From NCBI GenBank assembly GCA_963555985.3, contig OY820591.1:256001-320000 (forward strand): a DNA stretch of 64,000 nucleotides, read 5' to 3'. Position 1 is the stretch's first letter. Every line of letters begins with the position of its first letter. This DNA is from Dehalococcoidia bacterium. GTDB lineage: Bacteria > Chloroflexota > Dehalococcoidia > Bin125. Below are positions 1-64,000 of the stretch, piece after piece. The notes under the pieces were generated by a model. The model was given only the letters and a program-made list of their open reading frames with translations. It was not told where the DNA came from and did no database searches. A program made the position numbers and the translations under genes.

Positions 1-417
1 CGCAGCCTCAACCTCGTCGCCTCCAGCGGACACGAACTCCACCACTTGGGCCTCGATCACTACATCCGAGAGCTCGGCGACGCTGCGCATCAAGTCCACG
101 CCTGGATGCATCTCGGAGCCTCAATCGGCTCCCGCAACGGAATCCCCAGCTACGCCGCCTCCGACGACGAGTTGTTCGCGGTCGCCACCGACGCCCTCAA
201 CGCCCAAGGCCTGAATCGCCGAGCCTTCCCCGTCGGCAACGCCGGCTTCGGAGAGGCCCGCAACATCGGCGAGATCAACGGCCGCTTCGTCTCCTTCCTC
301 GGAGGCCACCCTTACTTCCACAGCCCCCAAGACACCTACGACCGCTGCGTCGATCCAGACTCCCTGGCCAAACACACCGACGCCGTGGAGCGGATTGTCC
401 GGTACATGCTGAAGTAG
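1..417 (+). CDS. C-terminal part of a putative M28-like Zn peptidase/hydrolase (5'-truncated by the window edge)
   Basis: Frame 1 is open from base 1; SGHE motif near the start and YFHSPQDT motif near the C-terminus, both typical of the M28 fold. Confidence 0.5.
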   Translation, partial: RSLNLVASSGHELHHLGLDHYIRELGDAAHQVHAWMHLGASIGSRNGIPSYAASDDELFAVATDALNAQGLNRRAFPVGNAGFGEARNIGEINGRFVSFLGGHPYFHSPQDTYDRCVDPDSLAKHTDAVERIVRYMLK

Positions 418-425
418 GCCCAGAG

Positions 426-1637
426 TCACGCGACGCCCGCACGACGCAATCGTGCCAACTCCGGCGCGCCAACACCAACCTCCAACAGCGCCTCCGCCGT
501 CTGCTCCCCGAGCAGTGGGGGCGGACGCCGAATCGACCACGGACTCGCGCTCAACTGATACGGCGCACCGGGCAACCGGAGACCGTCGGGAAACTCCGGG
601 TGCTCAAGCTCGGCCCAGAAGCTTCGCGCCGCTAGCTGCTCCGACTCTGCGACTTCGCCGATCGTATGCACTGGCTGGAACGAGATGTGGTTCTCTCCGA
701 ACAGCTCCATCAGCTCCGCTTTGCTGCGCTCCGCCATCCAGGGATGCCAGAGGGCGTCCAGGTCGTCGGCGTGCTGGAAGGCGAGCCAGCGGTTCTGGAG
801 CCGCTCGTCGTGCTGCCAATCGGGATCGCCCATCAGCTCTATGAACCGATTCCACTGACGGTCGACCATTGTGATCACTTCGTAGTAGCCGTCTTTAACC
901 GGCGTCACCTGCCAGGGATAGAAGGCGTTCATGTGCGTGCCCGCGCGCCCGCGCGACTGACCGGTGAACACATACGCGGCGACCCCTGAACCGGCCATCA
1001 CGTTGCTGATGATGTCGACGATGCTGACCCAACTGTGCTGGCCCGCACCGTCGGCGCGCGTCGCCCGGCGGCTCAGCAGCGCCGCGATCGCTCCGTGAAT
1101 CCCGCCCTGGTACTGAGGCGCGTCGTAGGGCAGTCCCAGCGGGGCGCGGTCGGGATCTCCGATCCGGTAAGAGATGCCGGAGGCGAGAGAGGCGTTCAGC
1201 GACTCTCCCTGCCAGTCCTCACGCTGCGTGCCGATCCCGAAGACGGTGATGCTGACCTGGTTGAAGGCGGGATCGCCTTTGGCAAGGTCTTCCCATGTCA
1301 GCTTCAGCCGCCGCTGCCCGGCGATCGCGCGTGAGCTGATGACCGTGCCGGCGCTGCGGGCGAGCTTCCGATAGAGGCGGCGTCCGGCGGCGGATTCGAG
1401 ATTGAGCCTGACCGATCGTTTGTTGGTGTCCAGGAAGAGATGCAACCCGGAGCGTTCGCGCTGGGGCGCGTCGCCGGGGAAAGGCGCATGGCGACGGACG
1501 GAATCGCCGCTCGGGGGTTCGACCTTGATCACATCCGCGCCAAGGTCGGCGAGCAACTTGCCCGCGTAGGCGGCGGCGATCCCGCCGCCCTCTTCGAGCA
1601 CACGGAATCCATTGAGTGCGCCAACTGAGTCAGCCAT
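426..1637 (-). CDS. CaiB/BaiF family (class III) CoA transferase
   Basis: LADLGADVIKVEPPSGD, NKRSVRLNL and C-terminal PPLLGEQT motifs. Confidence 0.92.
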   Translation of the reverse strand: MADSVGALNGFRVLEEGGGIAAAYAGKLLADLGADVIKVEPPSGDSVRRHAPFPGDAPQRERSGLHLFLDTNKRSVRLNLESAAGRRLYRKLARSAGTVISSRAIAGQRRLKLTWEDLAKGDPAFNQVSITVFGIGTQREDWQGESLNASLASGISYRIGDPDRAPLGLPYDAPQYQGGIHGAIAALLSRRATRADGAGQHSWVSIVDIISNVMAGSGVAAYVFTGQSRGRAGTHMNAFYPWQVTPVKDGYYEVITMVDRQWNRFIELMGDPDWQHDERLQNRWLAFQHADDLDALWHPWMAERSKAELMELFGENHISFQPVHTIGEVAESEQLAARSFWAELEHPEFPDGLRLPGAPYQLSASPWSIRRPPPLLGEQTAEALLEVGVGAPELARLRRAGVA

Positions 1638-1697
1638 GCGCAGCAGGCTACCCTCTGCCTAGGTTCTGGGCGCGGGAGAATCTGATCGGAGCGGATC

Positions 1698-2519
1698 ATG
1701 GACGAGTTGAGCGGCAAGGTGGCGCTGGTGACCGGCGCCGGATCGGGCATCGGCCGAGGGATTGCTCTCGCGTGCGCCGAAGAGGGCATGCACGTCGTGC
1801 TCGCCGATGTCCAGCCGGGGACGGCTGAGGCCGTCGCGGTCGAGGTCGAGGCGAAAGAGGTACAGGCGCTCGCCGTCGACCTCGACATCACCGACACGGT
1901 CGGCTACGAGTGGCTGGCCGAGCGCGTCTACGAAGAGTTCGGCGAGGTCAACCTGCTGGTCAACAACGCCGGCGTCTTGACCGCCGGCCCTCTCACCGAC
2001 GCCACCCAGGCCGACTGGGACTGGACCTTCGGCGTCAACCTCTACGGCATCATCAACGGCGTGCAGACCTTCCTCCCGCGAATGCGCGCGCAGGACGGCG
2101 AGGCGCACATCGTCAATACGGTCTCGATGGCCGGGCTGCGACTCAACGAGGTCATCCCGCTCGGCGTCTACAGCGCCAGTAAGCACGCCGCCTTCGCCTA
2201 CTCGGAATCGCTGCGCGACGAGCTAGCCGCCGAGGGTATCGGCGTCTCGGCGCTCTGCCCCGGCGGCGTTGACACCCTGATCGGCGAAGCCGCGCGCAAC
2301 CGTCCCGGCCAGTACGGAGGCCCCAGCGAAGGAGCCGCGCGCGGCTTCAGCCCCGGAGCGATGTCGCAACAGATGAACCCTGAAGACGTGGGCCGGATCG
2401 TGATCAGAGGCGTCAAGGCCAACCGCTGGCTGATCTTCTCCCATCCCGAACTGCGCGCCCACGTTGAGCGGCGCTACCAGCGGATCATGGACGACTTTGA
2501 CTTCTTCGCCAACCAGTAA
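1698..2519 (+). CDS. Short-chain dehydrogenase/reductase (SDR)
   Basis: TGAGSGIG, NNAG and YSASK motifs. Confidence 0.95.
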   Translation: MDELSGKVALVTGAGSGIGRGIALACAEEGMHVVLADVQPGTAEAVAVEVEAKEVQALAVDLDITDTVGYEWLAERVYEEFGEVNLLVNNAGVLTAGPLTDATQADWDWTFGVNLYGIINGVQTFLPRMRAQDGEAHIVNTVSMAGLRLNEVIPLGVYSASKHAAFAYSESLRDELAAEGIGVSALCPGGVDTLIGEAARNRPGQYGGPSEGAARGFSPGAMSQQMNPEDVGRIVIRGVKANRWLIFSHPELRAHVERRYQRIMDDFDFFANQ

Positions 2520-2520
2520 T

Positions 2521-2586
2521 CCGTCATTCCCGCGAAGCCTGCCCCCGCGGAGGCGGGGAGCGGGAATCTCGCCCCAGGGATGACGG
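2521..2586. repeat. CGTC-tagged palindromic repeat with a nested CAGGCT-tailed hairpin
   Basis: CCGTCATTCCCGCGA[AGCCTGCCCCCGCGGAGGCGGGG]AGCGGGAATCTCG directly after the SDR stop codon. Confidence 0.8.
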
Positions 2587-2628
2587 ACTAGATGAGGCTT
2601 CGAGCAGAACCGAAACGAGGAGAATCAG

Positions 2629-3579
2629 ATGAGCACCGAACACACTTCCGCCAGCGATGTCCTGCCCGATCCCGAGACCGTCGAAGTCTCCGACGGCATC
2701 TTCGCCTACATCCAGCACGACGGCTCCTGGTGTCTGAACAACCCCGCCTTTGTCGATGTCGGCGACCAGGTGATCGCGATCGACGCCTGCGCCAATGAGC
2801 GCCGCACCCGCCTCTTCCGGGAAGCGATCGCCGAGGTCTCCAGCAATCCCGTCCGCACCCTGGTCAACACGCATTCGCACATGGATCACACCTACGGCAA
2901 CTGCCTCTTCGCAGACGATGCAGTGATCATCGGACATCGAAATTGCCGCAACGACATCCTGCGCGACGCACCCAATCAGCGCGAGCGCGTCTCGGTCATG
3001 TTCCCCACCGTTGAGTGGGGCGACGTGACGCCGGTCGCGCCGAACGTCGTCTTCGACGACACGATGACCTTGTACGCCGGAGACCTCGAGCTGCAACTGA
3101 TCTACGTCTCGCCGGCCCATACCAACACCGACGCCGTGGTTTGGATTCCCGAGCGCCGGGTGCTGATCGCGGGAGACATCATCTTCAACCAGGGCACGCC
3201 GTTCGCGCTGATGGGTTCGGTCGCCGGTTGGCGGTCGGCGCTGGATCGCCTGAAGGAGTTGCCGATCGAGACCGTCATCGCTGGTCACGGTCCGGTCGCG
3301 GACGCATCCGTGCTCGACGAAGTGGACGCCTATCTGGAATTCGTCCAGCAATCGGCCAAGTCCGCCTTCGACGCAGAGATCGACCCGCTCGAAGCTGCCC
3401 GCGACCTCGACCTCGGACGCTTCGGCGAGTGGACCGATGAAGAGCGAATCGTCGGCAACCTCCACCGCGCCTACAGCGAACTCCGAGGCGAGGAGTGGGG
3501 AGCCGAGATCGATATGGCCACCGCCTTCGGCCAGATGCTCGAATTCAACGGCGGTCAGCCGCTGCGCTGTTTGGCGTAG
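2629..3579 (+). CDS. MBL-fold metallo-hydrolase (cyclase-like)
   Basis: THSHMDHTYGN, PAHT, AGD and GHG motifs. Confidence 0.9.
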   Translation: MSTEHTSASDVLPDPETVEVSDGIFAYIQHDGSWCLNNPAFVDVGDQVIAIDACANERRTRLFREAIAEVSSNPVRTLVNTHSHMDHTYGNCLFADDAVIIGHRNCRNDILRDAPNQRERVSVMFPTVEWGDVTPVAPNVVFDDTMTLYAGDLELQLIYVSPAHTNTDAVVWIPERRVLIAGDIIFNQGTPFALMGSVAGWRSALDRLKELPIETVIAGHGPVADASVLDEVDAYLEFVQQSAKSAFDAEIDPLEAARDLDLGRFGEWTDEERIVGNLHRAYSELRGEEWGAEIDMATAFGQMLEFNGGQPLRCLA

Positions 3580-3631
3580 CGGGCGGCCACCCAGTTTCCG
3601 CTTCACGGAGACCTTTGCGTAAATCAAGGCC

Positions 3632-3916
3632 CGTCATACCCGCGCTTGTCGCGGGTATCTCGCCGTGACCTGCACCGTCGTCGCCGGCACGGCGAGATTG
3701 CGCCCGGTTCAGGCTAGGGGCAGGCTGCAGCGGAGCGCGGCAATGACGGAGAACATCAACTTTCGCAACCGTCTCCGCAAGCGAGAATCCACGTCGCACT
3801 CGAGACGCTGCGTGGATTCCCGCGTTCGGAGGGCTTTGCAAGATTCCCGATCTGAGCGTTTCGTCACTCTTGCGAACGCGAGAATCCACGTCGCACTCGA
3901 TACGCCGCATGGATTT
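3632..3916. repeat. Mosaic of CGTC-tagged (dRS3-like) palindromic repeats upstream of IS30
   Basis: 3632-3750 is closely similar to 52079-52173; 3828-3915 is similar to 6181-6268; GCGAGAATCCACGTCGCACTCGA is directly repeated at 3781 and 3878. Confidence 0.85.
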
Positions 3917-4956
3917 CCTAGTCTCACAGACGAAGTGCGACAGATGATTGAGGTGAGCCCATGGGCGCGCAGTACACGCAGTTGGACCTGGCGGAGCGAT
4001 GCGCGGTTGCCCGCTTACAGGCCGAGGGGCGCTCGATCCGGCAGATCGCTGCAGCTCTGGATCGCTCGCCATCGACGATTGCTCGAGAGCTGAAACGCAA
4101 CACGGCGCGCGACGGCTACCGTCCCGACTACGCCCAGCAACAGGCCCAGGCGCGGCGCTGGCGCGGTTCGCGGCTGGAACGCGACGATCAGCTGCGCGCG
4201 CGGGTGCTGCGCGAGTTGGCCCGCGGGCTCTCGCCGCAACAGGTCGCAGGCCGGCTGGCGCGCGAGGCGGGCGCGCCGGTGATCTCGCACGAGAGCATCT
4301 ATCGCTTCATCTACGCCCAAGCCTCGCGGGCCAAGCCCGGCCGCGGCGGCGGTTGGCGCCAGTATCTGCCGCGGCGCAAGGCGAAACGCGGTTGGCGCGG
4401 GCGCAAAGGCGGCAGTTCGGTCGAGCGCATCCAACTGCGGCGGCCCCTGAGCGAGCGCCCGGCGGCGGCCGCCGGGCGGCTCGAAGCCGGTCACTGGGAG
4501 GCCGACCTGATGCTCTTCGGGCGCGGCGGTCCGCTCCTGCTGATGCTGCACGAGCGCTCCTCGCGGCTGCTCGTGGGCTTGCCCGTGGCGGGCAAGGCGG
4601 CCGCTCCGGTCGCGCGCCTGCTGCTCAGCCTGCTCCGCGCCTGGCCGCCCGCCCTGCGGCGCACGGTCGCGTTCGACAACGGGACCGAGTTCGCCCGCCA
4701 CTACGAACTGCACCGGCTGGGCGTGGAGACCTTCTTCTGCGACCCCTACGCGCCCTGGCAGAAGGGCGGGATCGAGAATGCGATCGGACGCCTGCGCCGG
4801 GTCCTGCCGCGCCGGCTCGACCTCGCCCAACTCAGCCTCGCGCGTTTGATCGAAGTGCTGCAGTTGTACAACAACACCCCCCGCCAGTGCCTCGACTACC
4901 TCTCCCCGGCCGAAGTCTTCGGTCGGCAGTTGTTGCAGTTGCAATGTGAACCCACC
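3917..4956 (+). mobile_element. IS30-family insertion sequence
   Basis: Imperfect 26-bp terminal IRs (3917-3942 CCTAGTCTCACAGACGAAGTGCGACA; 4931-4956 reverse complement GGTGGGTTCACATTGCAACTGCAACA), TT on both flanks, enclosing an IS30 transposase. Confidence 0.8.
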
Positions 4957-4977
4957 TTCCCGCCTACGCGGGAATGA
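3961..4977 (+). CDS. IS30 family transposase
   Basis: N-terminal HTH (SIRQIAAALDRSPSTIARELKRN), ISHESIYRFIY, DDE motifs WEADL / FDNGTEF / PWQKGGIEN. Confidence 0.96.
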   Translation: MGAQYTQLDLAERCAVARLQAEGRSIRQIAAALDRSPSTIARELKRNTARDGYRPDYAQQQAQARRWRGSRLERDDQLRARVLRELARGLSPQQVAGRLAREAGAPVISHESIYRFIYAQASRAKPGRGGGWRQYLPRRKAKRGWRGRKGGSSVERIQLRRPLSERPAAAAGRLEAGHWEADLMLFGRGGPLLLMLHERSSRLLVGLPVAGKAAAPVARLLLSLLRAWPPALRRTVAFDNGTEFARHYELHRLGVETFFCDPYAPWQKGGIENAIGRLRRVLPRRLDLAQLSLARLIEVLQLYNNTPRQCLDYLSPAEVFGRQLLQLQCEPTFPPTRE

Positions 4978-5129
4978 CGGAAATGGAGATTTTGCAAAGG
5001 CCTCCCTGCGCGGGGACAGGCTCTCAAGGGGGAGGTTTGACTGAGAGGATGAGACATGGTGTAGCAGAGAGCGCTGCGGCGTTTTCACCCCCTCTGTCAC
5101 TGCGTGACATCTCCCCCTCAAGGGGGAGA
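4957..5129. repeat. Palindromic repeat mosaic (dRS3-like hairpin, nested CAGGCT hairpin, CCCCCTCTG...GGGGGAGA double hairpin)
   Basis: TTCCCGCCTACGCGGGAATGACGG at 4957; CCCTGCGCGGGGACAGGCT near 5004; CCCCCTCTGTCACTGCGTGACATCTCCCCCTCAAGGGGGAGA at 5088-5129. Confidence 0.85.
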
Positions 5130-5153
5130 TCGATCACGGAGAGGAGATGGGAG

Positions 5154-6005
5154 TTAGCCGGCGGCTGCGGTCTGGATTTGGATGGGTTCCTCGTTGGGGC
5201 TGGTGAATTGGTCGAGGAATGCGAGGATGCGCTCCTCCGACTGGCCTTGGAGCTGGGGGAAGCGGTCGACGACTTCGCTGAGCAGAGCGTCGTGTGCAGG
5301 CGGCTCGGGGAGTTGGACGGAGTTGGAAGGAATTTTTTCCTCGGGGGCCGGAATTTCGACGATCTCCCGCTCTGCGCTGGAGATCGCGGGTTCGGGCTGT
5401 AAGGCTGTGGAAACCTCGGGGGTATTGGCCGGGGTTGGCGTCTCTTCAGCGTGGAGGTTGGGTTGGGCGGGTTGGGGAGATTCCGGAAGAATTTTTTCCT
5501 CCGAGGCCGGAATTTCGACGATCTCCCGCTCTGCACTGGAGGTCGTCGATTCGGGCTGTAAGGCTGTGGAAGGTTGGGGGGCGTCGGCCGTGGTCGGCGC
5601 TTCCTCGGTTTCGAGGCCGGGTTGGTCGGGGCGCTGCTCGGCGCGGCGGTGAACCTCGCCGACGGTGCGCCGGATCTCGCGCACGAGCGCGGTCAGTTGG
5701 GCGTCCTGAGCGTCGCGGGCGCGGAGGTATTCGACCGGGGTGAGGTGGTCGGCGAGGCGGGTGACTTCGTCGCCGCGCGTGGCGAGGGCGAGCCGGAACT
5801 GGAGCAGTTGCAGGGATTCGAGCAGGAGATCGTCGGCCGCGGGGGCGGCGATGCTGCTCCAGTGGGATTCGAGCAGTTGGAGGTCGTCGCGGACGGTGGT
5901 GTGGGAGAGGCCGAGTTGTTCGTCGATCTTGCGCAGGGAGTGGCCGCGCTGTTGGAGGTAGTGGACGCGGAGCGCGCGGCGGCGGCGGGCGGGGTGGATC
6001 TGCAT
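5154..6005 (-). CDS. Orphan HTH-domain protein with a duplicated low-complexity segment
   Basis: N-terminal HTH (HSLRKIDEQLGLSHTTVRDDL); RBS AGAAAGGA; STALQPE...SSAEREIVEIPA..EEKI repeated with a 159-nt period. Confidence 0.7.
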   Translation of the reverse strand: MQIHPARRRRALRVHYLQQRGHSLRKIDEQLGLSHTTVRDDLQLLESHWSSIAAPAADDLLLESLQLLQFRLALATRGDEVTRLADHLTPVEYLRARDAQDAQLTALVREIRRTVGEVHRRAEQRPDQPGLETEEAPTTADAPQPSTALQPESTTSSAEREIVEIPASEEKILPESPQPAQPNLHAEETPTPANTPEVSTALQPEPAISSAEREIVEIPAPEEKIPSNSVQLPEPPAHDALLSEVVDRFPQLQGQSEERILAFLDQFTSPNEEPIQIQTAAAG

Positions 6006-6024
6006 GGGCAGTCCTTTCTGAGTG

Positions 6025-6063
6025 ATACGGGTGTTCTGTGATGACTATAGTGAATTGGTGTTC
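6025..6063 (-). promoter_or_regulatory. Two LexA-like (GAAC-N4-GTTC) boxes flanking a TATAGT -10 element
   Basis: ATAC-GGGT-GTTC at 6025-6036 and GAAT-TGGT-GTTC at 6052-6063; the minus strand reads TATAGT between them. Confidence 0.5.
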
Positions 6064-6097
6064 GGGGTTGTGTGTCGTGGTTTATGGAGGGGGGAGG

Positions 6098-6417
6098 GAA
6101 CGGATCACGCGATGCGGGTTGGCGGTACGACCAAATGTGGAGATGGCTTCGGACTTGGGTGCTTCGAGATTCCTGCCTACGGAGGCCTTTGCAAGATTCC
6201 CGAGCTGAGCGTTTCGTCATTCTTGCGAACGCGAGAATCTGCATCCCACTCGATACGCCGCATGGATTCCCGCGTTCGCGGGAATGACGGAAATGGGAGT
6301 TTTGCAAAGGTCTTCCTACGCAGGAATGACGGAGATGGGAGTTTTGCAAAGGTCTTCCTACGCAGGAATGACGGAGATGGGGGTTTTGCAAAGGCCTCCC
6401 TACGCAGGAATGACGGA
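6098..6417. repeat. Composite repeat element ending in a 42-bp tandem array
   Basis: 6098-6180 is homologous to ~54503-54585; unit GGAATGACGGARATGGGRGTTTTGCAAAGGYCTYCCTACGCA starts at 6281, 6323 and 6365, with a partial copy at 6407. Confidence 0.85.
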
Positions 6418-6424
6418 ATAGGGC

Positions 6425-7519
6425 TTAGACCGGGATCTTCTCCACCGGTACCGGCATCGGAATCCCCGCCCAGCGGCGTAGATCCTCGCTCAGACGATCC
6501 CGCCGATCCGTCAGATGGCAATGGTCGAGGTAGCCGAGGTAGGTCTCGACCTGACGCTGGCGCAGCGCAGCCACATCCAGCATCGCCTCTTCCGCCTGCT
6601 CGCGGCCCTCTCCCATCAGCACGGCGAGGGCGGAGTAGAGCGTGTCGTCGCGGTCCTTGGCCAGGTACCACTCGGCCTTGTTCAGGTAGCGGTGGATTTC
6701 CTCGCGCCGGATCGGTTCCCTGAGCAGGAGGTAGCGCATGTGGTCGACGAAGTACCTGAGGTGGCGCTCGATGTCTTTGGCGCAGAGCCGGTAGATTTGG
6801 CGTTCGGCCTCGTTCTGGGCGAGGTTCTCGCCTTCTTCGAGCAGCGCGATCAACATCGCGTCGTGCATGATCGAGGCGACCGTGAACTCCGAGAAGGTGT
6901 ACGACTGTGTGAGCGGGAGGAACTTCCAGTTGCGTCCGCCGCGTCCGAGTCCGCCGCCGTTGGAGAGCGCGCGCTTGCGCCAGACCTCGTAGAGCCGCGC
7001 CGCGTCAAACACCACCGTGCCCAGGAACAGCTTGACTTCGATGTAGCCGTAGGAGATCTCCTGGAGCCAGCGCCCCGTCGTCTGCGCCTTGGTCCAGGCG
7101 TACTCGGACATCAGCGTTGCGATCTGGCAGATCGCCCGCTCGATGTCCGAACTCAGCGGTTGCATTGAGGCCCAGTCGATATCGGCCGACGAGTTCCAGC
7201 GGTCGGCGATGGCGTCCTCGTACAGCTCGGCGCAGAGGTCGGACCAGACCTCCGACTTCTCGAAGATCGAGTAGCCCATCTGTTCGGTGCGGGTGTCGGG
7301 GATGGCGCCGCGCGGAATCTCGGTGTTGTTGTCCCAGTGTTCGGGCACCTCGCCGTAGATATCGACATTGAGCAGCCCGAAGCGCAGGCCGCCCGTCTCC
7401 GGCTTCGCCTGGTCCTTGGCCTTGACGCCCCAATGGACCGGAACGTCGAGCCAGTCCGAGGGCAGACCGGACTGCTCCAGCCGAGCTTTGGCGGTGGCGA
7501 CGACTTCGTTGTCGGGCAT
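6425..7519 (-). CDS. Ferritin-like domain protein with degenerate diiron ligands
   Basis: Paralogous to the upstream gene (LYEDAIADRW, KRALSNGGGL, AQNEAERQIY), but the ExxH motifs are replaced by DAARL and DIERH. Confidence 0.8.
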   Translation of the reverse strand: MPDNEVVATAKARLEQSGLPSDWLDVPVHWGVKAKDQAKPETGGLRFGLLNVDIYGEVPEHWDNNTEIPRGAIPDTRTEQMGYSIFEKSEVWSDLCAELYEDAIADRWNSSADIDWASMQPLSSDIERAICQIATLMSEYAWTKAQTTGRWLQEISYGYIEVKLFLGTVVFDAARLYEVWRKRALSNGGGLGRGGRNWKFLPLTQSYTFSEFTVASIMHDAMLIALLEEGENLAQNEAERQIYRLCAKDIERHLRYFVDHMRYLLLREPIRREEIHRYLNKAEWYLAKDRDDTLYSALAVLMGEGREQAEEAMLDVAALRQRQVETYLGYLDHCHLTDRRDRLSEDLRRWAGIPMPVPVEKIPV

Positions 7520-7540
7520 GGTGGTCCTCCGCAGACAGCA

Positions 7541-7567
7541 AGCGGCGCGGGTCGAACCCGCGCCGCT
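7541..7567. other. GC-rich 12-bp-stem hairpin between the two ferritin-like genes
   Basis: AGCGGCGCGGGT-CGA-ACCCGCGCCGCT with no long U-tract. Confidence 0.6.
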
Positions 7568-7588
7568 GTTCGTTTGAAGTTGCTTGTC

Positions 7589-8656
7589 CTAGTTCTCGTC
7601 GAGGGCGCCTAACAGGGCCGGATGCAGGCGTCCGCTTTCGAGCCGGCCGCCGAGTCCGGCCACATCAAGCCGGTGCAGGTACTCGAGTACCTGCTTGCGG
7701 CGCACGTGCCAGAACAGACGCCAACCCTCGTCGACGTCGCCGTCGCCGAGCAGGTAGACCAACGCGCCGGCGAGGCCGGGGTTGGCCTGGTCGGGGTCGA
7801 CGATCGTGTTCTCGAACATGTCGAGCGTCCAGTGGACTTCCTCGGCCTTGTCCGGCTCGTTCTCCAGCGTGTACTTGAGGTGGGTAACGCCGAAGGCGAC
7901 GTGGCGCGACTCGTCCTGCGCGGCCAGGCGGAAGATCCGCTTCTCGGCTTCGTTGTGCGCGATCAGCTCGCCCAGGCGGAAGAGCGACTGGACGAAGCCC
8001 TCGCCGAGGATGTGCAGCATCGAGGACATCTGGGTGAAGTCCTCGGCTTCGAGGATCTGGCGCAGGCCGCCGCCGCCGCCCTGGAGCAGCAGGCCGCCGC
8101 CGTTGGCGAGGGCGCGCTTGCGGAAGACGTCGGTGTGGCGGGCTTCGTCCATCACCTGCGACATCAGGAAGAGGCCGGACTCGAAGTGGTCGGCGGCGAT
8201 CCGCGGCAGCCACTTGCCGGGCACATCGCCGGCGATGAACTCGACCTCGGTCAGCGAGGTGCAGAGCTGCGCCATCGCGCGCTCGATGTCCTCCGGCAGC
8301 TCTTCGAGCGTGTCCCAGGGGATGTCGGTGGCCGAAGACCACTGACGCGAGACAGCCTCGTCGTAGAGCAGCGCGGCCGAGTCGGAGAAGGTCTCGGTGG
8401 CGTCGCTCAGGACCCAGGGCGACATGCGTGGCGTCACGCCATCCGGCGCCGCCGCCCCGCGCGGACGAGCGGAGCTGTCGTCGGTGGAGGCCGGGATCTC
8501 GCCATAGAGCGTCTTGTTGATCTGTTGGAGCGTCAGCCCCTTGCGGCCGGGTTCGGCGTTCACTCCCCATTCGGTGTCGAGGTTGAGCCAGGAGAGGTCA
8601 AGCTCCGGAACCTCAGGTTCGAGTTGCAGTTCGTCAAGTCGGTCGGCGGTAACCAT
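7589..8656 (-). CDS. Ferritin-like diiron-carboxylate protein
   Basis: Full ligand set: TEVE ... DEARH ... GEGF ... DESRH. Confidence 0.85.
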   Translation of the reverse strand: MVTADRLDELQLEPEVPELDLSWLNLDTEWGVNAEPGRKGLTLQQINKTLYGEIPASTDDSSARPRGAAAPDGVTPRMSPWVLSDATETFSDSAALLYDEAVSRQWSSATDIPWDTLEELPEDIERAMAQLCTSLTEVEFIAGDVPGKWLPRIAADHFESGLFLMSQVMDEARHTDVFRKRALANGGGLLLQGGGGGLRQILEAEDFTQMSSMLHILGEGFVQSLFRLGELIAHNEAEKRIFRLAAQDESRHVAFGVTHLKYTLENEPDKAEEVHWTLDMFENTIVDPDQANPGLAGALVYLLGDGDVDEGWRLFWHVRRKQVLEYLHRLDVAGLGGRLESGRLHPALLGALDEN

Positions 8657-8879
8657 GCTGTCCTCCAGAGATGCCCAGGGGGCACCGTCAGCGCGATCTG
8701 TATCGGGCGCAAGCTAGCGGTTTGGGAGCTGGAGCGCAAGCTGCGACCTGCCGACCATCGCTCTCCTGCATTACGGAGGGAAGAACGGGATCGGGTCAAT
8801 GCGACAGTCTCTCTCGGAGAGAGGCGCTAGACTGCCGGATCAAGGTTGCCCGCTCACCGGGCTGGCCGAGGAGACAGGC

Positions 8880-9611
8880 ATGAATTCAGCCGCCGCGCAG
8901 AGGGCACTCGATGGACTCGCACCGGCCTCGCGGCGGCGAGTTGTGCGGAACGGAGCTCCGACGAATGATCTTGTCTTCAGCGCATCCGTCGCAGGAAATG
9001 AGACTGTCTTTCCTCAAATCCTCTCTCTGTACGTGCCAGAGTCAAGCGTGATTGCCGACGTGACGTATGGCGAAGGCGTCTTCTGGCGCAATGTTCCGGA
9101 CGACCAATATGTTGTCCATGGAACTGACATCCAGACCGGAGTCGACTGCCGAGATCTGCCTTACGCGGATGGTGAGATCGACTGTGTTGTCCTGGACCCG
9201 CCATACATGCACTCTCCTGGAGGAACTGCGCACCAGGGGACGCCTTTTGAGCGCCATTACCGAAACAACGGGACCCGCAACACCACGCCGAAGAAGTATC
9301 ACGAAGCAGTTTTATCGCTGTACGAAGACGCAGGTAGAGAGGCGTACAGAGTTCTTCGTGATCGCGGAGTGCTCATAGTCAAGTGTCAGGACGAAGTGTG
9401 TTCAAACCGTCAGCGCTTCACGCACGTAGAGATCATGCAGGCGTACGTCGAGCTCGGGTTTGTGCCTGAGGACCTCTTCGTGGTCGTGAGGAACAACCGC
9501 CCTGGCGTGAGCCGTGCTGTGAGACAAGTCCACGCGCGAAAGAATCACTCGTACTTTCTCGTATTCTGGAAGAAGGGTTCTTCTCGCGGCCGTTGGGAGC
9601 GCCCAGGATGA
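8880..9611 (+). CDS. Small amino (N6A/N4C) DNA methyltransferase
   Basis: SAM-binding [11 protein letters not shown] and catalytic VLDPPY motifs; RBS GAGGAG before ATG 8880. Confidence 0.8.
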
Positions 9612-10111
9612 ACCCTGTGGAATTGTTGGTCGAGATCATTCAGGAACACTCCCCAGAGGACATTTGGCGAGATTCTCCGCTCATTGGCTATCGGATGTTG
9701 GGGAACACGAATCGGGGAGAGATTGGAGAGGAATTCGTCAGGAGATTTCTGGCAGCCCACGGGATCACCGTAGGCAACGGGAGCCGGACATCGCAGACGG
9801 ACCTCCGGATCGAGAGCACCCGTTTCGAGGTAAAAACGGCGTCGCTCGGTGCCACCGGCACTTTCCAATTCAACCATGTGCGACTGGATCGTGCGTACGA
9901 CCTTCTGCTTTGTCTCGGTATCTGTCCACATGATATTGTGTTTAATATGTGGCGTAAAGGTGCGGTTGCTGAAGGACGAGCAGGAAGATTGGTCCGGATG
10001 GCCGAGGGACAGGCCGTGACTTACAAGCTCACGAAGAAACTCGACGACATGAAGAAAATCGCAGAACTTCCCGGAGATGTAATGGAGGCGCTCTCTCAGA
10101 GTGAGCCGTGA
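9608..10111 (+). CDS. Putative PD-(D/E)XK restriction endonuclease
   Basis: GEIGEEF ... TDLRI ... FEVKTA catalytic pattern; ATGA overlap with the MTase. Confidence 0.65.
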
Positions 10112-10206
10112 CTTGGACGTACAGCCATCGTCAGCACGAGTCATCTCAAACTTGGAGGAGTATGTAAGATCTAGAATATTCTAGGAGCGCCTCGGCGTAG
10201 CCAGTG

Positions 10207-12036
10207 CTAATTGTCCGTCCGATACAGATACCGAATATCCCATAACCCGTACAGCGTCGGCGTCGAATTTCCGAACACGTTTCGCACCGCTGTGATCCGC
10301 TCGGCGTGAGTGGTGTAGATCAGCGGCAAATGCTCCGCCACGATCTCCTGCGCCCGCTGATAGTGCGTCACCCGCAGCTCGTGATCCAGCTCCTGGCTGC
10401 CGCGGATGTAGAGATCGTCGATCTCAGCCTCCCACGTGGTCGCCGGTTCGGGCTGGAATGGATGCCAGACATGGAACGCCTCACTGCTGTGCCACATGAC
10501 GATGCCGCCGTGGGGATCGGTGCCGCCGCCGAAACCGACGACCATCGCCTCCCAGTCGTAGCTGGCCGTCAACTGACCCACGAGCTCGCCGAACTCGATC
10601 AGCCGGAACTCGACGTTCAGACCCAGCGCGAGCATTCCTGCGTGGATGATCGAGGTCACCTGTTCACGCACGCTGTTCTGCGTATTGGTGACCAGCGAGA
10701 ACGCGATCTCATTGCCCGCGTCGTCCTCACGGAAGCCATTGCCGTCGCGATCGGTCCAGTCCAACTCATTGAGTAGCTGGTTGGCTCTCTCGAGGTCGTA
10801 CTCGTAGATGCGCACGTTGGGATTGTGGAAATCGCCCGCCGCCGGACTGATCGAGGCCCACTGCGGATAGCCCAGACCGTGCTGAACCTCGTCGATGATC
10901 CGCGCCTTGTCGATCGCATACGCCACTGCGCGCCGGAACTGCGTGTTCGTGAACCAGCGATGCTTTTCAGGGCCGACCAGCGGTTCGCCTGTGTCGGGGT
11001 TCGTGCCCGGGTTCATGTTGAAGCCCAGAAAATTCGAGCCGAACGTCGGCCCGCGCCGGTAGATCGTGAAGTTCTCCGCTTCTTGCAATGGCTCCAGGTC
11101 GGCGAACTCTTCGCCCAGCACGCCGTGGACGTCGGACTCGCCGTCGCGGAAGGCCTCGAGCTCGGCCTCAAGGTCGGGCACGATCAGCAGCACGACTTGT
11201 TCGAGGTAGGGCAGCCGGTTGCCGCCGTCGTCGGTCAGCCAGTAGTCGGAATTGCGTCGGAAGAGCACGCGCTCGCCCGGTTCGTAGCTGTCGATTAGGA
11301 ATGGACCTGTGCCAACGATCTCCGATGGATCCGTGTCGAGTCCCCAGGTGTCGACGAACGTGCCGTCGACCACGTGCGGCGCGAGGATGTGCTCGGGGAA
11401 GATCGCCTGTCCCATCGAACGCAGGAACGGCGCGAACGAAACCGGCAGCACACACTGAATCGTGTACTCATCGATCGCCGTTACCGTCATCGGCGCTTCC
11501 TCCCACTCATCGCTCTCGTTGAGGAAGCGGAAGGTGAAGGCGGCGCGATCGGGCGTGGGAATGTCCTCGTTGTAGATGATCCGATTGAAGGTGAACTCCA
11601 CATCTGCGGCAGTGAACGACTCGCCGTCGTGCCAGCGCACATCGCGGCGCAGATAAAACGTCCAGGTCAGACCGTCGGCGGAAACATCCCAGGATTCGGC
11701 CAGCGCCGGCTCGACCTCATCAGTCAGCCACGATGTCTCCGTCAGACCCTCGAAGAGGTAGCTGAGCACCCCGGCCGACCCGCTGTCGCTGGCCAGCGCG
11801 AGATTGAAGGTCAGCGGCTCCGCAATCGTGGCTGAGGTGAGTGTGCCGCCGAACCTGCCAATCTCGTACTCGAAGGCGTCAGCGGTAGCCGCCAGCCGCT
11901 CAACCAGTGAGCCTTCCTCCTCGCTGCTAACCACCAGTTCTTCCGGGGCGGTCTCGAGCTCATCGGCGCAAGCGATCAGGATCAGCGCGGCCAAGATCGC
12001 GGCGAGCAGTCCACAGGCGCTCCGAAACCAGGTCAT
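10207..12036 (-). CDS. Peptide/nickel ABC transporter substrate-binding lipoprotein (family 5)
   Basis: Lipobox LIAC; PALAESW, WTFYLRRDVRWHDG and VGTGPF motifs. Confidence 0.92.
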   Translation of the reverse strand: MTWFRSACGLLAAILAALILIACADELETAPEELVVSSEEEGSLVERLAATADAFEYEIGRFGGTLTSATIAEPLTFNLALASDSGSAGVLSYLFEGLTETSWLTDEVEPALAESWDVSADGLTWTFYLRRDVRWHDGESFTAADVEFTFNRIIYNEDIPTPDRAAFTFRFLNESDEWEEAPMTVTAIDEYTIQCVLPVSFAPFLRSMGQAIFPEHILAPHVVDGTFVDTWGLDTDPSEIVGTGPFLIDSYEPGERVLFRRNSDYWLTDDGGNRLPYLEQVVLLIVPDLEAELEAFRDGESDVHGVLGEEFADLEPLQEAENFTIYRRGPTFGSNFLGFNMNPGTNPDTGEPLVGPEKHRWFTNTQFRRAVAYAIDKARIIDEVQHGLGYPQWASISPAAGDFHNPNVRIYEYDLERANQLLNELDWTDRDGNGFREDDAGNEIAFSLVTNTQNSVREQVTSIIHAGMLALGLNVEFRLIEFGELVGQLTASYDWEAMVVGFGGGTDPHGGIVMWHSSEAFHVWHPFQPEPATTWEAEIDDLYIRGSQELDHELRVTHYQRAQEIVAEHLPLIYTTHAERITAVRNVFGNSTPTLYGLWDIRYLYRTDN

Positions 12037-12184
12037 GCGCGTCTCTCCCCCGCTGTTCTCGATTGGAGACCGGAGCGTATCAATCCGTGTACGAAGGTCC
12101 GGCGTGGTCTTCGCACCGCTGGATTACAGAGAGCGATTAGGATGAGGCGCAAGACACCCGCAACTTCGCTCAAGGAGATCCCCC

Positions 12185-13075
12185 ATGGCGCTGCCCACTT
12201 TCGACAACGTCCTGCTCGAACGCACCGGCACCGACGACCGCATCGGCGTGCTCACGCTCAACCGCCCCGAGAAGATGAACGCGCTCTCGCAGGAGCTGAT
12301 CTACGACTTCCGCGACGCCTGCGAGTACTTCGAGGCCGACGACGATGTGCGCGTGCTGATCGTCAAGGGCGCCGGCCGCACCTTTTCGGCCGGCTACGAC
12401 CTGACCCCCGCCGGCGGCTACGGGGCCGACGCCATTCACCGCCGCTTCCGCACTGTCGACGACGACGGCAACCGCCTGATCATGGGTATTCGCGGCGGCA
12501 TGGCCCGCGTCACCGACATCTGGCTCTACTTCTGGAACATGCAGAAGATCACCATCGCCCAACTCCACGGCTACGCCATCGCCGGCGGCTTCGAGCTCTC
12601 GATGATGGCCGACCTCGTGGTCGCCGCCGAGGACACGCAGATTGGCCACCCCGGCCTGCGCTTCGCCGGCAGCCGCACCTCGGCCATCCTGCCCCTGCTG
12701 ACCAACATGCGCAAAGCGAAGGAACTCTTCTACACCGGCGACCCGATCCGGGCCACCGAAGCCGCCCAACTCAACCTGATCAACTACGCCGTCCCCCGCG
12801 ACGAACTCGAAGAGAAGACCCTCGCCCTCGCCGAGCGCGTCTCCAACCTGCCGGCCGACCACCTGGCCCAGCTCAAGGTCCACGTCAACCGCTTCTACGA
12901 AAACATGGGCATCTACTCCTCGCTGCGGTCTTCGACGGATCTGGATGCGGTCGGCACCTTCACCAGCCAGCACTACGAATGGTCGCGGCGGATGCGAGAC
13001 GAAGGCCTGCGCGGTGCCCTCGCCTGGCGAGACGGCCCCTTCGGCGACTACTCCCAGGCCCCCCGCAACCGCTAG
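12185..13075 (+). CDS. Enoyl-CoA hydratase/isomerase family protein
   Basis: LNRPEKMNAL, FSAGYDL and GYAIAGGFEL motifs. Confidence 0.93.
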   Translation: MALPTFDNVLLERTGTDDRIGVLTLNRPEKMNALSQELIYDFRDACEYFEADDDVRVLIVKGAGRTFSAGYDLTPAGGYGADAIHRRFRTVDDDGNRLIMGIRGGMARVTDIWLYFWNMQKITIAQLHGYAIAGGFELSMMADLVVAAEDTQIGHPGLRFAGSRTSAILPLLTNMRKAKELFYTGDPIRATEAAQLNLINYAVPRDELEEKTLALAERVSNLPADHLAQLKVHVNRFYENMGIYSSLRSSTDLDAVGTFTSQHYEWSRRMRDEGLRGALAWRDGPFGDYSQAPRNR

Positions 13076-13090
13076 GCGTTTCCCAGCGTT

Positions 13091-13122
13091 CCGTCATACC
13101 CGCGCTCGCCGCGAGTATCTCG
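13091..13122. repeat. CGTC-tagged palindromic repeat
   Basis: CCGTCATACCCGCGCTCGCCGCGAGTATCTCG. Confidence 0.75.
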
Positions 13123-13143
13123 TCTGACCGGCATGGAGCCGCA

Positions 13144-13884
13144 ATGCCCACCTTCATTGGCCTCGACCTTGCCTGGACGACCAAGAACGAGAGTGGCATC
13201 TGCTGGCTCGAGGGCGATTCGCGGGACAACCTGCGCTGCACCCGTCTTCACGCCGCAGCCTACGAAACTGCAGCGCTGGCAGATGAAGTCACCGCAGTCG
13301 ACGGACCGGTCGTCGTCACCATTGACGCTCCATTGCTCTACAACGAAGAACGACGCGCCGAAAGCAAGATCGCCAGTAAGTTTGGTCGCTACAAGGCGTC
13401 GGCCTATCACCCTTCGCTGGCCGTCAGGCGTGGATACACGGCCGGCATCGACCTCGGCAAGGCCCTGGAGTCGTCAGGCTTCACGCTGGACCCGGCACAA
13501 CTGTTGCGCGGCCATCGAGCCGGTCGTACGGCAATCGAGGTCTTTCCGCACACGATCCACGTTCGCCTCTTCGGCCTCGACGAACGGATCCTGTACAAGA
13601 AGGGCCGTGTCGCGCAGAAGCGAACCGGACTGCGTCAGTACCAGGGACACCTGGGAGGACTGATTGAGCGAGAGGCGCCCGATCTTCTCGACCACGAAGA
13701 CATCGCCCGCGCCCTGGATCCCGAAACCGCCCGGAACGCCAGGGGCAAAAGCCTCAAACGCCTCGACGACACCCTTGACGGTCTCACCTGCGCACTAGCC
13801 GCCTGGCTGATCTGGAAGGCACCAGACCGCTGGGAGATGATCGGCGACCTCAACGGCTACATCGTCGCGCCGCGTGAACGTTAG
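13144..13884 (+). CDS. DUF429 family predicted RNase H-like nuclease
   Basis: FIGLDLAW, IDAPL, IEVFPH and DDTLDGL motifs; RBS GGAG before ATG 13144. Confidence 0.8.
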   Translation: MPTFIGLDLAWTTKNESGICWLEGDSRDNLRCTRLHAAAYETAALADEVTAVDGPVVVTIDAPLLYNEERRAESKIASKFGRYKASAYHPSLAVRRGYTAGIDLGKALESSGFTLDPAQLLRGHRAGRTAIEVFPHTIHVRLFGLDERILYKKGRVAQKRTGLRQYQGHLGGLIEREAPDLLDHEDIARALDPETARNARGKSLKRLDDTLDGLTCALAAWLIWKAPDRWEMIGDLNGYIVAPRER

Positions 13885-14426
13885 GACGGATAGTCCGCGT
13901 GAGACTTGAGGGCGAGGATCTGGCGCGTATGATCACCGTCGTGGAAGGCCTGGAATAGCGGCCACGCCATCGACGGCAACTCCCCGAAAAAGGCGTGCGG
14001 CACTGTCGTCTCGTTGTCGATCTCCTCAGGGAACGCATTCGCCACGCTCAGCAGACGTTCGCTCACTGATGTGACCTGCAACCGCAGGTCATCAACATCC
14101 GACGCCGGAGCGGTGATCTGCCCCGGCGGACCCTTGACCACCGTGCGACCATTCGCGGTGGCGGCGATGATCTCGGCGATGTTCGGCGACGCGGTAATCA
14201 CGTGCCGCATGATCTCGCTGACGCTCCAGGTTGCTTCGTCGTCCGGGTCCATCGCGGTCGGGGTCCAGTCGGCCTGTGTCTGGGTGACGCCCTGAAGGGC
14301 ATCGATCAGTGCGAAGCGCGCGTTGGCCATTCGCAGCCAGATCTCGTCCCACGGCAATGTCGCCGCGCCCTCAAGAAACTCGGCGCGCATGCGCTCGCGA
14401 AAGTCCGAATTGCGGATATCGGCCAT
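13881..14426 (-). CDS. DinB/YfiT-like protein
   Basis: WSVSEIMRHV and C-terminal HDGDHTRQI metal-binding histidines. Confidence 0.8.
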   Translation of the reverse strand: MADIRNSDFRERMRAEFLEGAATLPWDEIWLRMANARFALIDALQGVTQTQADWTPTAMDPDDEATWSVSEIMRHVITASPNIAEIIAATANGRTVVKGPPGQITAPASDVDDLRLQVTSVSERLLSVANAFPEEIDNETTVPHAFFGELPSMAWPLFQAFHDGDHTRQILALKSHADYPS

Positions 14427-14427
14427 G

Positions 14428-15345
14428 TCACCCCTCGCGAAACTCCGGCGCGATCTCCTCGATGAAGCGATCCATCTGCTCGGTGCGCTGGAAGGCGTTC
14501 GAGCCGAGAGTGAAGTCGGGGATGATCAACTCATCCACGCCCGCGTCGATGTACTCCTGCACCGTCCGCTTGATCTCGTCGTTCGAGCCGCCCAAGACCG
14601 GACGCCCGCTCGCCCGGACTGGGCCGAGCACATCCTCGTTCTCGGTCATCATCAGCAGCAGGCAGGCCGAGCGCTGGATCTCCGCCGGGTCGCGGTGGAC
14701 ATCGGCGCAGTGTGCATCAAGCACCGACTGCTTGTGAATCATCGTCTCCGGCGTGCCCCAGACGTTCCACTCGTTCGCGTACTGCGCCGCGATCCGCAGC
14801 GTGCGCTTCTCACCGCCGCCTCCGATCATCAGCGGCAGCGGCGTCTGGATCGGTTTCGGCTCCAGCGGCGCATCGATCAGCTGGTAGTGCTGACCGGTGA
14901 AGTTGCTCTTCTGGTAGCGGAACAGATCGGTCACCATCTGGCAGGCCTCCTCGAAGCGATCCATCCGCTCCTTCAGCGTGCCGAAGTGCATCCCGTAGGC
15001 GTAGTGCTCGTTCTCCTGCCAGGCCGCGCCCAGCCCGAGGATGAAGCGTCCCCCGGAGATGACATCGATCTGCGCCGCCATCTTCGCCGTCAGCGCCGGG
15101 TGACGGTAGGTGTTGCCGCTGACCATGTGCCCCAGCTTCACGCGCGGAATCCGCGACGCGAACGCCGCCAGTGTCGTCCACGACTCGTGCATCAGTTCGT
15201 CGGAAGCGTCTTCGCCAACCGGTTTGTTGGGCATGAAGTGATCGGCGAACCAAATCCGGTCCCAACCCGTTCGTTCCGCGTGTCGCGCGACGGTCAGCAC
15301 TTCCGCCCACGGATTGGATGCGCCCGCCCAAAATCCGAATCGCAT
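14428..15345 (-). CDS. LLM-class, probably F420-dependent, oxidoreductase (TIGR03560-like)
   Basis: WFADHF, NTYRHPALTAKMAAQIDVISGGRFILGLGAAW and IGGGGEKRTL motifs. Confidence 0.9.
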   Translation of the reverse strand: MRFGFWAGASNPWAEVLTVARHAERTGWDRIWFADHFMPNKPVGEDASDELMHESWTTLAAFASRIPRVKLGHMVSGNTYRHPALTAKMAAQIDVISGGRFILGLGAAWQENEHYAYGMHFGTLKERMDRFEEACQMVTDLFRYQKSNFTGQHYQLIDAPLEPKPIQTPLPLMIGGGGEKRTLRIAAQYANEWNVWGTPETMIHKQSVLDAHCADVHRDPAEIQRSACLLLMMTENEDVLGPVRASGRPVLGGSNDEIKRTVQEYIDAGVDELIIPDFTLGSNAFQRTEQMDRFIEEIAPEFREG

Positions 15346-15395
15346 GACGCTCTCCTCGCACTGTTCGTTATCTCCAGTACCGCTGTGCGCGCAGG

Positions 15396-15411
15396 TTAAC
15401 GAGTTTGCAAC
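15396..15411 (+). promoter_or_regulatory. Possible Pho box upstream of phoB
   Basis: TTAAC (15396) and GCAAC (15407) are 11 bp apart. Confidence 0.35.
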
Positions 15412-15462
15412 CGCCCCCGTCGCGCAGCGGCGATATCCTCTTGTCATACGAAGGAGACCGGC

Positions 15463-16155
<693 letters not shown>

Positions 16156-16262
16156 AGCGCGTAGCCTGCGCCCACGGCAACCTCTTGCACTCCCCCGCGC
16201 CGCGGGGTGAGCGATCCCGTAAGGCCAGAGAGGCCCGGTCACATATCGCACAGGGCAGTCAG

Positions 16263-17708
16263 ATGTCCACAGCAACCGGCGGACTGGCGACGCTCCTGGG
16301 AGGACCGCTGATCGCGGCGCTGGGGATCGGTCTCAGCATCGGCGCTGAGCGCGGCCCGGGGTTGATCGCCGGCATCGTCCTCTGTGTAGCCGGTGTGGTC
16401 ATCCTGCTCGCCTGCCTGCGACAACTGCGGCAACGCACCCAAGCTCTGGAACAAGCGTTGACCCTGGCCACCCAAGGCGAACCGCCGCCGCTGCCCGACC
16501 CTCGGGCCAACCGAATCGTGCGCAACGTCGCTGACCTTAGCCGACGCCTCCACGACGAACTCGACGAGCGCAGCGGCGAACTCGAACAGGTCAAACGCGC
16601 CCTCGCCGCCGCCGGCGACCAAGTCATCGCTATCGACAGCGACGCCCGCATCGCCTATCTCAACCCCGCCGCCGCCGCCGATATCTCCCGTTCCGCCCCC
16701 TACGGCGGACGCGGACGCGACAGCGCCGATGACTGGCTCGGCGCGCCCCTGATCGATGCGGTGGCAGACCCCGATCTGTACACGGCGGTCGAGGCTTGTC
16801 TACACGAGAGCGCGCCCGCCGCGCTCACAGTCGAGCGCGAGTCCCGACGCTACCGCGCCGTGGTCGCGCCATTGGTCTCCGAAGACGGCGCCTCGCCCGC
16901 CGCCGGCCCCTGGAGCGTGGTTGTGGCTTTGCATGACCTCTCCGATCTCCACGAAGCGGAACAGTCCCGCCGCGACTTCTTTATCAACGCCTCGCACGAG
17001 CTGCGCACCCCGCTCGCCACCATCGCCGCCGCCGCCGAGACCCTTGAAGTCGTCAACGATCCCAAGGATGCCCAGCGCTTCCGCGTGATCATCCAATCCG
17101 AAGCTGAGCGCATGAGCGAGCTGATCGAGGAAATGCTCGCCCTCGCCCGGCTCGAATCCGGACTCTCCCCGCCCGACATCCGCACGCTCGAACTGGGGCC
17201 GCTAGTCGAGCAAGCGGTCGAGCGTCTGCGCCCTCAAGCCGAGCGCAAGAGCGTCGATCTCAGCTTGCGCACACCTGAAGCGGTTGTCGCCGCCGACCCC
17301 GACCTCACCCAGCGGGCCCTCATCAATCTCGTCCACAACGCCATCAAATTCACTCCTGCCGGCGGACAGGTGGAGGTCTTCGCCGAGTCCGGCCCACTGT
17401 TCGATCCCGCGCCGATGATCTGGCTCCGAGTCCGCGATACCGGCATCGGCGTCCCCGCCGCCGAACAGCCCCGCATCTTCCAGCGCTTCTACCGCGTCGA
17501 CCGCGCCCGCACCGGAGAACGTTCCGATGGAGCCAGCGCCGCTCCCGGTACCGGCCTGGGTCTAGCCGTCGTCCGCCACATCGCCGAAATCCACGGTGGC
17601 GGCGTGGCCCTCGAAAGCGCCCCAGGCGACGGTTCAACCTTCAGCTTCTCTCTCCCCCTGGCCCAGCAGCGCCCCGCCGCTCCTCTCAACCTCGGGGCCG
17701 ACGCATAG
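16263..17708 (+). CDS. phoR: PhoR-like sensor histidine kinase
   Basis: Two TM segments, PAS-like region, ASHELRTPL H-box, NAIKF, DTGIG and GTGLGL motifs. Confidence 0.85.
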   Translation: MSTATGGLATLLGGPLIAALGIGLSIGAERGPGLIAGIVLCVAGVVILLACLRQLRQRTQALEQALTLATQGEPPPLPDPRANRIVRNVADLSRRLHDELDERSGELEQVKRALAAAGDQVIAIDSDARIAYLNPAAAADISRSAPYGGRGRDSADDWLGAPLIDAVADPDLYTAVEACLHESAPAALTVERESRRYRAVVAPLVSEDGASPAAGPWSVVVALHDLSDLHEAEQSRRDFFINASHELRTPLATIAAAAETLEVVNDPKDAQRFRVIIQSEAERMSELIEEMLALARLESGLSPPDIRTLELGPLVEQAVERLRPQAERKSVDLSLRTPEAVVAADPDLTQRALINLVHNAIKFTPAGGQVEVFAESGPLFDPAPMIWLRVRDTGIGVPAAEQPRIFQRFYRVDRARTGERSDGASAAPGTGLGLAVVRHIAEIHGGGVALESAPGDGSTFSFSLPLAQQRPAAPLNLGADA

Positions 17709-17748
17709 CGCCATACCCGTGCACAGCGCGCCATAACGCCGGACTCTG

Positions 17749-17786
17749 CTAACCCCTCCTTAACTCCTCGTTAGCCGCCGGATTAC
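17749..17786 (+). promoter_or_regulatory. Pho-box-like 11-bp direct repeats upstream of pstS
   Basis: CTAAC (17749), TTAAC (17760), TTAGC (17771), ATTAC (17782). Confidence 0.65.
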
Positions 17787-17860
17787 CGCTCAAGATCGGG
17801 TTCGTTCATACGCTGCGAGTGCTCGAACCCGACCTGTCAGTAAGCGAGAGGACCTGCATC

Positions 17861-18994
17861 GTGACCGAAACTGTCGTGAAGAAGCCGCTCTTGTGGCTAT
17901 TGCCGGTACTGCTGGGCGTCGGCTTGCTGCTCGCCGCCTGCGGCGGCGGCGATGAGCAGCAAAGCTCTGCCGCCTCAGCCGCCCAAGACCAGCAGCAAGC
18001 ACAGTCCAATGCCACTGCTTCCTCAGCCGCCGCTGACGACGCTCAGCAGCAAGAAACCCGCGCAGCGGTCGCCGGACTCGAAGGCGACATCGCCGTGGAC
18101 GGCTCCTCGACCGTCTTCCCGATCACCGAAGCGATGGCGGAAGAGTTCGGCATCCTCACCGATCGCGGTGTCCGCGTCACGGTCGGCGTCTCCGGCACCG
18201 GCGGCGGGTTCAAGCGCTTCTGCGCGGGTGAGACCGACATCTCCGACGCCTCCCGCCCGATCAAGGACAGCGAAACTGAACTCTGCGCCGAGGCTGGGAT
18301 CAGCTTCATCGAAGTCCCGGTCGCGTTCGACGGCCTGACCATCGTGATCAACCCTGAGAACGACTGGGTTGACGCGCTGACCGTCGCCGAGCTCAACCAC
18401 ATCTTCCGTCCCGACGACTTCGCCACGAGCTGGGCCGACGTGCGCGACGGGTTCCCCGACGTGGAGATCACCCTCTACGCCCCGGGCGCGGACTCGGGCA
18501 CATTCGACTACTTCACCGAGGCGATCAACGGCGACAGCGGCGTCCACCGTTCGGACAACACGACCTTCTCCGAGGACGACAACGTGCTCGTGCAGGGCGT
18601 CGCTTCCGACCGCGGCGGGATCGGCTACTTCGGCTTCAGCTACTACGCCAACAACGCCGACCGGCTCAAGGCGGTTCCGGTCGTGAACGACGCCGGCCAG
18701 GCGATCATCCCGACCAATGACACGATCAACGACGGTTCCTACAACCCGCTCTCGCGCCCGCTCTTCATCTACGTCTCCGTCGCCTCACTTGAGCGCGACG
18801 AAGTCGCCGCCTTCGTCGAGTACTTCCTCACCGACGGCGTCTGGCTGGTAGACACGGCAGAGGTTGGCTACGTGCAGCTCCCCGCCAACATCTACGCCGC
18901 TGCCTGGCGCCGCGTCAAAGACCGCATCGCCGGCTCCGCGATCGCCGCTGCCCAAGAGGGCGACACGCTCGCCATGGTCTTCGACGCTGAGTAA
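17861..18994 (+). CDS. pstS: Phosphate ABC transporter substrate-binding lipoprotein
   Basis: Lipobox LAAC; [23 protein letters not shown] and [11 protein letters not shown] motifs. Confidence 0.95.
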
Positions 18995-19055
18995 CGTTGC
19001 GCAGCCTCCGCTCCCCAATCTCCCCTTTGAGGAGACCTGCGCGTAATCCCGGATT

Positions 19056-19218
19056 CCGTCATTCCAGGCTTGACCTGGAATCTCGTCCGGAATTGCGGGC
19101 TCTCTGGTCGGAGCGAGATTCCAGCGTTCGCTGGAATGACGAGAGCAACGGGAATCTGATGTACGCGCAACTCTCCTTGAGGGGGGGAGATGCCGCAGGC
19201 AGAGGGGGTGAGAACGCC
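19056..19218. repeat. Head-to-head CGTC-tagged hairpin pair plus double-hairpin repeat between pstS and pstC
   Basis: CCGTCATTCCAGGCTTGACCTGGAATCTCG ... CGAGATTCCAGCGTTCGCTGGAATGACG; 19172-19218 is close to the reverse complement of 52259-52306. Confidence 0.85.
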
Positions 19219-19418
19219 GCAGTCCTCTCCGACCGCCGCGTCTCACCTCTCGGCAGCTGCCCCGACAAGAGTCGGCAGTGCAAACGATCCCACAACACCC
19301 ATTACCGGACTTACCCACTGTTAACCAGCCAAGCAAAGCCAAACCTAGCGTGACATCTACCCGCAATTGAGGGTCAAGAGTTGCCTCTGCACCCCCTACC
19401 AAGCGGAACTGCCGCAGC

Positions 19419-20396
19419 ATGAGCACCCAAGCGCCCCAGCGAGACACCGTCCGCTCCCTGCTCGCCGAACTCTGGCGCGATCGGCTCCAGCCCTCCCGCC
19501 CGGGCAGCGGCCGCGAAACCCGAACCGGCCGTCTGATCCACGGTCTGCTCTTCCTCACCGCCACGCTCTCCGCATTCGTCACCGTCGGCATTGTCCTCGT
19601 CCTGATCTTCGAGACTGTCGAGTTCTTCCGCGAAGTCCCGTTCGGGGACTTCTTCGGCTCAACCAAGTGGTCGGCCCTCTTCGCCGAGAAAGAGTTCGGC
19701 GTCTGGGCGCTGGTCTGGGGTACCGGCATGATCGCCCTGATCGGCCTGGCAGTGGCGATCCCCCTCGGTCTGATGGCGGCGATCTTCCTGAGCGAATACG
19801 CGCCTCCGCGCCTGCGCGCGATCGTCAAACCGATCCTCGAAGTACTGGCCGGCGTGCCCACCGTCGTTTTTGGTTACTTCGCCCTGCTCTCGGTTGTGCC
19901 CGTGCTGCGCTCGATCTTCGGCGCCGATCTGATCGGCAGCTACAGCGCTCTCGCCGCCGGAATCGTGGTCGGGTTGATGATCGTGCCGATCATCGCCTCA
20001 CTCTCCGAAGACGCGATGAAAGCAGTGCCGCGCGCGCTGCGCGAGGGCGCCTACGCGCTCGGCTCCACGCGGGTGGAAGTCTCCCTACGGGTGGTGCTGC
20101 CGGCTGCCTTCTCCGGCGTCGTCGCCTCGATCATCCTCGCCGCCTCACGCGCCGTCGGCGAGACCATGGCAGTCACGATCGCCGGCGGCGGCAACCCTCA
20201 ATTCGGCGTCAATCCGCTCGAGGCCGTTCAGACCATGACCGCCATGATCGTCCAACTCTCGCTGGGCGACACGCCGACGACCTCGATTGAGTTCAAGGTG
20301 CTCTTCGCGGTCGCCATGACCCTGTTCGTGCTGACCTTGGCGATGAACATCGTCGCCCAGTGGGTCGCGCGCCGCTTCCGGGAGGAATACGAATGA
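19419..20396 (+). CDS. pstC: Phosphate ABC transporter permease PstC
   Basis: KPILEVLAGVPTVVFG and SRAVGETMAV motifs. Confidence 0.95.
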   Translation: MSTQAPQRDTVRSLLAELWRDRLQPSRPGSGRETRTGRLIHGLLFLTATLSAFVTVGIVLVLIFETVEFFREVPFGDFFGSTKWSALFAEKEFGVWALVWGTGMIALIGLAVAIPLGLMAAIFLSEYAPPRLRAIVKPILEVLAGVPTVVFGYFALLSVVPVLRSIFGADLIGSYSALAAGIVVGLMIVPIIASLSEDAMKAVPRALREGAYALGSTRVEVSLRVVLPAAFSGVVASIILAASRAVGETMAVTIAGGGNPQFGVNPLEAVQTMTAMIVQLSLGDTPTTSIEFKVLFAVAMTLFVLTLAMNIVAQWVARRFREEYE

Positions 20397-21763
20397 CCGC
20401 TGCTGCGCCTGCGGCAGGCTCGGGCGGACTGGCGCGTTACGCGCCGCGCGTGCGTGTGCGCCGGACTGTCTCGGTCGGCTTTATGGTCGCCGCGCTGCTC
20501 GCGATTGCGATCAGCATGATCATGCTGGGCGCGTTGATCGTCGAGATCGCCGTCGATGGCGCTGCCCGCCTCTTCACCGACGGCGCCGCTGTGACCAAGG
20601 AGTACCGCGGCGAGCTGATCACCGACTCGCCCACGCCCGAGGGCATGGCTTGGTTCACTTGGGCGCTGCCGGTGGCGATCCTGCTGCCCTTCGTCGGGCC
20701 GCGCCTCGTCTACAGCCTGATGCCCCAACTCTCCGAGCTGGCGGGCAAGCTGATCGGCCTGGCCGCCGTCGCCCCCGCCGCGATCTTCCTGCACCTGCTC
20801 TACGTCCGCTTCGAGTCGGTCTACTTCATCGAGTACTGGCGCGACCACGACGGCGCCAACGGGCACATCTTCAGCCTCTTCGGCGACGCCGAAGGGTTCC
20901 AGATCGTGCGCCTGCTGATCGTCGGTCTGGGACTGCCTCTGGCGATTCTGGCCGCAGGCTGGCTTGGTTCACGGCGGCTGCGCCGGCCCTCGCTGGTCAT
21001 CCCCGGCATCATGATCCTCGCCTGGATCATCTATCTCTTCATGGATCCTCACTTTCTCTCCGCCTTCCCCTCGCGCCGGCCGCAGGACGCGGGCATCTTC
21101 TCCTCGCTCACCGGCACGCTCTACATGATGACCATCACCGCCGCCGTCGCTTTCCCGCTCGGCGTGGGCGCGGCTGTCTACCTTGAGGAATACGCACGCC
21201 GCAACTGGTTCTCGCGCATGATCCAGGTCAACATCTCCAACCTCGCCGGCGTGCCCTCGATCATCTACGGGTTGCTCGGCTTACAGGTCTTCGTGCGCGT
21301 GCTCGAGTTCGAGCGCTCCGTATTGGCGGGCGCTTGCACCATGGCCTTGCTGGTCATGCCGATCATCATCGTCTCGGCGCAGGAAGCGCTGCGCACGGTC
21401 CCGCCCTCGATGCGCGAGGCCGCCTACGCCGTCGGCGCGACCCGCTGGCAGGTGATCCGCTATCACGTCCTCCCCTACGCCTTCGGCGGGATGCTGACCG
21501 GCAACATCCTCGCCATGTCCCGCGCGATCGGCGAGACCGCGCCCTTGATCGCGATCGGCGCGCTCACCTTCATCGCCTTCTTGGCGGACTCGCCGACCGA
21601 CGACTTCACCGTGTTGCCGATCCAGATTTTCAACTGGGTCACGCGGCCGCAGTCCGGCTTCCACGAGATTGCCGCTTCGACGATCATCGTGCTGCTCGCA
21701 ATGTTGCTGCTGATGAACGCTGCCGCGATCATCATGCGCCAGCGAACCCGCACCGACTGGTAA
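20393..21763 (+). CDS. pstA: Phosphate ABC transporter permease PstA with an extra membrane insertion
   Basis: NLAGVPSIIYGLLG and RAIGETAPL motifs; ATGA overlap with pstC. Confidence 0.93.
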   Translation: MTAAAPAAGSGGLARYAPRVRVRRTVSVGFMVAALLAIAISMIMLGALIVEIAVDGAARLFTDGAAVTKEYRGELITDSPTPEGMAWFTWALPVAILLPFVGPRLVYSLMPQLSELAGKLIGLAAVAPAAIFLHLLYVRFESVYFIEYWRDHDGANGHIFSLFGDAEGFQIVRLLIVGLGLPLAILAAGWLGSRRLRRPSLVIPGIMILAWIIYLFMDPHFLSAFPSRRPQDAGIFSSLTGTLYMMTITAAVAFPLGVGAAVYLEEYARRNWFSRMIQVNISNLAGVPSIIYGLLGLQVFVRVLEFERSVLAGACTMALLVMPIIIVSAQEALRTVPPSMREAAYAVGATRWQVIRYHVLPYAFGGMLTGNILAMSRAIGETAPLIAIGALTFIAFLADSPTDDFTVLPIQIFNWVTRPQSGFHEIAASTIIVLLAMLLLMNAAAIIMRQRTRTDW

Positions 21764-21808
21764 ATTCGCCCGCGACCGGATTAGGGCGCCGAACAGGGAG
21801 CGTTCAGA

Positions 21809-22744
21809 ATGGCTCGTAACCTCTTCACCATCATGCGGTCCAGCGCGCCGGCGAGCACCCCCGCGCCGACCGAAACCGCGCTCCCGCCCCCGCCCAACAT
21901 GAAGGAAGACGCAGCTACTGGTGTTGGCGTTCACCTTGATCCCACCCTCGAAGCCGTCCGCCACGAGATACCGGACGACCTCGAAATGGCGCTCGAGCTG
22001 CGCGACGTCTCCGCCTTCTACGGCTCCTTCCAGGCCATCGACCGCATCTCGATCGACGTGCCCCGCAACCGCGTCACCGCCTTGATCGGACCCTCCGGCT
22101 GCGGCAAGAGCACCCTGATTCGCTGCCTCAACCGCATGAACGACCTGATTCCGGGCGCGCGCATCGAAGGCGAGATTCAGTTCGAGGGCCGGAACCTGCT
22201 CGACCCCAACGTCGACGCCGTCGAAGTCCGCCGCCGGATCGGAATGGTCTTCCAGAAGCCCAACCCCTTCCCCAAGTCGATCTACGAGAACGTCGCCTTC
22301 GGCGCGCGTATCAACGGCTACTCCGGCGACATGGATCGCCTCGTCGAAGACTCGCTCCGCCGCGCCGCGCTCTGGGACGAGGTCAAGGACGACCTTGATA
22401 AGAGCGGTCTGGCGCTCTCCGGCGGCCAGCAGCAGCGGCTTTGCATCGCCCGCGCCATCGCCGTCCAGCCAGAAATCATCCTGATGGACGAACCCGCTTC
22501 GGCGCTGGACCCAGTGGCTACGCTCAAGATCGAAGACCTGATGCGCGAGTTGGCCGAGGACTACACCATCGTCGTCGTCACGCACAACATGCAGCAGGCC
22601 GGGCGCGTCTCCGACTTCACCGCCTTCCTGCTCGCCGGTGAAGAGCGCGTCGGACGCCTCGTGGAATTTGGCCCTACCACCGACATCTTCACCAACCCCC
22701 GCGACCAGCGCACGGAAGACTACATTACTGGCAGGTACGGCTAG
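21809..22744 (+). CDS. pstB: Phosphate ABC transporter ATPase PstB
   Basis: [36 protein letters not shown] and [10 protein letters not shown] motifs. Confidence 0.97.
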
Positions 22745-22804
22745 ACCGTCGAATCCACAGCGCGAACCGCGCGTTCCGAATGCCAGGCCTCGAAGGGACC
22801 ACAT

Positions 22805-23482
22805 ATGGCCACCTCGAGGATTTCCTATACCGCCGACCGCCAAGAAGTGATCGACCGCCTGCGCCTGCTCCACGCCCGCACCGATCGCTCGATCGTCGAC
22901 GCGATGCAGGCCCTGCTTCGCCGCGACCTCGTGCTTGCCCGCCGCGTCTGCGCCGCCGACGCAGACGTCGACCGCCTCCGCTACGACATCGAATCGGCCG
23001 TGCTCAACATCATCGCGCTCCAGCAACCAGTCGCGGGCGATCTGCGCGAGCTGATGTCGATCAACGCGATCGCCACGGATCTGGAGCGCATCGCCGACCA
23101 CGCCGAAGGTATCGCCCGGATCGCCATCTTCCTCGGCGACGATCCGATCGCCGCCACCGAGCCCGAACTCTGGCGTATGGCCGACGTCGCCCGCGGAATG
23201 CTCCACGACGCCACCCGCTCCTTCATCGATCGCGACGAATCCCTCGCCCGCGAAACCTACGGCCGCGACGACGAAGTCGACGACCTCTACGCCGAAGTCC
23301 ACACCCGCCTGATCGCCCGCCTTGCTCAGGTCGAACAAGACGCCGCCTCCGACGCCATCACCCACGTGCTCTGGTGCTCCCACAACCTCGAACGCATCGG
23401 AGACCGCGCCACCAACATCTGCGAACGAACCATCTTCCTCGTCACCGGCTCCTTCAACCGAGACGATCTCCCCGGCTTCTAG
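22805..23482 (+). CDS. phoU: Phosphate signalling protein PhoU
   Basis: QQPVAGDLR, DLERIADHA, DDEVD and LERIGDRATNICE motifs. Confidence 0.95.
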   Translation: MATSRISYTADRQEVIDRLRLLHARTDRSIVDAMQALLRRDLVLARRVCAADADVDRLRYDIESAVLNIIALQQPVAGDLRELMSINAIATDLERIADHAEGIARIAIFLGDDPIAATEPELWRMADVARGMLHDATRSFIDRDESLARETYGRDDEVDDLYAEVHTRLIARLAQVEQDAASDAITHVLWCSHNLERIGDRATNICERTIFLVTGSFNRDDLPGF

Positions 23483-23730
23483 GACCTGTTCACACTGCGC
23501 GAAGTGTATCGGCGCTGTTTGGCGGGGAGAATTTCGGAGGGATTGAGCGGATCTCCTGTTGAGCGCTGAGGATCGTGCGTTCGCGGGTCTGGATTTGTCC
23601 AGATTTGTCTAGATCTGTCTAGATCTGTCCAGATCTGTCCGGATTCGTCTCGATGCGGGCGGATTTTTTCCAGGCGAATCCGGGCTTGTCCGGCGCCGTC
23701 TGGGTTTGGCGCGAGTCGTTCACGGGACAC
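23479..23730 (-). pseudogene. Short, possibly truncated orphan ORF containing a decamer tandem repeat
   Basis: GTG start with RBS GGAG; upstream TATGCT and a GAACATATACGC box; convergent with phoU. Confidence 0.35.
23591..23650. repeat. Tandem 10-bp repeat, 6 copies (RGATYYGTCY)
   Basis: GGATTTGTCC AGATTTGTCT AGATCTGTCT AGATCTGTCC AGATCTGTCC GGATTCGTCT. Confidence 0.9.
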
Positions 23731-23913
23731 AGCGGGCTCCGATTGGATTCGTGCGCGTATATGTTCTGAGCATACCCGGTTTCGGCTCGGTTGAGGAGGG
23801 CGGGGCAGGGAACGCCGAGGCTCAGTCTCGAGACCAGCGCGCGTGCGGGCCGACCGCGCTCGTGGTTGCGTGAACAGGCCCTAGCATCCCCCATCCGCTA
23901 TTCCCTCAGGTCT

Positions 23914-23960
23914 CCGTCATTCCCGCGCTCCGCTGCGGGAATCTCGCCGTGACCAGCACC
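23914..23960. repeat. CGTC-tagged palindromic repeat
   Basis: CCGTCATTCCCGCGCTCCGCTGCGGGAATCTCGCCGTGACCAGCACC; near-identical reverse complement at ~42653-42699. Confidence 0.85.
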
Positions 23961-24015
23961 GAACACTCCACCCACTCCCAAAAACCGCCCCGCAAATCGA
24001 TCTACCCTTCTCCCA

Positions 24016-24606
24016 ATGGAAGCTCTGGTCATTGCCCTGATCCGCGTTGTCGGATCGCTCCCTGTTCTGCGCTGGGCCTTTGTCGGCGGACTGATCGCCG
24101 TCTTCGTCGACCTTTCCGATCTGTTTCTGCGCCAGGCGATTGATCTTGGAGGGCTGTCCAACTATCAGGAGTGGGACAAGTGGGTCGATCAGGTCTACAT
24201 CTTTCTCTTCTTCTATGTCGCCATGCGCTGGAGCGGCTGGGAGCGGAACATCGCGCTCACGCTCTTCAGCTGGCGGCTGATCGGCTTCGTCGCCTTTCTG
24301 GCCGGCGCCGGACGGGGCATCCTGATCTACTTCCCCCACATCTTCGAGTTCTGGTTCCTCTACGTCGCCAGCCGCCCCCACTGGCCTCGATGGACCGGAC
24401 GCTTGCGCGGCACGAATCCCGACGGTACTGCCGCTCCGTTGACCGGACGCGAGGCTGCGGGTTGGCTACTGGTGGTAGGCGGCCTCAAGATTTTCCATGA
24501 GTACATCTTGCACACGGGCAAGTGGCTGGACGATTTCAGCGCTTTTGAGGCGGCTGAGGCGATCTGGGACTTTATCAGCGGTCCTTTTGCGGTTGTTTTT
24601 GGGTAG
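24016..24606 (+). CDS. Membrane protein with a CDP-alcohol phosphotransferase-like Asp pattern
   Basis: Multiple TM segments; DLSD ... DKWVD. Confidence 0.6.
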   Translation: MEALVIALIRVVGSLPVLRWAFVGGLIAVFVDLSDLFLRQAIDLGGLSNYQEWDKWVDQVYIFLFFYVAMRWSGWERNIALTLFSWRLIGFVAFLAGAGRGILIYFPHIFEFWFLYVASRPHWPRWTGRLRGTNPDGTAAPLTGREAAGWLLVVGGLKIFHEYILHTGKWLDDFSAFEAAEAIWDFISGPFAVVFG

Positions 24607-24637
24607 ATTTGGGCGCTCTCGCTTGTCTGGGGGCGGG

Positions 24638-25693
24638 TCAGTCTTCGTTTTGGGTGCGAGCCCAGATGGGGCGCTCGACTCCCGGGGGCGGGGCGAAGCT
24701 GGTGTCTTCTTCAGAAGGTGGTTCGGGGTCGGCGATTTGGGGGGTGGGGAGTGCAGCGTCTTCGCCGACGATTTGGCGGGCCTGAGCTTCGGTGAGTTCG
24801 GGGTGGGCGGAGACGGTGGCGGCGACTCGTTCTTCGGCGGTGGGGGCGAAGTCGACCGCGTGGGCGGCTGAGGAGGCGACTTCTTCCTGGATATCGGTGG
24901 GGAGTTCGGCGGCGAAGCGTGAGCGTTCGTCACGGACGGTGTAGCGGAAGAGTTCCTGCTCTTCGGGCTCGAGCAGGCGTCCGTCTTTCATTTCTTCGAC
25001 GCGGGGGACGAGCTCCATGACGGTGCGGTCGTGGGTGGTGGTGATGATGGTGACGCCGTGTTCGGCGACGAGATCGTGGAGCAGGCGGAAGATGCTGACG
25101 GCGGTGGTGGAGTCGAGTTCGCCGGTGGGTTCGTCGGCGAGGATGAGGGCGGGGGAGTTGGCCAAGGCGCGGGCGATGGCGACGCGCTGCTGTTCGCCGC
25201 CGGAGAGTTCGTAGGGGCGGTGGCGGGCGCGGCCGGCGAGGCCGACCGCTTCGAGCAGTTCCTCGGCGCGGCGGCGGCGCTCGCGGATGCCTGCGCCGGC
25301 GATGCGGAGCGAGAGTTCGACGTTCTCGTAGGCGGAGAGCAGAGGGAGCAGGCCGAAGGACTGGAAGACGAAGCCGACGCGATGGCGGCGGAGTTGGGTA
25401 AGTTGGCGCTCGGTGTAGTTGGTGATGTTCTCGCCGTCGATGTGGACGTTGCCCTCGGTGGGCGCGTCAAGGCCGGCGATCAGGTTGAGGAGGGTGGTCT
25501 TGCCGGAACCGGAGCGTCCGATCAGGGCGACGAATTCACCGCGATGGACCTGGAGGGAGACATCGCGGACGGCCCAGATGTCTTCGCTGCCGACGACGAA
25601 GCGTCGGCTGACGTTGCGGACATCGACGACGAGGTCGCGCCCGTTTGGGGCGGGCGCGCCGATTGCGCCGTTGACAGCGTTGGAGATACTCAT
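24638..25693 (-). CDS. LolD/MacB-like ABC ATPase with an acidic C-terminal extension
   Basis: GRSGSGKTT, LSGGEQQRVAIARAL and DEPTGELD motifs. Confidence 0.9.
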   Translation of the reverse strand: MSISNAVNGAIGAPAPNGRDLVVDVRNVSRRFVVGSEDIWAVRDVSLQVHRGEFVALIGRSGSGKTTLLNLIAGLDAPTEGNVHIDGENITNYTERQLTQLRRHRVGFVFQSFGLLPLLSAYENVELSLRIAGAGIRERRRRAEELLEAVGLAGRARHRPYELSGGEQQRVAIARALANSPALILADEPTGELDSTTAVSIFRLLHDLVAEHGVTIITTTHDRTVMELVPRVEEMKDGRLLEPEEQELFRYTVRDERSRFAAELPTDIQEEVASSAAHAVDFAPTAEERVAATVSAHPELTEAQARQIVGEDAALPTPQIADPEPPSEEDTSFAPPPGVERPIWARTQNED

Positions 25694-26625
25694 CGGGCGG
25701 GTCCTTCTTCTTCACCCTGGACCGGCGTGATCACGATCCGCCCGTCGCGGGAATCGACGTAGGCGCGGCGTCCGAGCGCGACTGAATCGAGCAGCGGTTT
25801 GGGAATTTGCAGGCGGCCGGCGCCGTCGACGACGGCGTATTCGTCGTGGACGACCTCGGCGATCTCGGTACCAGGATTCTCGATTCGGCGCACGGTCTCG
25901 GTGGCGATGCTGCCGTCGCGGATGGCGACCACGCGATCGACGCGGGCGGCGATGGCGGGGTCGTGGGTGACGACGATGATGGTGAGGCCGAACTGGTTGG
26001 AGAGATTGCGGAAGAGTTCGAAGATCTCTTCGGAGGTGTGGGTGTCGAGTTCGCCGGTGGGTTCGTCGGCGAGGAGGAGCGGGGGGTCGTTGGCAAGGGC
26101 GACGCCAATGCTGACGCGCTGCTGCTCGCCGCCGGAGAGTTGGTCGGGGCGCTGGCGGCGCTTGTCCATGAGGCCGACGGCTTCGAGCAGGTTGAGGGCG
26201 CGTTCGCGGGCGTGCTTGCGCGAGCGGCCGGCGAGGATCATCGGGACTTCGATGTTTTGCTGAGCGGAGAGGTAGGGGATCAGGTTGCGTCCGGTTTGCT
26301 GCCAGACGAAGCCGACCTGTTCACGGCGGTAGTCAACGAGTTCGGCTTCGGTGAGGGCGAGCAGGTCGGCGGTGTTGACGAAGGCTTGTCCGGCGGAGGG
26401 CACATCAAGCCCGGCGAGCACGTTGAGCAAGGTGGACTTGCCGGAGCCGGAGGCGCCCACGATGGCGAGCACCTCGCCTTTGGCCACAGTCAGGTCGAGT
26501 CCGCGCAGGGCGACGACTTCGAGGTCGGCGATTTTGTAGATCTTGAAGAGGTCGCGGCAGACGACGTGATTCTCCTGGGGGAGTTCGTCGGGCCGGATCG
26601 GCGGGGCCGCAGCGTTGGTGGTCAT
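25690..26625 (-). CDS. LolD/MacB-like ABC ATPase with an AbrB-like C-terminal segment
   Basis: GASGSGKST, LSGGEQQRV and DEPTGELD motifs; C-terminal VVDGAGRLQIP. Confidence 0.9.
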   Translation of the reverse strand: MTTNAAAPPIRPDELPQENHVVCRDLFKIYKIADLEVVALRGLDLTVAKGEVLAIVGASGSGKSTLLNVLAGLDVPSAGQAFVNTADLLALTEAELVDYRREQVGFVWQQTGRNLIPYLSAQQNIEVPMILAGRSRKHARERALNLLEAVGLMDKRRQRPDQLSGGEQQRVSIGVALANDPPLLLADEPTGELDTHTSEEIFELFRNLSNQFGLTIIVVTHDPAIAARVDRVVAIRDGSIATETVRRIENPGTEIAEVVHDEYAVVDGAGRLQIPKPLLDSVALGRRAYVDSRDGRIVITPVQGEEEGPAR

Positions 26626-26749
26626 CTGCCGCTCGCAAGGTGATCAGCCGCCCGCGCCGGTTCAGCGGGCGCACGTTTTGAGGATACCGGCAGGTTCGGG
26701 TTTCGGTCATTTCCGGGGGGTGGGAATGGCGGAGTTTGAGGACTGCCGG

Positions 26750-27574
26750 TTACTCCGGCTCGGTCGCAATATCCACCAGCACAAACCGCCGAGGCTGCTG
26801 ATCCCATCTGATGAGACGGTGGGGCGGGTCTACTTCGTACCAGGCTCGGCTGACCTCGACCCCAGGCGTCGCCACTACCTGCCAGGTCACCACATCGCCC
26901 TGCGGCCCGCGCAGCGTGTCCTGCCCGCGCACGGCAACCTGGACCAACTGACTGCGCTGCTGCACGACGTTGACCGAGCGGTAGGTCAGCTCCAAGTCCT
27001 GCTCGAACGCGAGCGAACGCCAGAGCCAAGCGGAGGAGTCGTTGTCGAAGGCGAACTCCCCCGCCTCCACGCGCTCCTCAATCCGCTTCTCGGTCGGCTC
27101 ATCCGTGTCCGCCCCTTCCACCGTCACCATGATCACATCCGCGTAGGTCTCCCCGTCCGCGTTGGCGCCGTACTCGCCGCGCACGCGGATCGTCTCATCG
27201 GCCGCCGCCGCCGACCGCTCATAGCGCAGCGGGCGCAGCGTCTCGGCGTCAACCCAGACCGTCACCTCGTCCCGAACCGGACCTTCCTCACCCTCGAGTT
27301 CGAAGACCAGCCGCAACCGGAATTCATCGCCCTCACGGACGGTCTCCAGCGCCATCGTCCCTAGCTCGGTATCAGTCTGATCGAGCATCGCGTAGGTCAG
27401 CCGCTCGTAGTCGGGCCAGGCGATCTGGGCGACGGGGTTTTCGGGGTCGTCGAAGTCGGTCTCGGAACCGCAGGCGACGAGAAACGTCGTGAGAACGGCG
27501 ACGACGAGGAGAAGGGATCGAGATTCCCGCGACAAGCGCGGGAATGACGGAATGAAGCTGGATGATGCCGCCAT
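26750..27574 (-). CDS. Beta-rich lipoprotein (DUF3108-like)
   Basis: Lipobox LVAC; TGATG coupling to the ltaE stop; signal n-region includes a translated palindromic repeat. Confidence 0.7.
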   Translation of the reverse strand: MAASSSFIPSFPRLSRESRSLLLVVAVLTTFLVACGSETDFDDPENPVAQIAWPDYERLTYAMLDQTDTELGTMALETVREGDEFRLRLVFELEGEEGPVRDEVTVWVDAETLRPLRYERSAAAADETIRVRGEYGANADGETYADVIMVTVEGADTDEPTEKRIEERVEAGEFAFDNDSSAWLWRSLAFEQDLELTYRSVNVVQQRSQLVQVAVRGQDTLRGPQGDVVTWQVVATPGVEVSRAWYEVDPPHRLIRWDQQPRRFVLVDIATEPE

Positions 27575-28650
27575 CACGAATTGGGGCCGATTTCGGCTTC
27601 GGCCATGCGGCGGAGGGCTTCGGCGCAGTCCTCGCTGGTCAGGTCGGCGTGGGTGACCAGCCGAATCTTGGTTCGGTCGGGGGTAGTGACGAGGATGCCG
27701 AGTTGCTTGAGTTGGGCCTGGAGGTTTGGGGATGGCGCGGGATCGCGGGTGGTGTCGAGTTGGACGATGACGATGTTGGTTTCGACGCTCTCGGGATTGA
27801 TGTCGAAGCCCAGTTCCGCCAGACCGCGCGCCAACTGCCGCGCGTTGGCGTGGTCGTCGGCGAGTCGATCCACCATCTCGTCCAATGCCACCAACCCCGC
27901 CGCAGCCAGAATCCCCGCCTGCCGCATCCCGCCGCCGACCAGTTTGCGCGCGCGGTGGGCGGCGCGGATGAATTCGGCGTCGCCGCAGATGAGCGATCCT
28001 ACGGGCGCGCCTAGTCCCTTGGAGAGGCAGAAGCAGACGCTATCGGCGGGGGCTGCGAGTTCGGCGACGGAATGTCCGCTGGCGACGGCGGCGTTGAAGA
28101 TGCGGGCGCCGTCGAGATGGACTCGCAACCCGGCCTCATGCGCGATCGCAGCCAGCGTCTCGGTGCGTTCGAGCGAGAGCACCGTGCCGCCGCAGAAGTT
28201 GTGGGTGTTCTCCAGTGCCAGCAGGGAGGTGCGGGGCTGATGCACATCGTCTGGTCGCACCGCCGCCGCGACTCGATCGGGATCGAGTCCGCCGTCCGGT
28301 TCGTTGGGCAGGATCGTCGCCAGCACGCCGCCGAGCCGCGAGACGCCGCCCTGCTCGGAGCGCACGATGTGGGCGCGGTCGCCTACCAGCAGCTCATCTC
28401 CGGCGCGGGTCTGGGCCAGCAGCGAGACCAGGTTCGCCATCGTGCCGGAGGCGACGTAGAGGGCCGCCTCCTTGCCGGTGCGCTCCGCCGCTGCCCGCTC
28501 CAACTCGGCGATCGTGGGGTCTTCGCCGAACACGTCGTCGCCGACTTCGGCCTCGAAGATCGCCCGCCGCATCGACGCGGTGGGGCGGGTCACAGTGTCG
28601 CTGCGCAGATCGATCAGGGGGCGGTCGATCGCGTCGTTCGAGTCACTCAT
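27574..28650 (-). CDS. ltaE: Low-specificity L-threonine aldolase
   Basis: DLRSDTVT, GDDVFGEDP, LENTHN, HLDGARIFNA, LSKGLGAP and GGGMRQAG motifs. Confidence 0.95.
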   Translation of the reverse strand: MSDSNDAIDRPLIDLRSDTVTRPTASMRRAIFEAEVGDDVFGEDPTIAELERAAAERTGKEAALYVASGTMANLVSLLAQTRAGDELLVGDRAHIVRSEQGGVSRLGGVLATILPNEPDGGLDPDRVAAAVRPDDVHQPRTSLLALENTHNFCGGTVLSLERTETLAAIAHEAGLRVHLDGARIFNAAVASGHSVAELAAPADSVCFCLSKGLGAPVGSLICGDAEFIRAAHRARKLVGGGMRQAGILAAAGLVALDEMVDRLADDHANARQLARGLAELGFDINPESVETNIVIVQLDTTRDPAPSPNLQAQLKQLGILVTTPDRTKIRLVTHADLTSEDCAEALRRMAEAEIGPNS

Positions 28651-29081
28651 CAGCTGCGCTCCCAAATCGTGCGAAAGCCCTCGCCGCCGGTGATCGCGGC
28701 GAGCGTCACTGCGCGCTCACCCTCTAGTAATTTGCGCCGGACATCGTCGATCTGCGACTGCTCGACATCGAGGCTGAGCAGGCGCGATTCGATTCGTTCC
28801 CAGATGCCCGCTTCCTCGAAGGCCGAGACCGCTCGCGGCCAGGGGAAGGAGAGGATGCGTTCCGGCAGCGGTAGACGCGGACGCAGCGATTTGAGGTGGC
28901 TAAAGCGCTCCTCGGCCGAGTTCACACGGTCAACCAGGTCGATGATGGGTCCGTCCGAGCCGTCCGTGCGGAAGTCGACCAGCAGGCGCGGTTCCAACAC
29001 CTCGAAGCGCACGATCAGGACGGCGGCGCGGTCGATCACGCGCAGGATTTCATCCAGGTCAACGCCGAAATCGTCGCTCAC
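28650..29081 (-). CDS. Hypothetical protein
   Basis: GTG start with RBS GGGAG; stop overlaps the ltaE start; GC3-biased codons. Confidence 0.7.
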   Translation of the reverse strand: MSDDFGVDLDEILRVIDRAAVLIVRFEVLEPRLLVDFRTDGSDGPIIDLVDRVNSAEERFSHLKSLRPRLPLPERILSFPWPRAVSAFEEAGIWERIESRLLSLDVEQSQIDDVRRKLLEGERAVTLAAITGGEGFRTIWERS

Positions 29082-29130
29082 GCGCCCATCTCCCTGCTTC
29101 GACGCTGCTGATCGGCTTCGCTCGCGGCAT

Positions 29131-29406
29131 CTATGGGGAGTGTATGGAGCCTCCCCCAGCGCGTCCAATGCGGGGGCTTGCGACGCCTCCCGAACGCGCC
29201 GGCGGGCCGCCGATTCCGAGCAATGCTTCGCGGGCGGCGTCGTAGCGCTGCTTGGCCCGCGCTTCGCGGTTGAGCAGGCCTTTGAGCTTGGGCGGTTCCA
29301 AGGGTTCGCCGTTGAGGAAGACGTCGTGCAAGCGCTCGAGTTGCCGCTGCCAGGCTTGCCAGGCATCGCGGTACTCGCGCTGACGCTCCGGATCGACGTA
29401 GACCAT
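29131..29406 (-). CDS. Small helical hypothetical protein
   Basis: RBS AGGA; co-oriented within the operon. Confidence 0.65.
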   Translation of the reverse strand: MVYVDPERQREYRDAWQAWQRQLERLHDVFLNGEPLEPPKLKGLLNREARAKQRYDAAREALLGIGGPPARSGGVASPRIGRAGGGSIHSP

Positions 29407-29421
29407 CGTTCCTGCTCTCCG

Positions 29422-29733
29422 CTAGACCAGGTTGCGGTAGATGTGGATCTCGGCCGACTCGAAGACCATTGCCTCGCGCACGGCGCGGCGCAGCTCGGCG
29501 AAGCGCTGATCCTGCGCGGCCAGTTCCTCGAACTGTTCGAGTTCCTTCAGGTCTTCGAACTCGGCGATGATCTCGACATTGCTCGCCGGCCCGGTGATCG
29601 AATCCCAGACCGAGAACTGCGCCTCGATCCCGCGCGCCGACTGATAATCCAGGGCCGCTTCAACCGCGCGCAGGAAGTCGGAGTGGCGACCCGGCGACAC
29701 ACGCCCGGTCAGGACTCGTCGGTACATGGCCAT
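29422..29733 (-). CDS. Dimeric alpha/beta-barrel (NIPSNAP-like) small protein
   Basis: PGRHSDF ... EIIAEFEDLKELE pattern. Confidence 0.6.
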   Translation of the reverse strand: MAMYRRVLTGRVSPGRHSDFLRAVEAALDYQSARGIEAQFSVWDSITGPASNVEIIAEFEDLKELEQFEELAAQDQRFAELRRAVREAMVFESAEIHIYRNLV

Positions 29734-30410
29734 AGGTGCTGCTCCTCGGGCGGGGGGCGATCGCCGTGCTGCTGATCGTGCCCCGGTTGGCGGGCGCGCA
29801 GGATGCGGATCACGCGCTCCAGGTCTTCAGTGTGATTGACATTGACGAACGACTCCAGCGCCGCATCGGCCGAGCGCAGTGTGGACTCGTCCAGAAGGCG
29901 GTGCGGCACCAGCGGCAGCAGCGCTCGCAGCCGCCCCTCGTTGCGATCGAGCAACTCGCGCACGACCGGCTCGATACCTCGCCGATAGGCGGCCAGCAGC
30001 GGCTGCGCAAAGCCGCCGACCTCGGGCATCGCAATCTCGACCCCGGCCGCGCCCGCAGCGACCGCCCGCAGCGTCGCGCGACGGAGCAGGGGCATGTCGC
30101 AGGCGACGAGCAGGGCCAGGTCGTGCTCGATCTCGTGCAGCGCCGCTTCCAGCCCCGCCATCGGTCCGCGTTCCGCCCGCAGGTCGGTCAGTTCCCGCCA
30201 GGGCGCGCCCATCGCGGTCAGAAACTGCTGATCGGGACGGCGCACCACAACAATGTCGTCGGTCACGCCCGCCGCCGCCAGCGCCGTCCAGTGCAGCAGC
30301 GGACGCCCCGCTGCCATGCAGGTGGCCTTGTCACGCCCCAGCCGTCGGCCAAACCCGCCGGCCAAGATGATCACCGAAAACGGCTCGCCCTCAAGCTGTC
30401 GATTAGTCAC
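29709..30410 (-). CDS. mobA: Molybdenum cofactor guanylyltransferase
   Basis: ILAGGFGRRLGRDKA, GPMAGL, VACDMP and FVNVNHTEDL motifs. Confidence 0.88.
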   Translation of the reverse strand: MTNRQLEGEPFSVIILAGGFGRRLGRDKATCMAAGRPLLHWTALAAAGVTDDIVVVRRPDQQFLTAMGAPWRELTDLRAERGPMAGLEAALHEIEHDLALLVACDMPLLRRATLRAVAAGAAGVEIAMPEVGGFAQPLLAAYRRGIEPVVRELLDRNEGRLRALLPLVPHRLLDESTLRSADAALESFVNVNHTEDLERVIRILRARQPGHDQQHGDRPPPEEQHLWPCTDES

Positions 30411-30432
30411 AAACTGAGTCTAGGCTGCCCAC

Positions 30433-31203
30433 ATGACACTGCCATTGCACTCCGCGCTGGGAATCGAGCGTCCCGCTGTATTCGCCACAGTCGGCGGCGG
30501 CGGCAAGACGACCGTCCTCTTCGCGCTGGCGGCGGAGTGGGAAGTGGCGGGCGGCGACGGTCTGACCGTGCTGACGACGACGACCAAGATGACCGTGCCT
30601 GCCGAGGGCAGACAGCTGCCGCTGTTGCTGGGTCGCAAGGATGCGTTTCGGGCTGGCGCATTGGCAGACGTGCGTGCCCGGGGCTTGTCGAGCGCAGTCG
30701 TCGGCAGTGGTCGCGGCGAGCGCGAGCGCGTGCTCGGCGTGAGTGCAGATTGGCCGCGAGCGGCGGTGGACGGGGGGCTGGCGTCGCTGGTCGCGGTCGA
30801 GGCGGACGGCTCCAAGGGACGCCCGTTCAAGGCTCCAGCCGAACACGAGCCAGTCTTGCCGACCGGAGTCGACGTGGTCGCGGCCGTCGTGGGCGCGGGC
30901 GTGCTGGGGCGTCCGCTGGACGAGCGCTCGGTGCATCGCCCGGAGTTGGCAGCCTCAGTCTTAGGTGCAGCGCTGGGCGATGAAGTGACGCCAGAGCTCG
31001 TGGCTGCGGTGCTGGCCTCGCCGCAGGGCGGGCGCAAAGGCGTGCCGAAAGGAGCGTCGTTCGTCGTACTGGTCTCAAGCGCCGCGCGCAATCCCGATGG
31101 CGCGGAGGCGATCGCGTCGGCCTGTCTGGAGCGCGGCGTTGAGCGAGTCGTGGTCTGGGACGCATCCGCAGAACTACTGCACGCGCGAACGATCGCGCGT
31201 TGA
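30433..31203 (+). CDS. yqeC: Selenium-dependent molybdenum hydroxylase accessory protein YqeC
   Basis: VGGGGKTT, TTTTKM and VEADGSKGRPFKAPAEHEP motifs. Confidence 0.88.
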   Translation: MTLPLHSALGIERPAVFATVGGGGKTTVLFALAAEWEVAGGDGLTVLTTTTKMTVPAEGRQLPLLLGRKDAFRAGALADVRARGLSSAVVGSGRGERERVLGVSADWPRAAVDGGLASLVAVEADGSKGRPFKAPAEHEPVLPTGVDVVAAVVGAGVLGRPLDERSVHRPELAASVLGAALGDEVTPELVAAVLASPQGGRKGVPKGASFVVLVSSAARNPDGAEAIASACLERGVERVVVWDASAELLHARTIAR

Positions 31204-31272
31204 ATTCCCTACGATCCACACCAAACGCCCAGCCGTAAACAGTACGCGGCGCCGCTTGGAAAGAGTCTCAAC

Positions 31273-32496
31273 ATGACCTCCGGCATTACCGATCGCATCA
31301 AAGTGATCGACGTCGACACCCACATCTCCGAACCCGAAGACCTCTGGACCTCGCGCGTCTCGTCGAAGTGGGGCGACCGCATCCCGCATGTGGTCAAGGC
31401 CGGCGACGCCGGCGCCACGGGCGGCGCCGATGTCGTGCGCAACATTGAGATCGATCGCGGCGCTACCGACGACATCTGGATCGTCGACGGCAAGCCGGGG
31501 ATGCCCACCGCCTTGCTCGCCTGGTCGGGCCACAACGAGCACTGGCCCCGGCACCCGCACACCCTGGCCGACGCCCACGCTGCCGCCAGCAACGCCGACG
31601 CGCGGCTGAAGCTGATGGATGAAGTCGGCGTCCACGCCAACCTGATCTTCCCCAACGTCGGCGGCAGCCGCCAGTACCTCAACATCGCCCGCTCCGAACC
31701 CGAGCTCGCGCTCGAATGCTGCCGCGCCTACAACGACTTCCTCACCGACTGGTGCAGCGCCGACCCCAACCGCCTGCTCGCGCAAGTCTCGCTGCCGCTC
31801 TGGGACATTCCTGCCTGCGTCGAGGAGATCGAGCGCAACGCCGCAGCCGGGCATAAGTCGGTGATGATGACCTACCAGCCCGACGGCTACGGTCTGCCCT
31901 GGCTCGCCGATGAGCACTGGGATCCGATCTGGAACGCCACCCAGGACGCCGGCCTGCCGATCACCTTCCACATCGACGCCGGCCGCGAGATGAACGTCTG
32001 GCCCGGCTACGATCCCACGACCTATCTGGTCAAGCTCACGATCATGAGCTTTCTCGGCAACACCGACGCGATCTCCGAGGTGATCTACGCCGGACTCTGC
32101 CACCGCTTTCCCGAGCTCGACTTCGTCTCTGTCGAGAGTGGGATCGGCTACATCCCCTATCTGCTCGAGTCGATGGACTGGCAGTGGATCAACCTCGGTC
32201 TGGACAAGGCGCACCCCGAGCGCGACCTCTTGCCGAGCGAGTACTTCTACCGTCAGGTCTACGGCAGTTTCTGGTTCGAGCACGACTCGGCCCTGCGCGT
32301 GATCGACCTGATCCAGGACAACGTGATGTACGAGACGGACTTCCCCCACCCGACCAGCATCACGCCGGGAGCGTTCGAGTTTTCCGAAAGCGCCAGCGAG
32401 AACTTGGACCGTAAGTTCAGCAACTCCGGCATCTCCGAGGAGATCCTGCGCAAAGTCCTCCACGACAACGCCGCCAAGGTCTACCACCTCGACTGA
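31273..32496 (+). CDS. Amidohydrolase_2 family protein
   Basis: IDVDTHISEP, RAYNDFL and YETDFPHP motifs. Confidence 0.9.
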   Translation: MTSGITDRIKVIDVDTHISEPEDLWTSRVSSKWGDRIPHVVKAGDAGATGGADVVRNIEIDRGATDDIWIVDGKPGMPTALLAWSGHNEHWPRHPHTLADAHAAASNADARLKLMDEVGVHANLIFPNVGGSRQYLNIARSEPELALECCRAYNDFLTDWCSADPNRLLAQVSLPLWDIPACVEEIERNAAAGHKSVMMTYQPDGYGLPWLADEHWDPIWNATQDAGLPITFHIDAGREMNVWPGYDPTTYLVKLTIMSFLGNTDAISEVIYAGLCHRFPELDFVSVESGIGYIPYLLESMDWQWINLGLDKAHPERDLLPSEYFYRQVYGSFWFEHDSALRVIDLIQDNVMYETDFPHPTSITPGAFEFSESASENLDRKFSNSGISEEILRKVLHDNAAKVYHLD

Positions 32497-32560
32497 GCGA
32501 TCTAGTTAACCATCTGATCCCCCTGCACACTTCTGGTCAATTCGCCCAGTGCGATCTCCC

Positions 32561-32604
32561 CTCTCCCCCCGCACCGCGGGGGGAGATGCCGCAGGCAGAG
32601 GGGG
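32561..32604. repeat. CCCCCTCTG...GGGGGAGA double-hairpin repeat (reverse orientation)
   Basis: CTCTCCCCCCGCACCGCGGGGGGAGATGCCGCAGGCAGAGGGGG. Confidence 0.8.
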
Positions 32605-32681
32605 TCCGGTCAGCAAGCCCATCAGCCAGCAGCCACTTACTGTACGGGTGACGAGCGCGTAGGTGGTCAAGGGGACATTCG

Positions 32682-34244
32682 ATGAGCTGGCAAGCCGAGC
32701 TTGATGAGCTGGAACGGCGGGCGGAGCTCGCGCGGCAGATGGGCGGGGAGGAGAGCGTCGCCTTTCATCACGGGCGGGGCAAGCTGACCGTGCGCGAACG
32801 GATCGACCTCTTGGCCGATCGCGATGGCTTCCAGGAATCCGGCGCGCTTGCGGGCAATCCCGAGTGGGACGGCAACCGGCTGAGCGGATTGACGCCGGCC
32901 AACAGCGTCGTCGGCGTGGCCCGGATCAACGGGCGCAAAGTCGCCGTCCAGGGCGACGATTTCACGATTCGCGGCGGCTCGGCGGATGGTTTCGTCGGCA
33001 GCAAGTCGATCTGGGCGCTGCGCCACGCCTACATGAACCGGATCCCTTTCGTGCGCCTGCTCGATGCGACCGGCGGCAGCGTCCGCACGTTCGAGAAGAT
33101 CGGGCGCACCTACCTCACCGGACCAGAGCAGGGCGGCAATCACGGCTACGAGGATGCGCTCTGGTATGTGCCGGTGGTCAATGTCGTGCTTGGATCGGTG
33201 GCGGGTCTGCCGGCTGTGCTGGCGGCGGACGGCCACTTCAACGTGATGGTCAAGGGGACGAGTCAACTGTTCGTGGGCGGGCCGCCGGTGGTCAAGGCGA
33301 GCCGCGGGTTGGACATCTCCAAAGAGGAACTGGGCGGCGAGCAGATTCAGGTTTTCGAGAACGGGGTCGTCCAGAATCTCGCCGAGACCGAGGCTGAGGC
33401 GATGGCGCAGGCACGGAGGTTCCTGAGCTATCTGCCGCAGAACGTCTGGGAGACGCCGCCGCGAATCGAACCGACCGATGCTCCGGAGCGGCGCGAAGAA
33501 GGCTTGCTCTCGGTGATCCCGCGCAATCTCCGCCGGATCTACAACGCGCGCAAGATTCTCGACTGGGTGTTGGACCAGGATTCGTTCTTCGAGATTCAGC
33601 CGCATTGGGGCAAGTCGCGGATCACCGGTCTGGCTCGCGTTGATGGCTACCCGGTCGGCGTGATGATCAACAACCCGCGCGAGAACGGCGGCGCGACGGA
33701 CAAGGCGGCTGCGGAGAAGGTGATTCGCTTGATCCAGCTCTGCGACACGTTTCATCTGCCGCTGATCTATTTCTGCGACGAGCCCGGATTCTCGGTTGGC
33801 CCCGCCGACGAACGCTCCGGCATCATTCGCGGGGGAACGCGCTTGATGCTGATCAGCCGGCTCTCGCAGATGCCCTATCTGGTCTTCATCACCCGTCAGG
33901 CTTACGGGGTCGCGGGCGGACTTCAGTACCGCCGCGGCAACGCGCTCTACCGCCGCTACGCCTGGCCCTCGGCGCATTGGGGATCGATGCACATTGAGGG
34001 CGGCGTCACCGCCGCCTATCGGCGCGAAATCCGCGAAGCGGGCGATCCGGAGGCGAAACGACTGGAGATTGAGGCGCGGCTCAACGAACTACGATCACCG
34101 ATGCGCACGGCGCACGCCTTCGGGATCGAAGACATGATCGACCCGCGTGAGACTCGTCCGTTGATGGTGGATTTTGTGCGCGACGCCCAGTCATACATCG
34201 CCACCACGCTGGGCCCAACGACGCGCATTCCCTACCTGCCCTGA
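32682..34244 (+). CDS. Acyl-CoA carboxylase carboxyltransferase (beta) subunit
   Basis: HHGRGKLTVRERI, DDFTIRGG, GGPPVV, EELGG and IDPRETR motifs. Confidence 0.92.
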   Translation: MSWQAELDELERRAELARQMGGEESVAFHHGRGKLTVRERIDLLADRDGFQESGALAGNPEWDGNRLSGLTPANSVVGVARINGRKVAVQGDDFTIRGGSADGFVGSKSIWALRHAYMNRIPFVRLLDATGGSVRTFEKIGRTYLTGPEQGGNHGYEDALWYVPVVNVVLGSVAGLPAVLAADGHFNVMVKGTSQLFVGGPPVVKASRGLDISKEELGGEQIQVFENGVVQNLAETEAEAMAQARRFLSYLPQNVWETPPRIEPTDAPERREEGLLSVIPRNLRRIYNARKILDWVLDQDSFFEIQPHWGKSRITGLARVDGYPVGVMINNPRENGGATDKAAAEKVIRLIQLCDTFHLPLIYFCDEPGFSVGPADERSGIIRGGTRLMLISRLSQMPYLVFITRQAYGVAGGLQYRRGNALYRRYAWPSAHWGSMHIEGGVTAAYRREIREAGDPEAKRLEIEARLNELRSPMRTAHAFGIEDMIDPRETRPLMVDFVRDAQSYIATTLGPTTRIPYLP

Positions 34245-34256
34245 TCTACACCAGCA

Positions 34257-34988
34257 TCAGACGTCCAGCGGTCGATCGGCGCACCAGAGCAAGCCGTTCC
34301 GGACGAGTCTGCCAAACGCCGGGTGCTTCCAGGTACGCGGGTCGTGTCCGAGCTGCATACAGAAGATGCGCGAATCGCGGTACGTTCGGGTCCAGGCCAA
34401 GGTCTGCATCGAGTTGGGATTGTCGGTCGTCAAGAGCACATCGCAGTCGTCGCCGCAATCGGCGATGTCGTAGGTCTCGTCCTGGATTGAGAAATCCGAG
34501 AGTCCGGCTGCGGCGGGGTGATCGAGATTCACTCGGATGTCGTAGGTGCTCTCCCAGGTGTCCGCGACCTCGATCGTGCGGTCGGGCATCCCGATGACTT
34601 CTGACCACAAGCCGCCCGTACCCCAGTTCAGCAGCGCATGGTGCATCACGAAGATCGGCATCCCTGATTCGATCATGCGCTCCAGACTGTCCACCGTCTT
34701 CTTGCTTGGCTCGTCCCGCAGCATCGTGTAGAACAGCGTCACGTCGTAGCTGTCGCGCATGTCCTGATCGTCCGAGGGCGGCTCGACAATCCCGTGGTCG
34801 CCGCGCAGGTCGGGCCGGCTGATCCGGTGCCCGTCCTCCATGAAGGAGTCGTTACCGGCGCCGAAGAGCCATTGATCGAAGTGGTGGACATAGGCGTCGA
34901 TCCCGTCGAGGCCGTTAAAGAAGTCGATGAAGGGCCGGACGTGGAAGAAGTGTCCGCCGGTGAGGACGGCGACTGAAAGGTTGGTCAT
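34257..34988 (-). CDS. ThuA-like domain protein
   Basis: LTGGH, DETY, LAWTRTY and LGHD motifs. Confidence 0.8.
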   Translation of the reverse strand: MTNLSVAVLTGGHFFHVRPFIDFFNGLDGIDAYVHHFDQWLFGAGNDSFMEDGHRISRPDLRGDHGIVEPPSDDQDMRDSYDVTLFYTMLRDEPSKKTVDSLERMIESGMPIFVMHHALLNWGTGGLWSEVIGMPDRTIEVADTWESTYDIRVNLDHPAAAGLSDFSIQDETYDIADCGDDCDVLLTTDNPNSMQTLAWTRTYRDSRIFCMQLGHDPRTWKHPAFGRLVRNGLLWCADRPLDV

Positions 34989-35051
34989 GCTGGTGTCCGT
35001 TTCGTTGGGCGCTCCGCGAGCGACGATGACCGGTCTACTCCCGAGCGGGCG

Positions 35052-35810
35052 TCACCACTCGGCTTGGACCTCCCATTCGGCGGAGATCAGATCGGGCGCC
35101 GTCCAGCAGGCGCAGGCGTGATGGGCGACTCGATCCGGATCGATCAGGCGAATTGCGCCGCGCCGAATAGAGGAGACCAGGCCCTCGCGCGTGAGCAGTG
35201 AGAGGGCTGCGCTGACCGCGGGTCTGGTCGCTCCTACGACTTCGGCGAGTTCTTCATGCGTGATCGGCACGATCTCGTCGCCGGTCTCCTGATGCACCAG
35301 CGAGAGCCAGGCGCAGCAACGGGTGCTGAGCGAGTGGAAGCGGGCGCAGACGGCGTGGGAGGCGGCGAGCCGGAATTTTCTCGCGCTGGCGCGCGCCAGC
35401 GCCACGCGCAGGGTTGAGGAGTGGGTGGCGAGTTCACGCACCGTCGCCGCCGAGACGACGATCGCTTCGCCGGCGACGCGGACTTTGTAGGTGAGGAAGA
35501 AAGGCATCCCGTGCACCGCGCGCATCCCGCCCAGTACGCCCTGGGGTCCGACGAAGACGGGCTGGATGCAATCGCCGTCTTCGGTTTCGAGCACGCCGCC
35601 GAAGATGCCGCTGAGCGGGAAGAGCACGCTGCCGCGGTTGAACCAGCGATCGAGCCGATCGCCGCGCTTGAGGAACACGAATTCGGCCTGTTCCAGGAGT
35701 TCGGCCAGAGGCTCGGGCGCGACCTGCGCGAGAATCCGGTTGCTGCGAACGCGGGCGTCCCAATTGACGCCGAGCTGTGTGGGCACGCCATTTCCTACTG
35801 CTTGAGTCAT
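35052..35810 (-). CDS. Crp/Fnr family transcriptional regulator
   Basis: cNMP-like domain plus HTH THEELAEVVGATRPAVSAAL. Confidence 0.88.
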   Translation of the reverse strand: MTQAVGNGVPTQLGVNWDARVRSNRILAQVAPEPLAELLEQAEFVFLKRGDRLDRWFNRGSVLFPLSGIFGGVLETEDGDCIQPVFVGPQGVLGGMRAVHGMPFFLTYKVRVAGEAIVVSAATVRELATHSSTLRVALARASARKFRLAASHAVCARFHSLSTRCCAWLSLVHQETGDEIVPITHEELAEVVGATRPAVSAALSLLTREGLVSSIRRGAIRLIDPDRVAHHACACWTAPDLISAEWEVQAEW

Positions 35811-36017
35811 CGTCGGGTCCTTGCTAGGAGAGGCGTGCGAGTCGTAGGGCTGTGTCCTATCGTTCGCTCCGCAGCAAATGTTAGCGCGAGTGAATTGATC
35901 CAAGCAGGACCATCAATCGCGTTGAAGGATTATCGCTGTTGAGAATTGCCTTCGCAACGCCTAGTCTGTGCGCCGGTCAAGGCTGTTTGGCCGCGTCTTG
36001 GGCAGAGGGGAACGAGC

Positions 36018-36776
36018 ATGGACGAGAGCAACGCGATTCTCGAAGTTCGCGGTCTGCGCAAGTGGTTTGGCGGCGTGCATGCACTTGACGGCGTGGACCT
36101 GGAGGTCTACGACGGCGAGATTCTGGGCATCATCGGCCCCAACGGCTCGGGTAAGACGACATTGTTCAACGTGATCGCCGGGGTGCATCGCCCGACCGGT
36201 GGGTTGGTGACGTGGATGGGCGAGAACATCACCGGCAAGTCGGCCGAGTCGATGGCGGGGCGGGGGATCATTCGCACCTTTCAGCAGGCGATGGCGTTCG
36301 AAGACCTGACGGTGCGGGACAACGTTGGGATCGCCTGCCAGCACCGGCCGCGGTCGACGCGCGCCGACCGGACCTATGAGGGGCTGCACAGCGCGGCGGA
36401 GATCATCGATTTCGTCGGCCTGAGTGAGTTCGCCGACGAGAAGGCGACCAATCTCGGTTTTGGCAACCTGCGCCGGCTGGGGGTGGGGATCGCAATCGGC
36501 GGGCATCCGCGGCTGTTGATGGCCGACGAGCCGGCCGCGGGCTTGAATGACAACGAGACCGCCGACCTGAGCCAGCTGATCGAGTCGATTCGCGGGCGCG
36601 GAGTGACCGTCGCGGTGATCGACCACGACATGAACATGATGATGAACATCTGCGACCGCTTGGTCGTGCTGGATTTCGGTCAGAAGATCGCCGAGGGCAA
36701 ACCCGACGAGGTGCGGAACGATCCCAAGGTGCTCGAAGTGTATTTGGGGGAAGATCTTGCCGCTGCTGGAGATTAG
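36018..36776 (+). CDS. livG: Branched-chain amino acid-type ABC ATPase (LivG-like)
   Basis: FGGVHAL, GPNGSGKTT, DEPAAGLN and VLEVYLG motifs. Confidence 0.88.
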   Translation: MDESNAILEVRGLRKWFGGVHALDGVDLEVYDGEILGIIGPNGSGKTTLFNVIAGVHRPTGGLVTWMGENITGKSAESMAGRGIIRTFQQAMAFEDLTVRDNVGIACQHRPRSTRADRTYEGLHSAAEIIDFVGLSEFADEKATNLGFGNLRRLGVGIAIGGHPRLLMADEPAAGLNDNETADLSQLIESIRGRGVTVAVIDHDMNMMMNICDRLVVLDFGQKIAEGKPDEVRNDPKVLEVYLGEDLAAAGD

Positions 36777-37491
36777 CGACCTGCATACCGCCTACGGTCG
36801 CACACGGGTTCATCGGGGTATTGAGCTGAGCCTGGAGGCGGGCGAGATCGTCGCCATTCTCGGCCCCAATGGGGCGGGGAAGTCGACGCTGTTGAGCGCG
36901 ATCGCGGGCTTGATCCGTCCGACTGGCGGGCGGATCGAGTACCAGGGGCAGAATTTGGCCGGATGGACGGCCGATCGCGCGGCCAAGGCGGGGATCAGCC
37001 TGGTGCCCGAAGGCCGCCGCATCTTTCAGGGGATGACGGTGCGCGACAACCTCGAGTTGGGCGCGTATGTGCAGTCGGATCGCGGATCGGTTGAGGAAGA
37101 TTTCGGGCGGGTGCTGGAGTATTTCCCGATTCTGCACGAGCGGCTCGATTCGCAGGGCAGCGACCTCAGCGGCGGCCAGCAGCAGATGCTGGCGATTGCG
37201 CGGGGCTTGATGGCGCGTCCGACGCTGATGCTGCTGGATGAGCCGTCGTTGGGGTTGTCGCCTGTGCTCGTGAAGGATCTTGAGGCGATCATCCTCGGTC
37301 TGCGCGAACAGTTTGGCGCGTCGGTGCTGCTGGTGGAGCAGAACGCAAGTCTGGCGCTTGCGGTGGCAACGCGCGGCTATCTGATGCAGACCGGCTCGAT
37401 TGCGGCTGAGGGACTGTTGGAGGAGATGCGCGAGACGGGTCTGATGCGCGAGCTCTACCTGGGGGCGGCGGACGCGGCCGGGGGCGCCTGA
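36757..37491 (+). CDS. livF: Branched-chain amino acid-type ABC ATPase (LivF-like)
   Basis: GPNGAGKST, VPEGRRIF, LSGGQQQMLAIAR and VEQNA motifs. Confidence 0.9.
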   Translation: MPLLEISDLHTAYGRTRVHRGIELSLEAGEIVAILGPNGAGKSTLLSAIAGLIRPTGGRIEYQGQNLAGWTADRAAKAGISLVPEGRRIFQGMTVRDNLELGAYVQSDRGSVEEDFGRVLEYFPILHERLDSQGSDLSGGQQQMLAIARGLMARPTLMLLDEPSLGLSPVLVKDLEAIILGLREQFGASVLLVEQNASLALAVATRGYLMQTGSIAAEGLLEEMRETGLMRELYLGAADAAGGA

Positions 37492-37508
37492 GCGCACAGC
37501 GTCGTACC

Positions 37509-37928
37509 TCAGCCCAGGGCGGCTGCGCCGGCTTGGGCGACTTCGGTGTCCTGCTGGTAGCTGCCGCCGCTGACGCCGATCGCGCCGATGATCGCGCCCT
37601 CGCTGACGAGCGGGACGCCGCCGCCGATCATCATGAAGTTGGGGATGGCGGTGACGCCGTGAAGCAGGGGCGGATCGTTTTCGATCACGCTGTACCACTG
37701 GTCGGTGGCCAGACCAAAGCCGACCGCTGTGGTCGCCTTGTGCTGGGCGACGTCGACGCTGGCGAGGAGCGCTCCGTCCATGCGCAGGAACGCCTTGAGC
37801 TTGGCGGATTCGTCGACGATCGCGATCACCATCGGTACGCCGAGCTCGTTTGCTTTGGCGATGGCCGCTTCGATTGCCTGTCCGGCGCCTTCGGCGCTGA
37901 TGGTCTGCTTGGAGGTCGTTGAGGCCAC
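37509..37928 (-). CDS. GlcG/HbpS family heme-binding protein
   Basis: IAIVDESA ... RMDGA ... KATTA ... GGGVPL ... IGVSGG. Confidence 0.9.
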   Translation of the reverse strand: MASTTSKQTISAEGAGQAIEAAIAKANELGVPMVIAIVDESAKLKAFLRMDGALLASVDVAQHKATTAVGFGLATDQWYSVIENDPPLLHGVTAIPNFMMIGGGVPLVSEGAIIGAIGVSGGSYQQDTEVAQAGAAALG

Positions 37929-37976
37929 GTTGTGCTCCAGTTTCGTTGTGTCTGATTGACGCGCACTCCGGCGGCG

Positions 37977-38852
37977 CTAGGCCGCCGAGCCTCGCAGCAG
38001 CCCCTGCGGGCGCACGAGCAGGATCAGGATCATGAGGCCGAAGGCGTAGGCGTTGGTCCAGGCGGGGGCGAAGTAGCCCTGGCTCATGGCTTCGAGCAGG
38101 CCGAGGAAGAGGGCGGCCAGTACGGCTCCGGTGACGTTGCCCAAGCCGCCGATGATCGCGACGGCGAAGCCTTTGATCACGAAGTTCGCGCCGACGAAGG
38201 GGGAGACGGGGAAGAAGGAGATCAGCAGCGCTCCGCCGAGACCGGCGATGGCGCTGCCGACGATGAAGATGCCCATGACGTAACGCCGAACCGGGATGCC
38301 CATCAGCGCGGCGGTGTCGCGGTCGGTGGCGATAGCGCGGAGGGCGCGTCCCCAACGAGTGCGCTGGATGCCGTAGAAGGTGGCGGCGAAGAGGGCGAGG
38401 GTGGTGCCGATCACGAAGACGCGGGTGGCGAGCACGCGGACATCGCCGACGTCCCAGACGACGTTGAGGGGACGAGGGATATCGACCGCATCGGCGTTCC
38501 AGATGCCGGCGACGACGTGTTGGAGGATGAAGATCAGACCGATCGAGACAATGAAGCCGTTGATCGGTTCCTGGAGGGTGAAGCGGAACAGCCCCCGTTC
38601 GAGGGCGAGGCCGAGCGTGCCGACGACGGCGATCGCGACCATCAGACCGAGGAAGTACCAGCCGAAGCCTGCGCCCAGGCCGAGTTCGACGACGACGGCC
38701 CAGACGGCGTAGCCGCCGATCATCAGCATTTCGCCCTGAGCGAAGTTGACGATTCCGGTGAGGCCGAAGATCAGGGTGATGCCGATCGCGATCAGGGCGA
38801 TCACGCTGGCGATGGAGAGACCGAGCACGACCTGCTGGAGGAAGGTATCCAT
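37977..38852 (-). CDS. livH: Branched-chain amino acid-type ABC permease (LivH-like)
   Basis: GITLIFGLTGIVNFAQGE, AALMGI and IIGGLG motifs. Confidence 0.88.
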   Translation of the reverse strand: MDTFLQQVVLGLSIASVIALIAIGITLIFGLTGIVNFAQGEMLMIGGYAVWAVVVELGLGAGFGWYFLGLMVAIAVVGTLGLALERGLFRFTLQEPINGFIVSIGLIFILQHVVAGIWNADAVDIPRPLNVVWDVGDVRVLATRVFVIGTTLALFAATFYGIQRTRWGRALRAIATDRDTAALMGIPVRRYVMGIFIVGSAIAGLGGALLISFFPVSPFVGANFVIKGFAVAIIGGLGNVTGAVLAALFLGLLEAMSQGYFAPAWTNAYAFGLMILILLVRPQGLLRGSAA

Positions 38853-39083
38853 CTGCTCGCCGTCCTCTCGCGGGCGCGTCCTCCGGGAGCGCGGAGCGGA
38901 TCGTCTTGCTGCGTCGCAGCCGCGCACAAGTTAGCGAAGCGGCGCAGCCTGTTTCGTCATGACGCTTACTGACATCGCAGCTCGATATTTTCATCTTGCC
39001 CGCAGGTTGGCGGCCTGAGGCTGCCGATGGTCGTTCTGCCGCAGATGGAAAGCGCAGACGACGAACGAGAGGAGCGGGAACCC

Positions 39084-40499
39084 ATGATGGCGACACGATG
39101 GAACAGGCTGTTGGGGGGTCGAGGGTTGCTCGCCTTTGTCAGCCTCTTTGTGATGGGAGCGATGATTTTCGCTGCCTGCGGCGATGACGACGAAGAGCAG
39201 CCGCAACCGGCCGCCGCCCAAGCGCAGGAACAGCAGGAACAGGAGCAAGCGGCTGCGCAGGCGCAAGCGGAAGAGCAAGAACAAGAGCAAGCGGCCGCCG
39301 AGGCAGAGGAAGAAGAGGTCATCTGGATCGACATCGGCGTGGTCGCGCCGAGTTCGGGCGGCTATGAAGTCTTCGGGCACACCTATGAAGCCTCGGGCAA
39401 GCTCGTTGAGCACGAGATCAACACGGGCGCGCAGTACTGCGTCGACATGGGCGTCTGCGAGCCCGGGGGCGGCTTCCTGATCGACGGCAAGCTGCACAAG
39501 CTGCGGATCCACTTCCGCGACGACCGCAGCGACATCAACGCGCACGTTGCGCTCGTGCAGGAGTTGGTCCGCGATGTCGGCATCGTCGCCTGCATGTGCG
39601 GCACGCCGCACGACTTCGCGGTGGCCAGTTCGAAGGTGACGCAGCCGGCCAAGGTGCTGCATTTCTCCGGTTCGAGCACGCTGGAAGAGATTCTGACCGA
39701 GGAGGCGACCGCGCCCGGCGGTGAGAACCGCTACCTCTTCCAGACCGAGACGCGCGAGTGGCAGCGCAGCGGCAGCATCATGAAGGGCGCGGTCGACCTG
39801 ATCGACCCCAACTCTGAGGTCACCGTGATCATGATGCTCAACGACGCGACCGGCCAGTTTCTCGCGCCGTACATCAAGCGCGCGCTCGAGGCGAACAACC
39901 AGACGGTGCCCGAGATCATCTACTGGGATCCCGACACCACGGACTTCTCGCCGTTGTTCTCGCGCGCCAAGGGGCACAACCCCGACATCATCGTCTTCAT
40001 GTACGACCCGGACCGAGCGATTCAGGCCATCCCCCAGGCCCTGGAGATCGGTACCGCGAACAGCGGTTACTTCATGTTCGGGATCGACCCCGGCGAGTAC
40101 CTGAAGCGCGAGCTCCAGTCCGACCTGCCGGTTGGCATGGCTTGTGTGCCGATCTGTTGGGGCGCGACCGACCGCCAGCAAGCTGCTGACTACTGGGTCC
40201 GCTACGAGGAGTTCGGCAACGAGCTGCGCTCCTTCTCCTCGGTCAGCCTGCTCACCTACGACGACTACTACATGCTGATCAAGGCCTACCAGGCCGCCGG
40301 CACGTTCACGGACGCGGACGCCGTGGTCGATGCCTTGCTCGAGGTCCGGCACGACGGCGTGATCGCCGACGGGTTCTACTTCGACAATCGTCACATCGTG
40401 GCGCACGGGACTGAGGTTTGCGTCTCGCGCAACCTTGAGTTCGAGTGCCAGTTCACACCGCCGCCGTCCGATCCCCCGCCCGGCACGCCAGGCTTCTGA
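39084..40499 (+). CDS. ABC substrate-binding lipoprotein (LivJ/K fold) with a Gln/Ala/Glu tether
   Basis: FAACGDDDEEQ lipobox; IGVVAPSSG, DDRSD and TTDFSPL motifs. Confidence 0.85.
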   Translation: MMATRWNRLLGGRGLLAFVSLFVMGAMIFAACGDDDEEQPQPAAAQAQEQQEQEQAAAQAQAEEQEQEQAAAEAEEEEVIWIDIGVVAPSSGGYEVFGHTYEASGKLVEHEINTGAQYCVDMGVCEPGGGFLIDGKLHKLRIHFRDDRSDINAHVALVQELVRDVGIVACMCGTPHDFAVASSKVTQPAKVLHFSGSSTLEEILTEEATAPGGENRYLFQTETREWQRSGSIMKGAVDLIDPNSEVTVIMMLNDATGQFLAPYIKRALEANNQTVPEIIYWDPDTTDFSPLFSRAKGHNPDIIVFMYDPDRAIQAIPQALEIGTANSGYFMFGIDPGEYLKRELQSDLPVGMACVPICWGATDRQQAADYWVRYEEFGNELRSFSSVSLLTYDDYYMLIKAYQAAGTFTDADAVVDALLEVRHDGVIADGFYFDNRHIVAHGTEVCVSRNLEFECQFTPPPSDPPPGTPGF

Positions 40500-40700
40500 T
40501 CGGCCTCGGAGCGGAGCGGACGTTCGGCGCTCGTGATACAGCCGAACGTCGAGGAGGCGCTGGCAGCCGCCCGGTCGCGGGCGGCCGCCAGCGCCGCGCC
40601 AATCGCATTGCCAGCTCGTTTCAGGTCGGTCAATCGCGGCAGGGGGACTGCCAAAGCGGTATGTTCCGTCTGCGAGCGAAGCACGAGGTAGGACAGGGCC

Positions 40701-41891
40701 GTGATTGCTGAGTTCTGGGACTCGCGGGGACGCCGCCTGGCCAGCCAGTTGACGCGCGAGCTGACACCGGCGCAGACCGTGATCTGGACTGCGCTGGTGA
40801 TCGTGATGGTGCTGTTTCCGACGATCGTCCATAGCTCACGCTTTCTCGATGTGGCGATCACCTACGGCATTTTTGCGATTGCGCTCTACGGCCTGGGATT
40901 TTTGTACGGCCAGACGAATTTTCTCTCGATTGCGCACTCGGCCCTGATGGGGGTCGGCGCCTACACGGCGGCGATTCTGTTCATTCAGGCCGGGCTGGGG
41001 TTCTGGGCTGTCTTGCCGCTGGCGGCGCTGCTGGCGATGGCGGCGGCGCTGCTGCTTGGCTATCCGGCGCTGCGGGTGAGCGGCTATCACTTCGTGATCG
41101 TCACCTTCGCGGCGTGCGAGTTGTTCGTGCTCGCGACGCGCAATCTGGGCGGGGCGGAAGCGCGCAAGGGGCTGACCGGCGGCGCGCAGGGTCTCGACAT
41201 CACTGAGCCGGTGGGCGCGATTTTCGGCCAGAGCTTCGACATCAACCTCGAACTGGAGCCGTTCTATTACCTGGTGATCGCGTTTCTGTTGATCACGATC
41301 GTGGTCACGCAGGTATTCGTTGGATCTCCCCTGGGCCGGACCTTCCGGGCGATCCGCGAGAACGAGCCGCTGGCGCGCTCGGTTGGGATTCAGGCGAATT
41401 GGTACAAGATTCTGGCGTTCGGGATCAGCGGCCTGTTCGCGGGCGTGGCGGGAGCGTTGTTCGCGTACAAGCTGCGCCACATTGCGCCCGATCTGTTCAA
41501 CTCGTTCGAGGGTGTGGAGTTGGCGCTGATGGTGTTGCTGGGCGGTTCGCGGCGGCTGATGGGTCCGCTGGTGGGGGCGATCATCGTTGGTTTCCTGCCG
41601 GATGTGCTCGACGTGATGGGGCTGGGGCTGACGCCATTCCAGCGGCAGATCGTGTTCGGCGCGCTGCTGATCGCGGTGATCATCCTGTTGCCGCATGGTC
41701 TGGTGCAGGGCGTGGCTGATCTCTATGGCCTCGGCAAGCGTGAGTTGGGGGCGAGGCTGAGACCGCCGCCCGGGCCGCCCAGCCCGGGTGGAGGAGCGGC
41801 GGAAGCAGAAGCGGAAGCGGAGCTGCCTGCCGTGGATGATGCTGAAGAGGAGGCCGCGGTGGCGGATGAGGAGCCGGCTCCGAGGGGCTGA
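40701..41891 (+). CDS. livM: Branched-chain amino acid-type ABC permease (LivM-like)
   Basis: SIAHSALMGVGAY, RAIRENEPLA and MVLLGG motifs. Confidence 0.88.
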   Translation: MIAEFWDSRGRRLASQLTRELTPAQTVIWTALVIVMVLFPTIVHSSRFLDVAITYGIFAIALYGLGFLYGQTNFLSIAHSALMGVGAYTAAILFIQAGLGFWAVLPLAALLAMAAALLLGYPALRVSGYHFVIVTFAACELFVLATRNLGGAEARKGLTGGAQGLDITEPVGAIFGQSFDINLELEPFYYLVIAFLLITIVVTQVFVGSPLGRTFRAIRENEPLARSVGIQANWYKILAFGISGLFAGVAGALFAYKLRHIAPDLFNSFEGVELALMVLLGGSRRLMGPLVGAIIVGFLPDVLDVMGLGLTPFQRQIVFGALLIAVIILLPHGLVQGVADLYGLGKRELGARLRPPPGPPSPGGGAAEAEAEAELPAVDDAEEEAAVADEEPAPRG

Positions 41892-41928
41892 ACCTGAACA
41901 TAGCTGAACGCGGTTGGCGCCGGCTCCG

Positions 41929-41996
41929 CCCCTCTGTCCCCCCGCCTACGCGGGGGCAGGCTCTACGGGACATCTCCCCCGCAGAGGGGGGAGGGG
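41929..41996. repeat. Double-hairpin repeat with a nested CAGGCT-tailed hairpin
   Basis: CCCCTCTGTCC[CCCCGCCTACGCGGGGGCAGGCT]CTACGGGACATCTCCCCCGCAGAGGGGGGAG. Confidence 0.8.
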
Positions 41997-42110
41997 ATAA
42001 GAGGAAAGGCACGGTAGGGACTCGCGGTCGTGATCCGCTCGGTCGGTGAGAAAAAAACGAGGGGTTGAGTTTGCCGCTTGCGGGCTGGGGACAGCCCTCC
42101 GGTCGGGGGA

Positions 42111-42461
42111 TTACTGCGGCTCTTCCTCTTCTTCGAGGCTGTCGTCGTCGTCCGGCAAGGGCACGTCTTCGCCGCGCATGAGGGCGACGGCGATGGCGTG
42201 CGGATGCAGGTGGAGCTCCTTCTTCTGCTCGGGGGTGAGCGGGGCTTCGGACAGGCGAGGGGAGTAATTGGGTCGGGGCGCAGGTTCGGGGTGGGGTTCG
42301 ATGTCGAGCGCGTGATGGATCTCTCGGGTCTTGGAGTTGGACGGGGAGAGTTCGCGGATGAGGAGGGCGAGCGCTTTGATGCGGACATGGCCGGCTTCGT
42401 CGGAGTGGGCGATTTGGCCGACGCCGGTCATGCTGGACTGGTAGGTGTAGTCGAAAGACAT
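42111..42461 (-). CDS. Orphan hypothetical protein with an acidic C-terminus
   Basis: RBS AGAAAGGA; upstream TTGCAA/-10-like elements; downstream T-tract near 42051. Confidence 0.55.
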   Translation of the reverse strand: MSFDYTYQSSMTGVGQIAHSDEAGHVRIKALALLIRELSPSNSKTREIHHALDIEPHPEPAPRPNYSPRLSEAPLTPEQKKELHLHPHAIAVALMRGEDVPLPDDDDSLEEEEEPQ

Positions 42462-42583
42462 GGGGTGTTCCTTTCTGCTGAATCCAGGACTCTTGATCTT
42501 ATATGGATAGATGTTCGGTTTGCAAACTGGTTAGGTGTGTTGTGGTTGTCGTTGGTGGGTTGGGTGCTGGATGTGGCGTTTCA

Positions 42584-42867
42584 CCCCCTCTGCCCCGTTG
42601 GGGCCTCTCCCCCTCAAGGGGGAGATTTTGGGGGAGGTGGGGTTGGGGGTTGGGTGCTGGTCACGGCGAGATACCCGCGGCGGAGCGCGGGTATGACGGA
42701 GTTTGTTGGGGTGGGAATGACGGAGATGGGGATTTCGCAACGGTCTCCGCAGGCGCGAGTCCAGATGCCATTCGAGACGCTGCATGGATTCCCGCGTTCG
42801 CGGGAATGACGGACATAGGGATTTGCACAGGCCTCCCTGTGCGGGGACAGGCTCTTGAGGGGGAGAT
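42584..42867. repeat. Palindromic repeat mosaic
   Basis: Double hairpin at 42584-42625, CGTC hairpins near 42661-42700 and 42786-42812, nested CAGGCT hairpin near 42835. Confidence 0.85.
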
Positions 42868-42888
42868 TTTGGATGGGGGGCGTGGTTG

Positions 42889-43944
42889 TTAGGGTTGCTT
42901 GGAGGTTGGTTCTGGGGGTTTGAGCAGGTTTGTGAGGAGTTCTCGGGCTTGGAGGTAGAGGGCTTTGACGCCGCTGACCATGCCTTGGGGGAGGAGGAGG
43001 ATGAGCAGGATGAGGGCGAGGCCGTAGGCGATCTGGACGTAGTTGGGGTTTTCGGCGAAGGGGAGTTCGGGGACGAAGAGGACGACGGCGGTTCCGACGA
43101 GGGGTCCGAGCAGGGGGACGGCGCCTCCGAGCAGGACCATGAGGGCGAGTTCGATTCCGTCCTGGGCACCGAAGAGGCTGGGTTCGATGTGTCTGAGCAG
43201 GAAGGCGTAGTGGACGCCGGCGGCTCCGGTGAAGGCTCCGCTGAGGGTGAAGGCGATGATTTTGGTGCGCGCGAGGCGGATGCCGATGGACTCGGCGAGG
43301 TCTTCGTTTTCGCGGACGGCGCGCATGGTGGCGCCGAATCCGGAGCGGCGAATGAGGTAGACCGCGAAGATCGCGATGACGAGATAGGCGACGGTGACGT
43401 AGTAGATCGAGTTCGCCGACTGGAGGCCGATACCGAAGAAGTCGGGCATACCGCCCTGCACGATCAGGCCGAGCCGGCGGCCGCTCTCGAAGCCGCCGCC
43501 GTTTTCGAGCACGATTCGCACCAGTTCGCCGAAGCCGAAGGTGGCGATCAGGAAGAAGTGGCCGCGAATGCGGAGTGCGGGATAGGCGAGCATCGCCGCT
43601 GCGACCGAGGAGAGGATGATGCCCAAGGGCAGCACGGCCCAGTAGGACCAGCCAAACTCACGGAAGAAGATGGCTCCGGTGTAGGCGCCGATGGCCCAGA
43701 GTCCGGCGTGGGCGAGCGAGAGGATGCCGGCTTGCCCGAAGATCACGGCGAGTCCGTAGACGGCGATTGCGGTGGTACCGGTGACGGTGGCGAGGAAGAG
43801 GTGGCGGCTGGTGGTGAACTCGGGAATCAGCAGGATGAAGATGCCGACCGCGATGATCACGACGACGCGCTCGGCGGTGGACAGCCGCCGGGGGCCGCTC
43901 ATGGCTTCGGCGATCCGGTTGCTGGCGAAGGTGCTCATTCGCAT
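42889..43944 (-). CDS. livM: Branched-chain amino acid-type ABC permease (LivM-like), second copy
   Basis: SLAHAGLWAIGAY, RAVRENEDLA and MVLLGG motifs. Confidence 0.88.
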   Translation of the reverse strand: MRMSTFASNRIAEAMSGPRRLSTAERVVVIIAVGIFILLIPEFTTSRHLFLATVTGTTAIAVYGLAVIFGQAGILSLAHAGLWAIGAYTGAIFFREFGWSYWAVLPLGIILSSVAAAMLAYPALRIRGHFFLIATFGFGELVRIVLENGGGFESGRRLGLIVQGGMPDFFGIGLQSANSIYYVTVAYLVIAIFAVYLIRRSGFGATMRAVRENEDLAESIGIRLARTKIIAFTLSGAFTGAAGVHYAFLLRHIEPSLFGAQDGIELALMVLLGGAVPLLGPLVGTAVVLFVPELPFAENPNYVQIAYGLALILLILLLPQGMVSGVKALYLQARELLTNLLKPPEPTSKQP

Positions 43945-43969
43945 CTGATCGCGCAATCGTGGGGCGCGG

Positions 43970-44848
43970 CTAGCGCGCCGGCGGGCCCTGCAAGCCGGTC
44001 AGCAGACCTCTGGGGCGGACCAGCAGGATGATGATCATGACGATGAAGGCGTAGGACTCGGACCATTCGGGCTGGAAGTACTGGGTGCCCATGGCTTCGG
44101 CGAGTCCGAGTCCGAAGGCGGCGAGGATCGCGCCGAGCGGATTGCCCAAGCCACCGGCGAGAGCGACGGCGAAGGCCTTGATCACGAAGCGTCCGCCGAT
44201 GAAGGGGTCGATGGGGAAGAGTCCGATCATGAGCGCGCCGCCGAGGCCGGCGAGCAGGGAGCCGACCAGGAAGACGATCATGATGTAGCGGCGGACGGGG
44301 ATGCCCATGAGGGCGGCGGTGTCGCGGTCGATCGCGCTGGCGCGGAGCGCGCGTCCGTGACCGCTGCGGTAGATCACCCAGAGCATGATGGCGACGACCG
44401 CGAGCGTCGCGCCGACGACCAGCACGCGAGTAGCCGGGATGCGGGCGCCGCCAAGGTCGAAGACCTTACTGATCGGGGCGGGGATATCGACGATGCTGGC
44501 GCCAACTGGAGACAGTTCGACCAATAAGTGCTGTAAGACGATGATCAGACCGAGCGAGACGATGAAGCCGTTGATGGGTGAGTCGAAGGTGAAGCGGAAG
44601 ACGCCGCGTTCGAGGGCGAGCCCGATCAGTCCGACGGCGACGATGGCGAAGACGAGGCCGAGCCAGAAGCTGCTGCTGAGTTGGATCGTGACGAACCAGG
44701 CGAGGAAACCGCCGATCACCAGCAATTCGCCATGGGCGAACATGACGAGTCCGGTGAGGCCGAAGATCAGGGTGACGCCCAGGGCCATGAGGGCGATGAC
44801 GGCGCCGATGGACAGGCCGTTGATCACCTGTTGCAGGAAGATCTCCAT
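43970..44848 (-). CDS. livH: Branched-chain amino acid-type ABC permease (LivH-like), second copy
   Basis: GVTLIFGLTGLVMFAHGE and DRDTAALMGIPVRRY motifs. Confidence 0.88.
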   Translation of the reverse strand: MEIFLQQVINGLSIGAVIALMALGVTLIFGLTGLVMFAHGELLVIGGFLAWFVTIQLSSSFWLGLVFAIVAVGLIGLALERGVFRFTFDSPINGFIVSLGLIIVLQHLLVELSPVGASIVDIPAPISKVFDLGGARIPATRVLVVGATLAVVAIMLWVIYRSGHGRALRASAIDRDTAALMGIPVRRYIMIVFLVGSLLAGLGGALMIGLFPIDPFIGGRFVIKAFAVALAGGLGNPLGAILAAFGLGLAEAMGTQYFQPEWSESYAFIVMIIILLVRPRGLLTGLQGPPAR

Positions 44849-44965
44849 GAGTGGCTCATCCTCCCCGAATCGGCCTGACCGCTAACGACGCGCAACCCCT
44901 GATCCTGCTCTCCCCCCGCGCCGCGCACGGGGGGAGAGCGACTGTTTCAGCTCACGATCTGTCTC

Positions 44966-46429
44966 TTACTGCTCGGAGCCGTCCTGGTTTGCCAGCACGA
45001 ACTCGTCGGTGACGCCGAGCGCTTCGGGGCCGTACTCCTCAAGTGAGAAGTTGGTGCATGAGATCTCGCCGAGCTGGACCCGGCAGGTGTCGTAGCCGTG
45101 TGCGACCCGATGCCATTCGGGGTCCATCGTCAGGGTCGAACTGAGTACTCCGTCGATGGTGATGCCCTCCATCGCTTCGGCGATCGCGGTGGTGTCGTCC
45201 ACCGTGCCGGCCTTCTGCATCGCCGCCACCAGCATGTAGACGTAGTCGTACTGCCAGAGCGTGATGTCGGTCAGCGGGGCGGGTGAGCAGCCGTCGGGGT
45301 TGCCGCATTCGAACTCGTTGACGGCGCGGTAGTGCTCGCGCGAGCGCTCGCTGCTGTTGATGGCGCGGCAGAGGTTGATGCAGGCCAGCACGATCGGGGC
45401 TTCGTTGTCGATCCCGCCGGGGAAGTTCTCTTCCCACCAGCCGGGGTCAACGCCGAAGACCATGTAGCCGCGGGCGACTTCGAGTTCGAGCGCCTGCTCG
45501 GCGATCAGGACCGAGTCGGCCGCGATGTACCAGTTATGCATCCAGTCGGGCTCAAGCCCCTTGAGGCGGGTCAGGAAGGGGGTGAAGTCGGTGGTGCCGG
45601 GCGGGTAGAAGACGACCGGGTGGGTCTTCTGCCCGAGCGCGGTGAGGACGCCGTTGTAGAAGCGTCCGAGGAACTGTCCGGAGGGGTCGTCGGTGGCGAT
45701 GATGACGGAGGTGTCGCCTTCTTCGGCACCGAGCAGTTCGAGCACGCCGGCGGCGGTGATGGTGCTTCGGGTGAGCTCGGAGGGCTCGATCTGGAACAGC
45801 CACTTGTGGGTGGTTTGCGATGTCTCCGGGTTGAGCACGCCATCCTCGGAGGTGAGGATGCTGAGCGACATCAGGTGCAGCACCTGCTCGGGCTGGGTCA
45901 GCTCGGAGGCGGCCAGGCCAATCCCGTGGGGGATGGGGCCGAAGATGATCTTGATGCCTTCGTCGCGGATCAACTCCTGCACCGCCGCGATGCCGACCGC
46001 GTCGTCGGAACGGGTGTCGCGGGCGACGACTTCGATGGTGTAGGTGGTGTCGCCGACGACGAAGCCGCCGGCCTCGTTGATCTGCTGGACGGCGAGCATC
46101 AGCCCAACCTCTTCGGACTTGCCGTAGAAGGCGAGGCCGCCGCCGGAGAGCGGCTGGACGGAGCCGATGCGGACGACGCCGGTCTTGGCTTCGGGTTCTG
46201 CTTGTTGCTGGGCCTGCGGTTGGGGCTGCGGCTGAGCTTGCTGTTGTTGCGCTTGCGGCTGGGCTTGCTGTTCCGCTTGCGGTTGCGCCTGGGCGACCGT
46301 TTGTTGCTCGTCATCATCGTCGCCGCAGGCGGCGAGGACGAAGCCGAGCAGGAGCGCAGTGAGCGCGACGGCGACCATTCCGATCCAACGCCACCGGGGC
46401 AGGCGTGTATCCAACTGCTGGTCGTTCAT
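44966..46429 (-). CDS. ABC substrate-binding lipoprotein (LivJ/K fold) with a Gln-rich tether, second copy
   Basis: LAACGDDDDEQ lipobox; IGSVQPLSG, INEAGG and TTDFTPFL motifs. Confidence 0.88.
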   Translation of the reverse strand: MNDQQLDTRLPRWRWIGMVAVALTALLLGFVLAACGDDDDEQQTVAQAQPQAEQQAQPQAQQQQAQPQPQPQAQQQAEPEAKTGVVRIGSVQPLSGGGLAFYGKSEEVGLMLAVQQINEAGGFVVGDTTYTIEVVARDTRSDDAVGIAAVQELIRDEGIKIIFGPIPHGIGLAASELTQPEQVLHLMSLSILTSEDGVLNPETSQTTHKWLFQIEPSELTRSTITAAGVLELLGAEEGDTSVIIATDDPSGQFLGRFYNGVLTALGQKTHPVVFYPPGTTDFTPFLTRLKGLEPDWMHNWYIAADSVLIAEQALELEVARGYMVFGVDPGWWEENFPGGIDNEAPIVLACINLCRAINSSERSREHYRAVNEFECGNPDGCSPAPLTDITLWQYDYVYMLVAAMQKAGTVDDTTAIAEAMEGITIDGVLSSTLTMDPEWHRVAHGYDTCRVQLGEISCTNFSLEEYGPEALGVTDEFVLANQDGSEQ

Positions 46430-46483
46430 CTGGGCGCCTCTCTGGCTCCAGCGCCGCACCGCCGGCGGGGCGGTCAGCGCTCC

Positions 46484-47320
46484 TTACTCATAGGTGTGTC
46501 CGGGCATGAATTGGATCTCCTTGATCGCCAGTTCTCCCTGGGAGTACTGCATGCCCGATTCGTCGTGGCCGGGGAAGATGAAGGCATCGAGTTCGGAGGC
46601 GATGCCTTCGACCTTCGTGCATGAATTGAGGAAGTCTTCGTTGCTGGTATTGACGAAGTTGGGGATCGGGGGCGGACCGAAGGCGTCGTGCGTGCTGACC
46701 GCGTCGCCGGCGAGCAGCGCCCAGCCGGTGGTGTCGAGCCGCACGAGGACGCCCATCGAGCCGGGGGTGTGACCGGGCAGGCTGATCGTCCAGAGGTCTT
46801 CGAGGATCTCCTGGTCGCCGTACATCAGGGTGGGATTGCGGCGGGAGATGAAGTGCCAGTCCTTGCGCACGAAGAAGTTGTCGGCCGACCAGATGTTGGT
46901 GGCGTAGCGGTGTTCGTCTTCGTGCAGGACGATCTGCGCGCCGGCGTCTTCGAACGCTCGCAGGCCGCCGGCGTGATCGGCGTGGCAGTGGCTGAGGATC
47001 ACATAGTCGAAGTCGTCCGGGCCCAGTCCGATCTGTTTGAGCGAGTTCTCCAGCAGTACATCGGCGTTGAGTTCACTGAGGTCGATCGTGGCTTGCCATT
47101 CGGGCAGCCACTCCTCGGCGAAGTTGGTCGAGATGCCGGTGTCGTAGAGGATGCGTCCGGCGGGGTGATTGATGATGTAGGCGAGCGAGGGACAGCGGTA
47201 CCAAGTACGCGGCATACTGGTGCGGCCGGGCAAGAGCATGTCGTTGGGGTTGGGGTAGCCCAGCAGCCCGTAGTCCATGCCCATGTAGCCGAGCTTGAGG
47301 CCTTGCAGCGTGATGCCCAT
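46484..47320 (-). CDS. N-acyl homoserine lactonase family MBL hydrolase
   Basis: YDTG, SHCHADHAGG, PGHTPG, LAGDA and PGHD motifs. Confidence 0.85.
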   Translation of the reverse strand: MGITLQGLKLGYMGMDYGLLGYPNPNDMLLPGRTSMPRTWYRCPSLAYIINHPAGRILYDTGISTNFAEEWLPEWQATIDLSELNADVLLENSLKQIGLGPDDFDYVILSHCHADHAGGLRAFEDAGAQIVLHEDEHRYATNIWSADNFFVRKDWHFISRRNPTLMYGDQEILEDLWTISLPGHTPGSMGVLVRLDTTGWALLAGDAVSTHDAFGPPPIPNFVNTSNEDFLNSCTKVEGIASELDAFIFPGHDESGMQYSQGELAIKEIQFMPGHTYE

Positions 47321-47369
47321 CGTGATTCCTACCTCTCGGTCAAGGCCCGGTTGGGGAGTCTGGCTGGGA

Positions 47370-47413
47370 CCCCCTCTGCCTTCGGCAGCTCCCCCCGCAG
47401 TGCGGGGGGAGCT
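47370..47413. repeat. Double-hairpin repeat
   Basis: CCCCCTCTGCCTTCGGCAGCTCCCCCCGCAGTGCGGGGGGAGCT. Confidence 0.75.
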
Positions 47414-47422
47414 GGGAATGCG

Positions 47423-48805
47423 CTAGGCGCCGTTGGTCGGGCTGAGGCCGGGCGAGACGTCGGGGTTGACCACGAGGCCGCCACAGGCGTCGGCGAGCGC
47501 GGGCATGCACTGGTCGGCGAACATGTGCATCTGCTCTTCGGTCTCTTCGCCGCGGTAGCCGCCCATTTCGAACCAGCAGGTGAACATGAAGTCCTCGTAG
47601 CCGACGGTCTCCTTGACCTCCATGATCTGTTCAACGATCTGGTCGGCGGTGCCGACGAAGGCGAGGCCCTTGTCGATGCAGAGGTCGGCGGTGACGGGGC
47701 GGTCGGGCGGGGGGGGCGGCTCGTCGATGTCGGTGATCACGCCGCCGAAGCCGAACGCGCCGAGGTAGGGCCAGGCTGCTTCCATGCCCAGCTTGTAGCG
47801 TTCGAGGTCGTTCTTCTCGTCGCCCGGCTTGAGGATGTGCACGTAGCGGGCCGGCGAGAAGCCGCGCTTGACATCCGCGTCGTAGCCGAACTTCCAGGGA
47901 CCCTCACGGTCGAGGCGGTCCGGCCAGCTGTGCTGCTCCAGCGTCTCGTAGTAGCGCTCGACATTGGCCTTGAGCCGCGAGTTGGGCTCGGGAATCGTGT
48001 AGCAGTTCACCCCGTGCGCGGCGGCCCACTCGATCGAGCGCGGGCTGGTGACCGGCATCCACATCGGCGGAACCGGCTTCTGGATCGGGTGCGGATAGAC
48101 GCTGATCTCCTTGAGGGTCGTACCGGTCGCGTAGACGGGCGGACCGGAGGCGTACATGTCCGGCGCGCCGAGGTCGAGCACGCTGTCGAGGTCGCGGTCG
48201 ACGTGCTCCTGGCTGAAGTAGGCGATCGTCGAGGGGTTGCCCCACTTGGTGTAGCTGGGCGGCAGGTTGAAGAACTCGCCGGTGTGGCTGAACGAGTGCT
48301 CCCTCCAGGCTTTGTTGATGATCTGGAAGCACTCTTCGAAGAAGGAGCGGTTGCGCTCCTGGTCCTGGATCGTCGCGCCCTGCGCGCCGCCGAGGACCTC
48401 GGTCTCGCGCGACTGATAGCCGCGTCCGACCCCGAATTCGAGCCGCCCGCCGCTGATCACGTCGAGCATCGCGCCCTGCTCGGCCAGCCGGATCGGGTGG
48501 TGCCAGGGCAGGATGTTGGCCATCTGGCCCAGGCGGATGCGGCTCGTCTGGGCAGCGATCGCGGTCTCGGCGAGGATCGGGTTGGGGCTGAATTCGACCC
48601 CCTCCGGCTGCATGTGGTGCTCGGTCATGAACCAGTAGTTGAAACCGAGTTCCTCGGCCAGGACGCCCTGCCGGATCTGATTGACCAGGACTCGCTGGAA
48701 GCTCTCGCTGGTCTCGTCGAGCGTTCCGGCATTGACCCGCGTGCCGTTGACCACGTTGCTACCGAGGTCGACGGCGCCGTTGTGGAAGATTCCGAGCTCA
48801 AGCAT
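47423..48805 (-). CDS. LLM-class (luciferase-like) flavin-dependent monooxygenase
   Basis: AEELGFNYWFMTEHH and HPIRLAEQGAMLDVISGGRLEFGVGRGY motifs. Confidence 0.9.
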   Translation of the reverse strand: MLELGIFHNGAVDLGSNVVNGTRVNAGTLDETSESFQRVLVNQIRQGVLAEELGFNYWFMTEHHMQPEGVEFSPNPILAETAIAAQTSRIRLGQMANILPWHHPIRLAEQGAMLDVISGGRLEFGVGRGYQSRETEVLGGAQGATIQDQERNRSFFEECFQIINKAWREHSFSHTGEFFNLPPSYTKWGNPSTIAYFSQEHVDRDLDSVLDLGAPDMYASGPPVYATGTTLKEISVYPHPIQKPVPPMWMPVTSPRSIEWAAAHGVNCYTIPEPNSRLKANVERYYETLEQHSWPDRLDREGPWKFGYDADVKRGFSPARYVHILKPGDEKNDLERYKLGMEAAWPYLGAFGFGGVITDIDEPPPPPDRPVTADLCIDKGLAFVGTADQIVEQIMEVKETVGYEDFMFTCWFEMGGYRGEETEEQMHMFADQCMPALADACGGLVVNPDVSPGLSPTNGA

Positions 48806-49101
48806 GGTGTTCCTTTCGTTCGCCGGCTTCGGCGAGGCTGCTGTCCACCGCTGTGGTGGAGCGCTGCGACTAATGGATGCGTCTCCGTTCGGCTATCGCA
48901 GGCGATCCGATCTGCGCGGACGCCTACTCCAGCGCGTAGCGGCATTCTGCGAATCGCAACATGGGCTGTCAGTACGCGCCATGACAGTGAGGGGCGCTCC
49001 GTTCTCCTCTCTTTTGGAGGTGAGTGGATGGGAAGAGAGGGATGTTGCAGCCGCCTGCACTCGCGCTATCATTCTCGTACGGTTGTGCCGTATCAGTCGA
49101 A

Positions 49102-52023
49102 ATGACCGACGCTTTGCCGACCTCGCTCTCCGCCTCCGAATTCGCCGCCAAGTGGCGCGACAACGCGCGACGTGAGCGCGCCTCCTCTCAGGAGCACTTC
49201 ATCGACCTTTGCCGCCTGCTTGGTCTCCAGACCCCCAACGAAGCCGACCCGGCCGGCGAGTGGTACAGCTTTGAGCGCCGCGTCGACAAGACGCTTGGCG
49301 GCAAGGGCTGGGCTGATGTCTGGAAACGGGGGCACTTCGGCTGGGAGTACAAGGGCGACCACGCCGACCTGAGCGCTGCCTACCGGCAACTGCTTGATTA
49401 CCGCGAAGACCTCGAAAATCCGCCTGCGCTGGTTGTCAGCGATATGGACCGGATCGAGATCCACACCAACTTCACCTACACCCGCCCGACCGTTCACACG
49501 CTGACCCTCGATGACCTCGCCGCCGGCGGCGAAGCGACCGCCGATGCGTTGCGCATTATCCGCGCCGTGATGAGCGACCCGGAGGCGCTGCGACCGCGAC
49601 GCACGCCCGACGAGGTAACTCGGGAGGCGGCCTCGCGCTTCGCCGATCTCGCGCGCGGAATGCAGGAGCGCGGCCACGATCCCGAAGTCGTCGCGCACTT
49701 CCTCAATCGCGTGTTGTTTTGTCTGTTCGCTGAAGACGTCGGCCTGCTGCCCCGGCGCTTGATGACCGACCTGATCGAATCGCGCAAGGACGACCCCGGC
49801 GAGTTCGCCCAGGGACTCGCCGATCTGTTCCGGCTGATGTCCGAGCGTGACGCCGGGCGTTTTTTCGGTACCCAGCGGATCGAGTGGTTCAACGGCGGAC
49901 TGTTCGACGACGACTCGACGCTGGCCTTCACGCGCGACGAACTGCGCACCGTGGCCGAGGCCGCCACGCTCGACTGGTCGCAGGTCGAACCCGCGATCCT
50001 CGGCACGCTCTTCGAGCGCGGACTCGACCCGGCCAAGCGCGGACAACTGGGCGCCCACTACACCGACCGCGAGAAGATCCTGATGGTGGTCGAGCCGGTC
50101 GTGATCATCCCGCTGCGGCGCGAGTTTGCGACGATGCGTGAGCGCGCCGACGGGCTGATGAAGGGCCGCGCCCCCAGCCCGCTCACCCGCGAGGGCAAAC
50201 GCCGCACGCGCCTGCCCCAGTGGGAGCGGAACGCCGAAGCCGAGTGGCGCGGCTTCCTCGAGCGCCTGCGCAACGTGCGCGTGCTCGATCCTGCCTGCGG
50301 CTCGGGCAACTTCCTCTACGTCACCCTGCGCCTGCTCAAAGACCTCGAACACCAAGCGATCCGCTGGGGTGCAGAGCGCCTGCGGATCACCGGCGAATTC
50401 CCCCAAGTTGGCCCACACAACGTGCTGGGGATCGAGATCAATCCCTACGCCAAGGAACTGGCGGGAGTCGCGATCTGGATCGGGCACATTCAGTGGATGC
50501 TCGATCACGGCTACGGATTTCCGCGCGATCCAGTCTTGCAGCCGCTCGACAACATCGAGTTGCGCGACGCGATTCTGGCCTATGACGAGGAGGGGAGTCC
50601 GGTCCTGGCGACGTGGCCGGAGGCGGAATTTGTGGTTGGCAATCCGCCGTTTCTGGGTACGAAACTGATGCGGTTGTCGCTTGGGGATGCGTATGTGGAT
50701 GACTTGTTCACTGCATGGGATGAAGTGGTCGCTCGTGAGTCAGACTTGGCTTGCTACTGGCACGAGCAGGCGCGTCGTCAGATCGTCGCGGACAATTTGA
50801 GCCGCGCAGGATTGCTGGCGACGAACTCCATTCGCGGCGGCGCGAATCGCGCCGTGCTGAACGCTGTCAAGGAGAGCGGCGACATCTTCATGGCGTGGTC
50901 GGACGAGCCCTGGGTAGTTGATGGGGCAGCAGTTCGAGTCTCAATCGTTGCGCAAGACGGCGGCTCCGAAGAGCGCCACGTACTTGATGGCAAGACGGTG
51001 ACTGCGATCAACGCCGATCTGACCGTCGGGATCGATCTGACGCAAGCTCGGGTGCTTGCGGAGAACCAAAGCGTCTGCTTTATGGGCGATACCAAAGGCG
51101 GCGCATTCAACCTAGCGGGCGAAGTGGCTCGTGAGATGTTGCGGGAGCCGACCAACATCAACGGCTGCCCGAACGCCGATGTGGTAGTACCAAGAGTGAA
51201 CGGGTTAGACGTTACGCGCCGGCCTCGGGACGAGTTCGTCATTGATTTCGGCGCGGAGCTCTCCGAATCAGAAGCTGCTGCCTACGAAACGCCGTTTGAG
51301 TACCTGGTTGAGCATGTGCAACCAATTCGATCAAAGAATCGGCGGAAGGCATATCGGGAGCGTTGGTGGTTGCATGTCGAACCTCGTCCAGCGATGCGTG
51401 AAGCCTTAGCCCCGCTTCATCGCTTTATCGCTACACCGGCGGTTGCGAAACACCGGCTGTTCGTCTGGTTGTCAGCCCCGACTCTGCCTGACCATGCCCT
51501 GTTCGTATTCGCCCGCGACGACGACTATGCCTTCGGCGTGCTCCACTCGCGAGCGCATGAGCTCTGGTCGCTGCGCATGGGCACCTGGCTCGGTGTCGGC
51601 AACGATCCCCGCTACACCCCGACCTCTACCTTCGAGACCTTCCCCTTCCCCTGGCCGCTCAACACCCCCGACGACGCGCTGACCGCCGAACAATGCGCTC
51701 AGCGCGACGCGATCGGCAAGGCGGCGCGGGCGCTGGACACTGCCCGCCGGCGTTGGCTCAACCCGCCCGAGTGGGTGCGCGCAGAGGCGGACGTGCTGTC
51801 CTCGCTGCCGCCGCGTCTGTTGCCGGTCAACGAGGACGCGGCTAAGCAGTTGCGTAAGCGCACGCTGACCAATCTGTACAACGCGCGTCCGGCCTGGCTT
51901 GCGAATCTGCATCACGCCCTGGATCTAGCGGTCTTTGCCGCCTACGGCTGGCCGGCGGAGTTGGAGGATGATGAGATCCTGGAGCGGTTGCTGGCGCTCA
52001 ATCTGGAGCGTGCTGGGGATTAG
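49102..52023 (+). CDS. MmeI-like type IIL restriction-modification enzyme
   Basis: Nuclease ADVW...WEYK, GAHYT, motif I VLDPACGSGNF, motif IV GNPPF, C-terminal RYTPTSTFETFPFP and LDLAVFAAYGW. Confidence 0.92.
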   Translation: MTDALPTSLSASEFAAKWRDNARRERASSQEHFIDLCRLLGLQTPNEADPAGEWYSFERRVDKTLGGKGWADVWKRGHFGWEYKGDHADLSAAYRQLLDYREDLENPPALVVSDMDRIEIHTNFTYTRPTVHTLTLDDLAAGGEATADALRIIRAVMSDPEALRPRRTPDEVTREAASRFADLARGMQERGHDPEVVAHFLNRVLFCLFAEDVGLLPRRLMTDLIESRKDDPGEFAQGLADLFRLMSERDAGRFFGTQRIEWFNGGLFDDDSTLAFTRDELRTVAEAATLDWSQVEPAILGTLFERGLDPAKRGQLGAHYTDREKILMVVEPVVIIPLRREFATMRERADGLMKGRAPSPLTREGKRRTRLPQWERNAEAEWRGFLERLRNVRVLDPACGSGNFLYVTLRLLKDLEHQAIRWGAERLRITGEFPQVGPHNVLGIEINPYAKELAGVAIWIGHIQWMLDHGYGFPRDPVLQPLDNIELRDAILAYDEEGSPVLATWPEAEFVVGNPPFLGTKLMRLSLGDAYVDDLFTAWDEVVARESDLACYWHEQARRQIVADNLSRAGLLATNSIRGGANRAVLNAVKESGDIFMAWSDEPWVVDGAAVRVSIVAQDGGSEERHVLDGKTVTAINADLTVGIDLTQARVLAENQSVCFMGDTKGGAFNLAGEVAREMLREPTNINGCPNADVVVPRVNGLDVTRRPRDEFVIDFGAELSESEAAAYETPFEYLVEHVQPIRSKNRRKAYRERWWLHVEPRPAMREALAPLHRFIATPAVAKHRLFVWLSAPTLPDHALFVFARDDDYAFGVLHSRAHELWSLRMGTWLGVGNDPRYTPTSTFETFPFPWPLNTPDDALTAEQCAQRDAIGKAARALDTARRRWLNPPEWVRAEADVLSSLPPRLLPVNEDAAKQLRKRTLTNLYNARPAWLANLHHALDLAVFAAYGWPAELEDDEILERLLALNLERAGD

Positions 52024-52078
52024 GGGGCGTGGTCGTCTCTTCCCCGTTCAAGCCGGGGGTCATCGCCGCGCCCGCTTC

Positions 52079-52346
52079 CGTCATACCCGCGCTTGTCGCG
52101 GGTATCTCGCCGTGATCTGCACCGTCGTCGCTTATACGGCGAGATTGCCGCGACGGAGCGCGGCAATGACGGAGAGAGGGACGCGGGTATGACGGAGAAG
52201 ATCGACTGTTGCACAAGTCTCCTTGAGGGGGTGAGACGTGGGGTATCAGAGGGGGCTGGGCGTTCTCACCCCCTCTGCCTGCGGCATCTCCCCCTCAAGG
52301 GGGAGATCGATTGAGGTTTGTGCGCAAGTCTGCTCAAGGGGGGAGA
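52079..52346. repeat. Palindromic repeat mosaic after the type IIL gene
   Basis: Head-to-head CGTC pair at 52079-52173 matching 3632-3750; double hairpin at 52259-52306. Confidence 0.85.
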
Positions 52347-52358
52347 TTGGATTTGTAG

Positions 52359-54269
52359 ATGGCGTTGCTCGCAGCAGCCTTTGTGGTCGTCTTTGGCTTG
52401 CAGTTGTTGCGGGGCATGGTGGCGGGGCTGTCGGTTTACCTGGGGCAGGTGCGGGATCTTGATCCGCTGCTCCTGGGCGGGCTGATCTTCGCGGTCTTTC
52501 TGGCGGGGTTTGGGGCGCGGTTGGTGCGGCTGCTGCTTGGCGTCGGTTGGGCGTTTCCGATCCTTGCCGCTGTCTTGGCGCTGCTGCGCCTCGCGGAACA
52601 GTTCAGTTCGCAGCCGGACGCTCGGCTCATCATCGAGATCGCCGGAGTCGTGGTTTGGCTCTGGCTTGTACCGCTGGTGCTTGCGGGCGATCACGCGGTC
52701 GGCAAGAGGCGCGATGCGGCTTCGCCGGTTGTGGCGCTGTTGCTCGGGCTCACGTTCGATACGGCGATTAAGGGGGCGTTTGGGACGCTTGATCTGAGCT
52801 TTGCTGCGGGGTTGGCGCCGCAGCTGACGACGGTTGCGCTGACGTGTGCGCAGCTCGGGTTGATCCTGTTGATGGCTCGCACTCGCGCCCAAGCGGAGAG
52901 CGCGATTGCTCTGCCTGCGTCCGCGTATGTGGTTGGGTCCGGGCTTGCGCTGCACCTGCTGATCTTTCAGAACATCGCGCATCATGCGGCGCTGATTGGC
53001 TGGTCGTTGCCGGCGGTGTTCGCCTGGACGCTGGCGGCGAATTTGATTGCGATCTGGGCGGTGGTTTGGTTATCTCGGCGTGCTTCGGGCTTGCCTCGTT
53101 GGGCGTCGGTTGGGGCTGCGGGGTTGCTGGTAGCGAGCGTCGCGCCGGGTCTCTCGCCGGCGTTGGCGGCGATTGCCGCGCTCGTGGGGCCGGTTGCGAT
53201 CGCGGTGCTGTGGACGCCTGCGCTTGCGGGCAGTAGCGGAGATCGGCGCGGGTGGGTTGCGGTTGCGCTGGGATTGTTGGCGATTCCGGTGGTGCTGTTT
53301 GGATGGTACGCGCACTATGAGATTGCGGTTCCGATTCCGCAGTGGCTGATTCCGTTGGTTGCGGGGCTGTTGGTTGCGGGTCCGGTTTGGGTGTGGAGTC
53401 CCCCCTCTGTTCCTTGTTCAAGCCAGGGACAGGCTCCTGCGGGACATCTCCCCCCGCACTACGGGGGGAGAGTGGGGATCGGCGTTGCGGTTGGGGCGAT
53501 CTTGTTGCTCTTGCTGCCTTTGTATCAATTTCTCGCCTGGAATTCGCCTCCTGCGCCTCCCGCTGAGGGTTCTTCGCTGCGGGTGATGACTTACAACATT
53601 CATCAGGGTTTCGACCTCTCCGGGCGGCCCGGGCTCGAAGGCGTTGCCGAGGCGATTGAGGCTGAGCAGGCTCAGATTGTGGGCTTGCAGGAGGTTCCGC
53701 GCGGTTGGGTGGTCAATGGCTCGGTGGATGCGCTGAGTTGGCTCGCGCAGCGGCTGGGGATGCACGCCGCCTGGGGTCCGGCCGCCGATCCGTTCTGGGG
53801 CAACGCGATTCTGAGCCGTTATCCAATCGTGCGGGTTGAGAATGCGCCAATGCCGGACAACGCCGACATCCTCTTCGACCGCGCCTATTTGGTCGTCACG
53901 ATTGAGGTCGGCGGTAAGCAACTTCAGGTCGTTGCGACGCATCTGCACCACGTCCAGCGGGAGCGGCAACACCGCTTGCCTCAGGTTCGGGCGCTGATCG
54001 AGGGCGTTGACTGGAGCCGTCCGACGATCCTGTTGGGCGATCTCAATGCCCAGCCGCAGCACGAGGAATTGCGGCTACTGCTGCGGGCGGGTCTGGCGAC
54101 GAGCGAGCGTCCGATCCCGACGTATCCGTCGGATCGGGCGAGGCGGCAGCTTGACTACGTTCTGGTAACGCCCCACTTCGCACTCAGCGAAGCGACGGCA
54201 ATCCGCACCACTGCCTCGGATCATCGACCGCTGGCGGCGACGCTGATTCGTGTAGAAGCTGCTCAGTGA
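52359..54269 (+). CDS. Polytopic membrane protein fused to an endonuclease/exonuclease/phosphatase domain
   Basis: About 400 aa of TM helices, then MTYNIHQG, LQEV, GNAILSRYP, GDLN, LDY and SDH motifs. Confidence 0.88.
   Translation: MALLAAAFVVVFGLQLLRGMVAGLSVYLGQVRDLDPLLLGGLIFAVFLAGFGARLVRLLLGVGWAFPILAAVLALLRLAEQFSSQPDARLIIEIAGVVVWLWLVPLVLAGDHAVGKRRDAASPVVALLLGLTFDTAIKGAFGTLDLSFAAGLAPQLTTVALTCAQLGLILLMARTRAQAESAIALPASAYVVGSGLALHLLIFQNIAHHAALIGWSLPAVFAWTLAANLIAIWAVVWLSRRASGLPRWASVGAAGLLVASVAPGLSPALAAIAALVGPVAIAVLWTPALAGSSGDRRGWVAVALGLLAIPVVLFGWYAHYEIAVPIPQWLIPLVAGLLVAGPVWVWSPPSVPCSSQGQAPAGHLPPHYGGRVGIGVAVGAILLLLLPLYQFLAWNSPPAPPAEGSSLRVMTYNIHQGFDLSGRPGLEGVAEAIEAEQAQIVGLQEVPRGWVVNGSVDALSWLAQRLGMHAAWGPAADPFWGNAILSRYPIVRVENAPMPDNADILFDRAYLVVTIEVGGKQLQVVATHLHHVQRERQHRLPQVRALIEGVDWSRPTILLGDLNAQPQHEELRLLLRAGLATSERPIPTYPSDRARRQLDYVLVTPHFALSEATAIRTTASDHRPLAATLIRVEAAQ
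53400..53472. repeat. Double-hairpin repeat with nested hairpin, located in frame inside a CDS
   Basis: CCCCCCTCTGTT[CCTTGTTCAAGCCAGGGACAGGCT]CCTGCGGGACATCTCCCCCCGCACTACGGGGGGAGAG. Confidence 0.85.
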
Positions 54270-54276
54270 TACGGAA

Positions 54277-54327
54277 TCACTGTTCCTCGTCGATGATGAT
54301 CACGTTGGCGTCGAGGACGACTCTCAT
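54277..54327 (-). pseudogene. Remnant of a PIN-domain toxin gene
   Basis: Translates to MRVVLDANVIIIDEEQ-stop, matching the PIN N-terminal signature MRVVLD(T/A)NV. Confidence 0.5.
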
Positions 54328-54419
54328 TGCTGTGAGAGGCTGATGCATAACCCCTGAATTGCCTCATTTCCGCCAATCCGACTCAACGAAGCATCCAGTG
54401 CCGACCAGATACGGAGACT

Positions 54420-54658
54420 GGATTCCCGCATTCGGAGGCTCCCTGCCTACGCAGGGACAGGCTTTTGCGAAAGTCCATCCTGGTGCGTTGGGGGCTCGGA
54501 GGAGCGGATCGCGCGATGTGAGGTCGGTGGTACGACCAGATTGAGAGTGGTTTCAGACTTGGTTGCTTCGAGATTCCCGCCTACGCGGGAATGACGGAAA
54601 TGTGGATTTTGCAAAGGTCTTCCTGCGCGGGAATGACGGAATTTGGGATTGCGCGCGG
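54420..54658. repeat. Palindromic repeat mosaic
   Basis: Nested CAGGCT hairpin near 54441; segment homologous to 6098-6180; ATTCCCGCCTACGCGGGAATGACGG near 54573; one copy of the 42-bp unit. Confidence 0.85.
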
Positions 54659-54735
54659 GTCGCCTCTGGGTGTTACTCAGTCTTACTCCGAGTTTCGGAG
54701 CGCGCTGGTCGGTTGTCAAGTCCGGCCTGGCTTGC

Positions 54736-55566
54736 TTAGTCGCGCTTGGAGGGGTGCCAGCGCAGGACGTAGCGGTCGATGCCGGCGACGATCATGTACT
54801 GGCTGATGCCGAGGGCGCAGGCCATCACGATGGCGGTCCAGACTTGAACGGTACGGACGTTGTTGGCCTGGTTGCGGATGTAGCCGCCGAGGTTTTCGAA
54901 GCTGCCGCCGAAGTACTCGGAGATGATGGCGACGATCATGGCGATTGTGACCGCGATCTTGAGACCGGAGAAGAAGAGCGGCAGCGCATAGGGCACGTGC
55001 AGGCTCCAGAAGGTGCGGAACGGTCCGGCGGCGTAGGAGCGCATCAACTCCTGCGCGTTCGGGTCGGCATTGCGCAGGCCGACCAGCGTGTAGGTGAAGA
55101 GGATTGGCGCGGTCGAGATGGCGACCGTGGCGATCTTTGAGCCTGCCTCAATGCCAAACCAGACCACAGTCAGCGGAGCGAGCGAGATCACCGGCACGGC
55201 CTTGAGCACGGCGGCGTAGATGCCGACGCCTTCGGCCAGCCAACGAGTACGGGAGGTGAGCGCGGCGAGCACGATCCCGATCGCGCCGCCGAGCAGGAGA
55301 CCGCGTCCGGCCACGCCGAGCGTGTTCCGGCCTTGGCGGATGAGCCTGCCGAAGTCCTCGAAGAAGAGGTCGATGATCTCGCTCGGGCGAGGCAGCAGGA
55401 AGCGCTGGATCGCGAAGACTTCGATGATCAACTCCCAGAGCGCGATCGCGGCGATGAACACGAGCAGAGGCGGCAGCACGACAGCCGCGTGGCGAGTCCA
55501 CGGTCGCGGCTGTTCGGGGGCGTCCTCTTCGAACGCGGGCCGGTCGGGATCGACGGTCGCGGCCAT
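54736..55566 (-). CDS. NitT/TauT-type ABC permease
   Basis: LLPRPSEI, AVPVISLAP and ALPLFFSGLKIA motifs. Confidence 0.9.
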   Translation of the reverse strand: MAATVDPDRPAFEEDAPEQPRPWTRHAAVVLPPLLVFIAAIALWELIIEVFAIQRFLLPRPSEIIDLFFEDFGRLIRQGRNTLGVAGRGLLLGGAIGIVLAALTSRTRWLAEGVGIYAAVLKAVPVISLAPLTVVWFGIEAGSKIATVAISTAPILFTYTLVGLRNADPNAQELMRSYAAGPFRTFWSLHVPYALPLFFSGLKIAVTIAMIVAIISEYFGGSFENLGGYIRNQANNVRTVQVWTAIVMACALGISQYMIVAGIDRYVLRWHPSKRD

Positions 55567-55569
55567 TGC

Positions 55570-56394
55570 TTACCAGCCCATCGCCTCGCCCAGGGCTTCG
55601 CGGACCTCGGTGACGAGTTCGTAGTAGCGGGTGGATTCCTCCACCTCGGTGGTGCGGGGGTAGGGCAGATCGATCGGGATGATGGTCTGCACGCGGCCCG
55701 GGCGTGCGGTCATTACCACGACTCGGCCGGAGAGGAGCACAGCTTCGGGGATGCTGTGGGTGACGAAAAGGATGGTGGTGTCGGTCTCGGCCCAGATGCG
55801 GTGGAGTTCGAGGTTCATGCGGTCGCGGGTGATCTCGTCGAGCGCGCCGAACGGTTCGTCCATCAGCAGGATCGAGGGGCGGAAGACCAGCGCCCGCGCG
55901 AGCGAGACGCGCTGCTGCATCCCGCCGGAGAGCTGGTAGGGGTGGTGTCCCTCGAATCCGTCCAGGCCGACCATGCCCAGCAGCCGCTCGATCTCTTCCT
56001 GCCGCTTGGCCTTGGTCATGCCCGGGATGCGCATGAGCTCGAGCGGGAGGGCGACGTTCTTCCAAACGGTGCGCCAATCGAAGAGCGTGGGCGCTTGAAA
56101 GATGAAGCCGTAGTCGCGATCGAGACGGGCTTGCCGCGGAGTCTTGCCGTTGACGAGTACGTTGCCGCCGCTCGGTTCGATCAGGTCGGCGGCGAGACGC
56201 AGGAGGGTCGATTTGCCGCAGCCCGAGGGGCCGATCAGGGAGACGAACTCGCGCTCGGCGATGTCGAGGTCGACGCTCTCGATCGCGAGCGTTGCGTTAC
56301 TGCCGCTGCCGAATTCCTTGCGTACGCCCTCGAAGGTGATGCCGCGCTGCGAACCGGTTGAGAGCGTCTCGGCCGCGGTGTCGGGTGTGGTCAT
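55570..56394 (-). CDS. NitT/TauT-type ABC ATPase
   Basis: [17 protein letters not shown] and MDEPFGALDEITR motifs. Confidence 0.93.
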   Translation of the reverse strand: MTTPDTAAETLSTGSQRGITFEGVRKEFGSGSNATLAIESVDLDIAEREFVSLIGPSGCGKSTLLRLAADLIEPSGGNVLVNGKTPRQARLDRDYGFIFQAPTLFDWRTVWKNVALPLELMRIPGMTKAKRQEEIERLLGMVGLDGFEGHHPYQLSGGMQQRVSLARALVFRPSILLMDEPFGALDEITRDRMNLELHRIWAETDTTILFVTHSIPEAVLLSGRVVVMTARPGRVQTIIPIDLPYPRTTEVEESTRYYELVTEVREALGEAMGW

Positions 56395-56406
56395 GGCCTT
56401 GTCCCT

Positions 56407-57282
56407 TCAGCTCAGTTCCTGGGCGCGGTGTCCGCGCAAGATGACGATCTGGATGATGCGCACCATCGCCACCATTGCGCCACCGAGCAGGCAGGCGCCG
56501 CCGATGGCTGCGAACAGGGACTCGGGTTGCAGGCTGAAGTATTGCTGTGAGGTGAGAATCACGACGCCGATGCCGTCCTGCGATCCGACGGGCAGCTCAG
56601 CCACGATCGCGCCGATCACGCTGAAGGCGGCAGCCACTTCGAGGCCGGTGAAGATGTAGGGCAAAGCGCTGGGCAGACGCAGCTTGAAGAACACCTCGGT
56701 CGGTGAGGCTCCGTAGGAGGCCATTAAGTCGAGACTGTCCTGGGAGACGTCGCCGATCCCGCGCGCGGTTGAGACGGCGATCGGGAAGAAGGCGAGGAAA
56801 CCGGCGATCAGGGCCTTGGTTTCCCAGCCGGTCCCGAGCCAGATCACGAGGGCCGGCGCGATCGCGACGATTGGGACGGTTTGCGCGCCGATCACGAAGG
56901 GCATGATCCCGCGTCCGGTCCAGCGGCTGAGCGCCATTAGCGTGCCAGCGGCGAATCCCGCGACGATCGCGACCGAGAGACCGGTCAGCGCTTCGATGAA
57001 GGTGAGGCGCAGATTGCGGCCAATCGCGAGCCAGACCTTGTCGCCCTGCGAGTTGATGCTGAAGAGGTAATCGGCGACCTCGTGGAAGTGGGGCAGCGTC
57101 GTTCGGGGCGCGTCGGTGACCCACTTGAGGAATTCCCAACCGCCGAGGAAGAGCGCGATCAGAATCAGGATGAGGGTGACTCTGGCCGAAGCCGAGCGCA
57201 AGCGTTCGGCACGCTCGTCGGTGAGGAGGCGGTCACGTGCGGCGAACTGCGGGGATGTCTGCGGACTCGCGCTGGCGCTCAT
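56407..57282 (-). CDS. NitT/TauT-type ABC permease
   Basis: QTVPIVAIAP and KLRLPSALPYIFTGL motifs. Confidence 0.9.
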   Translation of the reverse strand: MSASASPQTSPQFAARDRLLTDERAERLRSASARVTLILILIALFLGGWEFLKWVTDAPRTTLPHFHEVADYLFSINSQGDKVWLAIGRNLRLTFIEALTGLSVAIVAGFAAGTLMALSRWTGRGIMPFVIGAQTVPIVAIAPALVIWLGTGWETKALIAGFLAFFPIAVSTARGIGDVSQDSLDLMASYGASPTEVFFKLRLPSALPYIFTGLEVAAAFSVIGAIVAELPVGSQDGIGVVILTSQQYFSLQPESLFAAIGGACLLGGAMVAMVRIIQIVILRGHRAQELS

Positions 57283-57316
57283 CGATCGGCGGGCTCGCTT
57301 TCGGCTGCTGGACGGG

Positions 57317-58324
57317 CTATCCGACGGGCCGAACCGCCCGTGCGATCTTCTCGACGGTGCTCTCGTAGTTGGCAAGCGGAGTGAGCACGGGTTCGCTGCA
57401 ACCGGCGGCGACGAACGCTTCGATGCGTTCGATGGTCTCTGAGGTGGTGCCGCAGCAGCAGACGTCGCGGACGAGCTCGTCGGGGATGAACTGCATCGCT
57501 TCCTCGATCTGCTCCTGCGTCGCGGGCCAGCCCATTGTGCTCTTGACGCCGGCGATTTGCTCCTCCGTCGCGCCGCAGGTCTCGGTGATGTGCGGCTGCT
57601 GCCCGATGTACTGGGTGAGGAACTTCTTGCAGGCGTCGACCGCCGCCTTCGGATCGTCGTCGTCGATTGCGACTCCCAGCAGCTGGGGGCAATCGATCTC
57701 GTCCATTGAGCGACCGGCGCGGTCGGCGCCGATCTTGATGTGCTCCACCGAGAGCGCGGTGTATTCGGGCGGAACGAGGAAGTCCATCAGGGCTCCGTCG
57801 GCGATCTCGCCGACCAGTTCCATCATCCGCAAACGGACGGCGCCGATGTAGATCGGCACGGGATAGGAGGGGCTGTCGTCGTCTTCGGGGGTGTCGAACT
57901 TGATCTCTTCGACATCGACGTATTCGCCTTTGTAGGTCACCGACTTGCCATCGAGCAGGTCTTTGAGGGCGAGGATGATCTCTTTCATCGCGGTTCGGGG
58001 CTTGGCCGTGTGCAGACCGTTGCGGGTCGCCAGCGGCTCCCACCAGGCACCGAGCCCGAGTTTGAACCGGCCGGGAGCGAGGTCGTCAAGCGTGCGTGCG
58101 GTCATGCCCAGCAGCCCGACGCTGCGGGTGCGGAAGGGGAAGATGCCACTGCCAAGCGTGATCCGGTTGGTGTTGGCGGCGGCCAGGGTGAGATGCACGA
58201 CCGAGTTGCGGGTGAGCCGGCCCTCACCGGTCCAGACCGTCTCGAAGCCCTGCTCTTCCGCCCACTGCGCCTGGGGGACGATATCGCGTGGATGGTCGAT
58301 CCCTGACATCAATCCGAGTTTCAT
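57317..58324 (-). CDS. LLM-class (Mer-like, possibly F420-dependent) oxidoreductase
   Basis: AEEQGFETVW, TLDDLAPGRFKLGLGA and PIYIGAVRLRMMELVGEIADG motifs. Confidence 0.85.
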   Translation of the reverse strand: MKLGLMSGIDHPRDIVPQAQWAEEQGFETVWTGEGRLTRNSVVHLTLAAANTNRITLGSGIFPFRTRSVGLLGMTARTLDDLAPGRFKLGLGAWWEPLATRNGLHTAKPRTAMKEIILALKDLLDGKSVTYKGEYVDVEEIKFDTPEDDDSPSYPVPIYIGAVRLRMMELVGEIADGALMDFLVPPEYTALSVEHIKIGADRAGRSMDEIDCPQLLGVAIDDDDPKAAVDACKKFLTQYIGQQPHITETCGATEEQIAGVKSTMGWPATQEQIEEAMQFIPDELVRDVCCCGTTSETIERIEAFVAAGCSEPVLTPLANYESTVEKIARAVRPVG

Positions 58325-58371
58325 GTCTGCTGCTCCCATCCCGATCAGTGCGCACCGGCTGCGCTACCCGG

Positions 58372-58776
58372 TTAGCTGTCGTCCTCCGCGTCAATGGCGG
58401 CGAAGACCTCTGCGGCGACCTGCAACCCCGATAGCCCCATCGGGAAGCCGCCGTAGGCGAACTGGTGGACAAAGACGCTCTGGATCTCCTCGCGCGTGAA
58501 CCCTTGCGCGAGCGCGCCGGCGATGTGTCCGCGCAGTTGCCGCTCGCGTCCCAGCGCCGAGATTGTCGCCAGCGTGATGATCCGCTTCGTGCGTACGTCC
58601 AGCGGTCCGTGAGTCCAGACATCGCCGAAGCAGAACTCGCCCAGCATCCGTGCGACCTCTGGGCCGACCTCGCCGTTGGCCGCGGCGATCGCGTCCATGC
58701 CGCTCGGATCCATGCTGATGCTCTGCATCAGCTCGACGCCTTGTTGGTAGCGATCGCTGTCGTGGTAGTCAGTCAC
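58372..58776 (-). CDS. Carboxymuconolactone decarboxylase family protein
   Basis: FGDVWTHGPLDVRTKRIITL, HIAGAL and YGGFP motifs. Confidence 0.88.
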   Translation of the reverse strand: MTDYHDSDRYQQGVELMQSISMDPSGMDAIAAANGEVGPEVARMLGEFCFGDVWTHGPLDVRTKRIITLATISALGRERQLRGHIAGALAQGFTREEIQSVFVHQFAYGGFPMGLSGLQVAAEVFAAIDAEDDS

Positions 58777-58839
58777 AGTCGGAACCCGTCCTTTCTCTGC
58801 TCTCTGTCAAACTGCGCCGTTCGCGCGGACTGGATAGCG

Positions 58840-60183
58840 CTATGCACGGACGGCTTCGTCGGTGAGCTCGAGCGCGCGGTCGACGACCGACAGCGCCCAG
58901 CGCAACTCTTCTTCGCTGATCGAGAGCGGCGGGTTGCCGAAGATGAAGTCGCCGCGCACGTTGACGAACATGCCCTCGTCGCGGAAGAACTGATCGACCC
59001 GTCGCGTGAGCTCGGGATCGACCGACATCAACGGCGCTTTGCTGCGGCGATCCGCTGTCAGCTCCAGCACCGTGAACAGCCCTCGTCCGCGCCCTTCGCC
59101 GACCGACGGGTGCCGCTCGGTCATGGCGGCGTATTCGGACTGGATGAGCTGGCCCATTCGGGCGGCGTTCTCGATTAGGTCGTCTTGCTCGTAGACGCTA
59201 ATGGTCGCCAGGGCGGCGGCGCAGCCGACGGCGTGGCTGCCGTAGGTGATCCCATGTCCGAGCGGGTGCTGCTCGAAGTGAGCTGCGATCTGGTCGCTGA
59301 CGATCACCGCACCGAGCGGCACGATCGCGCTGGTCAGGCCCTTGGCCATCGTCATGATGTCGGGCACGACGCCCTCGTGTTCGATCGCGAACCACTTGCC
59401 GGTTCGGCCGAAGCCCGCCATGACCTCATCGTCGATCAGCAGGATGCCGTAGCGATCGCAGAGCTCTCGTACGCCCTGGTACCAGCCTGCCGGCGGAACG
59501 ATGATCCCGTTGGTGCCGGTGATCGGCTCCAGGAGGAAGGCCGCGATCGTGTCGGGCCCCTCACGCTGGATTACGTCCTCGAGGTACTGCATGTAGGCGG
59601 GAACAAAGTCCTCCTGATCGACCGCCAACGGGCTGCGGTAGAGATATGGATCGAGAATCCGGACGACACCGGTCATGCCTTCCTCGGACGGCATTCGGCG
59701 GAAGTCGCCCGATGCGTACATGACGCCCTGGCTGCTGCCGTGATAGGAGCGGTAGCGGGTCATGATCTTGTGGCGGCCGGTGAAGAGGCGGGCAATCCGA
59801 ACCGCCGCCTCGTTCGCGTCGGCTCCGGCCAGGGTGATGTAGGACTTGTTCAGACCGGGCGGCGTGATCCGCGCCAGTTCGCGCCCCAGCGCGCCCCGCG
59901 CCTCGGTCGCGTGGGCCGGCACGACGTAGGGCAACTGCGAGACCTGCTCGTTGATCGCGCGGACGACCCGATCATCGGCGTGACCGATGTTGACGCACAT
60001 CGCCTGCGAGTTGAAATCGAGGTAGCGCTTGCCGTCGGCGTCCCAGAGGTAGTTTCCCTTGGCGCGCACGAACGGGATCGGGTTGATCTGTTCCTGCGTG
60101 CCCCACTCGTAGAGGGTGTACTCGCGGCAGAGATCGAGGATCTCTTCCGCGCTCGCGGCTGCGACCGCTTCGTTGGTGGTCAT
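58840..60183 (-). CDS. Class III aminotransferase (beta-alanine/taurine-pyruvate type)
   Basis: RYRSYHG, EPITGTNG, DEVMAGFGRTG and MAKGLTS (PLP lysine) motifs. Confidence 0.92.
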   Translation of the reverse strand: MTTNEAVAAASAEEILDLCREYTLYEWGTQEQINPIPFVRAKGNYLWDADGKRYLDFNSQAMCVNIGHADDRVVRAINEQVSQLPYVVPAHATEARGALGRELARITPPGLNKSYITLAGADANEAAVRIARLFTGRHKIMTRYRSYHGSSQGVMYASGDFRRMPSEEGMTGVVRILDPYLYRSPLAVDQEDFVPAYMQYLEDVIQREGPDTIAAFLLEPITGTNGIIVPPAGWYQGVRELCDRYGILLIDDEVMAGFGRTGKWFAIEHEGVVPDIMTMAKGLTSAIVPLGAVIVSDQIAAHFEQHPLGHGITYGSHAVGCAAALATISVYEQDDLIENAARMGQLIQSEYAAMTERHPSVGEGRGRGLFTVLELTADRRSKAPLMSVDPELTRRVDQFFRDEGMFVNVRGDFIFGNPPLSISEEELRWALSVVDRALELTDEAVRA

Positions 60184-60184
60184 G

Positions 60185-61621
60185 TCAGGCCGTCACGCTC
60201 TGGGGATGGTCGAGCACGTAGGGCGTCGATCGGCGAATGTACTGTCCGCGTCCCAGCGATCCCAGGAACTCCTCCCCGCTGACGATGATCTCGCCGCGCG
60301 AGATCACGGTGCTGGGGCGGCCGCTGACCTTCATCCCTTCGTAGAGGTTGTAGTCCACGCGCATGTGATGCGTCGCCGCTTCAATCGTGTAGTTCGCGTT
60401 CGGGTCCCAGACCACGATGTCGGCGTCTGCGCCGACGCCGATGATGCCCTTGCGTGGGTAGAGGCCGAAGAGCTTGGCCGGCATCGTGCAGTTGAGGTCG
60501 ACGAAGCGCATCATGTCGAAGCGGCCGCCCTGCACGCCGCCCTCGTACATCAGGTGCATCCGGTTCTCGACGCCGGGCACGCCGTTGGGGATGTAGCGGA
60601 AGTCGCCCTTGCCCATCGGTTTCTGCGGCGGCAGTTCGGCCAGATCGTCATTCATCCGGAAGGTGCAGTGGTCGGTGGCGATGACCGAAAGGGCGCCGGT
60701 CTCGATCCCGCGCCAGAGTTCGTCCTGGTTCGCCCGCTCCCGAATCGGCGGCGAGCAGATGTATTTGGCCGCCTCGAAGCCGGCATTCTCGTAGTCCTCG
60801 TAGGCCGCGAACAGGTACTGCGGGCAGGTCTCGGCCCAGACATTCTGTCCGCGGGCCTTCGCCGCTTCCACTTCCACCAGCGCGGTACGGCTGGAGAGAT
60901 GCACGATGTAGACGGCTGAGCCGGCCATCTCGGCCATGGCGATCCCGCGATGCGTCGCCTCGCCCTCAACGAGATGAGGGTGCGCGTGCATGTGCATGTG
61001 CTCCTGGAGCTTGCCTTGCTGGGTGAACTGCTCGGTGATCTGCTGGATCACGTGGCCGTTCTCGGCGTGCAGGGTGACAATCGCGTTCGTGTCGGCGGCG
61101 ACCTGCATGGCGCGGAAGATCGTCAGGTCGTCCACCATCATCGTGCCCGGGTAGGCCATGAGCAGCTTGAAGCTGGTCACGCCTTCGCCGGGCAGTGCGG
61201 CCAATTCTTCCAGGTATTCCTGCGAGGAGAGATTGGTCGCCATCAGGTGGAAGCCGTAGTCGATCACCGCCTGCGACTCGGCCTGTCGGCGTCGGTGCTC
61301 AATCGCTTCAATCGGCGACATCCCTTCGCGCTCCTGGCGCGCGAAGTCGACGACTGTGGTCGTGCCGCCAAAGGCGGCGGCCACCGTGCCCGATTCCCAG
61401 CTGTCGGCGGTGATGGTGCGGAACACGGTCTCGCCGAGGTGGGTATGCACGTCGATCCCGCCCGGGATGACGTACTGTCCCTCAGCCGGGACGACCGTAT
61501 CGGCGGCGACTTCGAGATCGGCTCCGATCTGCACGATCACGCCATCGTCCACAAAGACATCGGCGACGTACTGTTCGCTTGCGGTGGTGACGGTTCCGCC
61601 GGTAATCAGCACTGACGGCAT
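60185..61621 (-). CDS. hydA: Dihydropyrimidinase / D-hydantoinase
   Basis: PGGIDVHTH, GVTSFK, HAENG, ETCPQY, TDHC and IPNGVPGVE motifs. Confidence 0.95.
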   Translation of the reverse strand: MPSVLITGGTVTTASEQYVADVFVDDGVIVQIGADLEVAADTVVPAEGQYVIPGGIDVHTHLGETVFRTITADSWESGTVAAAFGGTTTVVDFARQEREGMSPIEAIEHRRRQAESQAVIDYGFHLMATNLSSQEYLEELAALPGEGVTSFKLLMAYPGTMMVDDLTIFRAMQVAADTNAIVTLHAENGHVIQQITEQFTQQGKLQEHMHMHAHPHLVEGEATHRGIAMAEMAGSAVYIVHLSSRTALVEVEAAKARGQNVWAETCPQYLFAAYEDYENAGFEAAKYICSPPIRERANQDELWRGIETGALSVIATDHCTFRMNDDLAELPPQKPMGKGDFRYIPNGVPGVENRMHLMYEGGVQGGRFDMMRFVDLNCTMPAKLFGLYPRKGIIGVGADADIVVWDPNANYTIEAATHHMRVDYNLYEGMKVSGRPSTVISRGEIIVSGEEFLGSLGRGQYIRRSTPYVLDHPQSVTA

Positions 61622-61649
61622 GCCATACCTCCTTCAGGCAGATTCGCGG

Positions 61650-62483
61650 TTAGGGCTTAGTCAGCGGGGCGTACATGTCCGGACGCCGGTCGCGGTAGAA
61701 GGGCCATTCGGCACGAGCTTCGGAGAGTTGGTCGAGGTCGAGGTCGGCCACGATCACCTCCTCTTCCTCGCCCGCCTCGGCCAGCACTGTGCCGCCGGGG
61801 TCGCAGAAGTAGCTGTGTCCGTAGAAGTGGACATCGGGCTTGAGCGCGGTACCGACGCGGTTGATCGTGCCTACGAAATAGCCGTTGGCGATCGCATGGA
61901 AGCGCTGTTCGACATCCCACAACTGGCGTGAGAACCCGGCCGTGGCAGCCGGGATAAACACGATCTCGGCACCGTTCAGCCCGAGTGCGCGCGCACCTTC
62001 AGGGAAATGCCGGTCGTAGCAGATGTAGACGCCGATCCGGCCGACGCTGGTGTCGAACGTGGGGTAACCGAGATTCCCGGGCCGGAAGTAGTACTTCTCC
62101 AGGAAGTTGTCGGAGTGTGGGATGTGCGTCTTGCGGTACTTGCCGAGGTAGGTCCCGTCGGAGTCGAGCACGGCGGCGGTGTTGTAGAGGAAGCCCGGCG
62201 CCTCGCGCTCGTACACGGGCACGATCAGCACCATCCCGGTCTCGCGGGCGACCTCCTGCATTCGCTGCACGGTCGGTCCGTCGGGTACGGGTTCGGCGAG
62301 GTCGTACCAGCGTTTGTCCTCTTCCTGGCAGAAGTAGGGACCGGTCGCCAGCTCTTGTAAGCAGGTGATTTGCGCGCCCTGTTCCGCGGCCTGGCGGAGG
62401 AGCTTGACTTGATGCTCGACCATCTTCTCCTTGGGCGTCATGCCTTCGGTTTGGATCAATGCAGCGCGTACGATGCGGCTCAT
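61650..62483 (-). CDS. Beta-ureidopropionase (carbon-nitrogen hydrolase family)
   Basis: CLQE, YRKTHIP, EKYYFRPGNLG and ICYDRHFPEG motifs. Confidence 0.9.
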   Translation of the reverse strand: MSRIVRAALIQTEGMTPKEKMVEHQVKLLRQAAEQGAQITCLQELATGPYFCQEEDKRWYDLAEPVPDGPTVQRMQEVARETGMVLIVPVYEREAPGFLYNTAAVLDSDGTYLGKYRKTHIPHSDNFLEKYYFRPGNLGYPTFDTSVGRIGVYICYDRHFPEGARALGLNGAEIVFIPAATAGFSRQLWDVEQRFHAIANGYFVGTINRVGTALKPDVHFYGHSYFCDPGGTVLAEAGEEEEVIVADLDLDQLSEARAEWPFYRDRRPDMYAPLTKP

Positions 62484-62540
62484 GGTTCACCGTTCCTGGT
62501 AGCGGAGCGGCAGCCATGATTGGCTACCGCTCCTGTCGCC

Positions 62541-63785
62541 TTAGCTGTCGTCGGGCAGCAGGTCTTCGACGTCGAGATCGAGCGGCGTGTAGTCGTTGCG
62601 GAAGCGGTCCGCGTCGGAGAAGCCTTCGAGTGCAGCCTCCACGAACTCATTCGTGTAGGCCGCGTCGAGGTCGGCGGCTTCGGAGATCACTTCGTACTCC
62701 AGCATGATCCCGGCGGTGCGCTCGGCCGACTCGCGGTCGATTACGCCCCAGCCCTTGGTTGAGGGCCACATCAGCTTGTTGATCTCGTTCATCATCCAGG
62801 TCTGGTGCGCGCGCGGCAGCGCGGGACCGTACTTGAGCACGATCTCGACGCAGGCCTCCGGGTCGTCGGCGCAGAGCGCCCATCCGCGAGCGGAGGCGCG
62901 CAGGAAGCGGGTGACGATGTCCTGGTTGTTCTCATCCGCGAGCCATTCGCCGCGAGCCAGGAGCGCATCCTCCAGCGTGTTGGTGTCGTGGTCTCCAAAG
63001 TCGACCACGTGGAAGTCGCTGACCGGGTTGCCGGCCGCAATCAACTGCGCGAACTCGTTGTAGATCATCGCCGAGGCGAGATCGACCTGGCGCTCCAGCA
63101 ATAGCTGCATGTCGAAGCCCTGGCCGACCAGTTCAACCTGGTCGGAGCCTGAACCCTCAGTCAGGCCGTACTTGTTGATCGTGGCTGAGACCATCTCATG
63201 TCCGGCCCACACTCCAAGCTTCTTGCCCGCCCAATCTTCTGGCGACGTGATCCCGTCGTCGGCCCAGGAAACGAGTCGGTAGCCGGAGCGCTCAAACACC
63301 TGCGCCACTGCGACCACATCGATTCCCTGATCACGAGCCGACAGTAGGACAGCGAACGGCTGCACAGCTAGTTCCGCCGCGCCGGCCGCTACCAACTGCA
63401 CGGGCAGGATGTCGGGGCCGCCCGGCTGAATCTCAACCTCAAGGCCCTCTTCCTCGTAGAAGCCGTTCTCAAGCGCGGCGTAGTAACCGGCGAACTGGGC
63501 CTGGACGACCCACTGAAGGACGATCTTGACCTTGTCGGGCTCGGCGGCTGGTTCAGGTTCGGGTTGCGGTTGTTCCTGCTGCTGGGCCTGCGGCTCGGGT
63601 TGAGCCTGTTGTTCCTGCTGCTGGGCCTGCGGTTCGGGTTGGGCCTGTTGCTCCTGTTGCTGAGCCTGCGCCGCCGCCGGCGCTGCTTGTTCTTCGTCGT
63701 CGCCGCAGGCCGCGAAGACGAGCGCAACGCCCAGGGCGAGCGCGGTGAGTAGAGCGGTCAGATAGGAAAGTCGTGGTCTCGGCAT
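62541..63785 (-). CDS. NMT1/THI5-like ABC substrate-binding lipoprotein with a Gln-rich tether
   Basis: FAACGDDEEQ lipobox; LQWVVQAQFAGYYAA, PGGPD and AMIYNE motifs. Confidence 0.92.
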   Translation of the reverse strand: MPRPRLSYLTALLTALALGVALVFAACGDDEEQAAPAAAQAQQQEQQAQPEPQAQQQEQQAQPEPQAQQQEQPQPEPEPAAEPDKVKIVLQWVVQAQFAGYYAALENGFYEEEGLEVEIQPGGPDILPVQLVAAGAAELAVQPFAVLLSARDQGIDVVAVAQVFERSGYRLVSWADDGITSPEDWAGKKLGVWAGHEMVSATINKYGLTEGSGSDQVELVGQGFDMQLLLERQVDLASAMIYNEFAQLIAAGNPVSDFHVVDFGDHDTNTLEDALLARGEWLADENNQDIVTRFLRASARGWALCADDPEACVEIVLKYGPALPRAHQTWMMNEINKLMWPSTKGWGVIDRESAERTAGIMLEYEVISEAADLDAAYTNEFVEAALEGFSDADRFRNDYTPLDLDVEDLLPDDS

Positions 63786-64000
63786 TCGTTCCCGCTTTCT
63801 GGATTCAGGCTTGGCCTCCGGTGACGCCAGACGCCCCCAAGCTCTTGAGCGGCTGTGGCGGTGAGGCTAGATCGCTCGTGCAGTATTCTCAAGCGGACAG
63901 GCGTCCGTTGGACAAGTCCGCGTTGCAATCCAGGCCAGAGATCGCAAGAGTCGAGCCGGGTCGTCGCTCACCCGCCTGCTCCTTGACGGTGTGAGGACTG

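Follow-up and report, generated by a model that had tools for sequence, protein, structure and literature searches.

A short CAGGCT-tailed unit nested within other palindromic repeats of a Dehalococcoidia chromosome

How tagged REPs spread is an open question, and it is raised again by a 64-kb stretch of a Chloroflexota (Dehalococcoidia) chromosome, the whole of which is referred to here as the window. It contains a short unit ending in the tail CAGGCT, copies of which lie inside other repeats that also occur in the window without it. Nested copies and empty paralogues of this kind give the unit, its orientation and its approximate target, and these are the requirements of an in vitro cleavage and joining assay. 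The empty sites in this set are paralogues rather than alleles or orthologous sites, so the boundaries of the unit are defined only to about ±3 nt. The question is whether the unit entered its hosts as an element or came to lie there in some other way.

The tailed unit and its fold

The motif GGGRCAGGCT has seven exact matches in the window, at 2536 on the minus strand and at 3717, 5013, 41953, 42844, 53426 and 54454 on the plus strand, against 0.42 expected (about 17-fold), and none of 100 dinucleotide shuffles of the window gave at least seven. This bears out the claim of the first-pass annotation that a tailed short unit is repeated here. Six matches were found in 1.30 Mb of other DNA, made up of 82 loci among the matches listed for an anchor pattern from the 42-nt array described below, taken with 10-kb flanks and nearly all unrelated to the window. 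When one mismatch is allowed the window contains 26 matches against 11.1 expected, and none of the 19 additional ones lies within a repeat cluster, as judged by eye.

The unit is about 22 nt long and follows a common plan, in which a stem of G+C only, (T/C)CC..GG(G/A), encloses a loop of 4–7 nt and is followed by the unpaired tail CAGGCT. Read head first it becomes AGCCTG(T/C)CCC, with TGTC in four copies and TGCC in three. It had been described as a hairpin of about 23 bp with a varying loop and a constant tail, of which the constant tail of ten bases stands, but lengths range from 18 to 26 nt and solid stems (6–7 bp, −8.8 to −10 kcal/mol) are confined to copies 1, 4 and 7. The numbers of shuffles that fold equally well are 27/200, 7/200 and 6/200 for these three, respectively; copies 3 and 5 fold weakly, copy 6 imperfectly and copy 2 not at all. 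Compensatory changes between copies are seen in the stem (CCCCCGC/GCGGGGG versus TCCCTGC/GCAGGGA). The unit has neither the terminal inverted repeats, beyond its own stem, nor the fixed target-site duplication of a MITE, and all seven copies are singletons, with no inverted doublet (REPIN) arrangement.

Six of the seven units are intergenic and mostly 3′ of genes, in keeping with the extragenic location of REPs; the exception, copy 6, lies in frame within an intact ORF (52359–54269). This distribution, together with a tail that stays fixed where stems and loops change, could suggest that the 10-mer is a protein-binding or RNA processing site placed by selection on hairpins 3′ of genes, through convergence or maintained function and without any mobility. 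We think this very unlikely, as one copy is in a coding region, scans gave no Rfam family match (and no tRNA), and the presence or absence of the unit as a block among paralogous repeats, described below, is unexpected for a motif evolving in place.

Filled and empty host repeats

Filled repeats differ from their empty paralogues in the window by one block gap of 18–26 nt that always contains the tail (22, 24, 18, 23, 26+2 and 22 nt), and the flanks are conserved. Copy 1 (2536–2559, minus strand; a stem-loop with a 6-bp GC stem and a GCAGGCT tail, −10 kcal/mol) sits in the loop of a CGTC-tagged hairpin (2521–2575, plus strand) that consists of the head CCGTCAT and perfect arms TCCCGC/GCGGGA, then ATCTCGCC. 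With the unit this loop measures 26–28 nt, and a 22-nt gap separates it from the empty hairpins at 54569–54600 and 42780–42815, the flanks being identical to the former at 28 of 29 positions. The degenerate copy 2 (3703–3726, plus strand), in which CAGGCT occurs twice, occupies the second hairpin of a two-hairpin, REPIN-like unit (3632–3754, plus strand). The empty paralogue of this host (52079–52171, plus strand), whose first hairpin fits the published Ssn-related motif (SRM), matches it at 85 of 93 aligned bases with a single 24-nt gap.

Two further copies occupy the centre of a double hairpin, CCCTCTG...CTCCCC. Copy 4 (41937–41962, plus strand; 7-bp stem, CTAC loop, −10 kcal/mol, z −2.4) fills the one at 41930–41979 (plus strand) with a 23-nt gap, and copy 6 (53410–53435, plus strand; imperfect stem, TTCAAGC loop) fills the one at 53403–53453 (plus strand), with a 26+2-nt gap against 47369–47416 and a best placement within the left arm of the host, not at the edge of the loop. 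Copy 7 (54440–54463, plus strand; 7-bp stem, CTAC loop, −8.8 kcal/mol, z −2.2) lies in a degenerate hairpin unit and is aligned with two empty paralogues, one at 3816–3858 (plus strand), which gives the 22-nt gap, and a second near 6168–6200.

Copies 3 (5003–5022) and 5 (42834–42853), both on the plus strand, are of a short form, copy 3 being without the 4-nt loop, and have a TTTGCAAA palindrome on one side and a GGGGGAG half-hairpin on the other. In the empty paralogue of their host (52205–52235, plus strand; alignment 52170–52245) TTGCACAAGTCTCC is followed directly by TTGAGGGGG, with an 18-nt gap against copy 5; for both copies TC or TCC of the stem falls on the host side in the best alignment. 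The two composites are identical at 72 of 82 positions, and the copies are one event on a duplicated composite.

These alignments place all seven copies within or abutting another repeat, as had been claimed, in five host contexts: two CGTC-tagged hairpins, the TTTGCAAA palindrome, the double hairpin and the degenerate hairpin unit. An automatic check, less complete than the alignments, found a repeat-covered flank for five of the six intergenic copies. Most hosts are empty, including 12 of 13 perfect-arm CGTC hairpins, one being filled, and six of eight double hairpins (5090–5116, 42586–42612, 47372–47394 and 52271–52293 on the plus strand, 19184–19206 and 32580–32602 on the minus strand), two being filled. 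Since empty hosts outnumber filled ones, insertion is taken to be the derived state.

The junctions are partly uniform. Every unit ends in GGC^T, and in six of the seven the first base is the T that opens the stem, T(C/T)CC, with the left edge set by the paralogues to about ±3 nt. The first-pass annotation had staked its insertion reading on a consistent boundary between filled and empty sites, and the constant tail end and the start common to six of seven copies provide one. At the left junction four copies (1, 3, 5 and 7) show C^T, copy 2 shows G^C, and copies 4 and 6 show G^T. One C^T rule for all insertions was considered and rejected, as in the best alignments it accounts for the first four and not for the other three. 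Flanking direct repeats are variable (0–5 nt), with 2–5 nt at the junctions (CT, GCT, AGGCT).

Repeats in the window are clustered (3630–3950, 4950–5135, 6160–6425, 42580–42870, 52040–52350 and 54400–54660), and REPs are interleaved there with other short repeat motifs in the manner of BIME and NIME mosaics. The host CGTC hairpins include seven matches to the SRM, against 0.53 expected. A tandem array of 42-nt units (6265–6438, plus strand) is built of a hairpin with a GGAATGACGGA tail and a TTTTGCAAAGG spacer. An IS30-like ORF of the window is also located in a repeat cluster; terminal inverted repeats were looked for around it and none were found, the ends of the element being read by eye.

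Such a mosaic could itself generate filled and empty forms, if modules are recombined, gene-converted or deleted between short direct repeats, so that filled sites are composites, some empty sites are hairpin-stimulated deletions and no independent 22-nt element exists. Several observations are consistent with this: the unit in the duplicated composite of copies 3 and 5 takes the slot of the last GGAATGACGGA hairpin of the array, and the short direct repeats at the junctions would also favour slippage deletion. The tail CAGGCT resembles GAGGCC, which belongs to a neighbouring module beside the TTTGCAAA palindrome (copy 7 versus 6160–6215), so some sites could reflect module reshuffling and not independent insertion. 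Relatives of the protein encoded by ORF 52359–54269 keep the double-hairpin flanks with a different middle, which suggests turnover of the double-hairpin centre. However, since five unrelated host contexts have the same tail, it must have entered each of them; in every family most hosts are empty, and a Binatia MAG contains a nested arrangement that is nearly identical, the difference there being 22 nt. As the general explanation we consider reshuffling rather unlikely.

Proposed insertion into host hairpins

As judged from these comparisons, the tailed unit is a real feature that looks like a variant of known REP-type repeats, and its mobility is plausible. The best overall explanation is that a small REP-type element was inserted into host repeats, and we give this about an even chance. 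The unit would then be a small member of the REP-type tagged stem-loop family, with a TGTC- or TGCC-like tag that lacks the canonical A-T pairs, and would form part of a mosaic of interspersed repeats together with Ssn-type hairpins, the TTTGCAAA palindrome and the C5/G5 double hairpin. It would be inserted into its hosts on single-stranded DNA, usually where the loop of the extruded hairpin begins on its 5′ side and with the same orientation as the host. The catalyst, acting in trans, would be a nuclease or transposase whose gene lies outside the window; a Y1 HUH enzyme of the RAYT-like kind and a GIY-YIG enzyme resembling Ssn are among the candidates.

RAYT enzymes require a GTAG-tagged REP and are typically encoded by a gene flanked by the repeats, and the ssn gene is often flanked by its motif. 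No Y1-transposase or GIY-YIG (cd10448) domain was found in the 103 ORFs (54+12+37) scanned in the window, in agreement with the earlier claim that it encodes no candidate mobiliser. The SRM pattern matches none of the seven tailed units in the window, and no GTAG tag is present 5′ of the palindrome, the only GTAG in it being the CTAC loop read on the opposite strand. Neither of the known enzymes is therefore implied as a partner. Searches against plasmids returned only short ABC-transporter matches for window positions 40000–64000 (megablast) and four weak, irrelevant matches for the region of copy 1 (blastn).

Loci from elsewhere help to define the entry point. Three unrelated MAG loci among the loci listed (L028, L006 and L062) also have hairpins nested in the loops of CGTC hairpins, with matching position and orientation. 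In all seven cases with hairpin hosts that were read (window copies 1 and 2, two in L028 that belong to one duplicated segment, two in L006 and one in L062) the inner stem adjoins the left arm of the host, the inner tail points toward the host loop and the orientation is shared. L028 also contains three empty copies, and the difference between these and its filled form, whose inner tail is ACATGCT, is exactly 22 nt. A blastn comparison of the window with the 82 listed loci gave eight short matches, including L028 9767–9815 with window 2520–2568 at 88%, and three motifs of the other repeat families of L062 and L006 had no match in the window. The independent insertion events are few, about five in the window and three to four in the other loci.

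Preferential survival might also account for the nesting, if the unit inserts almost anywhere in single-stranded or intergenic DNA and persists only in the neutral loops and spacers of repeats. The copies are held by repeats although these cover only 24.8% of the 6155 nt of intergenic DNA, a pattern that purifying selection elsewhere would yield, and copy 6 survives in a region that encodes a variable protein loop. The work on Ssn nucleases likewise describes the loop of their motif as dispensable in identity in vitro, with extensions at the loop position tolerated (PMC11893778). Yet position and orientation are constant in seven of seven hairpin-host cases from four genomes, which is not what neutral retention by itself predicts, and the probability that we assign to this reading is low. 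Insertion, as we favour it, could make use of the same property, since a hairpin loop that accommodates additional DNA would allow units to persist there.

The first-pass annotation had gone further and proposed a non-autonomous parasite of repeats. The behaviour of the unit as one block that a host either has or lacks, the five host contexts and the empty majority agree with this, but the target may be a tolerated safe site and not hairpin DNA as such. In its strongest form, a ssDNA hairpin element of about 22 nt would be a true repeat parasite that transposes specifically into the 5′ loop edge of extruded REP hairpins, including Ssn recognition hairpins, as kindred loop-nesting hairpins would do in other phyla (Binatia, Dehalococcoidia-labelled MAGs); we regard this as doubtful. 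If it were true, pairs of filled and empty sites would reveal how CGTC-type repeats propagate, a mechanism long sought. Should the rule of position and orientation hold throughout the genome and in different phyla, hairpin repeats would have a specific landing site in the loops of other hairpins, which would explain how mosaic clusters build up; should it not, what we describe is the ordinary repeat clutter of a repeat-rich Chloroflexota genome.

Comparison with known repeat systems

The closest known relatives of the unit are the CGTC-tagged REPs surveyed by Di Nocera et al. in 2013, whose tag may also read TGTC or CCTC and which apparently have no dedicated transposase (PMC3733652). They equal the NTS/SRM hairpins recognised by Ssn GIY-YIG single-strand nucleases, described by Chenal et al. 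in 2025, where former mobility of a motif-ssn-motif unit is only hypothesised (PMC11893778). With these REPs the tailed unit shares a short G+C-rich stem-loop, a conserved unpaired tag at one end, a mostly intergenic location and clustering with repeats. Its stem core, CCCGC-CTAC-GCGGG, is common to the window's own CGTC hairpins, and four of the seven copies read TGTC. Unlike these REPs, it lacks A-T pairs at the base of the stem (the SRM stem of 8–9 bp starts with A-T), has a conserved 3′ tail, and is nested in repeats, whereas they are free-standing or head-to-head dimers. A literature search for follow-up of Ssn together with nested hairpins found nothing relevant, one for short peptides encoded by such repeats found none, and the repeat strings themselves gave only primer coincidences.

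Insertion of one repeat into another is less new than the first-pass annotation assumed, as REPs within other palindromes are already in print: GTAG-23 of T. roseum (Chloroflexi) in CCGSSCC(n3,4)GGSSCGG, GTAG-15 of A. variabilis and CGTC-1 of H. neapolitanus (PMC3733652). The authors of the survey state that this association was not studied further (PMC3733652). These cases resemble ours in having a tagged REP inside a small palindrome, in one instance from the same phylum, and in the existence of empty targets, but each of those families has one dedicated target and the tailed unit has five host types, tagged REPs among them.

The BIMEs of E. coli, with their TnpA-REP (RAYT), and the NIMEs of Neisseria provide a parallel for the mosaic of hairpins and linkers and for tandem amplification, as in the 42-nt array. 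In BIMEs the modules stand side by side with alternating orientation, whereas the tailed units are nested, and the window shows no GTAG-tagged REP and no RAYT gene. The TnpA-REP of E. coli cuts ssDNA at C^T beside REPs and can join strands (PMC3333891), a specificity with which the C^T junctions of some units are compatible.

Finally, REP hairpins serve as insertion sites for larger elements, among them the IS110-family ISPpu9 and others. Tobes and Pareja reportedly described insertion sequences that target REPs in 2006. The REP hairpin as landing site is common to both situations, but those elements are autonomous and 1–2 kb long, whereas the insert described here is non-coding and of about 22 nt.

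The tailed unit and its folding

The motif GGGRCAGGCT occurs seven times in the window, once on the minus strand (2536; copy 1) and six times on the plus strand (3717, 5013, 41953, 42844, 53426 and 54454; copies 2–7), where 0.42 would be expected; in 100 shuffles that kept the dinucleotide frequencies, this count was never attained. The same motif gave six matches in 1.30 Mb made up of 82 loci from other genomes. When one mismatch is allowed the window holds 26 matches against 11.1 expected, and on inspection by eye the extra 19 all fall outside repeat clusters. Oriented so that its tail is on the right, the unit is 20–26 nt long and reads T(C/T)CC...GGG(G/A)CAGGCT in six copies and CCCGG...GGGGCAGGCT in the remaining one. 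Its core takes three forms. Copies 1, 4 and 7 have CCC(C/T)GC-CT(A/C)C-GC(G/A)GGG, with a compensatory change in the stem from C-G to T-A; copies 3 and 5 have this core but lack its four loop bases; and in copies 2 and 6 the loop is TTCA(A/G)GC.

Folded as single strands of DNA, copies 1, 4 and 7 alone form solid stems (-10, -10 and -8.8 kcal/mol, equalled by 27, 7 and 6 of 200 shuffles, respectively); copies 3 and 5 fold weakly, copy 6 imperfectly and copy 2 not at all. The first-pass annotation had described seven copies of a ~23-bp hairpin with a constant CAGGCT tail, of which the copy number and the tail hold throughout but the solid stem in only three of the seven, and it is the tail, rather than the hairpin, that is the invariant part of the unit. 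That the unit is purely a functional motif is the least likely of the explanations considered, and it has no Rfam match. A free-standing hairpin at 52042–52060 (CCCCG-TTCAAGC-CGGGG) has its loop in common with copies 2 and 6 and carries a different tail, GTCATCGCC.

Host repeats with and without the unit

Filled sites were compared with paralogous repeats of the window by gap-tolerant global alignment. The loop that holds copy 1 belongs to a hairpin headed CCGTCAT, with TCCCGC/GCGGGA as its arms, and this site differs from the empty hairpin at 54569–54600 by a single 22-nt gap, with 28 of 29 flanking bases identical. In a two-hairpin unit (3632–3754), copy 2 is lodged in the second of the hairpins; this unit aligns to 52079–52171 with a single 24-nt gap and matches it at 85 of 93 bases. 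A CCCTCTG-(small hairpin)-CTCCCC-loop-GGGGGAG element has copies 4 and 6 at its centre, with gaps of 23 nt relative to 5087–5130 and 26+2 nt relative to 47369–47416, respectively. Single gaps also separate copy 5 from an empty site at about 52205–52235 (18 nt) and copy 7 from 3816–3858 (22 nt), one of two empty paralogues aligned for its host. The composites holding copies 3 and 5 are identical at 72 of 82 positions, and these two copies are therefore counted as one event. All seven copies are thereby placed within or against another repeat, as had been claimed. Six of eight double hairpins and 12 of 13 perfect-arm CGTC hairpins in the window are empty, so that by parsimony the filled form is the derived state in each host family, giving about five independent entries of the unit in 64 kb. 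By an automatic measure, repeats make up 24.8% of the 6155 nt of intergenic DNA and five of six intergenic copies have a repeat-covered flank, although this is weaker evidence, since clustering of REPs in permissive spacers confounds the figure.

At its right end the unit finishes with the tail in every copy, and the right junction is C^T in all seven; the left junction varies, four copies (1, 3, 5 and 7) having C^T, two (4 and 6) G^T and copy 2 G^C. The best alignments of copies 3 and 5 count TC or TCC, which look like stem bases, as host sequence, and copy 6 is best placed within the left arm of its host. Direct repeats flanking the unit range from none up to AGGCT. The alignment of filled to empty sites, put forward in the first-pass annotation as the means of defining junctions, thus yields one consistent block, with edges good to about ±3 nt because the empty sites are paralogues, but a target that follows no one sequence rule. 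Reshuffling or deletion of repeat modules draws some support here: copies 3 and 5 stand where the array has a hairpin, GAGGCC beside the TTTGCAAA palindrome is similar to the tail, short direct repeats occur at junctions and the double-hairpin centre turns over among protein relatives, but the same tail in five unrelated hosts is left unexplained.

The CCGTCAT-headed hosts are CGTC-tagged REPs in the sense of Di Nocera et al. (PMC3733652), who, in their treatment of this class, equate them with dRS3 of Neisseria and describe them as apparently lacking a dedicated transposase. Inverted pairs of CGTC hairpins with a 20–40 nt spacer form REPIN-like doublets at 3632–3754, 52079–52171 and 19060–19145. 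CGTC-tailed hairpins with a TTTTGCAAAGG spacer also form a 42-nt tandem array (6265–6438; also 4955–5005, 42714–42837 and 54572–54664), which is reminiscent of the mosaic intergenic arrays of Neisseria.

Nested hairpins in other lineages

The same 82 loci, a sample drawn from the matches listed in which a few loci carry CGTC hairpins, contain further nested hairpins. A locus from a Binatia MAG has two copies (about 6040 and 9774, minus strand) within a segment that is duplicated; in each, the left arm of the host is followed by the inner hairpin CCCCGC-TTCC-GCGAGG with its tail ACATGCT, and then by the loop and right arm of the host, and three empty copies in the same locus are shorter by exactly 22 nt. 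Two MAGs labelled Dehalococcoidia have three hosts (about 10019 and 17763, minus strand, in one; about 16520, plus strand, in the other) with an inner CCCCGT..ACGGGG hairpin, itself CGTC-tagged, and the tail TGACGTTC in the loop of a CGTC hairpin. Including copies 1 and 2 of the window, the inner stem abuts the host left arm with its tail pointing to the loop of the host, and inner and host hairpins share one orientation, in seven of seven cases, which represent only about five independent events, yet come from four genomes of different lineages. Plain loops of 4–8 nt were found in 48 of 68 exact-arm hairpins of this sample. A rival explanation, neutral retention in safe sites, accounts for the nesting but not for its constant orientation and position.

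Gene content, candidate enzymes and known systems

The window (65% G+C) carries ordinary chromosomal genes, including ABC transporters, luciferase-like oxidoreductases, a two-component system and an MmeI-type restriction enzyme, and the closest relatives of one window protein are annotated Chloroflexi/Chloroflexota MAG proteins at no more than 65% identity. The MmeI-type restriction-modification enzyme (999 aa, 49024–52023) adjoins the repeat cluster 52040–52350 at its 3' end. The double hairpin of copy 6 (53396–53475) lies in frame in an intact ORF (52359–54269) for a 636-aa membrane protein with an endonuclease/exonuclease/phosphatase domain, and supplies ~27 residues of a variable loop; relatives at ~64% identity keep the repeat-like flanks SPSV...HLPPSRER around a different middle, and others are missing ~15 residues at this site. 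A DUF429 protein (13144–13884; 6e-12) starts ~50 nt past a CGTC-type hairpin (13093–13125), and a hairpin fitting the published Ssn-related pattern (27519–27549, minus strand) is at the 5' end of, or just within, a DUF3108 ORF (26750–27577). Two minus-strand genes for solute-binding proteins have imperfect short tandem repeats at their start (46187–46291 and 63549–63680). In a region of lower G+C (0.61; 8657–10206) there are a single N6/N4 DNA methylase ORF, standing alone, and an ORF that has no annotation.

The first-pass annotation saw no candidate mobiliser in the window, and indeed no Y1 or GIY-YIG domain was found in the 54, 12 and 37 window ORFs scanned. The sole transposase-like ORF is IS30-like (3961–4977; HTH_38 3.5e-15, weak rve 3.4e-4). 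Its region (3926–4977), in which a repeat search detected no terminal inverted repeats, has a truncated repeat unit on one side and a CGTC hairpin on the other, as though it had landed within the cluster of hairpins.

The unit is present or absent as a block, occurs in multiple hosts of which the majority are empty, and keeps one orientation and position in hairpin hosts. The best reading, to which we give an even chance, is a discrete single-stranded unit inserted by an enzyme acting in trans. Insertion would then act on single-stranded DNA, the unit would prefer the 5' edge of the exposed host loop, and host loops would tolerate insertions.

Two enzymes may serve as leads. The TnpA-REP of E. 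coli, in the account given in PMC3333891, cleaves single strands at C^T close to a REP and also joins strands, an activity from which the authors suggest that BIME diversity arises; C^T likewise stands at four of seven left and all seven right junctions of the tailed unit, but the enzyme requires a GTAG-tagged REP and the unit lacks one. For the second, the GIY-YIG site-specific single-strand DNA nuclease Ssn, Chenal et al. (PMC11893778) showed that hairpins of the CGTC type, with their oriented flanks, are its recognition motif, that this motif often flanks ssn genes, and that no particular loop identity is needed, longer sequences at the loop position being tolerated in vitro. With their degenerate pattern, seven hairpins are found in the window against 0.53 expected (30 simulated sequences) and none of the seven tailed units, and it is the host hairpins, rather than the unit, that Ssn nucleases recognise. 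The tailed unit has a stem core in common with CGTC-tagged REPs, but read head first it gives TGTC (four of seven) or TGCC (three of seven) rather than CGTC, and it is without their A-T base pairs and 3' tail.

REP families inside other palindromes have already been reported, including in T. roseum of the same phylum (PMC3733652, section 7), where the authors say that the matter is not taken further. Likewise already known are REPs that carry tags, form mosaic clusters or lie in frame, as well as IS elements targeting REPs. Searches of an open-access library for nested REPs or later work turned up no account of two features that appear new, namely one tailed mini-unit in several types of host repeat, other tagged REPs included, and the fixed-polarity nesting of hairpins in the loops of CGTC hairpins across distant lineages.
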